Source: Heptranchias perlo (lineage: Eukaryota). From it: a stretch of 64,000 nucleotides of DNA. This document shows, one piece after another, positions 1 to 64,000 of this stretch. Numbering within the stretch: the first letter of the stretch is position 1; each line of letters begins with the position of its first letter. The notes beneath the pieces were generated by a model. It worked only from the letters and a program-made list of their open reading frames with translations, ran no database searches and was not told the origin of the DNA. The stretch lies in NCBI RefSeq assembly GCF_035084215.1, contig NC_090342.1, positions 38,316,001-38,380,000 of the forward strand, written 5' to 3'. The translations under genes and the position numbers were made by a program.

Positions 1-875
1 GCCACCTTATCGACCTTCTGAAAATCACTATGCACTACTTCTAATGCATTTCCTTTATCTATCCAATCAGTCATATCTTCAAAAAACTGTATTAAATATG
101 TTAAACGTGACTTCCCTGTAACAAATCCATGCTAGTCCATAGTTACCCAATTTAACCCTCTCTCCCTTACTGAAAGGTGTTAAATCGGTTACTCTTCAGG
201 CCCACAGTACAACTTGCATATTTAAGGATGATTGAAAAATTGTGGCCAGTACTCTCCTCTGCTCTCCGCCTTCTTTCAACAGCCTAGAATGCATGCCATT
301 AGGGCCCGGTGACTTATCCAACTTGAGTTCTGCTAACTTTTTCAGAACCAATTCTTTCTTTGGTTTTCTCTAACAATTGTTCCATATCTTCTTCTAGTAT
401 ATCTATACTCTCACTTTCACCATCATTTGCAAAAACTGATGCAAAATATTTATTTACTATCTCTGCCATAACTTCATCCTCCGCAATTAAGTCTCCCCCA
501 TCATCCAAGTGGTCAAACCCTCTCTAAATTTTTATATGCTTATAAGGCCCCTTACTTTTTCCTTTTATATTATCTGCTAGCCCTTTTTTTATATTCCCTA
601 TTCTTCCTTCTAAACTACTTTTTCACTTCCCCGCTATACTTTCTACTTCCTCGTGATTTTTAGTATTCTTGGCTCCAATTTTATCATATGCCTCCCTTTT
701 AAGTTTGAGTTTATTTTTAATCTATCTCTATCGATGCAGTTTATTTTTGCTGTCTAAGAATACATTAATTTTGTTCTCTCTCTCCATCCCATATTTGAAG
801 ATTTCCCACTGCTGTTCTGTTGACTTGTTTACTAATTTTTCTGCCTAGTTAATTTGGGCCCGATCCGTTCTTATC
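1..875 (-). mobile_element. CR1 LINE ORF2 fragment (degraded)
   Basis: EVMAEIVNKYFASVF motif, and reverse-strand KSPGPNGMH..RLLKE and CTGKSRLTYLI..FEDMT sequence typical of CR1 ORF2. Confidence 0.8.
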
Positions 876-1256
876 TCAAGTTTTCTTACTACTCTAAGAT
901 CTTCCTAGAGAACAAGAACTCCAAACTCCTCAACAAATCATCTCCTTCAACCATCTTCCACTGAACTCTCCACCCTTACCTCACACTAAATGCGAGCAGC
1001 TCAGGGACTTTTTTGAATCTAAAATGGAGGACATTCATTTTGCAGGAATGCCACAACAGGAATATTTTTCTGATATTATGATGACAATGCAAAAACTAAA
1101 AACATTTTCAATAATAGTACCAGAATTCTTCATTACTCCATTTAGCAGAATTTTCAACTCACATTTTAATATTTTTTTCATCTGAACGCTATCCCACCAC
1201 AGCCATACTCCTGTTTAAAAGCAAACAGTGGTCCAGCCTCCAGTGATCACCAATAA

Positions 1257-1950
1257 CTTCATCGAGCTACATCGAAAGTACAGCACAAAAACAGGCCATT
1301 CGGCGCAACTGGACTATGTCATCGTTTATGTTCCACACAAGCCTCCTCCCTCACTACTTCATCTAACCCTATCAGCATACCCTTCTATTCCTTTCTGCCT
1401 CATGTGCTTATCTAGCTTCCCCTTAAATGCATCTATGCTATTTGCCTCAACTACTCCTTGTGGTAGCACATTCGACATTCTTTTTGGGTAAAGAAGTTTC
1501 TCCTGAATTCCCTATTGGATTTATTAGCAACTAGTTTATATTTATGATCTCTAGTTTTGGACTCCCCCACAAGTGGAATCATTTTCTCTACGTCAACCCT
1601 ATTATCTTAAAGGCCTCTATCAGGTCACCCTTCAGCCTTCTCTTTTCTAGAGAAAAGAGCCCCAGCCTGTTCAGCCTTTCCTGATAAGGATATCCTCAGT
1701 TCTGGTATCATTCTTGTGAATCTTCTTTGCACCCTCTCCAATGCCCCTATATCCTTTCTATAATATGGAGTCCAGAACTGTGCACAATACTCCAAGTGTG
1801 GTCTAATCAAGATTCTATACAAGTTTAACATAACTTCTTTGCTTTTCAATTCTATCCCTCTAGAAATGAACTCTAATGCTTGATTTGCCTTTTGTATGTA
1901 CTCCTAGATCGCTTTGCTCCTCTATCCCATTTAGACTCTTATCCAAGCAG
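1257..1950 (-). mobile_element. CR1 LINE 3' end with internal deletions
   Basis: KSKEVMLNLYRILIRPHLEYCAQFWTPYYRKDIGALERVQRRFTRMIPEL plus the 3' UTR stem GCCGAATGGCCTGTTT..GTGCTGTA. Confidence 0.88.
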
Positions 1951-2221
1951 GAAGTAGTTGGATACTGCTTGGTCAGTCACCAAAACTTGAATATTACAGA
2001 AAAAGGAATTCCAGGTGTTTTTCACCCCTCTCTGCCAGGTAGACAGCCCAGATTGGCAACCACGTCACCTTAGACAGAGCTGGAGTGTAAATTTAAGCTT
2101 AAATTCCAATCTTGACTGTCTCCCAAGTAAGAATCCAATGATCTTATTTTGCTATCTGTCTGCTTTAAATCCTATAAGCAAACATAAACATGAAAGTAAA
2201 TAGATTTCTTTTCCTTAATAC

Positions 2222-2334
2222 CTGAAACACGAGACAGTTTCTGCCTTTCAGTAGAATGCCAATTTTCTCAAGTTCACTCGTGTATTCCGCACGACTGATA
2301 GCTCTATCATTTAATCGAAACTCCGAAGAATTCC
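2222..2334 (-). CDS. SMC1B: SMC1B coding exon 3 (gene continues beyond left edge)
   Basis: GNSSEFRLNDRAISRAEYTSELEKIGILLKGRNCLVFQ, ending at the Q-loop. 113 nt, tgtcag acceptor, CAG|GTATT donor. No further exon recognised in 1-2221. Confidence 0.93.
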
Positions 2335-3053
2335 CTGACAAAGACAATATTGAAAAAAAGTTGAGGCTTCCACTTAGTTTTCATAAATACATTTTGCTTA
2401 TTACATTAGCCTGCTATACAAAATAACCCAAGATAGTTTCTCCATCTGCTTTTCTTCCCTCCTTTCTTGAAGGTGGCGACTCTCATGCTGATGCACAGTT
2501 CCAAACTGGGCGCATGGTACCTCATTCAAGTGTCACTCTTCATGTATAAGCATGGACAGTCTGTGTCCGTGGGCTATTTTACCATGGCAGCATAGTACCT
2601 GAGCCTGATCCTGTCCTCAGCCAAGTTCAAGCAAGCATTTCCAGCAGAGGTTGTTTTATAGCAACCAGACGCAGGAACCTAGGCCAATCTTTCCCCTCCA
2701 TAGCCCAGGGATGCTGATGCGAATTGTAGTGGCCCCACTGTTACCCTGGCTGAGGGTAGGTACATTATGTATTATGGCCAAAAAAAATCAGCTGCACCCT
2801 TTAAAGTAAGAGAAACAAAAATAAACTAAAGTCCTGTTGTAAGGATAGGGTTAATTAAATTGTCTTGAAGTCTCTTTATATTAACTTTCAGCTTTTGCCT
2901 GTTAAGTGAGTTTCAATGTTCAGTTTAGTTAGTTGAAATTAAAAGCTGTACCAAGCAGAGACAGTCTTTAGCTGATAAGAAATTCAGCAGCAGATGAAGA
3001 AGCTGTCTTTGTTAGATCCAGCCTCGAAGAGGCATCTACCTGAATAACACTAC

Positions 3054-3636
3054 GGGCACGATTTTAGCCTGAAAAGACGAGTGGGTTGGGGCGGGGGAGC
3101 AATAACAACTGCAAAAATCTAAAACCCTCTCCCAACCCGCCCATTTCTGGTTTTCACAGCAGCGGGCAAGCAACCCGCTCTCAGGAGGAGGGTTGGGTAT
3201 TAAAAGCTTTTATGGAGGCTGTGGGCCTCCATTTTCAAAGCTTTTTTGATTTTAGCTGCTGGGGGCCAGGATTCCAGGGCCTTCTACTTCACGCCACATG
3301 AGATGAGACAAGAAGGCCCAAAATTCCAGGTAAGTGCCTTTATAAGCACAGCTTGTGGGCCCAGAGGAGCAGGAGTGCTAACCCCAGGCCCAACAAGCCT
3401 AACTGCAATGACCACCCCCACGATGACCCCCCCCCCCCCTCCCCAATCTAACACTTACCTGATCACATCCTCATCCTGGCTCATCTCCCGTCCGACTGAG
3501 AGCCAGCCGGTCAATCAGGCCAGCCTTTCCGTCAAAATCGTAAGGACGTCAGGGAAACCTGTACTTCCAGGTTTCCAGTCAGGAATTCCACCCCCCCCCA
3601 CTGCCCCCTTCCTGGTTCCGGGTTAAAATCATGCCC
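3054..3636. mobile_element. Non-autonomous Harbinger-type MITE
   Basis: TIRs GGGCACGATTTTAGCC ... GGTTAAAATCATGCCC. Confidence 0.7.
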
Positions 3637-3910
3637 TATAGATCTGGAAAATTAGGACGGGTAAACAAGCAGGGCAGCATGATCTATGTGCTGCAAGGAC
3701 AGGACAATCAAATCAGTGTTGAATGATAAATGTGGATTGGGTAATGTAGAAACATGTGAATTCTCACCTAGCAGAGTGAAAAAAAAGGTTTAAGAAGTAC
3801 ATGTTAGAACAGATACTTTGCAATTCATTTAAGGTCTGGCCACCAAGAACCTCCAGGACAAGAAATGTAAAATGTTATGAATTTCCTGTGAACTTGTAAG
3901 ATGTTGCCGT

Positions 3911-3974
3911 ATGTGTACTGTTAAGTACACATACTGTACTGTTAAGTGTATGTGTACTGTTAAGTGTATGTGTA
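3911..3974. repeat. Short tandem repeat, about 20-bp unit TATGTGTACTGTTAAGTG
   Basis: Three copies of TGTACTGTTAAGT visible. Confidence 0.7.
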
Positions 3975-4435
3975 ATTATTGTCAATAATAATTATCACTA
4001 TGCTTAATTTATATGATTTCAAGAAATGTTTTTGAACCCTATTATTTTGAGCAGCAACATAAACTTATAAGTAAAAACACCCATCCTCTAACACTGTTTT
4101 GACATATATTGTTTCTACTTGTACTTTACTTTCTTCCCTTTGTGTTATCTTTCTGGAGCATGTATTTACAAGCCAAAGATGATGACATGGAGGCCTGTCT
4201 ACAAATTATCACCATAAAGCTGATTACTAGGAGGCAAACGGTGACCCAAAATGGTCCGCTTTCCAAAAAAGTTTTAACTGCAATTGATTCAATGATATTG
4301 TCAGGTTTGATTATTGAAGCACAATTCTCAACTAAAAAGTGCATTTGTGATTAAACCATAACAGATACAATGACAATAATAGTCAGTAATGTGAAAACCG
4401 TACAATCAGAAACAGCGACCCCCCGCACACATTAC

Positions 4436-4624
4436 CAATAATGGCTCTGGTAAATGTTAACTCTTCTCCATTTTCTTTTTCATACAGCATGGTGACCCTT
4501 GCTGTAGTTGACACAGGATGCCCCATATGAGCACCATGAATCAGATCCTTGATGTGCTTCACTCTGAGATTAGCAGTTCTTTCGCCCATCACAAAACTGA
4601 TAGCATCCATTACATTGGATTTCC
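4436..4624 (-). CDS. SMC1B: SMC1B coding exon 2
   Basis: GKSNVMDAISFVMGERTANLRVKHIKDLIHGAHMGHPVSTTARVTMLYEKENGEELTFTRAIIG. 189 nt, caacag acceptor, GT donor, phase 1-1. Confidence 0.95.
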
Positions 4625-6351
4625 CTGTTGGTGAAAGCAAAAAAACCAAATAAAAATATTCACCTTAAAAAAACAGGTATTACAGCACAAAACCAATACT
4701 CTATATAGTCATACTCAATATACCATTATTTTTAAATCTTTAAAACACAACCGTGACAGCAAGCAAATCAATTCCCATCAATTATCTTTTTCCACTGCAA
4801 AGGTTAATAATAGACATTTGGTTGAAAGAACTTGCATTGATACAGCCTTTCACAATCTCAAGATGTTCCAATTTGATAGGAATGCTAGGGGAGGTTATTT
4901 TAAAGATTCTATTTGATGTTCAAGACTCCATTCTATAGTTAAGACAGTTTTTGCAGAATCTGTAGAATATCAACAAATCAGCTCAAATCTGCGAGGCCGT
5001 ACCGACTGTCGTCATAAAAGATGGCCTTATGTAGTTTTATATAAACAGAATTATGCATTCTATATACATTTTACAACTATGTTTACCTTTTCTGAACATG
5101 TCAGGACAGATTTGTAATGAAGAGGTGTGATGTAACAGCCTTTTAGCTGAGGATAAAAAGCAAGACAACTGTATGAAAGTTAGAGAAGATCGGGGGGGGG
5201 GGGGGGGGGGTGGCGGCAGAAAAGAGAGGTAATCACCCCGTGACTGAACTCAGCAACTGTAACTAAGACCTCCCGCAGCCTTCGCATCGTTATGTGTGTT
5301 GTGGGTATCATTTCTTCTAATAAAATCTGTAAACAAAGCCTGATGCAGAGCAAAGCCCCCTCTACAATGTCCCATCAAACATTCCACATAGTGACAGCCA
5401 TAGCATAGTGAAATCAAGAGTGTTGTCAGCAGACATATGAAAGCTGACACCATGCTTAAAAATGTCACTGAAGAATATATATGTGAGAAATGGGGAGTCA
5501 AGGGTGGAGTAGTGGCACATTAGAGGTAATGGCATAGGAGAAGGCACTGCAAGAAATGTGCTTCTTACAATGGGACAGATAGAAAAGCAACTATGAAAGT
5601 CTTAGAGGTGGACCTCCAAGGAAGATGATGATGATGATCAAGGATGCAATTATCAACCAGGGAAGTTGAGGGACCAACATGTCATCATCACAATCGACAT
5701 GACAGCACTGGCAGCTTTCACGAGGATGATTTTCTTGCTATGGATAAGGCAACAGCAACGTTTGAAGGGATTTGAACAGGCGATGGTGGCCATGGTGATG
5801 GGTGCTGATGACATTATAGGATCTTGTTGAAGCAGGGTAGGTGCAAATGGAGAGGGTGGAAGGGTCAAGAGTGGACTTTTTAAAAAAAATTGGTGAATGG
5901 CAGCAGTTTTGAGGAGACAGGGTTAAAAGGAGCCATGTGAAAAATACCCACTTCAATATTTCTCCAGACTGCATTTACTGATCCATACTGGTCTTGCACA
6001 CCCACCTGTCTCGTGTATTGAATTAATGTCACATCCGACGGAGACAGTTGAGAAGATTACTAGATCCACACAAAATGCCCTGAGTTTCAACCACCTTAGT
6101 CTAAAATCAATTTATCTTTAGGTACATTCACTCAGCCCAGAGAATCTTCTGAAATGCTATGGACCCCTCAATTCAGGTCTCCAGCTCCAGATAGACCCTA
6201 CACTGCTGATACCTGGAGAGATTTTATCACTCATTCCCCTCGAGGAGACAGATACAGTTCTGTCTCTCCCTGGGGTGCTAACACGTATTGTACAGTGTCT
6301 CAGACAGAAATTAGTCAGATAAAACAGGTAGTGGGTAGAGGCAAGTCTTAT

Positions 6352-6750
6352 CATACAATGATACAACATAGAAGGAGACCATTCGTGCCTCTTTGGTAGA
6401 GCTATCCAATTAGTCCCATTCCCTTGCTCGTTCCCCGCAGTCCCACAAACGTTCCCCTTTCGAGTATCTGTCCAATTCCCTTTTGAAAGTTATTATTGCA
6501 TCTGCTTCCACCACCCTTTCAGGTAGTGCATTCCAGATCATAACAACTCACTGTGTAAAAAAATTCCCCTCATCTCACCGTTAGCTCTTTTGCCAACAAC
6601 ATTAATCTGTGACCTCTGGTTACTATCCTTCCTGCCACTAGAAAGGTTCTCCTTATTTACTCTATCAAAACCCTTCATCATTTTGAAAACTTCTATTAAA
6701 TCTCCCCTGAATCTTCTCTGCTCTAAGAAGAACAACTCCAATTTCTCTGG
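6352..6750 (-). mobile_element. CR1 LINE 3' fragment in SMC1B intron 1
   Basis: EKLELFFLEQRRFRGDLIEVFKMMKGFDRVNKE. This explains the apparent 138-aa read-through ORF from SMC1B exon 1. Confidence 0.85.
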
Positions 6751-6845
6751 ATACGAACGAGATTTGTTCCAGGGTCTGCCCTTGGATCTAAGCACGATGT
6801 TCCCGGACAGTCGGCCTGGGAAGGCGGGGACGCGCGGTTTATTAC

Positions 6846-6954
6846 CTGATCCATTCGGACCGATGATGCAGTTAAACCGCATGAACGGCCCAATCAACTG
6901 CCGGCCACGCCACGACTTGAAGTTTTCTACTTCGATTAACTGTAAAGTGCCCAT
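6846..6954 (-). CDS. SMC1B: SMC1B (meiotic cohesin SMC1-beta) coding exon 1
   Basis: MGTLQLIEVENFKSWRGRQLIGPFMRFNCIIGPNGSG, containing the start of the Walker A motif. 109 nt, donor CAG|GTAAT. The ENFKSWRGRQ and CIIGPNGSG residues are SMC1B-like rather than SMC1A-like, and the gene neighbours RIBC2 and FBLN1. Confidence 0.95.
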
Positions 6955-7463
6955 TCCGAAAGCCTGGCGGTTGAACGCTAAATATTATTGTTTTAAATAC
7001 TGTTAGAAATTTCTGTCACAAGGCACGAACGTCTCTCCGGCATCGAACACCCTCAATTGGCGCCAAGTTCGCAATGAAAACGCACGAACTCACGAGTATG
7101 AGCGCGAGAGTAGATATCGCGAGAACTAGAGATATTCAACGGCAACGTGACCGAAGAAACGATATCGCGAAAATTTCCGAGATGTCGTTTCTGTTCCCCT
7201 GTCGCCTAGCAACATTTTTGTTTACATACGCATTGCCCAAGTAAAATATGCCTGCACTTGTGAGCGAGCCTTGGACTTGAAGAGGGGAGGGGGAAGGGTA
7301 AAATAGACAAGTATCTCCTTGATCAACATATTGTTGCAGACAATAAGTTACCTGTTACTGATTTGTTTGCTTTTAAAGATCGTTGTTTCTTGTTGAATTG
7401 TATAAATTTAAATCTTGGTTTGGTCGTTTTAAGTGTAAGAGAATAATACCCAGACTCTGAAAG
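6955..7463. promoter_or_regulatory. Bidirectional CpG-rich promoter shared by SMC1B and RIBC2
   Basis: 509 bp between divergent ATGs, with local CpG enrichment in a CpG-poor window. Contains palindrome TTGGCGCCAA (E2F-type) at 7057-7066, TATCGCGAGA at 7115-7124 and TATCGCGAAA at 7163-7172 (BANP/CGCG type), and X-box GTCGCCTAGCAAC at 7201-7213. Confidence 0.85.
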
Positions 7464-7580
7464 ATGTACAAACTGGATGGTCCGGTTGATTTGAAAGAGG
7501 CTGCCATTATAGCGAGAAGAAGAGACTTGGAATTACAGAGGCAGAACAGGGTTTTTAATGTCAGACTCAGAACAATTGGG
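7464..7580 (+). CDS. RIBC2: RIBC2 (RIB43A-like with coiled-coils 2) coding exon 1
   Basis: MYKLDGPVDLKEAAIIARRRDLELQRQNRVFNVRLRTIG. 117 nt, donor GGG|GTAAGT. Confidence 0.93.
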
Positions 7581-7723
7581 GTAAGTGTGGAATGTGTAGA
7601 ATTTTCCCTTTATATAATGTATAATATAATTTTATCGTGCATTATAATCCGGAGTTTTTACTGATATGTGACTTGTTACAAGAATTCTGGAAGTAAGGCG
7701 AATACCTAACTTACTTGGAGATG

Positions 7724-7818
7724 ACCGTTCACCTGAGGAAGGAGGAAGCCTCCGAAAGCTTGTGGAATTTAAAATAAATTTGTTGGACTATAACTTGGTG
7801 TTGTAAAATTGTTTACAA
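7724..7818 (+). mobile_element. Penelope-like element terminal fragment with 13-bp TSD
   Basis: Hammerhead motif plus AATAAA plus TGTTGGACTATAACTTGGTGTTGTAA. Flanked by TTACTTGGAGATG at 7711-7723 and 7819-7831. Confidence 0.8.
7728..7767 (+). ncRNA. Minimal type I hammerhead ribozyme motif (Penelope-associated)
   Basis: TTCAC-CTGAGGA-A-GGAGG-AAG-CCTCC-GAAA-GCTT-GTGGAA: intact CUGANGA/GAAA core, stems I and II, and palindromic AAGCTT in place of helix III. Confidence 0.8.
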
Positions 7819-8352
7819 TTACTTGGAGATGGTGATATAAAGATTAAAGAAAACATAATCTGTTATTTATTTTGTCAGTACCAATTAATGTTAGAATGTA
7901 AAAATGTGCTATCTCAAAATATTTGAAACACATTTGTCCTCAGTATCTTTAGAGAAATAGAAATGCCCCTGACTAAAACATGTTTTATACTTGAACATCA
8001 AGCATTCTGGAAATAGAAGGACCATTTAATAGAGTATAAAATCAATCCACCTAAAAGTACTTTTGATTATATCATGTTTTAGGTTAAAAAAATCATGCAC
8101 AGGTTAATAATCCTATTAAAACAGATCACAAAGAAATTTTCTCTTGGCTCCGAGTTGGGTTGTATTTTGAGCTTTGCCACCAGTAAATTGTAAATGCAAA
8201 CAGTGCCATTGATTGCATATATTTAAATATTACTTTATAGTGAACATTATTCCAGATGTGCAGAGTTTGTGTGGACCATAGCAATAGACAAGCAGACTGC
8301 AAGGAATTTGTACAAATATTTTTTAAATGTATACTGAACTTTTTTTTAAAAG

Positions 8353-8434
8353 ATTGATCAACAGGCATTGGATGGCCAAATCAATGATAGGAAAATTCAG
8401 GAAGAGACAGAAGCTAGAAAACACACAGCCTTTG
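8353..8434 (+). CDS. RIBC2: RIBC2 coding exon 2
   Basis: IDQQALDGQINDRKIQEETEARKHTAF. 82 nt, tttaaaag acceptor, TTG|GTAAGT donor, phase 0-1. Confidence 0.92.
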
Positions 8435-8719
8435 GTAAGTTCTAGACTCCTGATGATTTAAGGGAGTGAGTAAGCTGGTGATTAGATGACTAAAATACCA
8501 CCTCTTCCTCCTCCTGTCCAGTGTCCATTCAGGTACATGCAAATGTCTGGCCATGAGAGAAAATACAGAAATGATCCTCTTTGATAGCTGCCAAGAGCCA
8601 AAAGTAAAAACAAAGCATCTTTCAAACCCAGTTCCCAAAGGAAATGAGTCCAGATAAAATTTCCAAAGTATGGTTGGCATCAGTTTATTAGAACATAAGA
8701 AAAAATCTTCTTTTAATGT

Positions 8720-9120
8720 TAGCTTCCAATCTCTCCCCTCCATCCTATTTCTCTGCCACAAACTTTTTTGTTGCTGTCTTAGTTTATCAATACTACTATG
8801 GCCATTCCTGCTTTCAGTTTTCCTCTCATGCTCCTTCTAAATTGCAAATATGCTATCCTACATGCTCATCCATCCTGCATCTCCACGCTGTTGAAATCAA
8901 GACTCATTGCACTGTCTCCTACTCTAATACATTGTTTCACAGGATCTCAAAACTGTGGAACTCTTTACTTCCCCGGTTTTCCCTTCCTCATGCACTGTAT
9001 AGGCATTTAAAACCTAAGCTTGGCATTACCTAAATATTACTGCAACTCTACCCTTGAACCTTAGTAGGCTCCTGCACTACTCGTCTTAGCCCTTCACTTA
9101 GCTATTTCTATTAAAGTAAA
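8720..9120 (+). mobile_element. Old CR1/L2-group LINE 3' fragment
   Basis: HLHAVEIKTHCTVSYSNTLFHRISKLWNSLLP resembles a LINE ORF2 C-terminus. Confidence 0.55.
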
Positions 9121-9989
9121 AGTTATTAGAAAGGCCATTCAGGTCATCAAGCTATAAACTATTGCAAGCTATCATTTGGACAACAATTTCACTTACTAAA
9201 TCTCACGTCCTTACATGCTTTTACCCCACAAAATGCCTCACATAGCATATAATTGTTTGGTGCATGCATCAAGTCATCAAACCCATTATAGTATGACTGC
9301 TGACACAGGGTTTTATTACATGTCATGGTAACCAAAGGTAATTCTTTTTGCAATTTTTTCCAGGATAAGACAGCTCATAACATGAGGGAGAGCTGCAACA
9401 GGTGACTGTCCCCCAAATCTTGAAACTGTTACTCTGCTGTGAGGAAGAAGCTCTTTAAATTCTGGGGTGGGAGGGCATAGAGTATGTCATAAATGGAGAA
9501 GTAGGACCCAGAAGGGCATTTTCAAGCTGCAGGTTCATGTTGAACTTTTGCTTCTCTTCTTTCCCCTCTTGCTTTAACTGTCAGCAGACCGTGGGAGGGT
9601 CAAGCTTAAGATGGGTCAAATGGCCTTCCTTATCTGTATTCATCATGTGAACAATATTGTTACACCACATCTAAACTTCATAGTGTCTTGTGCTAAATCT
9701 CAATGCAAGGACAACGAAAGATTTACAGAACCCTACCTTTAGCTGCTTCCTTTTGCAGTCATTAGTTCCAATTCAATCATACTTCCTATGAATTCTGATT
9801 CATTACAGTTTGTCCCATTGATGAATTTTGAACATTGTGACAGTATAAATAATCATCAAGTCCTGAAATTTCTCAGGGCTGTTTTATGCTGCAGTTGCAA
9901 TGGAGGGGTGGGGTCAGCTTTTTGGATGAAATGACAAGTCATCAGGCACAATTATTCAATGACTCTCTAATTCTTTCACCTGAATCCTG

Positions 9990-11450
9990 TGTTTGGAACT
10001 CCCTACACAAGCCTTACTCACATCCAACCCTTTAAAGCTCCATACCCTCTTGTGACAGGGTCCTTCCAGCACTTCCTCTCTCTACTACATCAGCTGTTTG
10101 CTGCTATCTGGGAGATGTCGTTCACATACTTGCCTTCACCTAATGCTGTTAATCTTGTTGAAGAAACAACCTGCTCACAATGCCTGGAAGAGGCAGTGGA
10201 ATATCAGACATCAGATATCCAATGCCATACAAAAAGCAGGCAATGGAGCTGCTGGGAGGATACTCCACCTTGGCTGTAGGACATGACTAGGTTGAAGGGC
10301 TGGTACCAGCTCCACATGAATGGGTGCAAAGCAGTACCTACATCTGCTTCACTATAAAGAACCCAGCTGGCAGAAAATTCTAGACCTGTCTCTATCTTGT
10401 CAGTGTCTCTGGGTGCTCTGCAAACCCATTCTTGGTTCATTTCCTCTACTACAGATCTATCTCAACAACTCGATTGTGGGGGCGGGGGGGGAGAGGGGGA
10501 GGGGCAGATGAGGTGGAAACAAATTACCTATTGGTTGATTATGGTGATGAAGAGGAAGATGGTGAAGAACCTGGTCCATCTGCCTCTGGTCATCCCAGAT
10601 CAATTCGATCCCGTCCTTCACTGTCCCACTCACCAACTCAAAAACTCTCACCTGGGGGGATCAAGATATTGGGATGGGGAATTTACACTGTGTGATTCAC
10701 AGATCATGAGGAAGCCAGAAAGCTGAGAAGCCAGAGGATTCCAATCTCATGGGACTTGCTATGAAAAATAGGATATTCAAAGACCATCACATCTTTGTTA
10801 AGGCACTGAGGTCACTCACCAGGATGTGCAGCAGATAGCAGGGATTATGGTGGGGTTCACTGCACTCATGTGGCAACATCAGGAAAGTATTTTCCTTGTT
10901 GCAGACATCAGTGGACCATGTGTCAGCTTCATTTTAGTCTGTGACCCTCGCTCACTCTGCAGCAGTGGTCCAGCACATGTATGTGCCTTGACCTCGTAAG
11001 CATAGATTCCAACCCTTGAGACCATGGAGAATAGACTTGAGAGAATCATTTAGTCTGGTCTTCTGACACTTAGCATCGGCTTGCAGGAGAAACTCTTTTT
11101 CAGGCTTTGAGGAACTGGTGGGAACCATCAGACCTGCCCGCCCGCTGATTAGTGGCCAACCTGAACCTGGACCCAGTACCTGCAGCATGACTGCAATCGA
11201 CTGACATGATGCAACTGTGTCTCAAGATAGCAGTGTATGCCAGACCTCTGGCGTAGCCGCTCTGAGGCCTACTCAAAAGCCATGCAAGAAGCAAGGCCAT
11301 ACTGCTCAGGCAGTCGCACAAAAGATGCAGCTAACAGCGATCCTTCCCTGGACTCAGCTGTGATGAGACAAGGGCCACCTTAAGCTCATTCCAATCCAGC
11401 AGACAGACATCTCTCGTGACAGTGAACCTCAATTGACACTTAGGAGAAGC
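9990..11450 (+). mobile_element. Highly degraded probable Harbinger relic
   Basis: VTGSFQ piece resembling the Harbinger transposase ASGSFQ motif, and an acidic DEEEDGEEPGPSAS tract like Harbinger Myb-protein linkers. No TIRs identified. Confidence 0.35.
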
Positions 11451-11459
11451 ATCAAGCAT

Positions 11460-12909
11460 CAACACTGGCATCTACCCAACAATGTGGAAAATTGCCCAGG
11501 TATGTCCTGTCCACAAAAAGCAGGACAAATCGAATCCGGCCAATTACCGCCCCATCAGTCTACTATCAATCATCAGCAAAGCGATGGAAGGTGTCATCGA
11601 CAGTGCTATCAAGCGGCACTTACTCACCAATAACCTGCTCACCGATGCTCAGTTTGGTTTCCTCCAGGACCACTCAGCTCCAGACCTCATTACAGCCTTG
11701 GTCCAAACATGGACAAAAGAGCTGAATTCCAAAGGTGAGGTGAGAGTGACTACCCTTGACATCAAGGCAGCATTTGACCAAGTGTGGCACCAAGGAGCCC
11801 TAGAAAAATTGAAGTCAATGGGAATCAGGGGGAAAACTCTCCAGTGGCTGGAGTCATACCTAGCACAAAGGAAGATGGTAGTGGTTGTTGGAGGTCAATC
11901 TTCTCAGCCCCAGGACATTGCTGCAGGAGTTCCTCAGGGCAGTATCCTGGGCCCAACCATCTTCAGTTGCTTCATCAATAACCTTCCCTCCATCATAAGG
12001 TCAGAAATGGGGATGTTTGCTGATGATTGCACAGTGTTCAATTGCATTCGCAACCCCTCAGATAATGAAGCAGTCCGAGCCCGCATGCAGCAAGACCTGG
12101 ACAACATCCAGGCTTGGGCTGATAACTGGCAAGTAACATTCGCACCAGACAAGTGCCAGGCAATGACCATCTCCAACAAGAGAGAGTCTAACCAACTCCC
12201 CTTGACATTCAACGGCATTACCACCACCGAATCCCCCACCATCAACATCCTGGGGTTCACCATTGACCAGAAACTTAACTGGACCAGCCATATAAATACT
12301 GTGGCTACAAGAGTAGGTCAGAGGTAGGGTATTCTGCAGCGAGTGACTCCACAAAGCCTTTCCACCATCTACAAGGCACAAGTCAGGAGTGTGATGGAAT
12401 ACTCTCCACTTGCCTGAATGAGTGCAGCTCCAACAACACTCAAGAAGTTCGACACCATCCAGGACAAAGCAGCTCGCTTGATTGGCACCCCATCCACCAT
12501 CCTAAACATTCACTCCCTTCACCACCGGTGCACTGTGGCTGCAGTGTGTACCATCCACCGGATGCACTGCAGCAACTCGCCAAGGTTTCTTCGACAGCAC
12601 CTCCCAAACCCGCGACCTCTACCACCTAGAAGGACAAGAGCAGCAGGCACATGGGAACAATACCACCTGCACGTTCCCCTCCAAGTCACACACCATCCTG
12701 ACTTGGAAATATATCGCTGTTCCTTCATCGTCGCTGGGTCAAAATCCTGGAACTCCCTTCCTAACAGCACTATGGGAGAACCTTCACCACACGGACTGCA
12801 GCGGTTCAAGAAGGCGGCTCACCACCACCTTCTCAAGGGCAATTAGGGATGGGTAATAAATGCTGTCCTCGCCAGCGACGCCAACATCCCATGAACGAAT
12901 AAAAAAAAA
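11460..12909 (+). mobile_element. Young 5'-truncated CR1/L2-group LINE (RT to 3' end)
   Basis: 281-aa RT ORF (NYRPISLLS, LDIKAAFD, GVPQGSILGP, FADD), premature stops downstream, and a 3' tail CATCCCATGAACGAATAAAAAAAAA. Confidence 0.95.
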
Positions 12910-14386
12910 GATAGATCATAAGAAAACACATTTAGGCATCCAGGGGAAACAGGATGAGAAGAATAAGGGCCTTATATTGAAGTTGAATTGGGAAAAGCAT
13001 TGTTTGAATTGGTTCTCTTGTTCTATGAGCTCAGTTTTCACAAGGTCCATTCGGGGTGAAATGGCATGTTTGTGTAGTGAGAAACAAAGACAAATGTTTT
13101 GTAATAGAAGGTTTGGAGTAAGCATGAAGATTGGAGAGAAGTGATGATGAACATTTTCACAGAGGACAGCTTTAATCTGAGGAGAATGTATTCCTAGTAA
13201 TCTGCCTACAAATTTCCCTGGCAATGGAGAAGGTAGCCTCCTCCCTAGCTGATATTACAGAAGTCCCACGTGGCCTGGAATGAGCCGATGGCATAAAAGT
13301 TAGGAACTGTACTCACTTTGATAACCACTGGAAAGCTATTTGGGCAGCAGGTCCGTATGCTGAAGCTGGCACAGGTCATCCACTGCTTCCTTTGTAAATC
13401 AAAGTCTGAAAGCACAGTTCCTCACTCATTCTCCCATAAGATCTCCTGAGCCTATAGACTCACAGTAGGGTTTAGTAGCAGGTTGGTCTCATCCTTCTGC
13501 GATGCTGCCCCACTCTCTTTTGTTCTCTTCTGGTCTCCTCCTCCAAGATTGCATACAGAGGAATTTCCATAGGGACACCCATGTTGCTCTGAAGTATTCC
13601 CTACTCTGGGTGGGGTTTGACAATTTGCAGGTGAGTAGAATCCCTCACTGTCAGTTTTAAAGTCCACCTTAGTGACTTCCTATGATAAAAACAATTTGCG
13701 AAAAATTCAGGAAAACCTGAGATATGGGTCAAAGTTGTACAGGCACTAGGCAGCTTTAAATGCAGCACCTCCCAGGATCAACCAACCCCAGCAAGCCTCC
13801 ATGCCTCATTTGTCTGGTCATAAGTTACACTGAGCGCAATGGCGGTTGAAAAGATGGGAATTCAGATGTATGATGTCATCCCATCATTTCCATAACATTT
13901 ACATGTCTCTGCTGCTGAAGGGCAAGTGGAGAAATCAGTTCCCCACCCCCACCCAAGTCAGAAATTATGTCGGGCGGAAAAGTGGGTGAAGCCCGGTGGG
14001 AATGGATCCCAACCCAATTTGTGCACTGGTAATGATTGCCCTCACTGGGATTACCCCGATAATACCGAAAACTCTTGAGAAATGTTTGAGCTAAGAAGTT
14101 CACAAAAGTGTATATAAAATAAGTAGAGGGTGAGGAGTAGAGCAATGACATTGAACAATGAGTTTCACTGGCATCAAGAGCCTCACCAAGTAGACACCCT
14201 TTACATATGAGTTCAGACAGAAAGTTTCAATGATTAATCAATCTGTGGGTCATCACAGCCAATCTCAATCTGACCTCTGCTGATGTGCATGCTCGAGCAG
14301 AGCCCCCGGGCAGTAACCAAGTATGGGATCCCTCATTAGCCATGGGGCGCTGAGGCCAATTGTAGCACCCAACTGTTAACTGTAAC

Positions 14387-14480
14387 ACATTTACCTGAGG
14401 AAGGAGGAAGCCTCCGAAAGCTTGTAGATTTCAAATAAAAATTGTTGGACTATAACTTGGCGTTGTAAAATTGTTTACAA
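14387..14480 (+). mobile_element. Penelope-like element terminal fragment, nested in an old SINE
   Basis: Near-identical to 7724-7818; interrupts SINE-like sequence at about 14200-14540. Confidence 0.78.
14389..14429 (+). ncRNA. Minimal type I hammerhead ribozyme motif (Penelope-associated)
   Basis: ATTTAC-CTGAGGA-A-GGAGG-AAG-CCTCC-GAAA-GCTT-GTAGAT. Stem I shows a compensatory change relative to the 7728 copy. Confidence 0.8.
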
Positions 14481-14806
14481 GTAACTAATTTAGTACAAGC
14501 TAGTAATTGAAGTGGTTTCTTGTCCATATGGCTCAGAATACACAAATTGTATTGGCAATATAGGCAAACAGTACAACCGTAACAATGTCAAAAGAAATAC
14601 ACTGAATTAAGAAAAACTAATGGATTGTTTAGATGGTGCAGATATCAAATGACTTTCTTTTAAAATATTTTAATTGTTGAATGTATGCATTTTTAACACA
14701 TTGGCAAAAGATGCCTTCTGTGAGTTCGCCCCCCCCAACCTCTCCACACACAAAAAAGCGAATAATACGTGTGATGCCACATTGCTTCTCTTATGTTTTG
14801 CTGCAG

Positions 14807-15151
14807 CTAACGATTTGATTCGACATGATGAAACGATGTGCCTCATGGATGAACGGCACAAACGTGACATGATGAACTTAAACAAGGCTGTTTCTGAATT
14901 CCGTCTGTGCTACCAGAAGCCTGAAACGCGTCGTGAGTTTGATTTGAATGATCCACAGGCTCTAAGAAAAGATGTCCCTGCCCGAATTTCAGACACTGAC
15001 CCTCGCTGCACAGTATCCAGTATACAAAAGCTTCCTGGGGAAGACTTACAACAGCAAGCACGGATTAGACGTCAGCAGGAACAGATCAAGGAGTGGTCAC
15101 TAGCACAGCAGAAAGAGCTGAAGAATGCTTTGGAAGACCAGAAGTTTGCAA
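14807..15151 (+). CDS. RIBC2: RIBC2 coding exon 3
   Basis: ANDLIRHDETMCL...QKPETRREFDLNDPQALRKDVPARISDTDPRCTVSSIQKLPGEDL...QKFA, a RIB43A-family signature. 345 nt, phase 1-1. Confidence 0.95.
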
Positions 15152-16009
15152 GTTAGTAGAATTAGAAAGTAAAACTCAACCCCGTGATATGACTGCCATG
15201 TAATGAATGGCCAATTGTAGAAGAGGCTACTTGGACACTTTCTGTGGAGAAGTGCCTCTCGTCTGTTCTGTGGCTCCTTCAGATAGAACTGTACAGATTC
15301 AAAGTTATATCCCAGTGTATTGAAGCACTAATTATCACATTGCATTTAATAATTTACTTCCCACTCCTGAACACAGCAGCAAGGTCCCACAATGAGATGA
15401 ATGACCAGTTAATGTGCTTTTGGTGTTGGTTGAGGGACAGATGTTGGCCAGGACACCAGGAGAACTTCTTGCTCTTCTTCATATAGAGCTGATTTTCTGA
15501 ATGCACACCACTGGCTGCCTGGTCCGTTGGCTGCACAAATTGGATGAATTCCGCTGGATTTTCTGTCCATTTCTTTCAATGGATGAAAAATTGTAGGAAA
15601 CGTGTCCATGATTTCCAAATATGTGTGGCCGGCAGGTGAGGTGCCCTGCTTGCTGCATAATTTCCAAAAATTGACTCTGTAGTGCCATGGGATTTTGAAC
15701 ACCTGCCTGAACAGGAAGATGTGGATTTGGTTTATGTCTCATCAAAGAATGGAAATGGATATGAGAAATTAAACACTGTTACACCGCATCAGGGAATGTG
15801 CTTGTGATTCATGTAAGCTATATTGTTTGGGCAGTGGAGAGCTTTATTCAGTCTATGCCCTGTAATGTATCTGATCTGCCACTACAGTAGAAAGATTTGC
15901 CATTCCTATTCATTGGTTCCTTTGAGGAGAAAAAAACAGTGAAATCTGAAGTAAAAAAGATAATCTTCCTAAGTTTATACCTTGTGTGATTTTTGTTTTG
16001 TTTTTCCAG

Positions 16010-16128
16010 ATAGACTGTATGATAAGAATAGGATATCTCTGGATCAAAGAGCTTGTGAACTGCAACAAATGGAAGAAGACACTAGGAGAGCTGTTACTGT
16101 AGCAACAAAAGATTTCAATAGGGCACAG
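16010..16128 (+). CDS. RIBC2: RIBC2 coding exon 4
   Basis: NRLYDKNRISLDQRACELQQMEEDTRRAVTVATKDFNRAQ. 119 nt, ttccag acceptor, CAG|GTTTCA donor. Confidence 0.93.
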
Positions 16129-17265
16129 GTTTCACTTTTATTCCCATCTTTTTTTGTTTTTGGTTAGTGACTAGATCAACAGCAAGCATTTCATTTGTCT
16201 TGCATGACTCACATCTCCATGCTCCTCCTTATTCATAAAAATGCCTCCCTTGTATAAGATGCACTTTCACAAGTTGACAAGATGGGTGCAACTGCTCATC
16301 AGTAGTGCTATCAGTCACCAGTTCATTCTTTTTTGTTGAGAAAGCAAGGCCCTGGATATGAATGTAACTTTGGTGAGAGATCATATTATTTTACTTTGTT
16401 TGGAAGTACACAGTACCAGACCCTATCAAGGGCTTTGGAGATGTCAAGTCAATGACAGATGATTCATCTATGTGTTCAAAGGCAGAGTTCCATAAGTGCA
16501 TAATATTGGTAACAAGATCATCAATGTGTGGTCATACTGGCAATCATGGATTAAAGCAGAATTTTCAAGGTCATGGATAATTTGAACATTAGCAACAGGT
16601 TTCATTAATTTAAAAGCTACCAATGTAGAGGAAATAGAGTAGTTATTTGAAGGAGAAGAGGGATCACCTTTTTCAGAGTGGGGTGAACATGAACAAAATT
16701 AAAAAGGGAAGAAAGATGGACTAGAAGAAATTAGACTGAAGACACAGTATAGGATAGAATTATATTTTGAGGATAATTTGTCGAATACCACCAGAACCAA
16801 AGATATAATTGGAGTCCAGAGAGCAGAGAATAAAATAGGCATTGCAGGGCTTTATTTTAAATACATGGGATTGAGGTATCAAATCTGATCATCCATTTTT
16901 TTCCTCACACCTCTGAACAGATTCAAGTCTTAACCTGAGGCTGAGGGGTAGGCTTAGGCCAGTACTGAGATATGGAGCTCATATTGTTTAACCGGCATTA
17001 GATTTGTTAAATTTATACATTTGAATCTAATATATTTTTTCTGCACTACACAAAGTATTGGATTCCAATCTATGGAAAGGAAAATCGGGAGAGCTGTATA
17101 ACGGGCTGCTGATCCGATACCACCCTTTTTACACTGTTGCTAAAAATTAAAATCACCCCCCGTGGTTTCTCAGATTTGAATGCCAATTTTGATTGAACTT
17201 GATCTTGCTAGGTGCTTCCACAATTGGCAGACAGCCAGACAGTGGACTTCAGGTAGTGGGCTATT

Positions 17266-17808
17266 GGCCAGGAAACTGGTCTTGCACCGAAAAACCTGCA
17301 CAAAATGGGCTGCTTGTCTGGTACGCACGCCCGAAAGTGGTGGCTCAAGGCTAGTTTGAAATTGGGCCTACGGCCTCATCTGTACAATACCGGAGGGCTG
17401 CAGATGCCAACCAGACGTCCCAAAGCAGCTTGCTGTTTGGGGCCTTCTCAAAATCTGCTCCTCTGCTTTCACGTTAAGGTAAGTTTAAAAAAAAACTTAC
17501 CTTTAAAGGGACCGCTGGTTAGGCAGCAGTTCATCTGGAAAAAATTAGCAGAGCATCCACAGCATATGCTGTGCCTAGTTTCTGCTGAATTTGGCAGCGA
17601 GGTCCTGGAACATGCAGTGGACCCCAGATTAGCATATTGAAGCGGCATAGTGCCTGTTTTAGGCGGACACCCCAGGAACTTTGAAGTCAATTTGGCAGCA
17701 AACGCACTTCAGGGGAATCGGGCACTTGAGATTGCGGCCGGAAATTGGTGTCCCCAATGTGAATTTTGCGTTCGAAAAATGGGTGCAACAGGGACCAATT
17801 TTCCTCCC
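17266..17808. mobile_element. Harbinger-type MITE
   Basis: Imperfect TIRs GGCCAGGAAACTGGTC ... GACCAATTTTCCTCCC; CpG-rich subterminal segments like the other copies. Confidence 0.55.
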
Positions 17809-17881
17809 ATCATGTTTTGAGGTAGTGGCTTGGAGAGCTTGCAGGAGAAAATCTGCCTCACCAGTACGGGACCTATATAGA

Positions 17882-18067
17882 GGGGGTAATTTGAACTTTG
17901 GGTGAAAGTATAAAATGGGTGATATCAAATTGGCCCCCCTGTTTACACCCTGCCCAAATTTTCCCTCCGTTGACTTTAATGGAAGGGAAAATCGGGCGTG
18001 GTGTATAATGGCCGACTAATTTGATACCGTCCATTTCACAACATTGCCGAAAGTTAAAATTACTCCC
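17882..18067. mobile_element. Short palindromic MITE
   Basis: GGGGGTAATTTGAACTTT ... AAAGTTAAAATTACTCCC. Relatives at about 17085-17161, 32717-32810, 47418-47570 and 51682-51808. Confidence 0.7.
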
Positions 18068-18193
18068 AGTAAGTAGAATGGGGAGACAAGTAAATGCACA
18101 TTTTGCTTCTTGATTCTACCATATTTCCCAGAGAAGGGGGGAAAAAAAAGCTCTGGAGAGCTAATCAATTATTTTTATTTTGATGTGGTTTAG

Positions 18194-18421
18194 GCAACTG
18201 AATCAGCTACAAAACGTAAGCTTGAAAAACTTCAAGAGCAAGAAGATAATTTAATTGAAATTGAAAACCATCTTCATAGTGACTTACTAACAGAAAACCC
18301 AAAACAGGCAATAAGCGCCTTTGGACCAAATCGTGTCATTGTGCATCGCTGGAAAGGAATGACGCAAGATCAAGTGGATGAAGTCATTCGCAAACAGAAG
18401 CAACAAGTCCAAGAGAAAAAG
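18194..18421 (+). CDS. RIBC2: RIBC2 coding exon 5
   Basis: ATESATKRKLEKLQEQEDNLIEIENHLHSDLLTENPKQAISAFGPNRVIVHRWKGMTQDQ...QEKK. 228 nt, phase 0-0. Confidence 0.95.
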
Positions 18422-18601
18422 GTACAAATATCAGCTGACTCCAATTTTGCCCCTGTTCCCTGCAACTTGCCTAAAAGTGCAGATTTATATTTCATACACT
18501 TCCACTGGCATTGGAGCCTTCTGTTGCCTTGACCAAGTGACCATTCTTCATGTGTGAACAAGGATAGTGAGTGGTAACAGGCTAATTGATTATGAACCCA
18601 A

Positions 18602-19652
18602 TTATTTTTGCTTTTGTTAATCCTACTTGTTAATAAATTTGATTCATAGTTTTTCACCTGAGCATTAAGGGCCAATTTTACAAGTGAATGCTGCTGGTTG
18701 GGAACTTTGCCTGCTGGCCACACGTATTGGGAAATAGCAGGAACACTGCCCACAATTTCCCTGTATGCTTGGCCAACAGGTGAGGCTCCCTGCTGGTAGC
18801 AAACATTCATAAAATAGGCCTATGTAATAATGATGTATTTTCTGCCAGTTTTAGAGCGATCTGAATTGTATGGTGATAATTCAGTGCAGATATGAATAGT
18901 AAATAGGTTTGTTGTGCACCCACTTCTAAGTTTGTGTATAATAACCTGATACCTACACAAGCACACTTTACAGCAATGGTCACTGGATGGTGATCAGGAG
19001 TGGGAACTCTAATTCTTTTTACCACTCTCCCTAGCCTGAGGACACTGAGGCCAATTCTCATGTTTGCGCTGTTGCCCTTGCTGAAATCAGCTAAATCAGA
19101 TCAGACTAGGGATCAAACAGTGTCCTTTCTGGACTGTATGGAGTAGTGCTGTATTGCATGGAATTTACCCACTGAGCCATTAGAGTCTCTGTGATGTGAA
19201 ATATCCTGAGACAATATTGGCACGATTTGAGCTCACTCCAGATACTTTGCATGCTGAGGACAAAACTGTTTCCATATACAAGCCCTTGCTCCCTATAATC
19301 CAAAATGTGTTATTATACACAAACTTAGAAGTGGGTGCACAACAAACCTATTTACTATTCATATCTGCACTGAATTATCACCATACAATTCAGATCGCTC
19401 TAAAACTGGCAGAAAATACATCATTATTACATAGGCCTATTTTATGAATGTTTGCTACCAGCAGGGAGCCTCACCTGTTGGCCAAGCATACAGGGAAATT
19501 GTGGGCAGTGTTCCTGCTATTTCCCAATACGTGTGGCCAGCAGGCAAAGTTCCCAACCAGCAGCATTCACTTGTAAAATTGGCCCTTAATGCTCAGGTGA
19601 AAAACTATGAATCAAATTTATTAGCAAGTAGGATTAACAAAAGCAAAAATAA
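18602..19652. repeat. 344-bp inverted duplication with 363-bp spacer
   Basis: 18602-18945 is the reverse complement of 19309-19652 with a single mismatch seen (18630/19624). Confidence 0.95.
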
Positions 19653-20799
19653 AGACATTGGAAAATTGTCTAATTTTACCATACTTTGCTTAAATTACAG
19701 TGTCCTTTTCAAAACGAGTCCAAGCTCTAGCAGTTCTCAGTAGTGATAGTTTTAATTTGAAACAGGTATCTATGATTAGGCTGATCTCAGAGTCCTTTGC
19801 TAGCTTCCAAGAAGGGAAATTAAAAACAAGTACTACCACCCTGAGTTATAGCTTCCTGTTTCCTTTTGATGTTAAAGTGATGCAAAGGAAGATCAAAAGG
19901 CATTCAATGCAATTATATAATACTGTCAATCAAAATAGGGTTCAAAGATATCAGAGTCCTCAAAATCAGACATGCAACTGACACATCTTCAGGACGCAAC
20001 CAAACTGCGAGAGTCTTTCTTGATGAGCGGCTGTTGGAACAATTGCAAAGGCCATAGACTGATATATAAGTGATTGATTACTCAATGATCAATATCAATT
20101 ATTTCTCTCACCTGGATGGCTGTTGTGTCCCTCAAAACCTATAAAGCAATCAGCAATCCACATAAATAGAGGCAAGACAAGTACATTTGAAGTGACAGCT
20201 TTGTACTCGCCAAGAATGTGGATTTGCTACAAACCCTCAAAGGTAGGCTGCTCTCAGTGAGGTGCCACAAAAAAAACATTTTAGAAAAAAAACATTTTAG
20301 GCATCAGACTAGTTAAAAATTAATTTAAACTATGTAATACAGAGATTCTTAAAAAAGGGATTCTTTGATCTTTCATAAACATCAAATTGCATTTTGAAGT
20401 CTTTGACCAACATTGTGTCCACAAACATTTATGATTTAGTTTTGTGCCCTCCTTGTACCACAATAATTTGAATTAAATCAGTATGTGAATTTTCATTTTG
20501 TGGCGAGGGGAACTTAAAGAAAGAGAAAAAAACTGAGGGCAAAAGAACGGGGAAAAAGAAATTGAATTCTAATGAGAACCTTATGTACACAGTGATTTGA
20601 TTACCAACTTACTATACTATGAGAAGGGACAAGAATTTTGAATGTGTTGTGTTGTGATGTTAAATTATGGTTTAAAATCTTCTTGATCCAATAAAATGAT
20701 CTTAACCACAAAATGTTGCATTACATTGAATGGAAATACATGAAGTAATTTCTGTCTTTGGTAAGGTTTGAACTTAAGGAGGGACTTTTAAAAATAGTG

Positions 20800-21608
20800 T
20801 GGTAAAAATAGAGGATGTATAGCTGGGATGATCCAATAGAAAACTAAGAGTACCATAGTGTCATTGTGCAATACCTTGGCCCCATCTAGAATACTGTGCC
20901 CAGTCTGATCCCCTCACATGGTGGGAGATATCGTGGCCCTGGGAGAGGTTCAGAGGAGGACCACTAGATTAATACTTATTTTAAATACCTGTACCTATAA
21001 TGATAGACTTGGGGATCTGGGTCTTTTTACTCTAGAAAAATGCAGAGCAAATTTAATTTAAATATTTTAAATGATGATGGGACTAGACTGTGCACATATG
21101 GGCAGATTATTTTAATTTGGTAAGTTAGGGAGAACGAGGGGACACGTGTACAACCTACATGAGTATAGAACTAGGTTAGACATCAAGAGATTTTTCTGTA
21201 CCTGGAGAATCATTGACCTTTGGAATAGGTTGTCAGCTCATGCAGTGGGTGCATTATTACTGTAAATATTCAAAAGGGAGCTGAACGGGTTTTTGGGAGG
21301 AGGCTAATATGGCTGCATACAAAACATGATGGGATGTTGGATATTGTACCTCAAGGTCATTATTGTCTCCTGGGACTTGTTTTGATTGCCTTTTGGGGCT
21401 CAGAGAGCAATTTCTGAGAATTAGTTTTTCCTTGAATTGGCCTAGGGATTTTTTTACCTGATTTTTTGCCTTGCCCAGGAGATTGCATGGCTGCTACTGG
21501 ATGGGAAGTATTGGGGGTTGTGTTGCCTAGTTGCACTATGCCTGAATGGGACAGACTGGTTGGAGCAACTGTTTTTTTCTGTGTGTCTTTTTCGTATGTT
21601 CATATGTT
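20800..21608 (+). mobile_element. Old CR1 LINE 3' portion
   Basis: CCCCATCTAGAATACTGTGCCCAGT (PHLEYCAQ), LGEVQRRTTRLI, and tail TTTCGTATGTTCATATGTT. Confidence 0.8.
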
Positions 21609-22120
21609 AAATCCAGTATGTTAGCCCTTTGAGTGTGTAACTCTGCAGAGACAGAATACAGAAAAGATGCAGGTTCCGATTGTTGGTGACGAGGATTACT
21701 CACAGTAACTGTTGTTAGAACAGTAAGAGAAAACAGTCTACAACCCTAAAACTGTAACAGTTGGACTCCATCTTGGGAGCTCTTGTGTGTATGAATATGT
21801 ATTCAGGGTACTTGTGCTATTAGATATCTGCTGTATAAATAGTGAGATTCAACAGGTCTGAGTTCTCTAAAAGCAGGCAACAATATTCTTGTGACTGTGA
21901 TGCAATGCCGCCTATCTTAGAATATTAAGACTGACAGTCTGCTTGCTGATAAACACAAAATACAACATGCAGGCCAACTGAGGGAATTCCAATGACAGTA
22001 TTTTGTTTTGATTAACCATGTTGATGTTCCATGTCAGAAACTGTAGGAGCATTCAAATAACTGTTCTGAGCATGAGAATGAAATACATTACTGAAAGAAT
22101 GTTGTCTTGTTTATACACAG

Positions 22121-22287
22121 AGACTACTGGAGGAAGAGCACCAGCGCAATGCAGAATGGGAAAGGCAACAGGTCAATGATGCTCGGGCAGCTATGCTTCT
22201 TGAACGTCAGCAGCAGCGAGTGAACCGGCAGCTCCGGAAGACGATGGACTGCCACAACATGCTGCTATGTAAGGATCATAAAGCACG
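22121..22287 (+). CDS. RIBC2: RIBC2 coding exon 6
   Basis: RLLEEEHQRNAEWERQQVNDARAAMLLERQQQRVNRQLRKTMDCHNMLLCKDHKAR. 167 nt, donor CG|GTGAGT. Confidence 0.93.
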
Positions 22288-22963
22288 GTGAGTAATTTAA
22301 GTCTGCTACTAAGGCTTTGAGAAACCACATATTAACTTAATTTACACCTGACATGTACAAGGAAGTGAATGGAGGTGACATTCCAGTAAGCTGTATAATG
22401 TAGCAGGAGTACAAGTATTGATTCCTCCAATCTGATCTAATTCCTTTCACTGTCTTATCGAAAACATACTGTCTTGAGAAAGTTCCATTTGGATGCCAAG
22501 GGTTTTCCCACAAAGACCAAGGAAGGACTAATTTTATTGGTGAATACCTGGACGCATCTGCAAACCTCTTGTGTACAAGTAGATTTCCAGCCCAGTTTCT
22601 CTGTTGGGGAAGATGCATGGCATGGAAAGATTTTGGTTGGGGAAAAGGGGAAACAAAATAATTTTTAGAAACTCATTTAAAAGTAGATAAATAAAACACA
22701 CCTGACATGAGCTTCCCCATTGAAAAGCAGTTGGCACCATCTCAAAGTGTGGACTGGTTGTAGCTGTCATGTCTGGATATGGTGACAAAAGGAAAAAATG
22801 ACACTGCCTGTTTTGCCCCACTATAATCATGCCAACCAATCATAATATGGCTTTGATACCAGTCTTGGCCCAAGCCATCAACTCTCCAGGCTAGAGGAGA
22901 GGAGTATGTGTAGTAGACAAGAGACTCTCAAGCACAGAAACGATTAATAATTTTTTTTTACAG

Positions 22964-23045
22964 GGAGAGATTTCTGAAAAATGAGGTCTACGTGAATGTT
23001 CCAACTGTCAAATATTTTGATCAGTTCAACACAACCAGCCGCTGA
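22964..23045 (+). CDS. RIBC2: RIBC2 last coding exon
   Basis: ERFLKNEVYVNVPTVKYFDQFNTTSR*, the conserved RIB43A C-terminus QFNTTSR. Total CDS 1140 nt. Confidence 0.95.
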
Positions 23046-23326
23046 AATGGATGACAAGGTTATCTTTTGCCACATCCCAATATGTTAAAGGAACTGTTTT
23101 GTTTTTTTTCTCATTAAGAATTAGGCTATCTTGTTGAAAGAATCTTCATAAAAAAACTACCATGGTTTTCTACAATAATATTATTATACGTTAAATTTGT
23201 TATCATTTGGATTTTGAAATTCTTTTCCACTCGTTCAGAAGTTTGTCATATTAACCAGAGACAATGAAAAGTTTTTGAAGGGAGATATAAGGATACTGTA
23301 TTTTTTAAAAACTTTCTTGTCCATAT

Positions 23327-23487
23327 AATAAATGCTTGAAAAGAAACTCCTAATACTGCAAAATAAAAATCCACCCATCCATTTACTTCTTTGGAAATCA
23401 AACTTTCCATGATATAAGTGTTGTGGATCAGAACTCCTTAAAAAAGAATGCTGATGTGGTCTGCAAGTTGGCAGTGGTTTTAATAAA
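23327..23487 (+). terminator. Candidate RIBC2 polyadenylation signals
   Basis: AATAAA at 23327-23332, 23362-23367 and 23482-23487, downstream of the stop codon. Which one is used cannot be seen. Confidence 0.5.
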
Positions 23488-24168
23488 GTGATTGTATGAT
23501 ACTAAACAGCTGCCTCCATCTAACTGCCTCACAATAAGATCTGCGGTCATCAGGTTAGGATCAAAATGCTTTAATTAGTTTCTAACATGGCTGATTTACC
23601 CTGAAGTATGAAAAAAATCAAGAGTCCAGCTGAGACAATCATAACATTTTATTTCTTTTTTATTACACTACTTTTGTGGTTAATTTTTTTTTAAAAAGGA
23701 ATTTCTTCTTGCAATGTGACCTGTCTTGTAGAATAACAATAATCCAAGGAATCTTGGCATATATAAAGGAGTAATAAAACCCTTGGCATGTGGCCAGTCT
23801 GCATATTTTCCACTGAGGGCCTGGCATATACTGAAACTCTTCTGTGGTGGTGTTGCACTGTGGAAAGTTTTAGGAGTGTAAAAGCCCTAGAAGTCAGGAA
23901 CATCACAGGTATAAGCAACATACCTGCACTTCTGAATAAGAGAAAGACCATCTGTGAAGTACTCAATTGTTCAATATTTTCTTAAAAATTCTGAGGGTTT
24001 TCCTTTAATTGCATTCGTAAGATAACACACATTGAGGAACATTCACCCAAACTCCATTAAATGGCAATGCAATGTTTATCTAATAAACTGCGAGAAAAAA
24101 ATAGTTGATTCTTGTCAGAGCAGACAAATGCCTTCTATCACACAAAATGCGATTCTGCATTTGTCTCC

Positions 24169-25168
24169 CAACCTGGGATTCACATTCTTTGAGTTCTGGA
24201 CTTTTGCTCTGTGTATACTTTTCAGTTCAAGTTACAGTACTCCCTTAATCCTAAAGTCAGTCTGAACTCCTCTACAGTGTACTCTTAAGATGATCAATCT
24301 AATTCTTTTCATTTTTTTCAAATGCCTACCTCTGTTGTGAATGTAACCCTCTTCCTCTCACCAGGTAATGGTCACAGGCCTCAATTTCTGAAGGTATAAC
24401 CTCTGCTCTTTTGGTCTTCCTTCAAATCTCTCCTTAGATTTGACCCACTGGTACAGTTCTTGTCATATCTGGTCCCGTTCCATCATTTGAGTTGGGTCAC
24501 TCTCTCATGCAGCTCTCCAACCATAGGCCAGACATGAAAGTCAACAATATTAGCATCCTGTTTCCAACCGTAAAATTTAAGTGACAAAGTACCAATGGAG
24601 GTTTTGTCCTCAAACATATTCAGGCAGTTTGAACATTTTCTCAAAGTTCTCGCACTCCCCCTTAAGACAGAAACTTTACCGTTTGCTTCATCTGATCCTT
24701 ATGTGATTAATTATCATCTGTTCCTGTCTTGTGAGGAGCTTGTTTGTATCACCAAAAATAATGTAAGTGCAATTTCATACAACCCGGCAACTTGCTACTA
24801 CTATACAACAAAAATACACAAGATAAGTCAAAGTTGCAAATAACAGCATTAGCAAGCAGCAGTTAGTGCAGTACACCTTCAATCTGTTGTCTTTCCAGTG
24901 CACCTTCTGCTTGTTTTGCGTCGGCTGTAGAGTTGGACCTGCACCTTTCCCATCTTCATTGGTCATTTTCAACTGCTTGCGTCCACTCTTCATCCTGTTT
25001 CACATGGGATTCCACTCAGTCAACCTGGGATTCACATTCTTTGAGTTCAGGGCTTTTGCTCTGTGTATCCTCTTCAGTTCAAGCTTACAGTACTCCCTTA
25101 ATCCTAAAGTTAGTTTGAGCTCCTCTACAGGGTACTCTTAAGATGATCCTCTTCAATCTAATTCTTTT
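24169..25168. repeat. Dispersed direct repeat, about 140 bp x2
   Basis: 24169-24309 and 25021-25168 align with scattered substitutions and two small indels. Confidence 0.85.
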
Positions 25169-25811
25169 ACTCACTGTGTGATATTCCAAACAACACTGTC
25201 TTTTCTCCTTTTAGGGGACCCTATCTCTTTCTAGTCCTTGATATCTATTTACACAAAATTTACAGCACAGAAACAGGCCATTTGGCCCAACTGGTCTGTG
25301 CCAGTGTTTATGCTCCACCCGAGCCTCCTCCCACCCCTCTTCATCTAGCACTCTAACATCTCTTCTTTCCCTCTCACCGAAAAGCTGCTGTCTCAAATAT
25401 GTGGAGCCACTCTAAATGTTGTTCCTCCAAGACTGCTTGTTGTCTTGTTCCATCCAAGAAGTCCTAACAACATTCTTTTTCTTAGGGCTCCAGTGATTGT
25501 TTATTTTGCTGCTCTTACAACTGACAGGTGTTGGGCAAGGCCTAGAAGTCCAACCTACCACATTCCTGAACTGTTGTCCTGATTGACAGCTGAGAGAAAC
25601 CAGCCAGGGACAGCATCCTCTCTGAGGTGTCTGAAAGTTGGGTCTTGATGTCAGAAATCCTGTGATTTCCTAGATTTAAGTGCAACCAACACTATTGGGT
25701 CCTAGCAACAAAAAAAAAGACTTTCATTTCTGTAATTGTATTGAGCTACCCTCAAATAAAACAGTAAGAAACACCACCAAAGAAGAACAAAATTCAAGAA
25801 TACAAGCCATT

Positions 25812-27464
25812 GGGCGCTAAATTGGGCTGTGTAGCGCCTTTGTTTCAGCGCTATACGGCCTCTCCGACATCCAAGATGGCGTCTTGGATGTGGACGCACG
25901 CCATCTTGGTATAGGAGTTAGCGCAGACACAGATAATGAATGCTGGAATCATGTAAAGTAGGGAGAAAATAGCTTCAATCAGTGTGCAATGCTGATTTAA
26001 AGTGATAGACACCATTTTGGGACTTAACGCTCAATTCAACGCACAGTCTTAACCCTGACCATCTGAACGTGTCTTAGATTGCCTAGAGGACACCCCACCA
26101 GCGCTATTTAAAGGGACCTTGCAGGATTTACAGGTTAGTGGCTGGATTATTGCTTCTGGCTGCCAAGACGTTTGTAACTGTTTATGGAGGTCTCCTAGAC
26201 TTAAATACTAGGACGCAGGGACATAGCCTAACATTTAGAGCCAGGATGTGCAGGAGTGAAGTTATTAAATGCTTCTACAGGAAACGGGTGGGAGACGTTT
26301 GGAATGCTCTTCTGCAGACAGCAGTTGATGCTAGCTCACTTGTGAATGTTAAATCTGAGATTGATAGATTTCTGTGAACCAAGGGTATAAGGGATATGGG
26401 GCTAAGACGGGCATATGGAGTTATGTCACAGGTCCACCATGATCTCATTGAATGATGGAACAGGCTCAAGGGGCTAAATGCCACTGCCACTTGCTGCCTC
26501 TTGATATGCGCCACTTTCTCCTGCAAGAAAGGGGAACGTATGTCTGGGTGATGTGCCTGTCATGGTTGAATAGCTGCCAGTATGTGTGGCCTGTGAGTTG
26601 TGGGTGGGCGGCTTGAAACAGTGGTAATGTGTAAAGGTGAAAGGAAGCATCTGATTGGAAGAACTGAGTACTGATGTGGGGATGGGGGGTGTAGTGCGTG
26701 GTAGGAGTGCAGCCGGTAGGAGACACCACTTGACAGTTGACCTCACTCACCTTGACTACTCATGTCAAAGCATTGAACTTCTTCCTGCACTGCATCCATG
26801 TTCATAATGCTGTGCGCCTGGCATTGACTTCGTCCCCCGCTGCCTCCCACTGCCTTTTGAGTAAATGTCTGGAGATCCCCTTGCCCCTCCCCCCCCCCCC
26901 CCCCCCCCCCCGCGGATATAGGATGTCCCTCCTTCCGTCCACCTCTTGCACCCAAGGTCTCTAGTGTATCAGCAGAGAACCTTGGTGCACGCACTCTCGC
27001 AGGCCTGGTACCAACTCAGATCGTCAGATTGGTGAGGTCTGGCGTGCAGATTGGAGGTTGTGGGATTTAGTAGTGCGCAACCTTTATTCAATGTTTTACC
27101 ATAACTCATCAGTGTGTAAACATAGGAATGGGACCTGCATCTGTGTTTTACGCGTGCGATGTCTGATCTCCGTTCAGACTACGTGCAGACAGTAGACTGT
27201 TATTTTCAGCAAATAACAGGTACCAGCGACCATTAAGAAATTTCTAAGAAACATCCTCCCTTTAAGAGATTGAGTTCCCTCTGGTGGTGGAAAGTGCGAA
27301 TTGCATTGATTCCATGTGCAAGGCCTGGAAAGGAATGCTGATTGCAGGTAAGTGCTCCGGTGGGTCCAAACTTGGGTCCTGCCTGCGCAGGGGCTATTGG
27401 GCGCGGGGTAATAGCATATCATGCTACCCGCGTCCAAAAATGGCCCCTATTGAATTTCTCCCCC
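25812..27464. mobile_element. Internally deleted Harbinger DNA transposon with Myb/trihelix gene relic and nested CR1 3' end
   Basis: Left end is homologous to the 61287 element. Minus strand 26740-27000 reads RAPRFSAD..L.....RRDILYP...W.QCRKKFNAL (NAIF1-like Myb). CR1 tail at about 26195-26490. Confidence 0.8.
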
Positions 27465-27759
27465 ATCGTGTCCAGAGATCTAGAAGTAGAGAGAAAGAAC
27501 TTGCATTTATATCGCGCCTTTCACTACCTCATGACATTCCAAAAGCGCTTTACAGCCAATAAAGTATTTTTGAAGTGTAGTCACTGTTGTAGTGTAGGAA
27601 ACAAACTAATTTACAGGGCTAATTTTACAAATCTGCACTGTCTGTGGGGATCCTTGCTGTGTGTAATTTTCAGTATGAGGTCAGATGGCTATGTGTAACT
27701 CGTAGTGGGAAGTAAGTAGTGTGAATTGTAGGATAGGGTTAGACTGATGGGCTTAGGAA

Positions 27760-29165
27760 TCGTTTGACATTGTGCCTGTTTTACAGGAAGGTGCCATAAA
27801 CTGTACCCACATTGCCTTGTGTGTTCCACATCACCATCCTGGCATCTATCTCAATAGAAAGAGATACCACTTCCTCAATGTCGAGCTTCTTTGTGACCAT
27901 GGCAACAAAAACAACTTGCATTTATATAGCACCTTTAACATAGTAAAATGTCCCAAGGGGCTCCACAGGAGCGTTATCAGACAAAATTTGACCGAGCCAC
28001 ATAAGGAGATATTAGGACAGGCGACCAAAAGATTGGTCAAAGAGGAGAGAGAGAAAGAGAGGTGGAGAGGTCTAGGGAGGGAATTTCAGAGTTTAGGGCC
28101 TTGGCAGCTGAAGGCATGACTGCCAATGGAGGGCCGATGGAAATTGGGGATGCACTAGAGGCCAGAAGTGGAGGAATGTAGAGTTCTCGGAGGGTTGTAT
28201 GGGTTGGAGGAGGTTACAGAGATAGTGAAGGGCAAGGTTGTGGAAGGATTTGAACACAAGCATGAGAATTTTTAAATCGCGGCATTGCTGGACCAAGAGT
28301 CAATATAGGCTAGTGAGCACAGGGGTGATGGGTGAATGGGACTTGGTGTGAGTCAGGATACGGGCAGCACATCATGCAGGTCTGTGCCTGCTTTCCTGGC
28401 AGCAGTCATGATTCATTCATCCTGTACCAGTCCTCTGTGCCGTCTTTATTCCAACCAGGTCGTTAGGTCCCAGGCTGGCTATCTCCAGCGGCTACAGCTT
28501 GGGAGGTAGTAGGCTCCTGAGCTTCCATTGAGGATACTTCAGATGACCATGGATGACCTTGGCGTGAGCTGAGGCAGTAATGGTCCTGCTAGCTGTGTGG
28601 CACTTGCAGAAAGGTGATGGGGGAGCAGGCATGCAGTCTTTCTGGGAGGACAGCAGCTACCTCTCTCAGGGAGCTAAGTCCACCGTCCTGAGACTGCGCC
28701 TCGGCACTCCTAGGGCTCAGGGGTCTGCTTAACAACAAAGTGCAGGTGTGATGTGACGCTCTGAAAGCTCGTCATTACTGGCCCCCAGAGTCAAGATGGC
28801 AGCCGTATGAGCTTCTATGGCAGCTGTGTGAGCTGCAATGGAAGCTGTTAGAACTGTGAGCAGAGGCTCCATCATGGTGAGCACCACTGTAGTGTTCATG
28901 GAGCTGACCACTCTCTCCACGTTAGACAGAATAGTCTCCATGCTCTGCGAGAAGCCCTGGCATAGGTTGGAGCTGGACTCCTCCATGCTCTATGCCATTG
29001 CATGCAAGTTCTCTGGCAGGTTGCCCAGTGCACCTACAATCCTGGTGTGTGCCCATCAGCCTCCTTTGGTAGCCTGGGCCCTCAAAGTCAGCATCTGAAC
29101 CCTCTGCAGCAGAGCTATTATGTGATTGCGCCCTCCAGCGAGCTGGCACCTGTGGCGTCCTATCC
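27760..29165. mobile_element. Harbinger relic (plus-strand transposase piece, minus-strand second-gene piece) split by an L2 insertion
   Basis: EGAINCTHIAL...NRKRYHFLNVELLCDH, then the insert, then IMQVCACFPGSSHDSFIL. A coiled-coil-like minus ORF lies at 28729-28986. Confidence 0.75.
27904..28368 (-). mobile_element. L2 LINE 3' fragment
   Basis: DLKILMLVFKSFHNLALHYLCNLLQP and the 3' end GCTATATAAATGCAAGTTGTT. Confidence 0.85.
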
Positions 29166-29694
29166 CCCAGCATTTTTGTTTTAAAAGTCAACCCTAGATT
29201 TTTCTTTTTCATCATGTGTTCAGTTCAAGGGAAAGGAAGTGCAAAAACTGAACAGGTTCAAAATGTCAAACCTTTTCTTTCAACTCGTTAGCTTATTACC
29301 ACAATGACTCAGTGATCCAGCCAAATTTGTAGAAAGCTGATTTATGTTCTGTGCAAACAACCCAAATATGCAGAGAAAGCAACACAAATATTACATCTAT
29401 TTAGTACCGGATTAAGATTTGATCTGTGATTAAATCTGTGTGTGATTTTCCACATGCTTGAGTCTGAAGAGACCAGGGCAGACAGCTCTATAAAAAAATT
29501 GCCGCCAAGATCCACATCATGCTGAGCAGACGTTATCATTTGTAACTTTGGCAGGTTCTTGGTAGGTTTAAGCTAGTTGCACAGCATTAAATCTTTGTTG
29601 TTAATCTTAGTTGAAGCAGTAAACTGTCCATAGTGCTTGAGCAACCAGTGGTATGCATGAAGCATTCCATGCTTGACAAAGTTAACATGAAACA

Positions 29695-30086
29695 GATGGG
29701 TTCAAGCCCCACCCCAAAGACTTGAACACATAATCTAACCTGACACTTCAGTCCAGTACTGAGGAAGTACTGCACTGTTGGAGGTGCCATCTTTCAGATG
29801 AGACATTAAACCAAGTCCCCTTCTGCCTTGTCAGGTGGACGTAAAAGATCCGATGGCACTATTTGAAGGAGGTACACCAGCATCTAGGCCAATATTTATC
29901 TCTCAACCAATACCACTAAAACAGATTGTTTAGTCGTTTATCTCATTGCTGTTTGTTCGACTTTGTTGTGTGTATGTAGGTTGAAGGGTTTCCCTACATT
30001 GCAACAGTGATTGCAGTTCAAAAGTTCATCATTGGCTGTGAAGCTCTTTAAAGGTGTAAAAGGTGCCATATAAATGTTAGTTCTTC
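29695..30086 (+). mobile_element. Deu-domain SINE (SacSINE1/AmnSINE1-like) with L2-type tail
   Basis: Box B GGGTTCAAGCCC, Deu core GTGCCATCTTTCAGATGAGACATTAAACC..TAAAAGATCC..TGGCACTATTTGAAG, tail GGTGCCATATAAATG. Confidence 0.75.
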
Positions 30087-30335
30087 TGCTCTCCAGAAGG
30101 CAGTTATTCATGTTGGAGTACGATTCTACAAGTATCTCATTGTCTTTTGTATGTGAGGCTGAGCAATGAGTACCGTCAGGCTACGCAACAGTGTGGAAGT
30201 ATTTCAGCAGAGGCCGATTTTGCCCTCACCTGACATTTACACACACGCCCTTTTCAAGAAGAGAAATTCTGGCTGATTTTTATTCTCCTCCTCAGTTTCA
30301 GGAAACTGAAGTCAATTGTAGTTCCCCCATATTGT

Positions 30336-30552
30336 TCTATTCTCCCCTCCCCCCCCATCCCATCATCTTTCCCTGACTCTGTATTTGCTTATAAACTGTT
30401 AAATCTCTAACTTCTTCCAGTTCTGACGAAAGGTCATCGACCTGAAAAGTTAACTGTTTCTCTCTCCCATGATGCTGCCTGACCTGCTGAGTCTATCCAG
30501 CATTTTCTGTTTTTGTTTCAGATTTCCAGTATCTGCAGTATTTTGCTTTTGT
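30336..30552 (+). mobile_element. Penelope-like element terminal fragment (second family), nested in a SINE
   Basis: Hammerhead motif followed by GATGCTGCCTGACCTGCTGAGT..TCCAGCATTTTCTGTTTTTGTTTCAGATTTCCAG. A decayed minus-strand relative lies at about 51160-51230. Confidence 0.7.
30418..30456 (+). ncRNA. Minimal hammerhead motif of a second Penelope family (helix III palindrome broken)
   Basis: CAGTT-CTGACGA-A-AGGTC-ATC-GACCT-GAAA-AGTT-AACTG. AAAGTT stands where palindromic AACGTT would be expected. Confidence 0.7.
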
Positions 30553-31669
30553 ACAGTTCCTCCACCACCACTCTAGCTAACCAGCACAAATCAGGGATCA
30601 AACCTGGAACTTGCCTCGGATGTGTGGCTAGTTTACCCTCTGAGCTATATGAGAATTTTTAGATAATACTTTAAAGGCAGCATACAGTCACAGAGCGATA
30701 GGTGTTTGCTTGAAGCCATGATTCCATAACTCCTAAATTTCCAGTTGTTTCTGTATTTTTCAAATGAGGTGATAATCAAAGGCCTAAAGCCTATAGAGAT
30801 GGAAAATTAAAGCTGTAAGACCCAGTCTAAGAGGTGTATTTTGCTGACATCTCCAGAGGCAGCAGCGCCCTCTGCAGTAATAGCAAATATTTGTGCCAGA
30901 GGCTGTCACTGGTATGAAAAACGAACTCAGCCTGTTGTTAGAATCTAGCAATTTTTTACTCAGCAACTTCTATGGACATTCCCCAGCTGCATAACTGCAA
31001 GTGAAAGACAGTTGTGATTGCATTTTTTTTTATTACGCAGAATTTTTCTCTCTCTCGATGAAATGTTACCCTTTTTTTCAGATGTTGATGAACCTGTATT
31101 TCCAGTGTTTTCTCTTATTATTGTTTTCTGTTGTTCTGATGTCATAGAATCTGCCATGCGATATAAACAAGCTGGATTCCACAATACAGATGCCCTCAGG
31201 CAGTATTATATAATCTCTTTTTGAAGCAATTCTGAAAATAAATTGTCATAAGCGCAAAATGTATTTGAAATAAATCATATATTCTGTATGTTTTTCTCTT
31301 TTTGTTTGATTATACAAAAAATATTTGTCAAATATTTTGACTCCAAATAAGAGTCAGTTTAAATTGTTGATTTGACTTACAAAAAACTCTTAACCCAGAA
31401 GTTCCATACTTAGTTACAATATCTGAACACCAAGGATGGATTTTGGAAGAAGAGACACGCAGGAACTGAGTGCATGTGGTAAGTGGTTCTTATAGGCACT
31501 GGCATTGGTTCAGGATGAGGGGGTTAATTTGAAATAAAAAGAAAAGTAATTTCTCAGAGTGGCTACCTGAGGTATTGATAGAACAATGGCATTGTTGTGA
31601 GAAATTAGCAGGTAGATCTTTCTTACATTGCAGTACAATGAGAATTTGTGTAAATCCAGATAAGTCACT

Positions 31670-32462
31670 ACCAGTGCATGTAATGATAGGTTATTACATG
31701 TACTGATGGGTTAACATGTATAATGATCATGGGTTAGTGTGTGTAATGATTGGTCAGTGCACGTAGTGATAGGTCAACGTGTGTTCTGATAATGACTCTG
31801 TGCATGTAATGATGGGTCAGTGTGTGTAACGATGGATCAGTGTGTAATGGTGGGTCACTGTGTGTATTGATGATGTGTCATTGTATGTCATGATGTGTCA
31901 GTGTGTGTAATGATGGGTCAGTGTGTGTAATGATGATGTGTTAGTGTGTGTAATGATGGGTCATTGTGTATGATGATGGGTCAGTGTGTGTAATGATGGG
32001 CCAATGTGTGTAATGATGGATCAGTGTGTAATGGTGGGTCAGTGTGTGTATTGATGTGTCAGTGTGTGTATTGATGTGTCAGTGTGTGTATTGATGTGTC
32101 AGTGTGTGTATTGATGTGTCAGTGTGTGTAATGATGGGTCAGTGTGTAATGGTGGGTCAGTGTGTGTATTGACGATGTGTCAGTGTGCGTAATGATGGGT
32201 CATTGTGTAATGGTGGGTCAGTGTGTGTATTGATGATGTGTCAGTGTGCGTAATGATGGGTCAGTGTGTAATGGTGGGTCAGTGTGTATATTGATGATGG
32301 GTCAGTGGTGTGTAATGATGGGTCAGTATGTGTAATGATGTATCAGTGTGTAATGATGGGTCAGTGTGTGTATTGATGATGTGTCAGTGTGTGTAATGAT
32401 GGATCAGTGTGTAAGGCTGGGTCAGTGTTTGGATTGATAATGTGTCAGTGTGTGTAATGTTG
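31670..32462. repeat. GT-rich minisatellite, 18-23-bp units (GTCAGTGTGTGTAATGATGG variants)
   Basis: Tandem units visible throughout; four perfect 20-mers at 32041-32120. Confidence 0.95.
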
Positions 32463-32844
32463 GGAGTCAGAAAGATCTTTCTTGTTCTGGAGTACAATGA
32501 GAACTTGTGTAAATTCAGAAATTTGTTGTACAAAAACTTTTTAATAAGTTACCAAACCTAAACTGGCAAGTAGCAGGAAGTGATGAGTGACATGCCAAAT
32601 CATTAAAATAATTTTGTGAAATTGGTTTGAACCACCATTAATTTACATGAAAATTTACTGGAAAAAGTAACATAACGCCATTCTCAGTTCTGTACCCATC
32701 TCTCCCAAAACTCTCTGGGGGTAATTTTGACTTTCTATGATAGTGTAAAATGGGTAACAGCGAATCAGCAGACCACTTTACATCTCTCCCAATTTTTATT
32801 TCCATTGGTCAACCGCACAACCAAATTGTGTGGTAGAGTCAGGA

Positions 32845-35800
32845 TCTTAGAGGAGCAAAGTCGACTGCAGTGGATTTAGATACATTGGAGAATTGGCCCA
32901 AGACTGACAAATGTCCTTCATTGTAGGCAAGTATAAAGTTATGCACGTAGGTACACATAATAATGCCATGAAATATAACATAGAATTACATAGAATGTAC
33001 AGCACAGAAACAGGCCATTCGGCCCAACAGGTCCATGCAGGTGTTTATGCTCCACACGAGCCTCCTCCCACCCTTCTACATCTAACCCCATCAACGTATC
33101 CTTCTATTCCTTTCTCCCTCAAGTGTTTATCTACCTTCCCCTTAAATGCATCTATGCTAGTGGCCTCAACTACTCCTTGTGATAGTGAGTTCCACATTCT
33201 ATCCACTCTCTGGGTAAAGAAGTTTCTTCTGAATTGCCTATTGAATTTATTAGTGACTATCTTGTATTTGTGGCCCTGATAGATTTTACCTCTCAGTTCT
33301 GGTAGCATCCTTGTAAATCTTTTTTTGTGGCTTTTTATAGTATGGAGACCAGAACTGTTCACAGTACTCCAAGTGTGGTCTAACCAAGGTTCTATACAAG
33401 TTTAACATAAATTTGCTACTTTTCAATTCTGTCCCTTTACAAATGAACCCCAGTGTTTTGTTTTCTTTTTTATGGCCTTATTAACCTGTGTCACTACTTT
33501 TAGTGATTTGTGTATCTGTACCCCCAAATCCTTCTGCTCCTCTACCCCATTTAGACTCTTATTTTCCAAGGAATATGTGGCCTCCTTATTCTTCCTACCA
33601 AAATGTACCACCTCACACTTATCTCTATTGAAATTCATTTGCCAATTACATACTCATTCTGCAAGTTTATTAATGTCTTTCTGTATATTGTCGCAGTCCT
33701 CCTTGGTATTAACTATACCCTCAAATTTGTTGTTGTCCGCAAATTTTGAAATTGTACTTCCGAGTCCCAAGATCAAATCGTTTATGTAAATGGTGGACAA
33801 CAATGATCTCTACACTGATCCTTGTGGAACACCACTTCCTACCTTTTGATAGTCTGAGTACTTATCTTTAACCCATGCTCTCTGTTTTCTGCTTTGTAGC
33901 CAACTTGCTATCCATTCTGCTACTTGTCCCTGACTCCACATGCACTGACCTTAGTCATGAGTCTACTATGCGGCACCTTACTGAAAGCTTTTTGAAAATC
34001 CAAATATATTACATCTACTACATTACCCTTGTCTACTCTTTCTGTTACTTCTTCAAAGAATTCAATAAGGTTGGTCAAGCATGACCTTCTCTTGTGAAAT
34101 CCGTGCTGACTATTCTTTATTATATTTTCGGTTTCTAGATGTTTTTCTATTACATCTTTGAGTAAGGATTCCATTATCTTTCCTACCAATCACATTTGCT
34201 TTCCGCCAGTCCTCAGGCACACTGTTCCCATTTCTAATGAATTTTTTTTATGTAAGTAATAGTGCCTCTGCTATCTCTTCCCTAACTTCTTTTAATATGT
34301 ACGGATGCAATCCATCTGGACCAGGGGTTTTATCCTCTCTAAGTTTGATTAGTTTATCAATTATCTCCCCCCTTTCTATCTTAAATGTGATATCTTATTC
34401 AATCTCTTCTTCTAGTGTCAAGCCCGCCTTGTTAGTCTCCCTGGTAAATACTGAGGCAAAGTAATTATTTAATATTTCTACCATTTCGCTGTCATTACCT
34501 GTGAGTTTATTCTGTGTATCCCTTAGTGGCCCTAACCCTATCCTGATTTTTTTTTTGTTGTTTATGTGTCTGTAGAATATTTTACTATCTCTTTTTATAT
34601 AACTTGATAATTTAATTTTGTAGTTTCTCTTTGCCTTCCTAATTGTTTTTTTGATTTCTTTCCTAACCTTTTTGTAATCCCTTTTATCATCCTCTCCTTT
34701 GTTGTCTATGTACTTAGTGTATGCCTTTTTCTTTAGTTTCAATTTTGCCCTTATTTCTTTATTCATCCATGGTGTGTTATTACTGGATAGTTTGTTCTTG
34801 CTTTTTAAAAGGATATATTTCTCCCAGACTCTCTTTAATCACTGTTTGAAATGTTTCCCACTGCTGCTCTATTTCTTTGTTTGTCAATAAATTTTTCCAG
34901 TTTATTTTCCCTAGTTCCATTCTTATCCCCTGAAAATCAGCTTTTTATCCAATGTATTACTTTGGCCTTTGTCTTACTTATGTCCTTCTCAATCTTTATC
35001 TTAAACCTTATTATGCTGTGATTGCTATTACCTAGATGTTCTCTTATCTGTTCTAGTTCTTTTCCCATTACTAGATCCAACAGTTCTTCATCTCTTTTTG
35101 GGCTTTTTACATCTGGATAAGAAAGGAATCCTGCACACATTGTAAAAACTCCACTCCCTGTACCCCTTCGCCTACCTCCTCTTGCCAGTTTATTTGGGGC
35201 TAGTTAAACCCCATGATTATTATTCTATGTCCTTTATTCATTTCACGTATTTGCTTACATATCTCTTCCTCCACCTCCTTCCCACTATTAGGTGGTCTGT
35301 AATATACCCCTATTAGCGTGATTGATCCCTTCTTATCTTTTATTTCAATCCATAGGAATTCTGTTTCTATTCTTCTATTAGTTATGTCCCTTTTTTCTAC
35401 TGCCATTCTGTTATCTCTAAATAGTACAGCTACTCCACCCCCTTCCTTCCCTATCCTTTCTGATTATGTTATAATCTGTAATATTTAGTTGCCAGTCCTG
35501 TTCTTTATGTAACTATGTTTCAGTTGGTTCCTCGTTACAGATTATTGCTTCCATTTCCCTTATTTTATTTTGGGCGATGTGTACATTGTTGTACAGGCAG
35601 TTTAATTTGTCTTTAATAGTTGTTCCTTCCACTTTATTTTTAACAGTCCTTTTATACTTCTGTTTTATAACTGTATTTGTTCCTTGACCGTTAGATAAGA
35701 ACATTAGAAATAGGAGCAGGAGTAGGCCATAGGGCCTCTCGAGCCTGCTCCGCCATTCAATAAGATCATGGCTGATCTTCTACCTCAACTCCACTTTCCC

Positions 35801-36630
35801 GCCCTATCCCCATATCATTTATGTTATCTTTATTCCATACCCTGGTCTGATATTTGCACTCATTTCCTGTTTCTTTTATCCTTAGGCTCTTATTATTGCT
35901 GTCAGATCCCTCCCACCCCCCCCCCCATCTTGCCAGTTTAAAGCCTTATCTTAACATGAATGGTTAAAGGCAAATGAAAGAGAGAAAGATGTGGGAGTGA
36001 TTACTGACCACTTCCTCAAAGTTCAGACTCAGTGTCAGTAGGCGGCAGTCAAAGCAAACGTGGTCCTGATCTGTATTTCCCAAAAGATTCATTACAAAAG
36101 TAGAACCATAATAGTCGGGTTGTAATATGATTTTATACAACCTCATTTAGTGTATAGTGTCCAGTTTTGGTCCCCCTACATCAGGAAGGACATTGTGACT
36201 CTGGAGAAGGTACAGAGATAGCCTGAGATCATTGAAATAGGATGATAGATTTGATGCTTTGGGTTTGTACTCACTGGAAAGATGGAGACTTAGAGGGGAT
36301 ATGATTCAGGTACTTAAGATTATTAAAGGCCTGGACATGGTGCAAGTAGATAGTATATTTGACGTAATGAGGCTAGATAGAACCAGGATCCACCGATGCA
36401 AACTGTGGAAGCAAAGGGCGAGGTTGGTTGTTTGGAGGTGTTTAACTTTTTGCAACAGTTTATTGACCTGTGGAACAGAACTCCAGAGGAGACAGTGAAG
36501 ACTAATTCTTTAAAGTCCTTCAAGTATGTGACAGATAAACTTCTGGAAAAGGTGTCATCAGAGCATGAGGTAAGAATAAATAAGTATGGAAAATAATTAA
36601 TGGGCTTGGATCTTTTGGGGCTTAACTGAT
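32845..36630 (+). mobile_element. Old CR1 RT-3' fragment split by a younger CR1
   Basis: LQWI*IHW / QMSFIVGKYKVMHVG at 32870-32975 resumes at about 35950 (ERKDVGVITDH...LYSLERWRLRGDMIQVLKIIKGLD). Confidence 0.7.
32977..35946 (-). mobile_element. CR1 LINE spanning ORF1 end, endonuclease and RT to 3' tail (degraded, deleted), with a small CR1 tail nested at 35695-35816
   Basis: TLIGVYYRPPNS, LLDLVMG, SCLTNLIEFFEEVT..VDVIYLDFQKAF, FADNNK, MNFNRDKCEVVHFG; GGCTTTAAACT ORF1 terminus. Confidence 0.92.
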
Positions 36631-37179
36631 CACCCATGAAGATTGGAGTGGGACATTTTAGATCAGCGGAAATCCCGGATACGTAAATGGGTTTTACACC
36701 GATATTCAACTAAAATTACGGTGGCGGATCGGGAGAACCCTTGACGAAATTCCCGCCGTGTTATTCTAGAGATAAGGAAAAAGAGAAGTCAGAATTGTAA
36801 TTCTGTTTGCTCTCAGTTGTAAGCAATATATATGCAAAAAAAATTTACAAAACTGTACCATTGTATTGCAAACTCTCAAGGCCTCAACATCCTCATACCG
36901 AGAGCTCAGCTCATTTCCAGGTCCAATCAGCCTTGGGGACTCCACTGTTTTGGCTAATGGAGTAAATTTGTGCTTCATCAGATGAAGAGTCAGCACAGAC
37001 AATACTTAAGCTAATGAGACAGTTAATTATCAATGACATAGCAGCGCCATGCCACATAGCAACAAAACTGGTAAAATGTCTTGGGCATTTAACCAGGGAA
37101 CAATAAAGCATGAAAAAAGCTTGTCTCTTCTTAATGATCATTCAGATTTACTCATGGCTTTGCAAATATTCTGGCCTAT

Positions 37180-38212
37180 TAGAATCATGGAATCATACAA
37201 CCTGTGCCAGCTTTTTGAAAGAGAAATCCAATTAGTTCCACTCCCCTGTTCTTCCCCCATAGCCCTGCAAACATTTCCTTGTCAAGTATTTATCCAATTC
37301 CCTTTTGAAAGTTATTATTGAATCTGCTTCCACCAGCCTTTCAGGCAGTGCATTCCGGATCATTACACTTCAACAACAACAACAACTTGCATTTATATAG
37401 CGCCTTTAATGTAGTAAAACGTTCCAAGGCACTTCACAGGAGCATTATTAAACAAAGTTTGACACCGAGCCACATAATGAGGTATTAGGACAGGTGACCA
37501 AAAGCTTGGTGAAAGAGGTAAGTTTTAAGGAGCGTCTTAAAGGAGGAGAGGGAGGTAGCGAGGCGGAGAGGTTTAGGGAGGGAATTCTAGAGCTTAGGGC
37601 CTAGGCAGCTGAAGGCACGACTGCCAATGATGAAGCGATTAAAATTGGGGATGCGCAAGAGACCAGAATTGGAGGAATGTAGAGATCTCGAAGGGTTGTA
37701 GGGCTGGAGGAGGTCACAGAGATAAGGAGGGACCAGGCCATGGAGGGATTTGAAAACAAGGATGAGAATTTTAAAATCGAGGCGTTCCTGGACCGGGAGC
37801 CATTGTAGGTCAGCGAGCACAGAGGTGATGGGAGAATGGGACTTGGTATGAGTTAGGACATGGGCAGCAGAGTTTTGGATGAGCCCAAGTTTATGGAGGG
37901 TGGAAGACGGGAGGTCAGCCAGGAGAACATTGGAATAGTCCAGTCTAGAGGTAACAAAGGCATGGATGAGGGTTTCAGCAGCAGATGAGCTGAGGCGGGG
38001 CATAAAAAAAATTCTCCGCATCTCCCCTCTGGTTCTTTTGCCAATTATCTTAAATCTGTTTCCTTTGGTTACCGACGCTCCTGCCAGTGGAAATATTTGC
38101 TCCTTATTTATTCTATCAAAATCTTTCATAATTTTAAACACCTCTATTAAATCTCCCATTAACCTTCTCTGCTCTAGGGAGAACAATCCCAACTTCTCTA
38201 ATCTCTCCATGC
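37180..38212 (-). mobile_element. CR1 3' fragment interrupted by an L2 3' fragment (37370-38000)
   Basis: Chimeric ORF 37587-38294: CR1 LEKLGLFSLEQRRL.GDLIEVFKIMK fused to L2 AETLIHAFVTSRLDYSN; (GTT)n L2 tail. Confidence 0.9.
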
Positions 38213-39892
38213 TGGTACCACCCTTCCGTCCCTGGTGGCGGCCTCTGCAGCCCAACTTTGGGTTTCCGCCTGTCAGCCAACTGCTACTTCCCACTGGTTT
38301 TGGGCGGGAAACCGCCTGGGGAGTTAAAATTGCCCGGGCTTCATGCTGCCGAGGTCAGGATGGTTTGCTGCTTGCCTCGGCTCCTGACCGATTCCCGGTT
38401 GACGTAAAACTGGGTTCAAGTCTGTGCTGACTTGGCTGTAGATGTGCTACAATGAGCTTCAGCAACCCTGGGCTAGAGAGCAGAAAATTAGCCAAGATTC
38501 CTGCTCCCGATTGCTATCCAGTGACCCCTGTTGGAAAGTAAGGCTGAGGACAAGGTCAGGATTGCCTGTGAAGCCCCAAGATTGACTTGCCTGGCAAAAG
38601 TCACTGTTTTGGCTCACACATAAATAATGGCCACTTCAGTGCAATGAAAAGGGCCAATTTGGGGAGAGAATGTCTGGAAGAATAATGAGTCACAATAATG
38701 TCTTTGTATCAACTGACAAAACAATAATTTTGTGATGTGATTTTTGTCAGGTTTTCTGACGTGGACTATATTGCACATCCCATGAATTCCATTGTTACAG
38801 TTGCAAAATGGGGGCAAAAATGTTTGCCTGATAAATTAACCTTTTGGTTTGCTGAGTAAAATCTGGCAACTGTTCATTTCATTTGATTTTACCTAGCACA
38901 TCTTTCTGTAACCATGATGGAGGGTGAGGCACTTTCGGTAATGGATTTCACTGGGACTGGAAGGAAGTTTAATTTGAGCAGAACAAGCTGTACTACACTG
39001 GGTTCCATATCTTTCTTTCCCCAACCTGTGATTGCTCAGCTAAGCATAGAGTGGTGCATGTGAATTTGAGTGACAGATCATTCAGGAAGGATTGACAATT
39101 CCCCCCATCAGTCAGTGACCGATGTTGGGATACTGTTTCACTGTTGCCAGTAATCTTCTGATATCTCTCTCAAGTGGCCAGTCTTTATTTGTGAGCATAG
39201 ACAGTTAGGACAAACAGGCTTTACCATAGAGGGTTAGCCTATCTGAGCCTGATCTTAACCTCACCTGCAGGACTCACTGGATAGTAGTGAGTGGGAGCTC
39301 TGACTGAATTTTTTTTCCTCCTTATCTGTAGGCAGAGGTGGTAAGATCAGTTGCATCACTCCTACTACTGCCCTAGCTGGGATCGGCCAGCTCAGATCAG
39401 CAATTGAACTTAGGGCACTCCTGATTTTTGTGGCTCAGTGCCACACTGGGGGTGATGAATTTTGCGAACTGAATTATCAGTGGAGCCTGCGACAATAGTC
39501 ACTGAAAGCTCTTCATGTCTTGTCTGGCTGTGCCAGTACATGAAATAGAGTTTCATATCAGCTGCTTAGTAACAGAACTTCAATACTGCAGCTCCGCCTC
39601 CATAATTTGACAAAACTAAAGGAAATTTTTTTTATTGTAGGTTTTCCTGACTGATTGCATTGGAATTTGACATCCCTATAAAATGTTATTCTCAGGGTTA
39701 AAGAGGCGAGTTGATAAGCTTGTTGGTAAATTAAGTGCAGCAGGAGCAGTGCTGCAGTGAAGCCCTGCAACCCCCACCTCCCTGGCTGAGCTCCCCTCAG
39801 GGTGTTTGGCCAGAAACCTTAGTCAGGATAATTGCTAAGGAATCTCTTTTGGAAAGGCCCAGACCTTCAAAGTAAATCCTGTGGTTTTTTTT

Positions 39893-39926
39893 TATAAAAG
39901 AGTTGTGGTCAAAGGCAGCTTCAGTC
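39893..39926 (+). promoter_or_regulatory. FBLN1 core promoter: TATA box + initiator
   Basis: TATAAAAG at 39893-39900. Initiator-like TTCAGTC has its A at 39923, 30 nt from the first T of the TATA box and 155 nt upstream of the exon 1 ATG. Confidence 0.7.
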
Positions 39927-40077
39927 AGGACTGCAGGAGAAAGAGGAAGAGAAGGAACGAAGGAACAAAGGGAACGGAAGGGGAAAAGACTTTTTATTTA
40001 AGAGAAAGAACGGAATTCAGTATTTTTGTTCTTTTAACTACTGCAACAGGAAGTTTTTTTTCCAGTTTTCCTGCCTG

Positions 40078-40138
40078 ATGGATCTCCCAGCTAGAATCTC
40101 GGTAACGTTGCTCAGTCTGTTGCTGTTCAGCCTACAAG
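40078..40138 (+). CDS. FBLN1: FBLN1 (fibulin-1) coding exon 1, signal peptide
   Basis: MDLPARISVTLLSLLLFSLQ plus 1 nt, hydrophobic and leader-like. AAG|GTAAGA donor; phase 1 joins exon 2 in frame. Confidence 0.82.
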
Positions 40139-41679
40139 GTAAGAGAGAATGCATTGCAACAAGTACATTCATGACTCTGCTGTCTGCAACCATGCTGGCT
40201 GGCTGCAAGCAGTCAGAAAACAGAGCTCCTTTGTTACCTATTTGAAAAGGACACAAATAATCAAATTCTTCTGGGGAAAATGTATTAAGGAGTGTTTGGA
40301 TTAATTAATTTAAAATTACACTGCACTTATTTTTCTTACTAATCAGTGCATGAAGCTGATTTAAACATTGGAATGTTTCTATGTGTGATGATTTGTGGCT
40401 ATTTCTTCAATGTTTAGTCTGCATTTCAGAATAATTGTTGGGGTTTTTGGAGGCCCTGTGTAAGGTCCCATTCACTGCACTTTTATACATCACTCGGTTA
40501 ACTTGTAATTGTAAGTGCACCTCTGGTACTGCGGTTGCTAGTTTTCAGAATTTAAAAAAATCTCAAATCAATTTTTCACAGGACCTCACCATGTGCCATA
40601 GGTTGGGATCTAATTTAACAAAAGGAATATTTGCTTGTAAGATAACCTATACCTTTTTCAGCACCATGAATGTCTTGGTGAAGATATAAAAACCATACAT
40701 TGCAGAATTAAAAAAATCTTTCATTGCATTAACTTTTGTTTAAATTGTTAGTGGGTTGGAGGAGAGGGGGTGGAGATCACACTGTTGCAGTGTAGACTTT
40801 GCATATAGTACAAAATGATTGCTTTGTGAGGCAGACTATCCAGGAATTCAGCCTACTTGCAGGGCTCTACATAATGATGATGTAACCCCTTTAAGAATTG
40901 TAATGTCAAGGCTGCAAGACCATGCCTGTTGTAGCTGTATCAAGCCTGTAAAGCTATTTGCCCCTGTAGCTGCATCAAGGCTGTAAATTATTTGCTCCCT
41001 GTAGCTGTATCAAGCCTGTAAAACAACAAACCGGCAAAAGCAACAAAGCTGCCAGAATGTTATGGAACTGCGAGTTTCAATTTTTTTTGGAAAATCCAAT
41101 GCTTCCCTGAGGCTTACATGCTCAACTTTGTTAATGAATGCAGGAGATTAATTTAATTCTTGAACTGGGATAGCTATTATGGTGATGACCAAGTTGGCAT
41201 TTATACAAATCTATATATCACTTCAAAAAATTGAAGTTCACATTAATAATGGCTTGTTCATAGCTGTTGGTGTGTGTAATGGCATTTGTGAAGTTACACA
41301 TTTGTAATGCTCTCATAATATGTTATCGCTTTTTTAATATCTTGTATATGTTTTTCCCACAAAAATATTTAATTGCTTTATATATTTAACTTTATAATCT
41401 CTCCCCCATCTCCACACCAGCAACTTGTTCCAATGCAGCCTCCTTTGATCAGGATGGTCTGAGCTGATGTAATAAAATGGTGGTGCTTGTGGGCTGAGCT
41501 GGTGAGGCAGCACAATGAAGTTCCAGGGTACTGTGCCATAAATCAACATGGCAAAAGTTTGTACCAGCAGTTTTGCACACAGTAAGTTGCTGCTGTCAGG
41601 TGTGTCCATGGAGTAGCAGTGGTGGTGCCAAGTTCCAGTAGAAAGCTAAGCTCTTGTCTTACCTAATCTCCAGATCCAC

Positions 41680-42341
41680 AGGTACAAAAATTAATCCAAA
41701 TGGCTGATGGAATGTTGGTCTTTATCTCAAAATGACTGGAATACAAAAATGAGGAAGTTATGCTTTAGTTGTATAGATCCTTGGTTAGACCCCATCTGGA
41801 GTACTGCGTTCAGTTTTGGGCACCGTACCTCAGGAAAGGTATTGGCCTTGGAAGAGGGTAGAGTGCTGGTTCACTGAATGATACTGGAGTTTAAAGGGTT
41901 AAATTTTGAGGCCAGATTGCATAAACTTGGTTTGTATTTTCTTAAGTGTAGAAAGTTGAGGGGTGATCTAATTGAGGTACTTCAAATGATAATGTGATTC
42001 TATAGGCTAGATACAGAGAAATGATTTCCTCTGGCAGGGGAATCCAGAAAAAGTGGGCATAATCTTAAAATTAGATCTAGGCCATTTGAAGTGAAATCAA
42101 GAAGCATTTTTTCACAGAAAAGGTAGTGGAAATCTGGAACTCTCTCCCCCAAAAGAATGTGGATGCTAGGTGCATTGAAATTTTCAAGCCTGATCGATAG
42201 ATTTTTATTAGGTAAGGGTATCGAGGCATATGGAGCAATGGAGAATAAATGGAGTTGAGGTGCAGATCCGCCAAATGACAGAGGGGCAATGACAGGCTCG
42301 AGAGGCTGAATAGACTACTCCTGTTCCTATGTTTCTATGTC
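41680..42341 (+). mobile_element. CR1 LINE 3' portion
   Basis: [23 protein letters not shown] and tail CTACTCCTGTTCCTATGTTTCTATGT. Confidence 0.88.
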
Positions 42342-44899
42342 ACATCTCCACTGACGTGCCCATGTAGTTCTAATAAGGTTTATGACCTCGTATACTGGGG
42401 GAATGGTGAGTCTGTACAACCTATACCAGGCGCAGCCGCTGATCATTCCACTGCAACAATCTCCCCTCCTCAAATTTCCTGATAGCAGATGAATGCCTAT
42501 CCTACCAGCATAAATTTCCTGAAATTTGCAAAAACTAAAAAAGTAAATGCAACATGTCCAAAAAAACTTGCACCAAATTAAATCCAAAAAGACCCAAAAT
42601 TACCTCACATTTACTCCTAATGCAGCCAAACATATTAGGTCAGCCATCTTGACATAAGTGCCGGGATGCACGTGCTGGCAACCTCTAGTGTTGATCCGCT
42701 AATGTTTGTGGGGTCATGGGAGGTCACCCTATTAGCATAATCTGGGTTGGCGCACACGCCACTAAGATCTCATCTTGGGTGCCCACCTGCTAGTCCTGCC
42801 TGGACATTGTGGTTTGGAGTGATGATTCTGTGGGGGAGGCAGTCCTAGGGGCTGTAAATTAGGCCTTAGAATGAAGATGGCAATGCCCTATCTGCCCCCT
42901 TTATAAGGAGAGTGAAACATTTATACTCAACTTTTTATATCTTCAGGGGTCCACACCATGACCCCCAGCTGGGCCCCACTTTCGCCGTTTGGAGGGCTGG
43001 TATATCTGCTTCCAACCAATGTATTTATCGCTCATGTTCTATCTGGCTGGGGATGAGGAAACTCTCGGCCTGAGAGTCACCGCTCCTTCCCACGCCCATG
43101 TTATGCTGGTGTCTTTGTTTGAGATGGGCAGAGACTCCATAACCATAAGGCTCCATGGCAAATGGCAGGGAATGCCAGGACCCAACATTTCCAGGTCCAG
43201 ACCTAACTGACGGCCCTTCCGCTGGAGTCACACCAGACTTATGGCAGGAGTTTGCCGGAAGGGCCATGGAGTTTAATGCCCAGCTTTGAAAAAAAACAGG
43301 AAGTTCACAAATGAACCTGTTTAAAACGAGCCTTCAACAATGACATTGCATTTCTGGGGGCAACGACAGAAATATTGACATTGAATGTGAATTTCTGTGT
43401 GTTACTTGGCAGGCATGCTGAACTCCACAGTTAGTATGATTCTTACAAAAATAAGACTACATATCAAACATAGGTTTCCATTTTGTGACAATTAAAATAT
43501 GTGTGTATACTTTGTTGAAATCTTTTTATTTCTTTGTGATGGTAATTAAAGTCAGATATAGAAGATTGTGCAAAGCAACCTTTGGTTCCTACTTCACTGT
43601 CCGTGTGGATACACTGGCCTCTTCAGTTACAGGAGAACATCCTTGCGTTGTCAATTGTGCAGTATAGTTAATGATAATCAAATGAATTGTGATGAAAGCT
43701 CTTGAACAAATTTCATGCAGCAATTTATTGTAGCAGTGCAATATCTTAGTGAGTTTATGGTTCTTTTTCATGGTTTTACGGTTATAGCAGGAAGGGGAGG
43801 AGAGGGTTTTTTCAGTGGATGTTTACAGATTGAATTCCAAATATGAAAGTTAACTCCAAAGCAGGAATTTTAGTTTGCTTAATGCTTAGCCTTCTGTTCT
43901 GATGGGTTGAGATGCTCTATCCACAATTACAGCCATAATCCTGCTTGATGAAAGTGCAGTTGTTTAAGGGTCTGGAAATGGTTGGCAATGGAACGAGATG
44001 CCAAGCCTCAGTTGCCTAAGAATTGGGAAATCATCATAAAATTGGTGTTGTTGATCAGGAGGTCATCCAGATGCAGAGGAATTTAAAAATATTTATTTTA
44101 TTTACAAAGTTAAGTTGCAAAGTTCTCTGCTTGTTGGTCATTTCCATTCCCTTTTTACTTTAAGATCTAATTCAAGTCTCTATCACTTATAAAATAATTT
44201 ACAGTGCTGGTGAATTAGTAACATTAAGTCATTGAAAGTCCACAACATAAATGTAGACAATCTGTTGAAAGAGCGAGATTAATCAACCATATGTCTTTTC
44301 TTGCTTCATACTACTCTTATCTAAGAGCAGAAAGTTGGTTCCACAACAGCATTTTATTTCTTTTTATTATTCGAACAAAAACAAAATCCAGGGAAATGAA
44401 TCTTAATCAATCTTTTATTTGGCAAACAACCTGCTTGTATTTGCACAAGGTATCAAAACTAAGAGCATTATCATTCAATAGTTTCTGAGCTTCAGTCTCC
44501 TATCTAATAATATGGTACACTGTCATGTTAACTGTGACTTAAGCCATTTGCTGAATTTGCTGGGTGTACACCTAAAGAACCATTTGACTGCATGCACTAA
44601 CTTTAGAAAAAATAAAATCAAACTTAATGTACGTTCTATGAAATATTCAAGCTTTAGGTAAGTAATACGTCATGCAATGTTATACTTTAGTTCACACTGT
44701 AGTGATAGACAGTTAACTCTACTGTACCATACTGAGCGGGATAATCAGAAGGTCAAGACTGCAGGTTCTGTACTCCAATCAAGCTACCATCCTGTGTTTC
44801 TCAGCTGAATCCAGTAGGAATTCAGTATTGCTGTTTGACCATTGTGCCTGCCAATGCCTTGTTTACCTAGTCATCCATAGATTAAGGTTTGCAGCTCTG

Positions 44900-46150
44900 G
44901 CTGGCTTTCCACAAGTGTAGACTGCACACACGTAGCCATCAGAGCACCCTCCAACCAGCCAGGAGCCTTTGTTAACCGCAAGGGCTTCCACTCCATCAAC
45001 TTCCAACTCATGTGCAACCACAAGAAGAGGTTCATGCAAGTATTTGCCCGATACCCAGGGAGCTGCCACAATGTCATCATCTTATGCCAGTACAATATCC
45101 CTCTCATGTTTCGACCTGTTTCCTCCAGTGTTAGAGGATGGCTTGGGGACAAAGGATACCCCCTCCTACCATGGCTGATGACACCTATTCGGAACCCCAC
45201 CAATCCACAGCAGAACAGGTACAACAGCAGCCACATCACTACAATGTGTGTCATAGAGCAGGCCATTGGGATGCTCAAGTCAAGGTTCAGGTGCCTTGAT
45301 AGTTCTGGAGGCTCCCTGCAATACTCGCCAGCTAGTGTCTCCAGAATAATTGTGGCATGTTGTGTTCTGCATAACATCGCTCAACAAAGAGGATTGGAGG
45401 TGCAGGAGGAAGAAGGCCTGCAGGACTTATCATCTGATCAGGAAGAGGATGGTGAGGAAGAAGAATGGACATGATGCACGGCGTGTGGTGCATTTTGCAG
45501 CCTGAAATGCAAGGGATGCTCTCATAGCTCACTTTACCTAGCGATCTCTTATTCCTACCACTCTTATGTGACCAAACCCCTTTGCACTAACAGCCCTGCA
45601 AACTTCACTCTATTGCTTTACAATCTTCCAACTTGCCACCTTGAAAACATTGAACCAACTTCCACACCTATGATGTAATAACAAGGCAGACACAGTAATT
45701 ACCTTGAAAGCAGAGAACATACAAAAGTGACAGAAGTGAGAAAGGTTTTAATGTGCACCAGAAAGCAAATATTTACAAATCAAGTAGTGCAACACCCAAA
45801 TATGAACCCTAAGTCCTCTTTTTGGCCAATGGCTTCCTAGGTCTACCACTTCTATGAGGTGCTACCCCAGTAGCTTGAGCAGAGTTAGTGGTAGGCTGCT
45901 CTGTATCTTCCTCAGACTCCTGGGATACTCGCGGCTGATGACTTCTGAGTGCTGGAGCCCGTGAGGCCCTGCTCCTGGGCTAATGCTGGGGCAGCTGGCG
46001 TTCAGACACCACGTCGGGTATTGGTTGAGGGATTGGCAAGGATTGAGACATGCTGACCTCCTGAGAGAGGTCTACACATGTTGCACCCATGCCACCAACC
46101 TCCCTCCCTTGGACCAGTGGCATATCAGTCCTGTTGGTCTTAACCCCCAA
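44900..46150 (+). mobile_element. Harbinger relic: HARBI1-like DDE transposase C-terminal half, probable convergent second-gene relic downstream
   Basis: FVNRKGFHSINFQLMCNH..ARYPGSCH..GWLGDKGYPLLPWLMTP..VIEQAIGMLKSRFRCLD..ACCVLHNIA plus an acidic tail. Confidence 0.88.
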
Positions 46151-46805
46151 ACAGTTTGTACTGTGCGCACAGCAAAATCCCAAGTCTGGCAGAAGTATTC
46201 AGTTGATTACAAAAGTATCATTCTAAAGAGTGAAGTCTGCTCCAAACCAACATTTCAACTGTAATCTTTGATTGATGAAAGCATATTTTATTACAAATGA
46301 ATCTGCCAGCAGTCTATACATGGTGCTTGTCCTTCGCATGTTCTTTGAATGTTGAATTGTTGAGGATGTCTGAAATTGAGCACTTTCATCAATCAAACAT
46401 TTAGATTTCTTGTCTGCTGAAGATAATTTATCACAAAAATATTCTTGACATACACTGTAAAGAATGACTCTTCAGTGTCTTGGATATGCCAGTGGATTAT
46501 TAAAATGTCAAAAAGACACTGAAGAATGTTTTTGCGATCTAGTTTTCATTTTCTGGCAGTTTCACATAAGTTTGGCAAGTGTAATGTTTTGCAATCCATG
46601 CTGTCATCATGTCCTAGTTTTGGTCGAAGCATGCCCCACCTGTTAATACAGAGTATTTTTAGACCTGCCCATTTATATACCAAGAAATAGGCATTCATTT
46701 TGTAATGCTGTTAGTAATTTAGTTCACTGAAGATGATTTTTTTTCATATCAGTGAAAATTAAAAACTATATTAAATGGTCCATAGCTTATTAACTGTTAT
46801 GTGTA

Positions 46806-47190
46806 GGCTCCTTTAATAGCTCAGTGGGTAAATTGACCAGTTGCTGTGCTACTGAGCTATAGAGATAAGGAGGTTTCCAGGTGCAATTCTTGGTCTGTGC
46901 TGAGCTTTGATTGCAGATGGGGCAGTGGGTGAGGGAGTACTACAAGGTCACCATTCCTACAAATAACCTAGTAATTCTTGCTGAAAAATGCGCAGGAGTG
47001 TGTGCATACACGAATGTTGGGTAAAAATTTGTTGAGCTCAACGATAATAATGGTTTAAGATTGTGTTGATACTCATTGACTAGGCTTACATATGAATTGC
47101 CACTTGGGTGAGATACCATGGGGCTGCCAGGTTTGTGGAATCATAACCCAGTATAGATCGGCACCTTCAGCAGCAGTGAATATTGAGGGA
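46806..47190 (+). mobile_element. Old tRNA-derived SINE family (many copies)
   Basis: Box A TAGCTCAGTGGG and box B-like AGGTGCAATTC. Related copies at about 2440-2760, 18950-19185, 30095-30660, 38400-38650, 39100-39485, 50405-50510 and 57285-57755. Confidence 0.6.
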
Positions 47191-49797
47191 GCGGCAGTTA
47201 GGGCTGCCGTACTTAAAGAAACAACTATTGGAGTGCTCCCCTAATAGCTCTGTTGGCAAATGTAGTGCTTAGTGTAGAGCTGAACTGTACAGATCAGGAA
47301 GTTTTCCAGTCTAAGCTGATTTAGCTGGCCTAATAGTTTTACAATAATAAGTGTAAATGAAGAATTGATCATAGTGTATGTTTTGGGGTGCAAGTGTGCC
47401 CGGAGGTGTGTGCCAGAACTTTCAACTTCAGTGCAGGCATAAAATGTGCGATATCAGATACCGTTATACACCCTGCCAAATTTTCCTTTCAAAATTGGGT
47501 GGGGTGTATAATGGGCAGGCAATCCGATATCACCCATTTTATGCCCTTGGCATAGTTGAAAGTTCTGCTCATAGGCTCTCAAAATCTGTGGGTCTTCTGA
47601 TGCATGCTTGCCATAAGTTGGACAGGAATATAGTGGAAGGCCTGTGAATTAATCCAGATACGCAGCATCCTAGCCTCCGCTTCTAATTTCCGTGGGGACT
47701 TTTCAGGGTGGAACATTCTGGGATTTCCTGGTGATCTTTGTTAGAGGTGGAACTTATGCTTGCCTCTTACAAGGCCCATAATGTCATGGAGTGGCTCCAG
47801 GGTTGGTGATTCCCTATGCCAAGTTCCTGCTTCTCCAGCTCATCTGGGACCCGGCATAGGACTAGAGGCCAGTGTACCAAGTGACATGAGTGGGCCCTAC
47901 ATGGAAGATCCTAACCCCAGAGAAACTACATTTTAAAAAAGAAATTGGATTCTCCCTTACACTGGGACAAAGGGAGAACACTGTGGAGTCTTAGTAACAC
48001 CCCCACCCCCCCATGGTGGATTGGCACTGGATATGCTGGCTGCATGGAGCAAGTGGGCACCGAAGATGTGCCTATAATGGCACGGGATGCTCCCCAGCCA
48101 CATACAAGTTAGGTGCCCTCCTGATGATCCTCCAAACTCCAGTGGAATCAAAGCTGGAGGGCACCATCAGGTCCTATCCTGGCATAACCAATTTACCAAA
48201 TCTACATCTCAGTCACTTGTGTTTCTGTAACATATTTTGTTGGACTTTATTTTTGTCACAACAACCTATTGTGTGCTTTTAAATACATTAAATAATTATG
48301 CCAATGAGCCTGCTGCAATTTGGGACTTGCTTGTCACTTTGGTTTGTGTCCTGATTTGGGTTTTAAAATACAGTTCTCTCTTTCAACTGTTTTACAGGCT
48401 CTCCTGTGAGCAGACTGTCCTCCCATGAAGGGGAAGCTGCACATTTATGTAGTTTGTGCTTGTAGATGTTGCGTGACCAGTGCCTAACAATTACCCCAGT
48501 TGCAGTAATCTGTGTACTGGACCTCATGCCAACTCATACAATGTTTTGAATCAGCTCACCAAGACAGAATATTAAAACACAGACCAATGTTTTTACTGTC
48601 TAAAATTAATAAGTATTTACTTACAAATTAAAGAAGCATCAAAATTAGGGTTAAGTGATATTAACACAACACAATAATCAATCATAAAGGCACTTTGCAA
48701 TGTTCATAAGGGATTAATTATCTGATGAATAAGTAAGATAAATGGTCAGTTTTTCTGAGCATTGTTGCCTGATAAAATACTGACGACAAAGCCTCTCTTT
48801 TCTTCAATCACCTGCCAAATGCTTTGTTGGTGATCATTTCTCCCTAGTTAGAATTCAGAGATGAACTCAATTTACTTGCTAAAGACCAACTTTTTTATTC
48901 AAAATTTTCATTAATGTTAGACTTCCCATCATTGTTTGGCAGCATTCATAAACACAATTAACAATCCACTGAAATGTGATGATCTTAAATCCAGGAAATT
49001 ATTAACAATGTGCGGCGGAATGCTCTTTGACACAAGACAAAGAATTTCCACATATATTCAACAGATTACAATTTATAACCAACAGATTTTCAAACCAAAG
49101 ACTAAGGCATAACTGATCTGATCAAAGCAACTTTCTACCCTGAAAGTTTCCCACATTAACAGCTTTAACATATAATATCAAATGTGCAACACCTTTAAGC
49201 CTGCAGGTATAGAAATCCCGTCGCACCACCATTCAATAAACACAGCTGTTGACATCATAATACATCAATTAGTGTTTCAAACCAATGCCATGATTCCCAA
49301 ACAGAAATTCCAGCCAGGCTGGTGCCAGATTACATATTTGATTTAAAAAGGAAGGACAAAGTTTGACTTTGGTTATTTTATATTTTAAAAAATACAATAG
49401 GGCATATTTTTTATTAATTGCACAAGATCTATTTCCTTCTCCTTTTGCAGTTTTGTTATTCATTAGTGAAAGCATGTGATGGGGGGTGTTATTATGGATG
49501 ATGGGTCAATAGCGCACTGTGCAATTTCTATTGTTTCTCATTGTTGGTGCCTTGGGACGTGTATCCATCCTAGAGGTGACTGTGAGATAGTGACGAACAA
49601 CATTGCTTACATTTTGTGCTTTCCTTGGCATGGATGCAGCACAGTTGAAATACAAGCTCAAAAGGCAAAAGTGTGGAATGCTGTAGGCTGGGAATCAAAT
49701 ATTGCTTACACACATCTGGCCAGCAAAAAATAATCACAGCTGCACTGAAAGCCATTCTGTTCTTGCAGCTATTTGTTTGATTTTTCTTTTCTTGCAG

Positions 49798-49906
49798 TGA
49801 CAGTACAGAGTTCAATTGATGCCTGCTGTTCAAATGGACTGGAGTGGGCCTCTGAGAAAGAGGAGTGTGCTTCTCTGCCCTATACACTAGAAGAGCCATT
49901 TTGCAG
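49798..49906 (+). CDS. FBLN1: FBLN1 exon 2 (anaphylatoxin-like module 1)
   Basis: VTVQSSIDACCSNGLEWASEKEECASLPYTLEEPFCR. 109 nt, strong pyrimidine tract plus cag, phase 1-2. Confidence 0.92.
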
Positions 49907-51054
49907 GTATATTTCTCAAACATCCTGAAATTTGCCTTTAAGCAAATAATTCATAATCGTGCAGCTTGTTTGAACTGTTGTTTCAATGTAAGTGTTGAAA
50001 TTGCAACAAACTGCTTGTTGTGGGATGTTGTTCACGGTAATTGATGGACATACAGGAGGGGACATTGACTGTTAATCTGGTTAAAAAAAACTATTTGTTA
50101 TTTCTTTCCGTTACATCAGGCTCTGGCAGTTCAGGTAAATAAGTAAGGGCTCTGAAGAAGTACCAGGATATGGAATTGTTTATGACATATATTAACCAAA
50201 CAAAGGCAATGCAATTAAAACTGATTTAGGTGAAATTAAATACTGGAAAGTCCTTACATAAAACCTAATGTATTCAGCTCTGTTCAGTCATATAAAGTAA
50301 CAGCAAGAATTGACAGCAAGTCACCAGACTGAAATGGCTTTGAATCTGAACCAGCAGTTGTACAATCATGTATTTTTGTTAAAGCTTTGTGGTATATCTC
50401 TGCTGATGGCTCAGGGATAAGTGCATCAAATAATGTGATACTCAACCATATAGACCAAGAAGGTACCAGGTTCAGTCCCTGTTCTGTGCTGAGGCACTGA
50501 ACCATAAGGTGCATCCTCACTTTAATATGCTGGAGAATTCACTCCCAAGAATGAAAAATTAATGAGTGTCAAAGGTACAGTGTTGACTTCTGCAAAAATT
50601 GAGATTTGCAGATTGTTCACACTCTGGTAGAATCATGACACATGAAAAATATTTCCTTTAACATCATTTAATGCTTTTTTAAACATGTTGTTTTAGAACT
50701 AATCCAGGATGAGAGAGAGAAAGAAAAATACTGTACCCATTCTTATAAAACATCCCCTTTAGCAGATTTTCTCAGTTTGGTCTGACTGACCAGCTGTGAG
50801 AACTCCCTGTGATGATATAGTGCAGATAATTGCTGTTGAAAGCAACCCGCTTGAAACTAGCTCAACTAACTATCAAGAGCCATGACAGGAATTTCAACTT
50901 TATGCTCGCACACAAGAGGTACTCATCTCTGTCCTGAGAATGATTTTTCATGACCTACAGACCAGAAATGTTTTCAAACAATTACGTTTAATCATTTTTT
51001 TAAATCTTGGTATTAACAGCTGAATACTTGTATCTATGTAGTGGTTTTCACATC

Positions 51055-51520
51055 CTCAGGACATTCCAATTAATTAATTTTGAAATGAAGTCAAACATGG
51101 CAACCAATTGCACACAGTATCTTCCCACAAGCAGCAAATGAAATAAATAACCAGTTAATCTGAAATAAAAATAGAAAAATGCTGGAGAGGACAAATGAGT
51201 TGACGTTTCAGTTATGGATCCTTTATGAAAAGCATCTGCTTTTTTTTTTGCTTTTTGACCAGTTAATCTGTGATTTTTTTTCTGTGGCATTGGTTGAAGG
51301 GAGGGCTGTTGGCCAAGACATTGCCTGTTCTTCAAATAATGCATTGGATCTTATTGGAACAGGCAGACTTGGTTTAACATTTCATCTGAAACAGAGTACC
51401 TCCAACAATGTGATACTTCCTCAGTACTGTACTAAATTGTCAGCCTACATTATGTGCTACAAATCCTAGAGTGGGGCTTGAACTCATAACCTTTAGACTC
51501 AGAGATGAGAATGATGCCAG
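51055..51520 (-). mobile_element. Deu-domain SINE, minus strand, degraded
   Basis: Reverse complement of the 29695 family (GGTTTAACATTTCATCTGAAA..CCTCAGTACTG..GGGGCTTGAACTC). Confidence 0.65.
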
Positions 51521-52009
51521 TTAAGCTATGCTGAGCCATTTGGCCCATGCAGCTAAGTTCATCCTGCCATAGAAATGGCATGAGGGTGGTTTGGGTAGAT
51601 TTCCCTTCTGATCATTACTTCCTTCCTTATCCAAGTGGCTGCCGCCTCTTTTCAGTCTCTACATTATACTCTGGACTCAGAGGGGCCAATTTTCACTTGG
51701 GAGCGTTTGGAAAACTAGCATTAGCGGATTGGCTGCCTGTCATGAGCTCACCTGATTTTTCTTTCCATTGCCAGTTTTCTGCCCACACTGAAAGTGAAAA
51801 TTACCCCCAACATTTCACGATGTGTGCAGTAGTGAGTGAGAATCTGTACTCATCTACTCTGCTGCATAAAATGGATATGCTTCAGTGGAAAATGCTGATA
51901 GATTGCATGGTAAATACAGTTTTAAAAGGGAGGAAAAGTAGGCAAGGGATTAGAACAGTGCTTCACAGCCTGAGTGTTTACTATAACTAATGGTAATATT
52001 CAACATTCA

Positions 52010-52084
52010 ACAAGGGCAATTAGGGATGGGCAATAAATGCTGGCCTTGCCAGCGATTCCCACATCCCATGAACGAATAAAAAAA
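52010..52084 (+). mobile_element. Extreme 3' end of the 11460-family LINE with 8-bp TSD
   Basis: CAAGGGCAATTAGGGATGGGCAATAAATG..GAACGAATAAAA; AACATTCA at 52002-52009 and 52085-52092. Confidence 0.85.
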
Positions 52085-54583
52085 AACATTCAGGTGGCTG
52101 CAAGTCTAGCTCAGCCTTTGCAGAAATGTAATTTTTTTGAGGATGTTAGGAGGTCACAAGTAATTATGAGAAAATTATCTTAAGGGATTCAGATGAAAAA
52201 CTACCATGATATAATCACCCACTTCCCCACCAGTGAACGTTGTAGCTGACTTTGACAGCTAGGATATTTGATTCAGTCTTGCAGGCCATCCTCGGGGAAA
52301 GATTATATTTGAGATGTAATCACAAGATTACTGAATTTATTCTGCAGTAGATGACTGGAAAATAACCCTCTATATCTGCGCATTATGAGGGTTGATTCTA
52401 GGCAACAATTTTGTGACAAAAGTGCCAAATGATACGTTAGAAAGTGAAGCATTTAATTTATTTGTTATCTGCAAAATCTATTTTGCAAAAAAATTCCTAT
52501 TAATAAACTTTTTGCAGATTTGCAAAATTAAAAATGAAAAATCAACTTTTGTAATAATTTGTTTTTTTGGAGTTTTATAGCCAACTAAAAGTTAATTAAA
52601 TTTCTATAAAGATCATGGCAGAGTCATATTTCTGCCATTATCTTTGTTCAGGGAAGTAATAGCTTTCTAGTCTGTTCTGAACTCCTCCTTCACTGATGTG
52701 ACAACTTAGGTGCTTTACATGAAGTCTACTGCAGATTCATTGAATTTAGACACTGTCTGACAGCTAGTTATTTTTAAGAATGTTAGAACTCGCACTAGCA
52801 TTTTTTGGCACTGATGATGGTTTCTAAAACCCACAATCTGTGTGTGTCTGTATGTGAGTGTGAATGATGGTGATAGAGCGGGGGGCGGGGAGAGGAGAAG
52901 ATACCATTGAGAAACACAGGAAATGCCTCAAGGGTTGTAATGGGGTGCAGACACAAAGACCGGCAAAGCACAAAATAATGTGTCTTGTATGTGTTGTTGA
53001 GTTGAAACAATTTGAGGTTGAAAGCTTGTGTTAAACTTTTTTCAGGAAATAGTTGGCCTTAACCCTTAAGCTTTAGTGGCACCCTGGAGTGATGCTTTTG
53101 AGGAGTGACCTTTTGAAGTGACTCCATCATAAAATCTAATTACCAAAGCATTTTAGGAATAAATATCAGAGGGTTTGACCCTGCAAGGGGTTGGTGGGGG
53201 ATGGTGGGATATAAGGAAGATTTTCTCATGTGTGTTGTTAGTTGCTTAAACTGTTGAGTTATGTGGTAGAATGTGCTGTCAAAGTGTGAGGCTCTTCAGA
53301 TCAAGTCACTTCCACCACCGCAACTGAAGTGTGTGCAGCTTTACACGCTGTTTTTGATTTTTAAATTATTTTTCCTCCATCTGGAAGACAATATGCGACA
53401 CACTGCACCCTTTATGGCTGCTATGTTGTGAGTGAGAATGGCCTGGGAGGAGGGTAACTTTCTTCAGTCCTGCCCCTTCCCCCTCTTGTGGGTAAGCATC
53501 AAGCTGCGTGTTTGGTGCATCCCACAGTTCTGTGATGCCATGACTTGCTGCTTTACTCCATATGCTGATGTGGCTCATTCATTTTCACGCTGTGATTTCT
53601 GCTGTTCCATATTCGTGCTGTTCATCAGTTTGGCTCACAAGGAACTAAACGGCAAATATGCCCATTTGTGCCAGGCCATGAGCGGCCTTAAAGGACTGCT
53701 GGAGACTGCTCCAAAAACTGCATCCAGGCCCAACAAGCTCACCTGACCGATAGGACCCCGGCAATTGGCTGACCCACCTCCCCCCTGATGATGGACCCCC
53801 CCCCCTGATGGTGGACCCCCCGATGGCGGACTTTCCCCCCCCCTCTGATGCTGGAACCCTCCACCCCCTGATCAACGAGGCTTGCTGAACCCCCCCGATC
53901 TCTGATGTTGCCTGAATCCCCCCGATCCACGATGCTGGCTGGATCCCCGATGTCGTCCACCTCCCCACCCCCATCCATCCGATTTTTTGCAGTGCCGATG
54001 ATCTCTCTCTCTCCCTCCGTCCCCCTATCTGATGTGCAGCTCCTTTCCCTGCCGACAACCAACCAGCCTGTCAATCAGGCTGGCTGCCGGGTGCGAAACC
54101 CCTGATCGCGACCCGCCCACTTACCTGCCGGATTTCGCACCTGGAAATCTTCCCCCCCACTCCCTTCCTGGCTAGAAGCTAAAATTTACCCTCTGATATC
54201 ATCTCAGCTAGAAATAGTATGTGACTTAGGGAAACTGGAAAAAGAAAGGAGGAAGGGTCAGAAAGCAACTATAGACCTCTATCTTTTTTGATTTATTTTA
54301 TTACTGTACTTGCTTTTTTCTCAAATCTGACAGCTCCATTTTCTTATCTCTTCAATATTCTTTTCTTTCTGAAAGCTCACATTTAGTACATTGCTACTGT
54401 GGGTAAATTTTATTTTGGTTTAATAGTCCTTCCCTTACACAAAGTAACATGTGGTATTGATCAATCCTTAACATGCCTTGTTAGTGTAATTGAAGCTGCA
54501 AAATACTTCCGAGACTTGGCTGACTTTTACCTCTGTTTCCTGTTTTGTAAGAAAAATAAAATTTCTCACATTCCACATTGCAG

Positions 54584-54713
54584 AATAGCACAGGAACAAT
54601 GTTGCCGGGTAAAGCTTGAAGAGATCCACTGCACAAATGGTATAAACATGGCCAGCGAGAACCAAGCATGTGAGGCACAAGGCATTGTCACAGACAAATG
54701 CAATGCTGTAAAG
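54584..54713 (+). CDS. FBLN1: FBLN1 exon 3
   Basis: RIAQEQCCRVKLEEIHCTNGINMASENQACEAQGIVTDKCNAVK. 130 nt, phase 2-0. Confidence 0.93.
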
Positions 54714-54819
54714 GTAATGAATTTTTTTCCTTCCAAATGCCCTGATATACAATGGAATTTTTAGTACACAATGCTTTACAAAGGGTATTGAACTTTATTC
54801 TCTGTTGAGTAAAAACACT

Positions 54820-56304
54820 GGCCTAGAAATTAATTCACGCCAGTCTGCTCCGGAACAGGTCGGCCAAAGGCACACCCGATATTGGGCCTCTGGCCTCATT
54901 TTGTTGGGACTGGTGAGCTGCAGATGCCTGCTGGGTGTCTCCAGGCAACTCGCCGGCGAAGAGGATTTCAATTTCAGGCCGCTACATCGCCGACAGCGGC
55001 CCTCGGGTAGGTCCTGGGAGAGGGGGGTAGCAATTAGAAGTGAGGGGAGCAATCAGGAGGGGGCTAATCGGGGTCCTGCAACAGTCTTCAGCTCTGCAGT
55101 GGACTCGGGAGGAGCACCCCTGCTCTTCCTGGCTCCACATTCAGGTAAGTATTTTTTTTAAATGTACCTTTTTGGTGGTGGCCAGCGGTCCCTTTAAGGA
55201 CCTCTGGTTAGGATGCATGTTTTAAAAAATATATTCATTCTTGAGATATGGGCATCATTGGCAAGACCAGCATTTATTGCCCACCCCTAGTTGCCCTTGA
55301 GAAGGTGTGGTAGGCCTTCTTCTTGTACTGCTGCAATCCATGTGGTGAAGGTACGCCCACACAGTTGTTAGGTAGGGACTTCCAGGATTTTGACCCAGCG
55401 ACAGTGAAGCAATGGCAATAAATGTCCAAGTTGGGATGGTGTGTGACTTGGAGGGGAACTTGGAGGTGGTGGTGTTCACATGCACCTGCTGCCCTGGTCC
55501 TTCTAGGTGGTAGAGGTCGCAGATTTGGAATGTGTTGCTGAAGAAGCCTTGACGAGTTGCTGCAGTGCATTCTGTGATTGGTACAGACTGCAGCCATGGT
55601 ACGCTGGTGGTGGATGGAGTGGATGTTTGTGTTGGTGGATGGGGTGCTGATCAAGTGGACTGCTTTGTCATGGGTGATGTCGAGCTTCTTTAGCGTTGTT
55701 GCAGCTGCACCCATCCAGGTAAGTGGAGAGGATTCCACTCCTGACTTGTGTCTTGATGGTGGAGAGACTTTGAGTAGTCAGGAAGTGAGTCACTCGCCAG
55801 AGAATACCCAGCCTCTGAACTGCTCTAGTAACCACGGCATTTATGTGGTTGGTCCAGTTGAGTTTCTGGTCAATGGTGACCCCCAGGATGTTGATGGTGG
55901 GGGATTCGCCGATGGTAATGCCATTGAATGTCAAGGTGAAGTGATTAGGCTCTCTCGTGTTGGAAATGGTCATTACCTGGCACGTGTGTGGCGCGAATGA
56001 TACTTGCCACTTATCAGTCCAAGCCTGGATGTTGTCCAAGTTTTCGTGGGCCTGCTGCATTCAGGACAGTCCAATTTTGAAAAGGGGGCGTCAAACAGGC
56101 ATGCGGCCCACTATTTGTATATACAAAGGTACTAATGCTTGTTTCAGGCGAGGGCCCTGAGCACCTTTTCTGCCTTTACTAATATGGTGGGTGGCACAAT
56201 TCCGATGTGTAATGAGTGTGCCTGCTCTGCTCGCCATATTGGGTGCTGAGGCGCCCGTTTTGTGCCTGAAAAAGGCCACTGACTCCACTGCTCAATTATA
56301 CCTA
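54820..56304. mobile_element. Harbinger-type MITE split by a LINE
   Basis: GGCCTAGAAATT-type left end; CpG-rich halves at 54820-55225 and 56060-56304 resemble the other MITEs. Confidence 0.5.
55232..56060 (-). mobile_element. Older copy of the 11460-family LINE
   Basis: LDNIQAWTDKWQVSFAP..INILGVTIDQKLNWT..SKSWKSLPN. Confidence 0.9.
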
Positions 56305-57536
56305 GTGGATTTGTACAGTTTTATCAGTTAAAATCGATTTTAAAAAGTGGCCCATAATTAGGTCAGCTCAGTAATTATTAAGTCATGGTTAAAGCCAAAG
56401 CATTGACCATATGTTAAAGATTACGTTTTGGCATAAGGTAAAAAATCAAGGGCAACTCGTCTGGATTGCAATCTGCTTAAATTCTAGTCCAGTCGTTTGA
56501 GATCAAGTAAGTGGCACAAGGATTCCAGGAAGACTGGAAGAAAAAAAAGTTCAAAAACCTTTTTGGGGGGTGGGTAGGGACAGAAAGAAAAAGTTATAAA
56601 AGCAATTCTCAGTTTTTCTTTCTCTGCCGCTGTGACTTGTTTATGAAATGAATATGTAAATTGGGTCTTCATGGTGAAAGTGAAGCCTACTGTCATTTTG
56701 TCAACTTTAATTCAAGTCTCCGTGTATTACACACCAATCCTTGGGTGAAAGGGTCAGCAGCTCCCAAGACTTTGCCATTGCTGTTTAGTAACTGGCAGGA
56801 AAAGAATGAGCACAGCAGGAGTTGTTGCATAGTGACCAGGAATGCAACTTCCCTCCACTCCAAACCTAACCCCAATCCCTAATCTGGACATGTTGAGGCC
56901 AATTATAGCATCCCCACTGTTGCCTTCACTTAGATCAGTTAACTCAGCAAACTCCTGCAGTAATTGTAAAAGCCCCAAAGCACTCCTGTGTAGTAACAAG
57001 AATGGACATATACATCTCTTTAGTAACAAATAAAATCATCTCATTAAATTTTGTGAAAAGGCTTACAACAAGATGGATGCTGACACAGTACACTGGAGCA
57101 CACACATGTGAGGCCACAGAATTGTTAGGAATGTCGATTCAGTTTCCCACATGGGGCTGAGTTAGGCCACTGTAGAGAAGTGTTGAGTAATGGTCATAAC
57201 CTGTTAACAGCATTTCTAATTCTCTGATCTGCTCCCTGATCACTGCTGAACTCCTATTTCAACCATTTTATTCAGCCAGTGTTCTCCCCTTCCCTCCTTT
57301 CCTGAAGGCATTGAGTCATTACTGGGGTACAGTTCCACAACCACCAGTTGCTTTCCAGTTCCTTACCCAAGCAGCTATTCCTCATGTGTGAGGTAAGACA
57401 ATGAGTGTTGGCAGGCCAATTAGCCATGGGTAGAGGGCAAGAGGTGTGGGGGGTTGGGGAAGGCATCTGAACTGAATTTGACCTGGTCCTCATCTAATGT
57501 CTAAATGTACACTTTTAGGTGGGGGATTTCTGGATA

Positions 57537-57692
57537 TCAATCATAGAATCATAGAATCATAGAAGTTTACAACATGGAAACAGGCCCTTCGGCCCAACAT
57601 GTCCATGTCGCCCAGTTTATACCACTAAGCTAGTCCCAATTGCCTGCACTTGGCCCATATCCCTCTATACCCATCTTACCCATGTAACTGTC
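57537..57692 (-). mobile_element. CR1 3' end with (TCTATGAT)n tail nested in a SINE
   Basis: ATCATAGA repeats followed by GAAACAGGCCCTTCGGCCCAAC. Confidence 0.8.
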
Positions 57693-58222
57693 ATTAGCAG
57701 GAACTCGCTCTGATTTTCCCCTCCCTAAACTAGGGGTACTGAGGCCAATTGCACTGGGGGAGCCTGCCTCCTGTCCAATTCTATTCTGTAGGATGTTCAC
57801 TGGAGAAGATTATTTGTTCAGTTGGATGGATTTTCATGTAATTTGATAAAAGCACTCAAGTGAAAGGAAACTCCTGCAATGTGACTCGTTAGCCAGGTGC
57901 TGTTTCTCTAACCATTGCATTGTGAACATGCCTCGTGTTACCTCACACGTTGAGTTACCAATTCAGGCCTAACTGTTAAGAGGAGGTACTGAACACAGGG
58001 AAAGCATTCTCCAGGGTGGAGGGTGAGTTAACTAGGGCTGATCTTCTGCACCTTCTGGTGGACAGTTACAGAAGAGCAACAGAGATTTGGGAACAGATTG
58101 CTTACATGTCCTTTGTTGAGGAACAAAATGTCTGGTGAAGGAGAGGGAATTAATTCCCCAATTAATGGAACAGCATGTATACATTTACCTTTCTCGCTCC
58201 CTCTAATTTCCTTCTTCGACAG

Positions 58223-58421
58223 AAATGCTGTCAGTGTTGTCTTCTGGGTAAAGAAGCTAAAGTCCATGGACTCAGTTGTGAAGCAAATCAAGCCCTGGGA
58301 TACCAATGTGGACAGGTCTACAGGGCATGCTGTGTACGAGAACAAGAAGACATCAACATTCCAGCCACAGGCAACAATACAGAACCATATTCATCCCCAG
58401 AAACGCGCAACCAGAGTTCAG
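58223..58421 (+). CDS. FBLN1: FBLN1 exon 4 (anaphylatoxin-like module 3 + linker)
   Basis: KCCQCCLLGKEAKVHGLSCEANQALGYQCGQVYRACCV...NQSS. 199 nt, CAG|GTAACA donor, phase 0-1. Confidence 0.92.
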
Positions 58422-58636
58422 GTAACATTGAGAGAAGAGAGCAGCCAACCTGAGGGTCGGGCCCATTAATAAAGAAATATGACCCCTTTCCTTTAGCTAA
58501 ATGTGAGAATGCCTTGTTTGTATAGCAAAATGTTAACATATTTCAAGCTGAATGCTATGGTAACAAGAGTAAAGGGTCACTGTCTGCATGAAGCAATATT
58601 TGCCATTTTGTTTTGAGTTTTTGCTGATAAACACCT

Positions 58637-59035
58637 CAGCTTAGCTCAGCTGGCAGCATTCTTAACTTTTGAGTCAGAAAGTTGTGGGTTCAAGCCCTGC
58701 TGCAAGAAATGAATGTATAATCTGGGCTGCCACTCCAGTGTAGTACTGAGAGAGCGCTGCATTGTAAAAAGTGTCATCACTCAGATGAGGCTTTATACCG
58801 AGGTCCAGTTTGCCTGTCTCTGTTGTTTAGGTGGATGTTGAAGATCCCAACGGACTATTTGAAGTTCTCACAGGGAGTTCTTCTGAAATCTGAGCAAACA
58901 TTCTTCCATCAACTGATACCATCAAAAACTGATTTACTTCATCATCTTATTGCCGTTTGTACAAATTTGCTGCTGCATTTCCCCCTTGTAACAGCAATTA
59001 TTGCTGAGAAACACTTTGAAATTTTTCTTGGATGA
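58637..59035 (+). mobile_element. Deu-domain SINE
   Basis: TAGCTCAGCTGG box A, GGGTTCAAGCCC box B, and a Deu-like core as in the 29695 copy. Confidence 0.7.
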
Positions 59036-60302
59036 CGTTTAATTACATGAATTAATTCAGAATGCATTGCCCCTTTACTTGCATTAGGGTGATAAAATTA
59101 TAAACAGATTAATAATCCAAAGCAGGAACAGCACTTCTCTCCCCAAATAAAAAGTTTGTGGAACATTTTTTGTCAGTACTCCTTTAACAAAAAACCTCCA
59201 TTGCAATGGATTGACTGTGTGTTTTAAATTCTCAGGTGATGCAATAAAATGATATGCTGATTATGGGCTTCACTGTATCTGTCTACATACCATGGAATGA
59301 CATCTCATTACCAAGAGATACAATCACTGAGCTGGTTGTTCACCTTCAAACTATTGACGTTAAATGATCTCCCTAACAGTCAGTCTCTGTGATGCCAGCA
59401 CCAGTCGCTGTTAAAAAAACAAAATGAAGTATTTACCTTTTGGTGAGGGTAAACCTTCTTCTTTCTTTTCAGTTTGCTCTCTCCCTTCTCTCCCAGTTGG
59501 GTCGCCTTTCACCTTCCCCAGCCGAGGGGGCAGGCGAGGATCCTACTCCACTTTTGCCAATATGTGACAGTGGCCCAGGGCTGAATTTCACAGCCGACAG
59601 CCTCCCGACTAAAATTCCTAGACGAGACTTCTGTTGAAGGAGTCTTGCTGTCTGTGCACTCTCTTTAAGTGATGATTACTAAAAAAACCTGAGCATATTA
59701 AAATTCTAAAATTGTCCCCAGTGGGCTTTTCTTTTTGATATAGATGGAGTCTGATGTATAATGACATACAACAGAATCTTTGGAAATAGGCTTTTATAGA
59801 GCTGGAAAAGCAGACTACTCACATCTATCAAATATACAGCTAGTGGTGTGGTAAATATCAGAAATCACCGTCAAAATCTTACAATAGTTTAAGAGCAATC
59901 TATTTTGAATATGTCCGCTCCTTACCTTCCTATGACGACTTAAATAGTGAACATGTGGACAGCATGTGGGACAAGATCAGACTCAAAACTTAAATCCTAT
60001 TTGTAACCTCAGCAGTTGTTTTTGAATGAAGGTGTTAGAATATTATCATGTGTTGCTGTTTAAAGTTGCAGCCTTGAAGGCTGCCTCTCCAGAGTCTTTG
60101 TTGTACCATTTCAATCCATCATCTCACAATCTGTGCGATGTGTTCATTTTTCTTGCTTTGGATTATTATTCTGTTCATAATTTGAGAAAAGAAAGTCCCA
60201 TTCATGTATTTCTTTGATTATAATTGTGTTAGTTGGTTAAGTCACCCAATGATATTATATGGTTTTATTCATTTCTAGAGTGATATAATTTCTATCCGAA
60301 GA

Positions 60303-60577
60303 GGTGGACAAATGCAAGGAATCTTACAACACCAGGTTATAGTCCAACAATTTTATTTTAAAATCACAAGCTTTCGGAGATTTTATTTTAAAATCACAAG
60401 CTTTCGGAGATTATCTCCTTCGTCACCTGACGAAGGAGATAATCTCCGAAAGCTTGTGATTTTAAAATAAAATCTCCGAAAGCTTGTGATTTTAAAATAA
60501 AATTGTTGGACTATAACCTGGTGTTGTAAGATTCCTTACATTTGTCCACCCCAGTCCATCACCGGCATCTCCACATC
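60303..60577 (+). mobile_element. Palindromic Penelope-like insertion (inverted terminal copy + tail) with 14-bp TSD
   Basis: 123-bp inverted arms at 60303-60425 and 60428-60550 (1 mismatch), then a unique tail CCAGTCCATCACCGGCATCTCCACATC. ATCCGAAGAGGTGG occurs at 60294-60307 and 60578-60591. Confidence 0.85.
60422..60490 (+). ncRNA. Hammerhead ribozyme motif with duplicated 3' half
   Basis: GTCAC-CTGACGA-A-GGAGA-TAA-TCTCC-GAAA-GCTT-GTGAT, then a second TCTCCGAAAGCTTGTGAT 30 nt later. Confidence 0.8.
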
Positions 60578-60846
60578 ATCCGAAGAGGTGGTAGCATAGC
60601 AAATATAATTAATGAACCTGTATCTATCTCACATTTCTGTTGTTTATTAGATGGTCTCTAGCCACTGGAAACCATTATTTTTATTGTTGTAAGTGTATTG
60701 AATTTGAAATCCTCAATATTTTATGCCACCAATTTTACAAGATGGAAAGGTGAAAGTTAACTGAAAAGCTCTATACAATCTGTAATCTGATTTGGGATGT
60801 GCCCTGCAGTGAAAGTTGTCCATTTATACCTCATTTTCTTCTTCAG

Positions 60847-60912
60847 GTCGTACAGAAATCAGAAAACCATCACCAGAGCTGGAGGATCCATTCCTGAATG
60901 ATCGATGCAGAG
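60847..60912 (+). CDS. FBLN1: FBLN1 exon 5 (gene continues beyond right edge)
   Basis: GRTEIRKPSPELEDPFLNDRCRG, with the fibulin-1 motif EDP(Y/F)LNDRCRG. 66 nt, phase 1-1. Confidence 0.93.
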
Positions 60913-60933
60913 GTATGGAGGTTTGTTGTTAAA

Positions 60934-61160
60934 TTAATTACATCCACTCAATGAGACTTGGATTAAAGCTCTCACGTTTTTATGCAGCCCCTCAACACTG
61001 TATTGTGTAGTGAAACAATAAATTTTGTGAAAGGACAAAGTTATATTTTGTAAATGTAAAACCAGATGCCACCGGTTTCCATTATATTCTGTGAAATGGC
61101 TGTCTTAAAGGGGGCAGAATGGAACCTTTAATCCAAGTCTCATTAAGTGGATGTAATTAA
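60934..61160. mobile_element. MITE with 35-bp terminal inverted repeats
   Basis: TTAATTACATCCACTCAATGAGACTTGGATTAAAG at 60934-60968 versus 61126-61160 (1 mismatch). Confidence 0.8.
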
Positions 61161-61286
61161 ATTGTCCCATAATTCTTACGTGTTGTAAAGAAATCTGTAC
61201 ACCTACTGATGCTTCTCCATGTCCCCTTGTTACTATGTTTTCTGATATAGAACTGTTGGTTGAGGCAGCCTAACAACAGACATCAT

Positions 61287-62997
61287 GGGTGTTAAATTGG
61301 GCCTTGTAGCACTCATTTTTTTAGGCGCTACGCGGCCAACTAAGACTCGAAAATGGGGTCCGAGATGCGTGCACAAACTTCCGATAGGAAGTACGCAGGG
61401 CGCCATCTTGGTAAAGGGGTTTGTGCGTGCACCTAACAACCGCTGGCAGCATGCAGAGTAGGGAGATTATGACACAAATCAGTGTGCAACGCTGATTTGA
61501 AGGCACTGCTGCCATTTTGCAATTTCACACTCCAGCCAACACACAGCTGAACACAATGTTAAATCGCATGAAGAACCCCCCCACCAGCACTATTTAAAGG
61601 GATCATGAAGTACTTACAGGTTAGTTGCTGGATTATTTCTTCTGGCTGCTGGTGCAATTGTACGCGTTTCAATAAGGTTTCAGTACTCTACAGGGAGTGG
61701 TCTGGCTGATCTTGCAGTACTTTAGTGTCATTTAAAATATTTTATTGAAAGAAGTTGCTTCCAGACATGGGTGGCCTGCTAGGGCTTCCTCTGGGAATTG
61801 GACATAACTGGGAGAATAAACAGAGGCACAAAGAGCAGGACAAGCTGCTAGAAGAGGCAGGAGGAGGAGGAGCAGGGCACTCAGCAGAAGGTCATATCAG
61901 CGGAGGATCTTCAGGGAGCAATTCTCTTACCTCAACTTCAGCGATGACCAGTGCATCAGACGTCTTCGGTTCACTAAAGAGGTCGTGACTGAAATCTGTC
62001 AACTGCTGCATCCACAACTGCAACCTCAAAGCAAGGGAAGGACAGCATTGCCTGTGGCTGTCAAGGTGACCGTGGCTCTTAATTTTTAGGCCTCTGGCTC
62101 CTTTCAGGCTGCTGCTGGAGATATAAGCAACATCTCTCAGTTTGCAGTGCACTGCAGTATAAGGGCGATCACTGAGATTCTCTGTACAATGAGAAACACA
62201 TTCATCTCATTCCCTCTTGCCAGAGACAAGCAGGAGGAATGAGCACAAGATTTTGCTCAGATTGCAGGCTTCCCCATGATGCAGGGTGCCATTGACTGCA
62301 CGCACATTGCCTTGCATGCTCCCCATCTGAACTCGGCCATATTCATGAACAGAAAGGGATTCCACTCCCTCAATGTGCAGCTGGTGTGCGACCACAGGCA
62401 GCGCATCATGCAGGTCAGTGCCCGCTATCCCGGCAGTAGTCATGATTCATTCATTCTGTGCCAGTCCTCTGTTCCACCTGTATTTGAATCAGCATGGAAA
62501 GTCAAAGGCTGGCTATTGGTCGACAGGGGTATCTCCTCATGACATAGCTCATAACTCCAGTCAGGAACACATGCACACGTGCACAGCAGGCCTACAGTGA
62601 GAGCCAATCTGTCACAAGGAACATTATAGAGCACACCCTAGGCGTCCTCATGCAACGCTTCCACTGCCTGGACCGCACAGGAGGAACCCTGTGGTACTCA
62701 GCTAAGCGGGTATCCAGATTTGTGGTAGTATGCTGCATGCTGCACAACCTGGCCATTATGAGGGAATAGCCATTGCCTCCGCCGATCAGGCGAGAAGCTG
62801 AGGAGCAGGAGCAAGAGGAGGAGGCAGAGGAGAAGGAGAAGGAGGAGGTGGAGGATGACGAAGTGCAAGAGGAAGTGGAAGAAGAGGAAGAGGAAGGGAG
62901 GCTACAACATCGGCCTTTTCTGCCAGGGCTCTACATGATCAGGTTATTCATGAGCGATACCAGAAACCTCAACCGCACCTCCCCATTCACCAACAGT
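61287..62997 (+). mobile_element. Harbinger DNA transposon with near full-length but disrupted transposase
   Basis: FSDDQCIRRLRFTKEVVTEICQLL..ALPVAVKVTVALNF*ASGSFQ..QGAIDCTHIAL..NRKGFHSLNVQLVCDH..YPGSSHDS..CCMLHNLA, with stops and frameshifts. Left TIR GGGTGTTAAATTGGGC. Confidence 0.92.
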
Positions 62998-64000
62998 CCC
63001 AGTGCAGCTACAACACTGGCATCTACCCAACAATGTGGAAAATTGCTCAGGTATGTCCAATCCACAAAAAGCAGGACAAATTCAATCCGGCCAATTACCG
63101 CCCCACCAGTCTACTCTCAATCATTAGCAAAGTGATGGAAGGTGTCATCGACAGTGCTATCAAGCGGCACTTACTCACCAATAACCTGCTCACCGATGCT
63201 CAGTCTGGTTTCCTCCAGGACCACTCAGCTCCAGACCTCATTACAGGCTTGGTCCAAACATGGACAAATAGCTGAATTCCAGAGGTGAGGTGAGAGTGAC
63301 TGCCCTTGACATCAAGGCAGCATTTGACCGAGTGCGGCACCAAGGAGCCCTAGTAAATTTGAAGTCAATGGGAATCAGGGGCAAAACTCTCCAGTGGCTG
63401 GAGTCATACCTAGCACAAAGGAAGATGGTAGTGGTTGTTGGAGGCCAATCATCTCAGCCCCAGGACATTGCTGCAGGAGTTCCTCAGGGCAGTGTCCAAG
63501 GCCCAACCATCTTCAGCTGCTTCATCAATGACCTTCCCTCCATCATAAGGTCAGAAATGGGGATGTTTGCTGATGATTGCACAGTGTTCAATTCCATTCG
63601 CAACCCCTCAGATAATGAAGCAGTCCATGCCCGCATGCAGCAAGACCTGGACAACATCCAGGCTTGGGCTGATAAGTGGTAAGTAACATTTGTGCCAGAC
63701 AAGTGCCAGGCAATGACCATCTCCAACAAGAGAGAGTCTAACCACCTCCCCTTGACATTCAACGGCATTACCATTGTTGAATCCCCCACCATCAACATCC
63801 TGGGGGTCACCATTGACCAGAAACTTAACTGGACCATCCACATAAATACTGTGACTACAAGAGCAGGTCAGAGGCTGGGTATTCTGCAGCAAGTGACTCA
63901 CCTCCTGACCTCCCCAAAGCCTTTCCACCATTTAGAAGGCACAAGTCAGGAGTGTGATGGAATACTCTCCACTAGCCTGGATGAGTGCAGCTCCAACAAC
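62998..64000 (+). mobile_element. Young CR1/L2-group LINE (same family as 11460) inserted in the Harbinger element
   Basis: Near-identical to 11460-12440; RT motifs LDIKAAFD, GVPQGS, FADD. Confidence 0.95.

Follow-up and report, generated by a model that had tools for sequence, protein, structure and literature searches.

Four short hammerhead-like motifs lie on the forward strand of the window, i.e., the whole 64,000-nucleotide stretch of the Heptranchias perlo genome analysed here, and the question they raise is which elements they derive from, how they came to be inserted and whether they cut RNA where they now stand. The reading we favour, with a probability of about 0.88, is that they are minimal type I hammerheads (min-HHRs) in end fragments of two families of Penelope-like elements (PLEs), these fragments being likely 5'-truncated products of reverse transcription (RT) and likely inert. 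A both-strand structural scan of the window returned exactly four matches, with cores at 7733, 14395, 30423 and 60427, all on the plus strand, against none in 292 and one in 8 of 300 shuffled sequences; the motifs reported in an earlier note on this DNA are thus real. No hammerhead was matched in the window by Rfam at E<=1, and the Rfam models would appear not to cover the minimal form. Coordinates are collected in Table 1.

Table 1. Ribozyme motifs, element fragments and genes in the window
Feature	Position	Strand	Remarks
Target-site duplication of stub 1, left copy, 13 bp	7711..7723	.	right copy 7819-7831
Family A pLTR stub 1	7724..7818	+	begins 9 nt before C3; short ("no tail") 3' end
min-HHR motif 1	7728-7766	+	predicted cut 7761/7762; ribozyme type common to 4,356 copies
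Family A pLTR stub 2	14387..14480	+	begins 8 nt before C3; short 3' end
min-HHR motif 2	14389-14429	+	predicted cut 14423/14424; ribozyme type common to 2,550 copies
Family B (older PLE) end stub	30332..30551	+	intergenic
min-HHR motif 3	30418-30456	+	non-palindromic helix III word
Target-site duplication of fold-back insertion, left copy, 14 bp	60294..60307	.	right copy 60578-60591
Inverted family A arm, 123 bp	60303..60425	-	99% complementary to 60428-60550; ribozyme without C3 and stem I
Direct family A arm with ~27-bp tail	60422..60577	+	tail reaches the element's start codon region
min-HHR motif 4	60422-60460	+	
RIB43A-family gene, first coding exon	7464..7580	+	further exons 14806-23124
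Fibulin-1 exons	40078..60914	+	at 40078 (10-aa match, weak E), 49773, 54573, 58220 and ~60847

All four motifs exhibit the core CUGANGA...GAAA-NN-UH with helices I and II, a stem II of 5 bp and, inserted between 9 and 10.1, one extra unpaired base that is A here and in 93 of the 96 haplotypes. The stem I strands are as previously quoted, namely UUCAC/GUGGA, AUUUAC/GUAGAU, CAGUU/AACUG and GUCAC/GUGAU, the first G of the last being derived from the adjacent inverted arm and its haplotype being a singleton. The helix III word is the palindromic AGCT in motifs 1, 2 and 4, and AAGT, which is not self-complementary, in motif 3, which reads GAAA-AG-TT and has lost the ACGT palindrome of its family. 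The motifs belong to a known class, i.e., the minimal type I hammerheads of PLE pseudo-LTRs (pLTRs), for which the base added after A9, the palindromic helix III and the covariation have been described (Cervera and De la Pena, 2014; PMC4209133). Likeness to the metazoan PLE min-HHRs further extends to the CUGANGA/GAAA core, the short helix I, the palindrome at 15.2-16.2, the covarying families and the prevalence of single truncated copies with some opposite-strand pairs, whereas the 5-bp stem II and, in family B, its opening by A-U instead of G10.1-C11.1 differ from the published form (PMC4209133). The motifs themselves are therefore ordinary, their class and hallmark features being published, including the extra A that the earlier note had correctly seen in every copy. 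No shark is named in the passages of that paper compared here, and none of the literature matches listed deals with PLE ribozymes in sharks; chondrichthyan counts may be held in its supplements and in those of a preprint (bioRxiv 10.64898/2026.07.22.740005).

Two families, and not the single covarying family first proposed, are represented. Motifs 1, 2 and 4 lie in ~95-285-bp end stubs of a young PLE of the Neptune/Nematis type (family A), the unit of which is 3,081 bp long and is found in tandems and inverted pairs. Intact ORFs stand between tandem ribozymes at three loci (L092, L093 and L099), and the protein, an RT of 902 aa, has a CX4CxxC linker and an endonuclease-like end marked by YIGET. 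Pfam recognises RVT_1 in this protein (P0001, E=3e-10) and calls no GIY-YIG domain on it; YIGET, at residue 805, together with a Cys/His pattern, is what we take to be the GIY-YIG endonuclease motif. Relatives from sharks and elsewhere have RT domains and several of them GIY-YIG (PF01541), so that the GIY-YIG-like designation rests on the motif and on these relatives. The Neptune/Nematis-type assignment is made by the linker and not by a tree, CHGNLCKTC at residue 753 agreeing with the CX2-5CxxC expected between RT and endonuclease (EN) (PMC8557442). As in EN+ Neptune/Nematis PLEs, there is a single RT-then-endonuclease ORF, there are partial tandems, inverted pLTRs with a 5'-truncated copy, a one-sided 30-40-bp tail, target-site duplications, and TATA and Inr-like motifs in the pLTR, while the predominance of very short stubs is a difference (Craig et al., 2021; Arkhipova et al., 2013; PMC8557442, PMC3846280). 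The pLTR that houses the ribozyme is thus that of an RT + endonuclease PLE, which bears out the Penelope origin and a linkage to ORFs with RT and a GIY-YIG-like end, the earlier note having suggested a search for RT + GIY-YIG ORFs. Family A, with an intact element and dozens of near-identical ORFs, is probably active and provides a system open to testing.

Motif 3 comes from an older, decaying PLE family (family B), the proteins of which are ~25-40% identical to those of family A. Its ribozyme likewise belongs to the pLTR of an RT + endonuclease element, with decayed ORFs, and RT/EN remnants occur upstream on the same strand at 7 of 31 loci and inverted at 4 of 31. The core is retained in 54 of the 55 family A arms spanning the ribozyme but in 8 of 19 family B copies (core and palindrome in 3 of 19), which fits the youth of the former and the decay of the latter. 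Within family B, substitutions are fewer in the core than in the downstream flank (19/195 vs. 202/1334, P=0.049), a difference probably due to flank variation at the level of the source elements, although it might hint at a weak retention of cores.

Regarding the stems, inner pairs are kept in 192/192 cases among the 24 recurrent haplotypes and in 515/576 among the 72 singletons. The stem variants are traits of subfamilies, in support of the selection for the fold that had been proposed for the source elements; once inserted, the copies decay. Most of the double changes read as covariation correspond to a single split between families A and B, and pairs changed on both sides show no excess over shuffles (53/500) in an alignment (A1) of the 24 recurrent haplotypes and 4 hand-picked ones. 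All positions of the catalytic core are identical in 28 haplotypes of the two families, with changes confined to elsewhere, in the stems and in the palindrome of helix III; this invariance is partly built in, the haplotypes having been selected by the core pattern. Such a pattern speaks against the motif being a part of the pLTR conserved for protein binding or promoter function, hammerhead-like but non-catalytic, a view that we consider unlikely. In its favour, folding z-scores are unremarkable (-0.7 to -2.2), and the U17 triplet along with the absence of tertiary loops predicts slow cleavage. Ribozyme mutants also left the in vitro insertion of a green anole PLE unimpaired (PMC11167929).

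How the fragments arose can be approached from their ends. Among 78 arms, the 3' ends fall at two fixed points ~35 nt apart, i.e., on either side of the PLE tail (42 short, 35 long, 1 other), whereas 43 of the 5' ends lie at -16..+3, just upstream of the ribozyme, and 1 at the cut site (+/-2); copies mostly begin at most ~17 nt upstream of the core. Ends upstream of the ribozyme, and not at the cut site, suggest that the RNA template was uncut. Tracking of the TATA-like box by the 5' ends (median 11 vs. 7 nt, P=0.012) is noisy, some rows being long copies without a matched reference, and RT arrested at stem I would likewise leave an accumulation of ends there. At 14387..14480, no target-site duplication of at least 8 bp was found. 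In the fold-back at 60303..60577, both arms contain a 30-bp internal duplication, and the final 5 bases of the left target-site duplication overlap the end of the inverted arm.

Under the mechanism envisaged, (i) the element protein would nick the DNA and RT would begin internally, at one or the other of two sites close to the ATG, as in the anole PLE, (ii) RT would often run off the 5' end of the RNA just upstream of the ribozyme, this end being probably the transcription start, ~30 nt after a TATA-like box, which would imply an uncut template, and (iii) the products would be ~100-130-nt stubs or head-to-head hairpins. Selection on the fold would operate while elements are active and in tandem, a state in which helix III could be formed by two AGCU/ACGU words, possibly with the element protein. 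That stub ends map the RNA start of the active PLE ~30 nt after the TATA box, templates being uncut in vivo, is held tentatively, at slightly under even odds. The Poseidon PLE of the green anole (PAc) similarly has two 3' end points bounding a tail, a ribozyme upstream and no sign of insertion needing cleavage. In PAc, however, ribozyme and start codon overlap, with RT beginning 111-118 nt inside the ORF; in family A the two are ~120 nt apart, the ribozyme being upstream, and the ATG itself marks the long end (Frangieh et al., 2024; PMC11167929). In the anole element, the hammerhead is protein-assisted and unprocessed RNA is the main substrate (PMC11167929); the thousands of insertion ends of the shark could bear on the role of the ribozyme in delimiting the in vivo template (PMC8557442, PMC11167929).

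The many near-uniform 95-130-nt units with target-site duplications could also be regarded as a self-propagating non-autonomous element, SINE-like or akin to the non-LTR retrozymes, cleaved, circularised and re-inserted as a unit. Animal non-LTR retrozymes are PLE-related non-coding repeats with type I hammerheads and are reported as PLE derivatives, one chondrichthyan included, but they form tandem units each with a ribozyme, whereas the four copies of the window stand singly or in a fold-back (bioRxiv 10.64898/2026.07.22.740005). The tandems seen here are 3.08-kb coding units and not short non-coding ones, ends at the cut site are nearly absent, long ORF-linked copies bear the same ribozyme haplotypes and hairpin junctions vary between loci, all of which makes this explanation very improbable compared with 5'-truncated RT of a PLE.

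The genome-wide motif search advocated in the earlier note, run as a pattern search, yielded 85,644 and 3,711 pattern matches, ~89,000 in total; a pattern with the spacer one base short gave 24 matches, which are deletion variants. The loci L083-L086 are near-identical large duplications of one truncated copy. What this genome adds is scale, its total being several times the published counts of ~4,000 in coelacanth and ~9,000 in X. tropicalis, with methods that differ (PMC4209133). The very large genomic load previously anticipated therefore holds in number, but four in the window is just ~2.3x the mean of 1.76 per 64 kb (P=0.10), and "ribozyme load" overstates activity since published min-HHR monomers show no cleavage, the palindrome is missing from motif 3 and folding predicts motif 4 to be sequestered. 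The all-plus orientation is chance, since matches split evenly between strands (42,803/42,841 and 1,869/1,842) and between sense and antisense in genes; besides, a fifth copy with C3 replaced by G occupies the minus strand of the window (60380-60425).

Motifs 1 and 2 lie between the exons at 7464-7580 and 14806 of the RIB43A-family gene, which by synteny is presumably RIBC2, motif 4 between the fibulin-1 exons at 58220 and ~60847, and motif 3 between the two genes. Motifs 1 and 2 would thus be intronic, an intervening exon being unmapped there, and the placement of three copies sense in host introns stands, although no meaning of it finds support: the sense-versus-antisense comparison proposed at the outset gave 20 against 22 copies in four genes, with 12/14 for lone copies, a small test that includes the three window copies and in which the lone-copy sense fraction spans 0.27-0.67. 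Counts of 28/29 were obtained for the complete set of family A arms and of 14/14 for family B. This placement, the core retention in family A and the stems I and II of motifs 1 and 2, kept in local folding (P 0.86-0.99), could be taken to mean that sense intronic copies are active or co-opted and cut the RIBC2-like and fibulin-1 pre-mRNAs, with host selection for or against them. We consider this, too, very improbable: the strands are unskewed, family A intactness fits youth, sequestration of motif 4 is predicted, the RIB43A gene is represented by a spliced transcript contig (in four contig sets, presumed RNA, from one sample, and silent on ends, strand or level) and published monomers are inactive (PMC4209133). 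The even strand split rather argues for tolerance of the motifs in vertebrate introns.

For min-HHRs, no monomer activity and low dimer activity have been reported (PMC4209133), and lone copies are likely inert where now inserted. The 123-bp fold-back is predicted to lock motif 4 (stem II probability 0.0 in context, the best fold not being a hammerhead). It could be imagined that tens of thousands of latent half-ribozymes are present in the pre-mRNAs of sharks, silent alone and cut with a PLE AGCU word in trans or with PLE protein, in which case PLE derepression would fragment host introns genome-wide; we view this as highly doubtful, and the reading of stub ends as RNA starts of uncut templates as likelier. 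Cofolding of two strands gave dimers with swapped stems and no helix III. Of 63 copies, 15 lie within 3.5 kb of another on the same strand and could dimerise in cis.

A structural scan of both strands of the whole window returned exactly four minimal hammerheads, with the strand and stem sequences claimed for them in the earlier note, against 0–1 matches in each of 300 shuffles; an Rfam scan of the window did not detect these four. The motifs are real and of a known kind, and their attribution to Penelope-like elements (PLEs) is correct. Rather than the single family previously described, though, they represent two, namely family A (motifs 1, 2 and 4), sharing about 90 nt of downstream sequence, and family B (motif 3), a separate repeat, of which the window also holds a decayed fragment without intact core. 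At one fetched locus (L004, about 70–98, minus strand), a third hammerhead-like variant with stem II GGGU/ACCC, GAAACAUC, suggests further PLE families outside the present counts.

Features of the window (positions in nt)
Feature	Position	Strand	Remark
Motifs 1, 2, 3, 4 (cores)	7733, 14395, 30423, 60427	+	
Stub 1 (motif 1 insert)	7724-7818	+	13-bp target-site duplication
Duplication in motif 4 hairpin	60349-60412 and 60441-60503		same 30-bp internal duplication on both arms
Family B fragment	51157-51230	-	decayed
SMC-type gene start	near 6960	-	Pfam match below cut-off
RIB43A-family gene start	7464	+	Pfam
RIB43A-family exons	14806-23124		joined in one contig of presumed RNA
Fibulin-1 exons	40078, 49773, 54573, 58220, ~60847		
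Perfect inverted repeat, 344 bp	18602-18945 and 19309-19652		flanks 363-bp core
197-aa frame	44881-45474		fibulin-1 intron 1
LINE-type RT fragments	11437-12846, 55232-56060, 62859-64000		related; two ~95% identical
Complex tandem array	31672-32525		~20/61/204 bp, intergenic

At L092, L093 and L099, intact ORFs lie between family A ribozymes spaced 3,081 bp apart, in arrays both tandem and inverted; the ribozyme core begins about 120 nt upstream of the ATG. The 902-aa product exhibits an RT domain, the linker CHGNLCKTC and the motif YIGET; its nearest relatives come from sharks, and GIY-YIG (PF01541) is present in several that are more distant. This supports the proposed Penelope-like origin, with linkage to ORFs that have RT and a GIY-YIG-like end. 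By the linker criterion, as set out in part of PMC8557442, the element would be of the Neptune/Nematis type. Four stretches of about 10 kb on another contig (L083–L086, C5:124.70–125.38 Mb) are >99.8% identical, owing either to recent segmental duplication or to an artefact of the assembly. For family B, decayed RT/EN sequence, 25–40% identical to the family A protein, lies upstream on the same strand at 7/31 loci (one further same-strand match being left out; L058 is a family A insertion) and inverted at 4/31. Family B is the older of the two.

The stem I forms seen in motifs 1 and 2 each characterise a subfamily and are found in 4,356 and 2,550 copies, respectively. Among 208 distinct core copies, inner pairs are kept in 192/192 cases over 24 recurrent haplotypes and in 515/576 over 72 singletons, the latter taking in truncation junctions and a few chance matches. 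Within family A, pairs change via wobbles, as C-G, U-G and U-A in stem I and as G-C, G-U and A-U in stem II. In a set of 28 haplotypes, paired cells amount to 93.6% versus 26–45% in slid controls, and the covariation score (0.641 versus 0.227) is reached by none of 500 shuffles. The count of doubly changed pairs, on the other hand, is equalled in 53/500 shuffles, most such changes reflecting the single A/B split. Selection on the fold in the source elements, as the earlier note had proposed, is supported, with statistics that ignore phylogeny.

End points were surveyed on 78 family A arms (end copies) in 1,481,000 bases picked by gene position and not by motif. The 3' ends fall at +82..95 (42 arms) or +120..135 (35), with one other; these two points correspond to the PLE tail known from the literature, bounded in the anole PLE by two RT start sites, according to part of PMC11167929. 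Of the 5' ends, 21 lie upstream of -16, 43 at -16..+3, 8 at +4..27, 5 beyond +32 and only 1 at +28..32, the bin of the predicted cut site (+30). Since 5' ends are mostly upstream of or at the core, the template would mostly have held uncut ribozyme. In long copies, a TATA-like box occurs 36–47 nt upstream of C3, the first core base; short 5' ends have their mode at TATA+30/31 (25/94), a hint of a transcription start. In subfamilies with a far TATA box these ends are displaced upstream (median 11 versus 7 nt, P=0.012), in a set mixing motif-selected loci and misassigned long copies. Alternatively, RT may have stalled at stem I, producing this pile-up of 5' ends.

Insert 4 consists of a 123-bp fold-back and a tail, and has a 14-bp target-site duplication. 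Its 30-bp internal duplication after an intact core is absent from all other fetched loci, and slips of this kind in other hairpins affect one arm only, which suggests copying of one arm from the other, or a template variant common to both. The duplication adds a second AGCU, which could close a 4-bp helix III within one molecule (-8.0 versus -16.5 kcal/mol for the best fold).

The core is kept in 54/55 family A arms spanning the ribozyme, a young family. Among family B copies gathered by the downstream part alone, it is kept in 8/19, and together with the palindrome (the self-complementary helix III word) in 3/19; substitutions reach 9.7% in the core versus 15.1% downstream (P=0.049), and this small gap could be due to differences between subfamilies in the flank. 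The palindrome has been lost in motif 3. Motif 4 sits in a predicted -213 kcal/mol hairpin (stem II probability 0.0). For motifs 1 and 2, the predicted fold preserves both stems, their sole nearby same-strand partner being each other, 6.7 kb apart. Published minimal hammerheads are described as inactive as monomers and of low activity as dimers (PMC4209133, in part), and the anole PLE ribozyme as cleaving only with protein and dispensable for insertion in vitro (PMC11167929, same part). Activity at the four loci seems unlikely from these predictions and analogies.

Exact patterns match the 3.25-Gb genome 70,789 times for strict A, 85,644 times for core A (4 for the control) and 3,711 times for strict B. 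The very large load claimed is supported, although the four motifs lie above the genome mean of one per 36 kb, or 1.76 per 64 kb (P of at least four in the window, 0.10). Counts obtained by other methods are about 4,000 and 9,000 minimal hammerheads (PMC4209133, in the part cited) and, for tandem retrozymes of the axolotl, 14,255 (bioRxiv 10.64898/2026.07.22.740005, likewise in part). Each of the three match sets is evenly divided between strands, and the all-plus placement of the four motifs is chance. Over four genes (TRAPPC9, BRE-family, fibulin-1 and RIB43A), 20 sense and 22 antisense copies occur, three window copies included, with 12 versus 14 for lone copies; a strong intronic bias is unlikely, although a mild one may exist.

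Exon mapping agrees with three copies being sense within introns (motifs 1, 2 and 4, the placement of 1 and 2 being inferred), motif 3 being intergenic. One window exon is 100% identical to a Heptranchias perlo protein named fibulin-1. The SMC1-type and RIB43A genes start head-to-head about 500 bp apart, an arrangement like that of the SMC1B/RIBC2 pair. The perfect inverted repeat in the RIB43A gene is possibly a recent DNA transposon or MITE, and the frame in fibulin-1 intron 1 resembles, by eye, a Harbinger/HARBI1-type DDE nuclease.

Follow-up and report, generated by a model that had tools for sequence, protein, structure and literature searches.

The hairpin at positions 60294-60591 of the window (the whole stretch analysed, 64,000 nt of Heptranchias perlo contig NC_090342.1, positions 38,316,001 to 38,380,000) is very probably a Penelope-like element (PLE) that inserted recently, 5'-truncated and head to head; its hammerhead motif is predicted to be permanently buried and probably does not act as a ribozyme in the host gene. 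An earlier note on this DNA had read the hairpin as a ribozyme that a tandem duplication made competent as a monomer and that its own antisense arm kept switched off. The coordinates given there, the target-site duplication (TSD), the palindrome, the 30-nt duplication and the positions of the core all hold against the sequence (Table 1).

Table 1. Features of the hairpin insertion and of the next host exon (positions in the window).
Feature	Positions	Strand	Remarks
TSD, left copy	60294..60307	+	ATCCGAAGAGGTGG
Inverted "short" arm	60308..60425	-	pLTR end without tail, with 30-nt duplication; minus-strand core GUGACGA (C3G)
Head-to-head junction	60415..60438	.	CTCCTTCGTCA-CC-TGACGAAGGAG, TCA/TGA overlap
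Native minimal hammerhead	60423..60459	+	stem I UCAC 60423-26 / GUGA 60456-59
Hammerhead core CUGACGA	60427-33	+	extra A at 60434
Stem II	60435-47	+	strands 60435-39/60443-47
GAAA, then AGCU palindrome	60448-51 (GAAA)	+	native cut after U60455 (CUU)
30-nt tandem duplication	60441..60500	+	second AAGCUU-GUGA, 60480-89, permits cis helix III
Sense arm remainder	60501..60550	+	ACATT site 60539-43, end point of the family's short arms
Unpaired Penelope "tail" part	60551..60577	+	stops just before the ORF start codon position of full-length L061
TSD, right copy	60578..60591	+	ATCCGAAGAGGTGG
Next host exon, fibulin-1-like linker	60847..60912	+	ends NDRCR

The assembled insertion measures 284 nt with one TSD copy counted, and the two TSD copies are identical at 14/14 nt. 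Its arms (60303-60425 and 60428-60550) are 123 nt each and 122/123 identical, with the single mismatch at 60315 (C, where the opposite arm implies T). Because the last five nucleotides of the left TSD copy (GGTGG) are also the element end, as microhomology, some target DNA is counted in the "123 bp" arm length. In each arm the two 30-nt units of the tandem duplication are identical (60350-79/60380-409 and 60441-70/60471-500). The predicted hairpin fold reaches -212.9 kcal/mol (z = -34), and 0/200 shuffles folded as well. A miRNA-gene reading was rejected, as the scores arise from the perfect stem of a repeat.

When the genome was searched with the sense arm, 28 matches were returned, many as inverted pairs. 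Counted by exact pattern, the 34-nt core has 4,980 genome copies and the 34-nt 3' segment 19,649 (i.e., at least that many arms), 1,544 loci have a pair of facing cores no more than 30 nt apart, and the 24-nt junction of 60415-60438 recurs at 527 loci; the reversed-pattern control gave 0 each time. A near full-length parent, L061 (G000:C1:19670500-19676500), has two direct pLTR copies 3,039 nt apart, in the order inverted partial pLTR, pLTR, RT and GIY-YIG frames with one stop between them, and tailed pLTR. The RT frame matches RVT_1 (PF00078, E 2e-10) and the other GIY-YIG (PF01541, E 9e-4, under the curated cut-off); an RT with C-terminal GIY-YIG between pLTRs marks the parent family. The combination of an inverted 5'-truncated copy with a one-sided 30-40 nt tail was found here and in 18/18 short pairs, and the TSD agrees with membership of the EN+ Penelope-like elements. 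By this architecture the insertion at 60294-60591 is a recent member of the PLE inverted-pLTR insertions. In the literature on hammerheads in shark introns and on shark Penelope elements, no account of this family was found among titles and abstract openings. Elsewhere, L062:3120-3529 is a large inverted copy with the inversion junction inside the ORF and long inverted coding arms, and the copies at L003, L014 and L016 sit inside another RT-encoding, LINE-like repeat (labelled by eye).

The exon layout around the insertion (ANATO, linker, EGF) fits an intron of a fibulin-type host gene, putatively fibulin-1 intron 4, with name and numbering borrowed from the human gene. Two of the three candidate upstream exons match Pfam ANATO (anaphylatoxin-like), at ~58.2 kb (E 9e-5, over the curated cut-off) and at ~49.8 kb (E 0.0017, under it), and the third, at 54.6 kb, had no ANATO match in Pfam. 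EGF exons lie downstream of the linker exon, and a contig of 2,132 nt, from what is probably an RNA run, covers the linker exon alone. ESM Atlas gave no usable match for one host exon. A stretch of the next intron (61300-61500 and 62001-64000 of the window) is GC-richer (0.51 at 62-64 kb) and is probably another repeat.

Conservation across copies supports the earlier note's assignment of the motif, which to judge from its core and helices is the family's own Penelope minimal type I hammerhead. Among 201 arms (103 distinct), C3-A9, G12-A15.1, U16.1, H17 and helices I and II were conserved, an overstated conservation since the sample was retrieved using these very motifs and is biased. Pairs 1-4 were kept in 197-200/201 arms for helix II and in 180-192/201 for helix I, with wobble changes in both helices; the fifth pair of helix II was kept in 156 of the 201, with A-U, G-C and C-G alternatives. 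N7 varied and H17 was U in 201/201, while the search pattern left no freedom at G15.2 and C16.2. Stem I (UCAC/GUGA) is seen family-wide and is therefore inherited, the junction supplying the fifth G-U pair only. The features resemble those described for metazoan PLE minimal hammerheads in excerpts of PMC4209133: a CUGANGA core, an extra nucleotide after A9, a G10.1-C11.1 pair, a 4-bp helix I and palindromic 15.2-16.2. Helix II, on the other hand, has 5 bp here and 7-8 bp there. The scan with hammerhead models that the earlier note had proposed came back empty: Rfam returned no hammerhead family at E <= 10 and unspecific hairpin matches only, under gathering scores. Because minimal forms are without helix III, this miss lowers only the claim to a canonical hammerhead. 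On the minus strand, C3G is accompanied by a broken first stem I pair, and the predicted inactivity of that core is supported: C3G abolishes cleavage by the anole PLE hammerhead in the portion of PMC11167929 available.

Could the plus-strand motif cleave? The claim of monomer competence survives in its geometry: each of the pairings put forward (AGCUU/AAGCU, GAUUUUA/UAAAAUC and GUCAC/GUGAU) is allowed, and the cis helix III with a cut after U60485 is valid, but only if the RNA is trimmed to start at 60422-60423. For the RNA 60423-60493, the minimum-energy fold is a three-way junction, with an active-fold probability of 0.45 when A14-U17 pairing is allowed and 0.049 under the strict definition. 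The longer RNA 60420-60500, which had been expected to cleave, is predicted instead to misfold, as UCGUC/GACGA pairs over the core (active-fold probability 4e-4). By nearest-neighbour predictions without proteins, 10 extra nucleotides of antisense arm already make the active fold cost 17 kcal/mol, and in the intron context the cost is 82.3 kcal/mol (predicted probability 1e-58). In cotranscriptional folding, the core was paired with probability 0.72-1.0 at 3' end 60433 and 0.99-1.0 at every later 3' end tested; this pairing predates possible closure of stem I by ~55 nt of transcription, and the 5' strand of stem I itself belongs to the lock. Sequestration of the core by the antisense arm, as the earlier note had proposed, is thus what the predictions give, with pairing near certainty on emergence. 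Moreover, no transcript is expected to begin at 60423, because in this copy the antisense arm replaces the pLTR TATA box of native copies. Helices I-III together are predicted not to form in the natural transcript, and the motif is predicted to be in a permanent off state rather than in a switch.

The proposed built-in switch would have the duplication-made monomer ribozyme held off by the antisense arm and, once released, cutting the host pre-mRNA. This we consider scarcely credible, although the geometry is valid, 60423-60493 folds best as a three-way junction and this very duplication is found nowhere else in the genome. Several lines of evidence oppose it: i) an RNA switch passes between two states of similar energy in response to a trigger, and here the gap is 82 kcal/mol, with 17 kcal/mol imposed by 10 nt of antisense arm, and no trigger or release route was evident; ii) the stem I 5' strand is locked, there is no cotranscriptional window and the TATA box is lost to the antisense arm; iii) the lock is mass-produced (527 identical junctions), stem I is the family's own and duplications occur at 51 loci, so that lock and duplication both recur as by-products; iv) the copy, being young, shows no sign of selection; v) the cut site is CUU, ranked last of the NUH triplets in the accessible part of PMC8879150. 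Published experiments bear on both sides. According to excerpts of PMC4209133 (Cervera and de la Pena), a single minimal PLE motif gave no cleavage, and an engineered helix III allowed some cleavage by a PLE minimal hammerhead, mostly at non-physiological Mg2+; what was engineered there arises here by natural duplication, but within a hairpin that buries the motif. The anole PLE hammerhead, in the portion of PMC11167929 available, cleaved only when its protein was present. A-to-I editing as an unlocking route was rejected by reasoning, as it must erase most of the 82 kcal/mol and would hit core adenosines. As a gene switch the locus would be striking; the evidence points to a common by-product of a retroelement. 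The trimmed 60423-60493 RNA would naturally imitate, within a single molecule, the elusive dimer of PLE hammerheads.

The exact 56-mer across the duplication was found only at this locus, once per arm, so no sibling source with an identical duplication turned up genome-wide by this pattern. A sister subfamily has one duplication with this breakpoint (L003), and a looser duplication pattern gave 53 matches at 51 loci, all of which were inspected. A complete core precedes the first palindrome in 17/51 loci: the active fold is locked by at least 52 kcal/mol in 12 of these 17 and costs 8-19 kcal/mol in the other five (L085, L090, L094, L097 and L099). Two loci, L092 (G000:C7:60530370) and L113 (C27:37347407), likewise have a core, a helix III rebuilt by a short duplication and an antisense-arm lock, with active folds costing 1.5-1.6 kcal/mol when trimmed and 52-60 kcal/mol in context; in both the duplication is in one arm only. 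Duplication in both arms was confined, among the 51, to the locus at 60294-60591, for which fold-back copying, later arm-to-arm conversion or a lost donor are each possible explanations.

The duplication loci are natural constructs for asking whether PLE hammerheads cleave with a cis helix III. At L085 (G000:C4:98674314), L090 (C6:29288388) and L094 (C8:45565219), two complete minimal hammerheads stand in direct tandem at a distance of ~39-44 nt and lack a full antisense arm in the vicinity; these are candidates for natural cis-dimers, their outer active site having a predicted cost of 8-15 kcal/mol. L097 (G000:C11:45269747-45269850) has three hammerheads in a row with a 44-nt unit, a retrozyme-like miniature tandem.

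Perfect palindromes are difficult to assemble, and among the short-read contigs listed none reached across the duplication junction by 31 nt in both directions; nor could that junction be isolated among the family contigs. An assembly artefact in the duplication or the palindrome interior is nonetheless very unlikely. Single-copy short-read contigs span both outer insertion junctions with 0 differences and no break at the TSD, in runs that may come from the same sample as the assembly. The central junction is seen in read contigs at depth 136-400, versus 14-18 for the flanks, and at the 527 assembly loci; moreover, one base sets the arms apart, and same-breakpoint and related duplications are present elsewhere (L003, L004).

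The ends of the arms bear on how such copies arise. Ninety-four arms, all lying within the first 12 Mb of contig C1, were mapped against 46 references; their ends were called by alignment, so that a few bases of microhomology blur them. Thirty-seven of the 94 extend past -60 from the core; of the remainder (57), those ending at -15..+5 number 35, with 10 at +6..+26, four at -59..-16 and seven at +32 or later. Only 1/94 ends at the ribozyme cut site (+27..+31), and a hammerhead-cleaved template for the insertions was rejected on this count. A TATA-like word lies within 60 nt upstream of 73/115 non-palindromic cores (42 are without one); in the 24 commonest patterns it lies at -35 to -46 and is followed by TCAC/TCAT initiator-like repeats. 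Transcription is predicted from these words to start about -12 to -6 from the core. Each of the 18 short head-to-head pairs combines one tail arm with one short arm, and the longer of the two was the short arm in nine, the tail arm in eight and neither in one; at L183, L184 and L204 the short arm exceeds the tail arm by 40-50 nt.

Pairs with a single tail, either arm being the longer, and ends at the predicted start together suggest two cDNAs made on uncleaved RNA. The element enzyme would nick both target strands and prime two cDNAs, at two internal start sites (the ACATT site and the tail end) of an uncleaved RNA; each cDNA would extend ~90-125 nt, as far as the RNA 5' terminus a little before the hammerhead core, and the two would be joined via the TCA/TGA microhomology. 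The 30-nt duplication may reflect a polymerase slip at AAT microhomology; either fold-back synthesis or later conversion between the arms would then have carried it over to the other arm. Somewhat below an even chance, in our estimate, the locus is one of thousands of footprints of such Penelope double priming, i.e., strand nicks, two start sites, run-off at the cap site and head-to-head join. The arm-end sample agrees with the in vitro use of uncleaved RNA and two start sites by the anole PLE: in the portion of PMC11167929 available, two internal RT start sites flank the tail, both target strands are cleaved and extended, and uncleaved RNA is the main template. No published statement of a double-priming model for Penelope was found by a search that missed most subscription papers and supplements.

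Double priming must be weighed against pure fold-back, in which a single cDNA, self-primed at its 3' end, would have copied itself into both arms together with the duplication. We regard this as rather unlikely. Copying of the tail arm cannot yield a longer short arm, which is nevertheless seen in 9/18 pairs; the short arms stop at a fixed site; and the junction at 60294-60591 would require a 3-bp stem with a 2-nt loop. On the other hand, the presence of the duplication in both arms (1/51 loci) means that two independent cDNAs alone do not account for it, and no sibling exists elsewhere that could be its source by the exact 56-mer. L096 and L100 look as though a short fold-back had come first and a longer second arm had then been joined on, and Arkhipova (2013), in the part of PMC3846280 available, read palindromes at inverted junctions as self-priming on an antisense template. 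A hybrid, two cDNAs with local fold-back, is likely in some copies and is possible for the one at 60294-60591. Fold-back would alter the origin of the hairpin, not the burial of the ribozyme.

Long RNA duplexes are subject to ADAR editing. In the pre-mRNA, the element is predicted to form a 123-bp double helix that would be spliced out and possibly ADAR-edited. L1 twin priming makes inversions from two priming events on opposite target strands with a microhomology join, and its two pieces are different parts of one RNA. The double priming proposed here differs in that both arms copy the same segment, which produces a palindrome.

As in GIY-YIG Penelope-like elements, to the extent that excerpts of PMC3846280 and PMC8557442 describe them, the parent family has an RT and GIY-YIG ORF, an inverted arm and a TSD, and its pLTRs have the TATA and TCACT-like initiator, the ACATT site and the one-ended 30-40 nt tail; those papers treat the inverted, 5'-truncated copy with a tail on one side as typical of PLEs. 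The insertion at 60294-60591 departs from a typical PLE in being without an ORF, in joining two ~120-150 nt pLTR ends at the hammerhead and in its private 30-nt duplication in both arms. PLE motif pairs on opposite strands 100-700 bp apart have also been reported (excerpts of PMC4209133). Like the anole Poseidon element PAc (Frangieh 2024, PMC11167929, available portion), the family of this insertion has two putative RT start sites within ~120 nt after the hammerhead that define the tail, and would use unprocessed RNA as template; in PAc the hammerhead overlaps the ORF start, whereas in this family ~120 nt separate the core from the start codon that follows it. With non-LTR retrozymes, as portrayed in excerpts of PMC7229834 and of bioRxiv 10.64898/2026.07.22.740005, the insertion shares a type I hammerhead, a PLE relation and a non-coding nature. 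Retrozymes are, however, head-to-tail tandems of 170-400 nt units that self-cleave to circular RNAs (PMC7229834, excerpts), and retrozyme identity was rejected for this single head-to-head insertion.

The origin of the inverted ends and tails of PLEs is called an open question in the accessible part of PMC8557442; models of both can be tested on the thousands of young junctions that this genome contains. If true, double priming would account at once for the inverted pLTR and for the tail on one side only, and more than 1,500 self-silencing hammerhead hairpins in a single vertebrate genome would stem from it. One subfamily has given rise to at least 1,544 short near-perfect hairpins, of which the intronic ones are candidate substrates of ADAR or Dicer.
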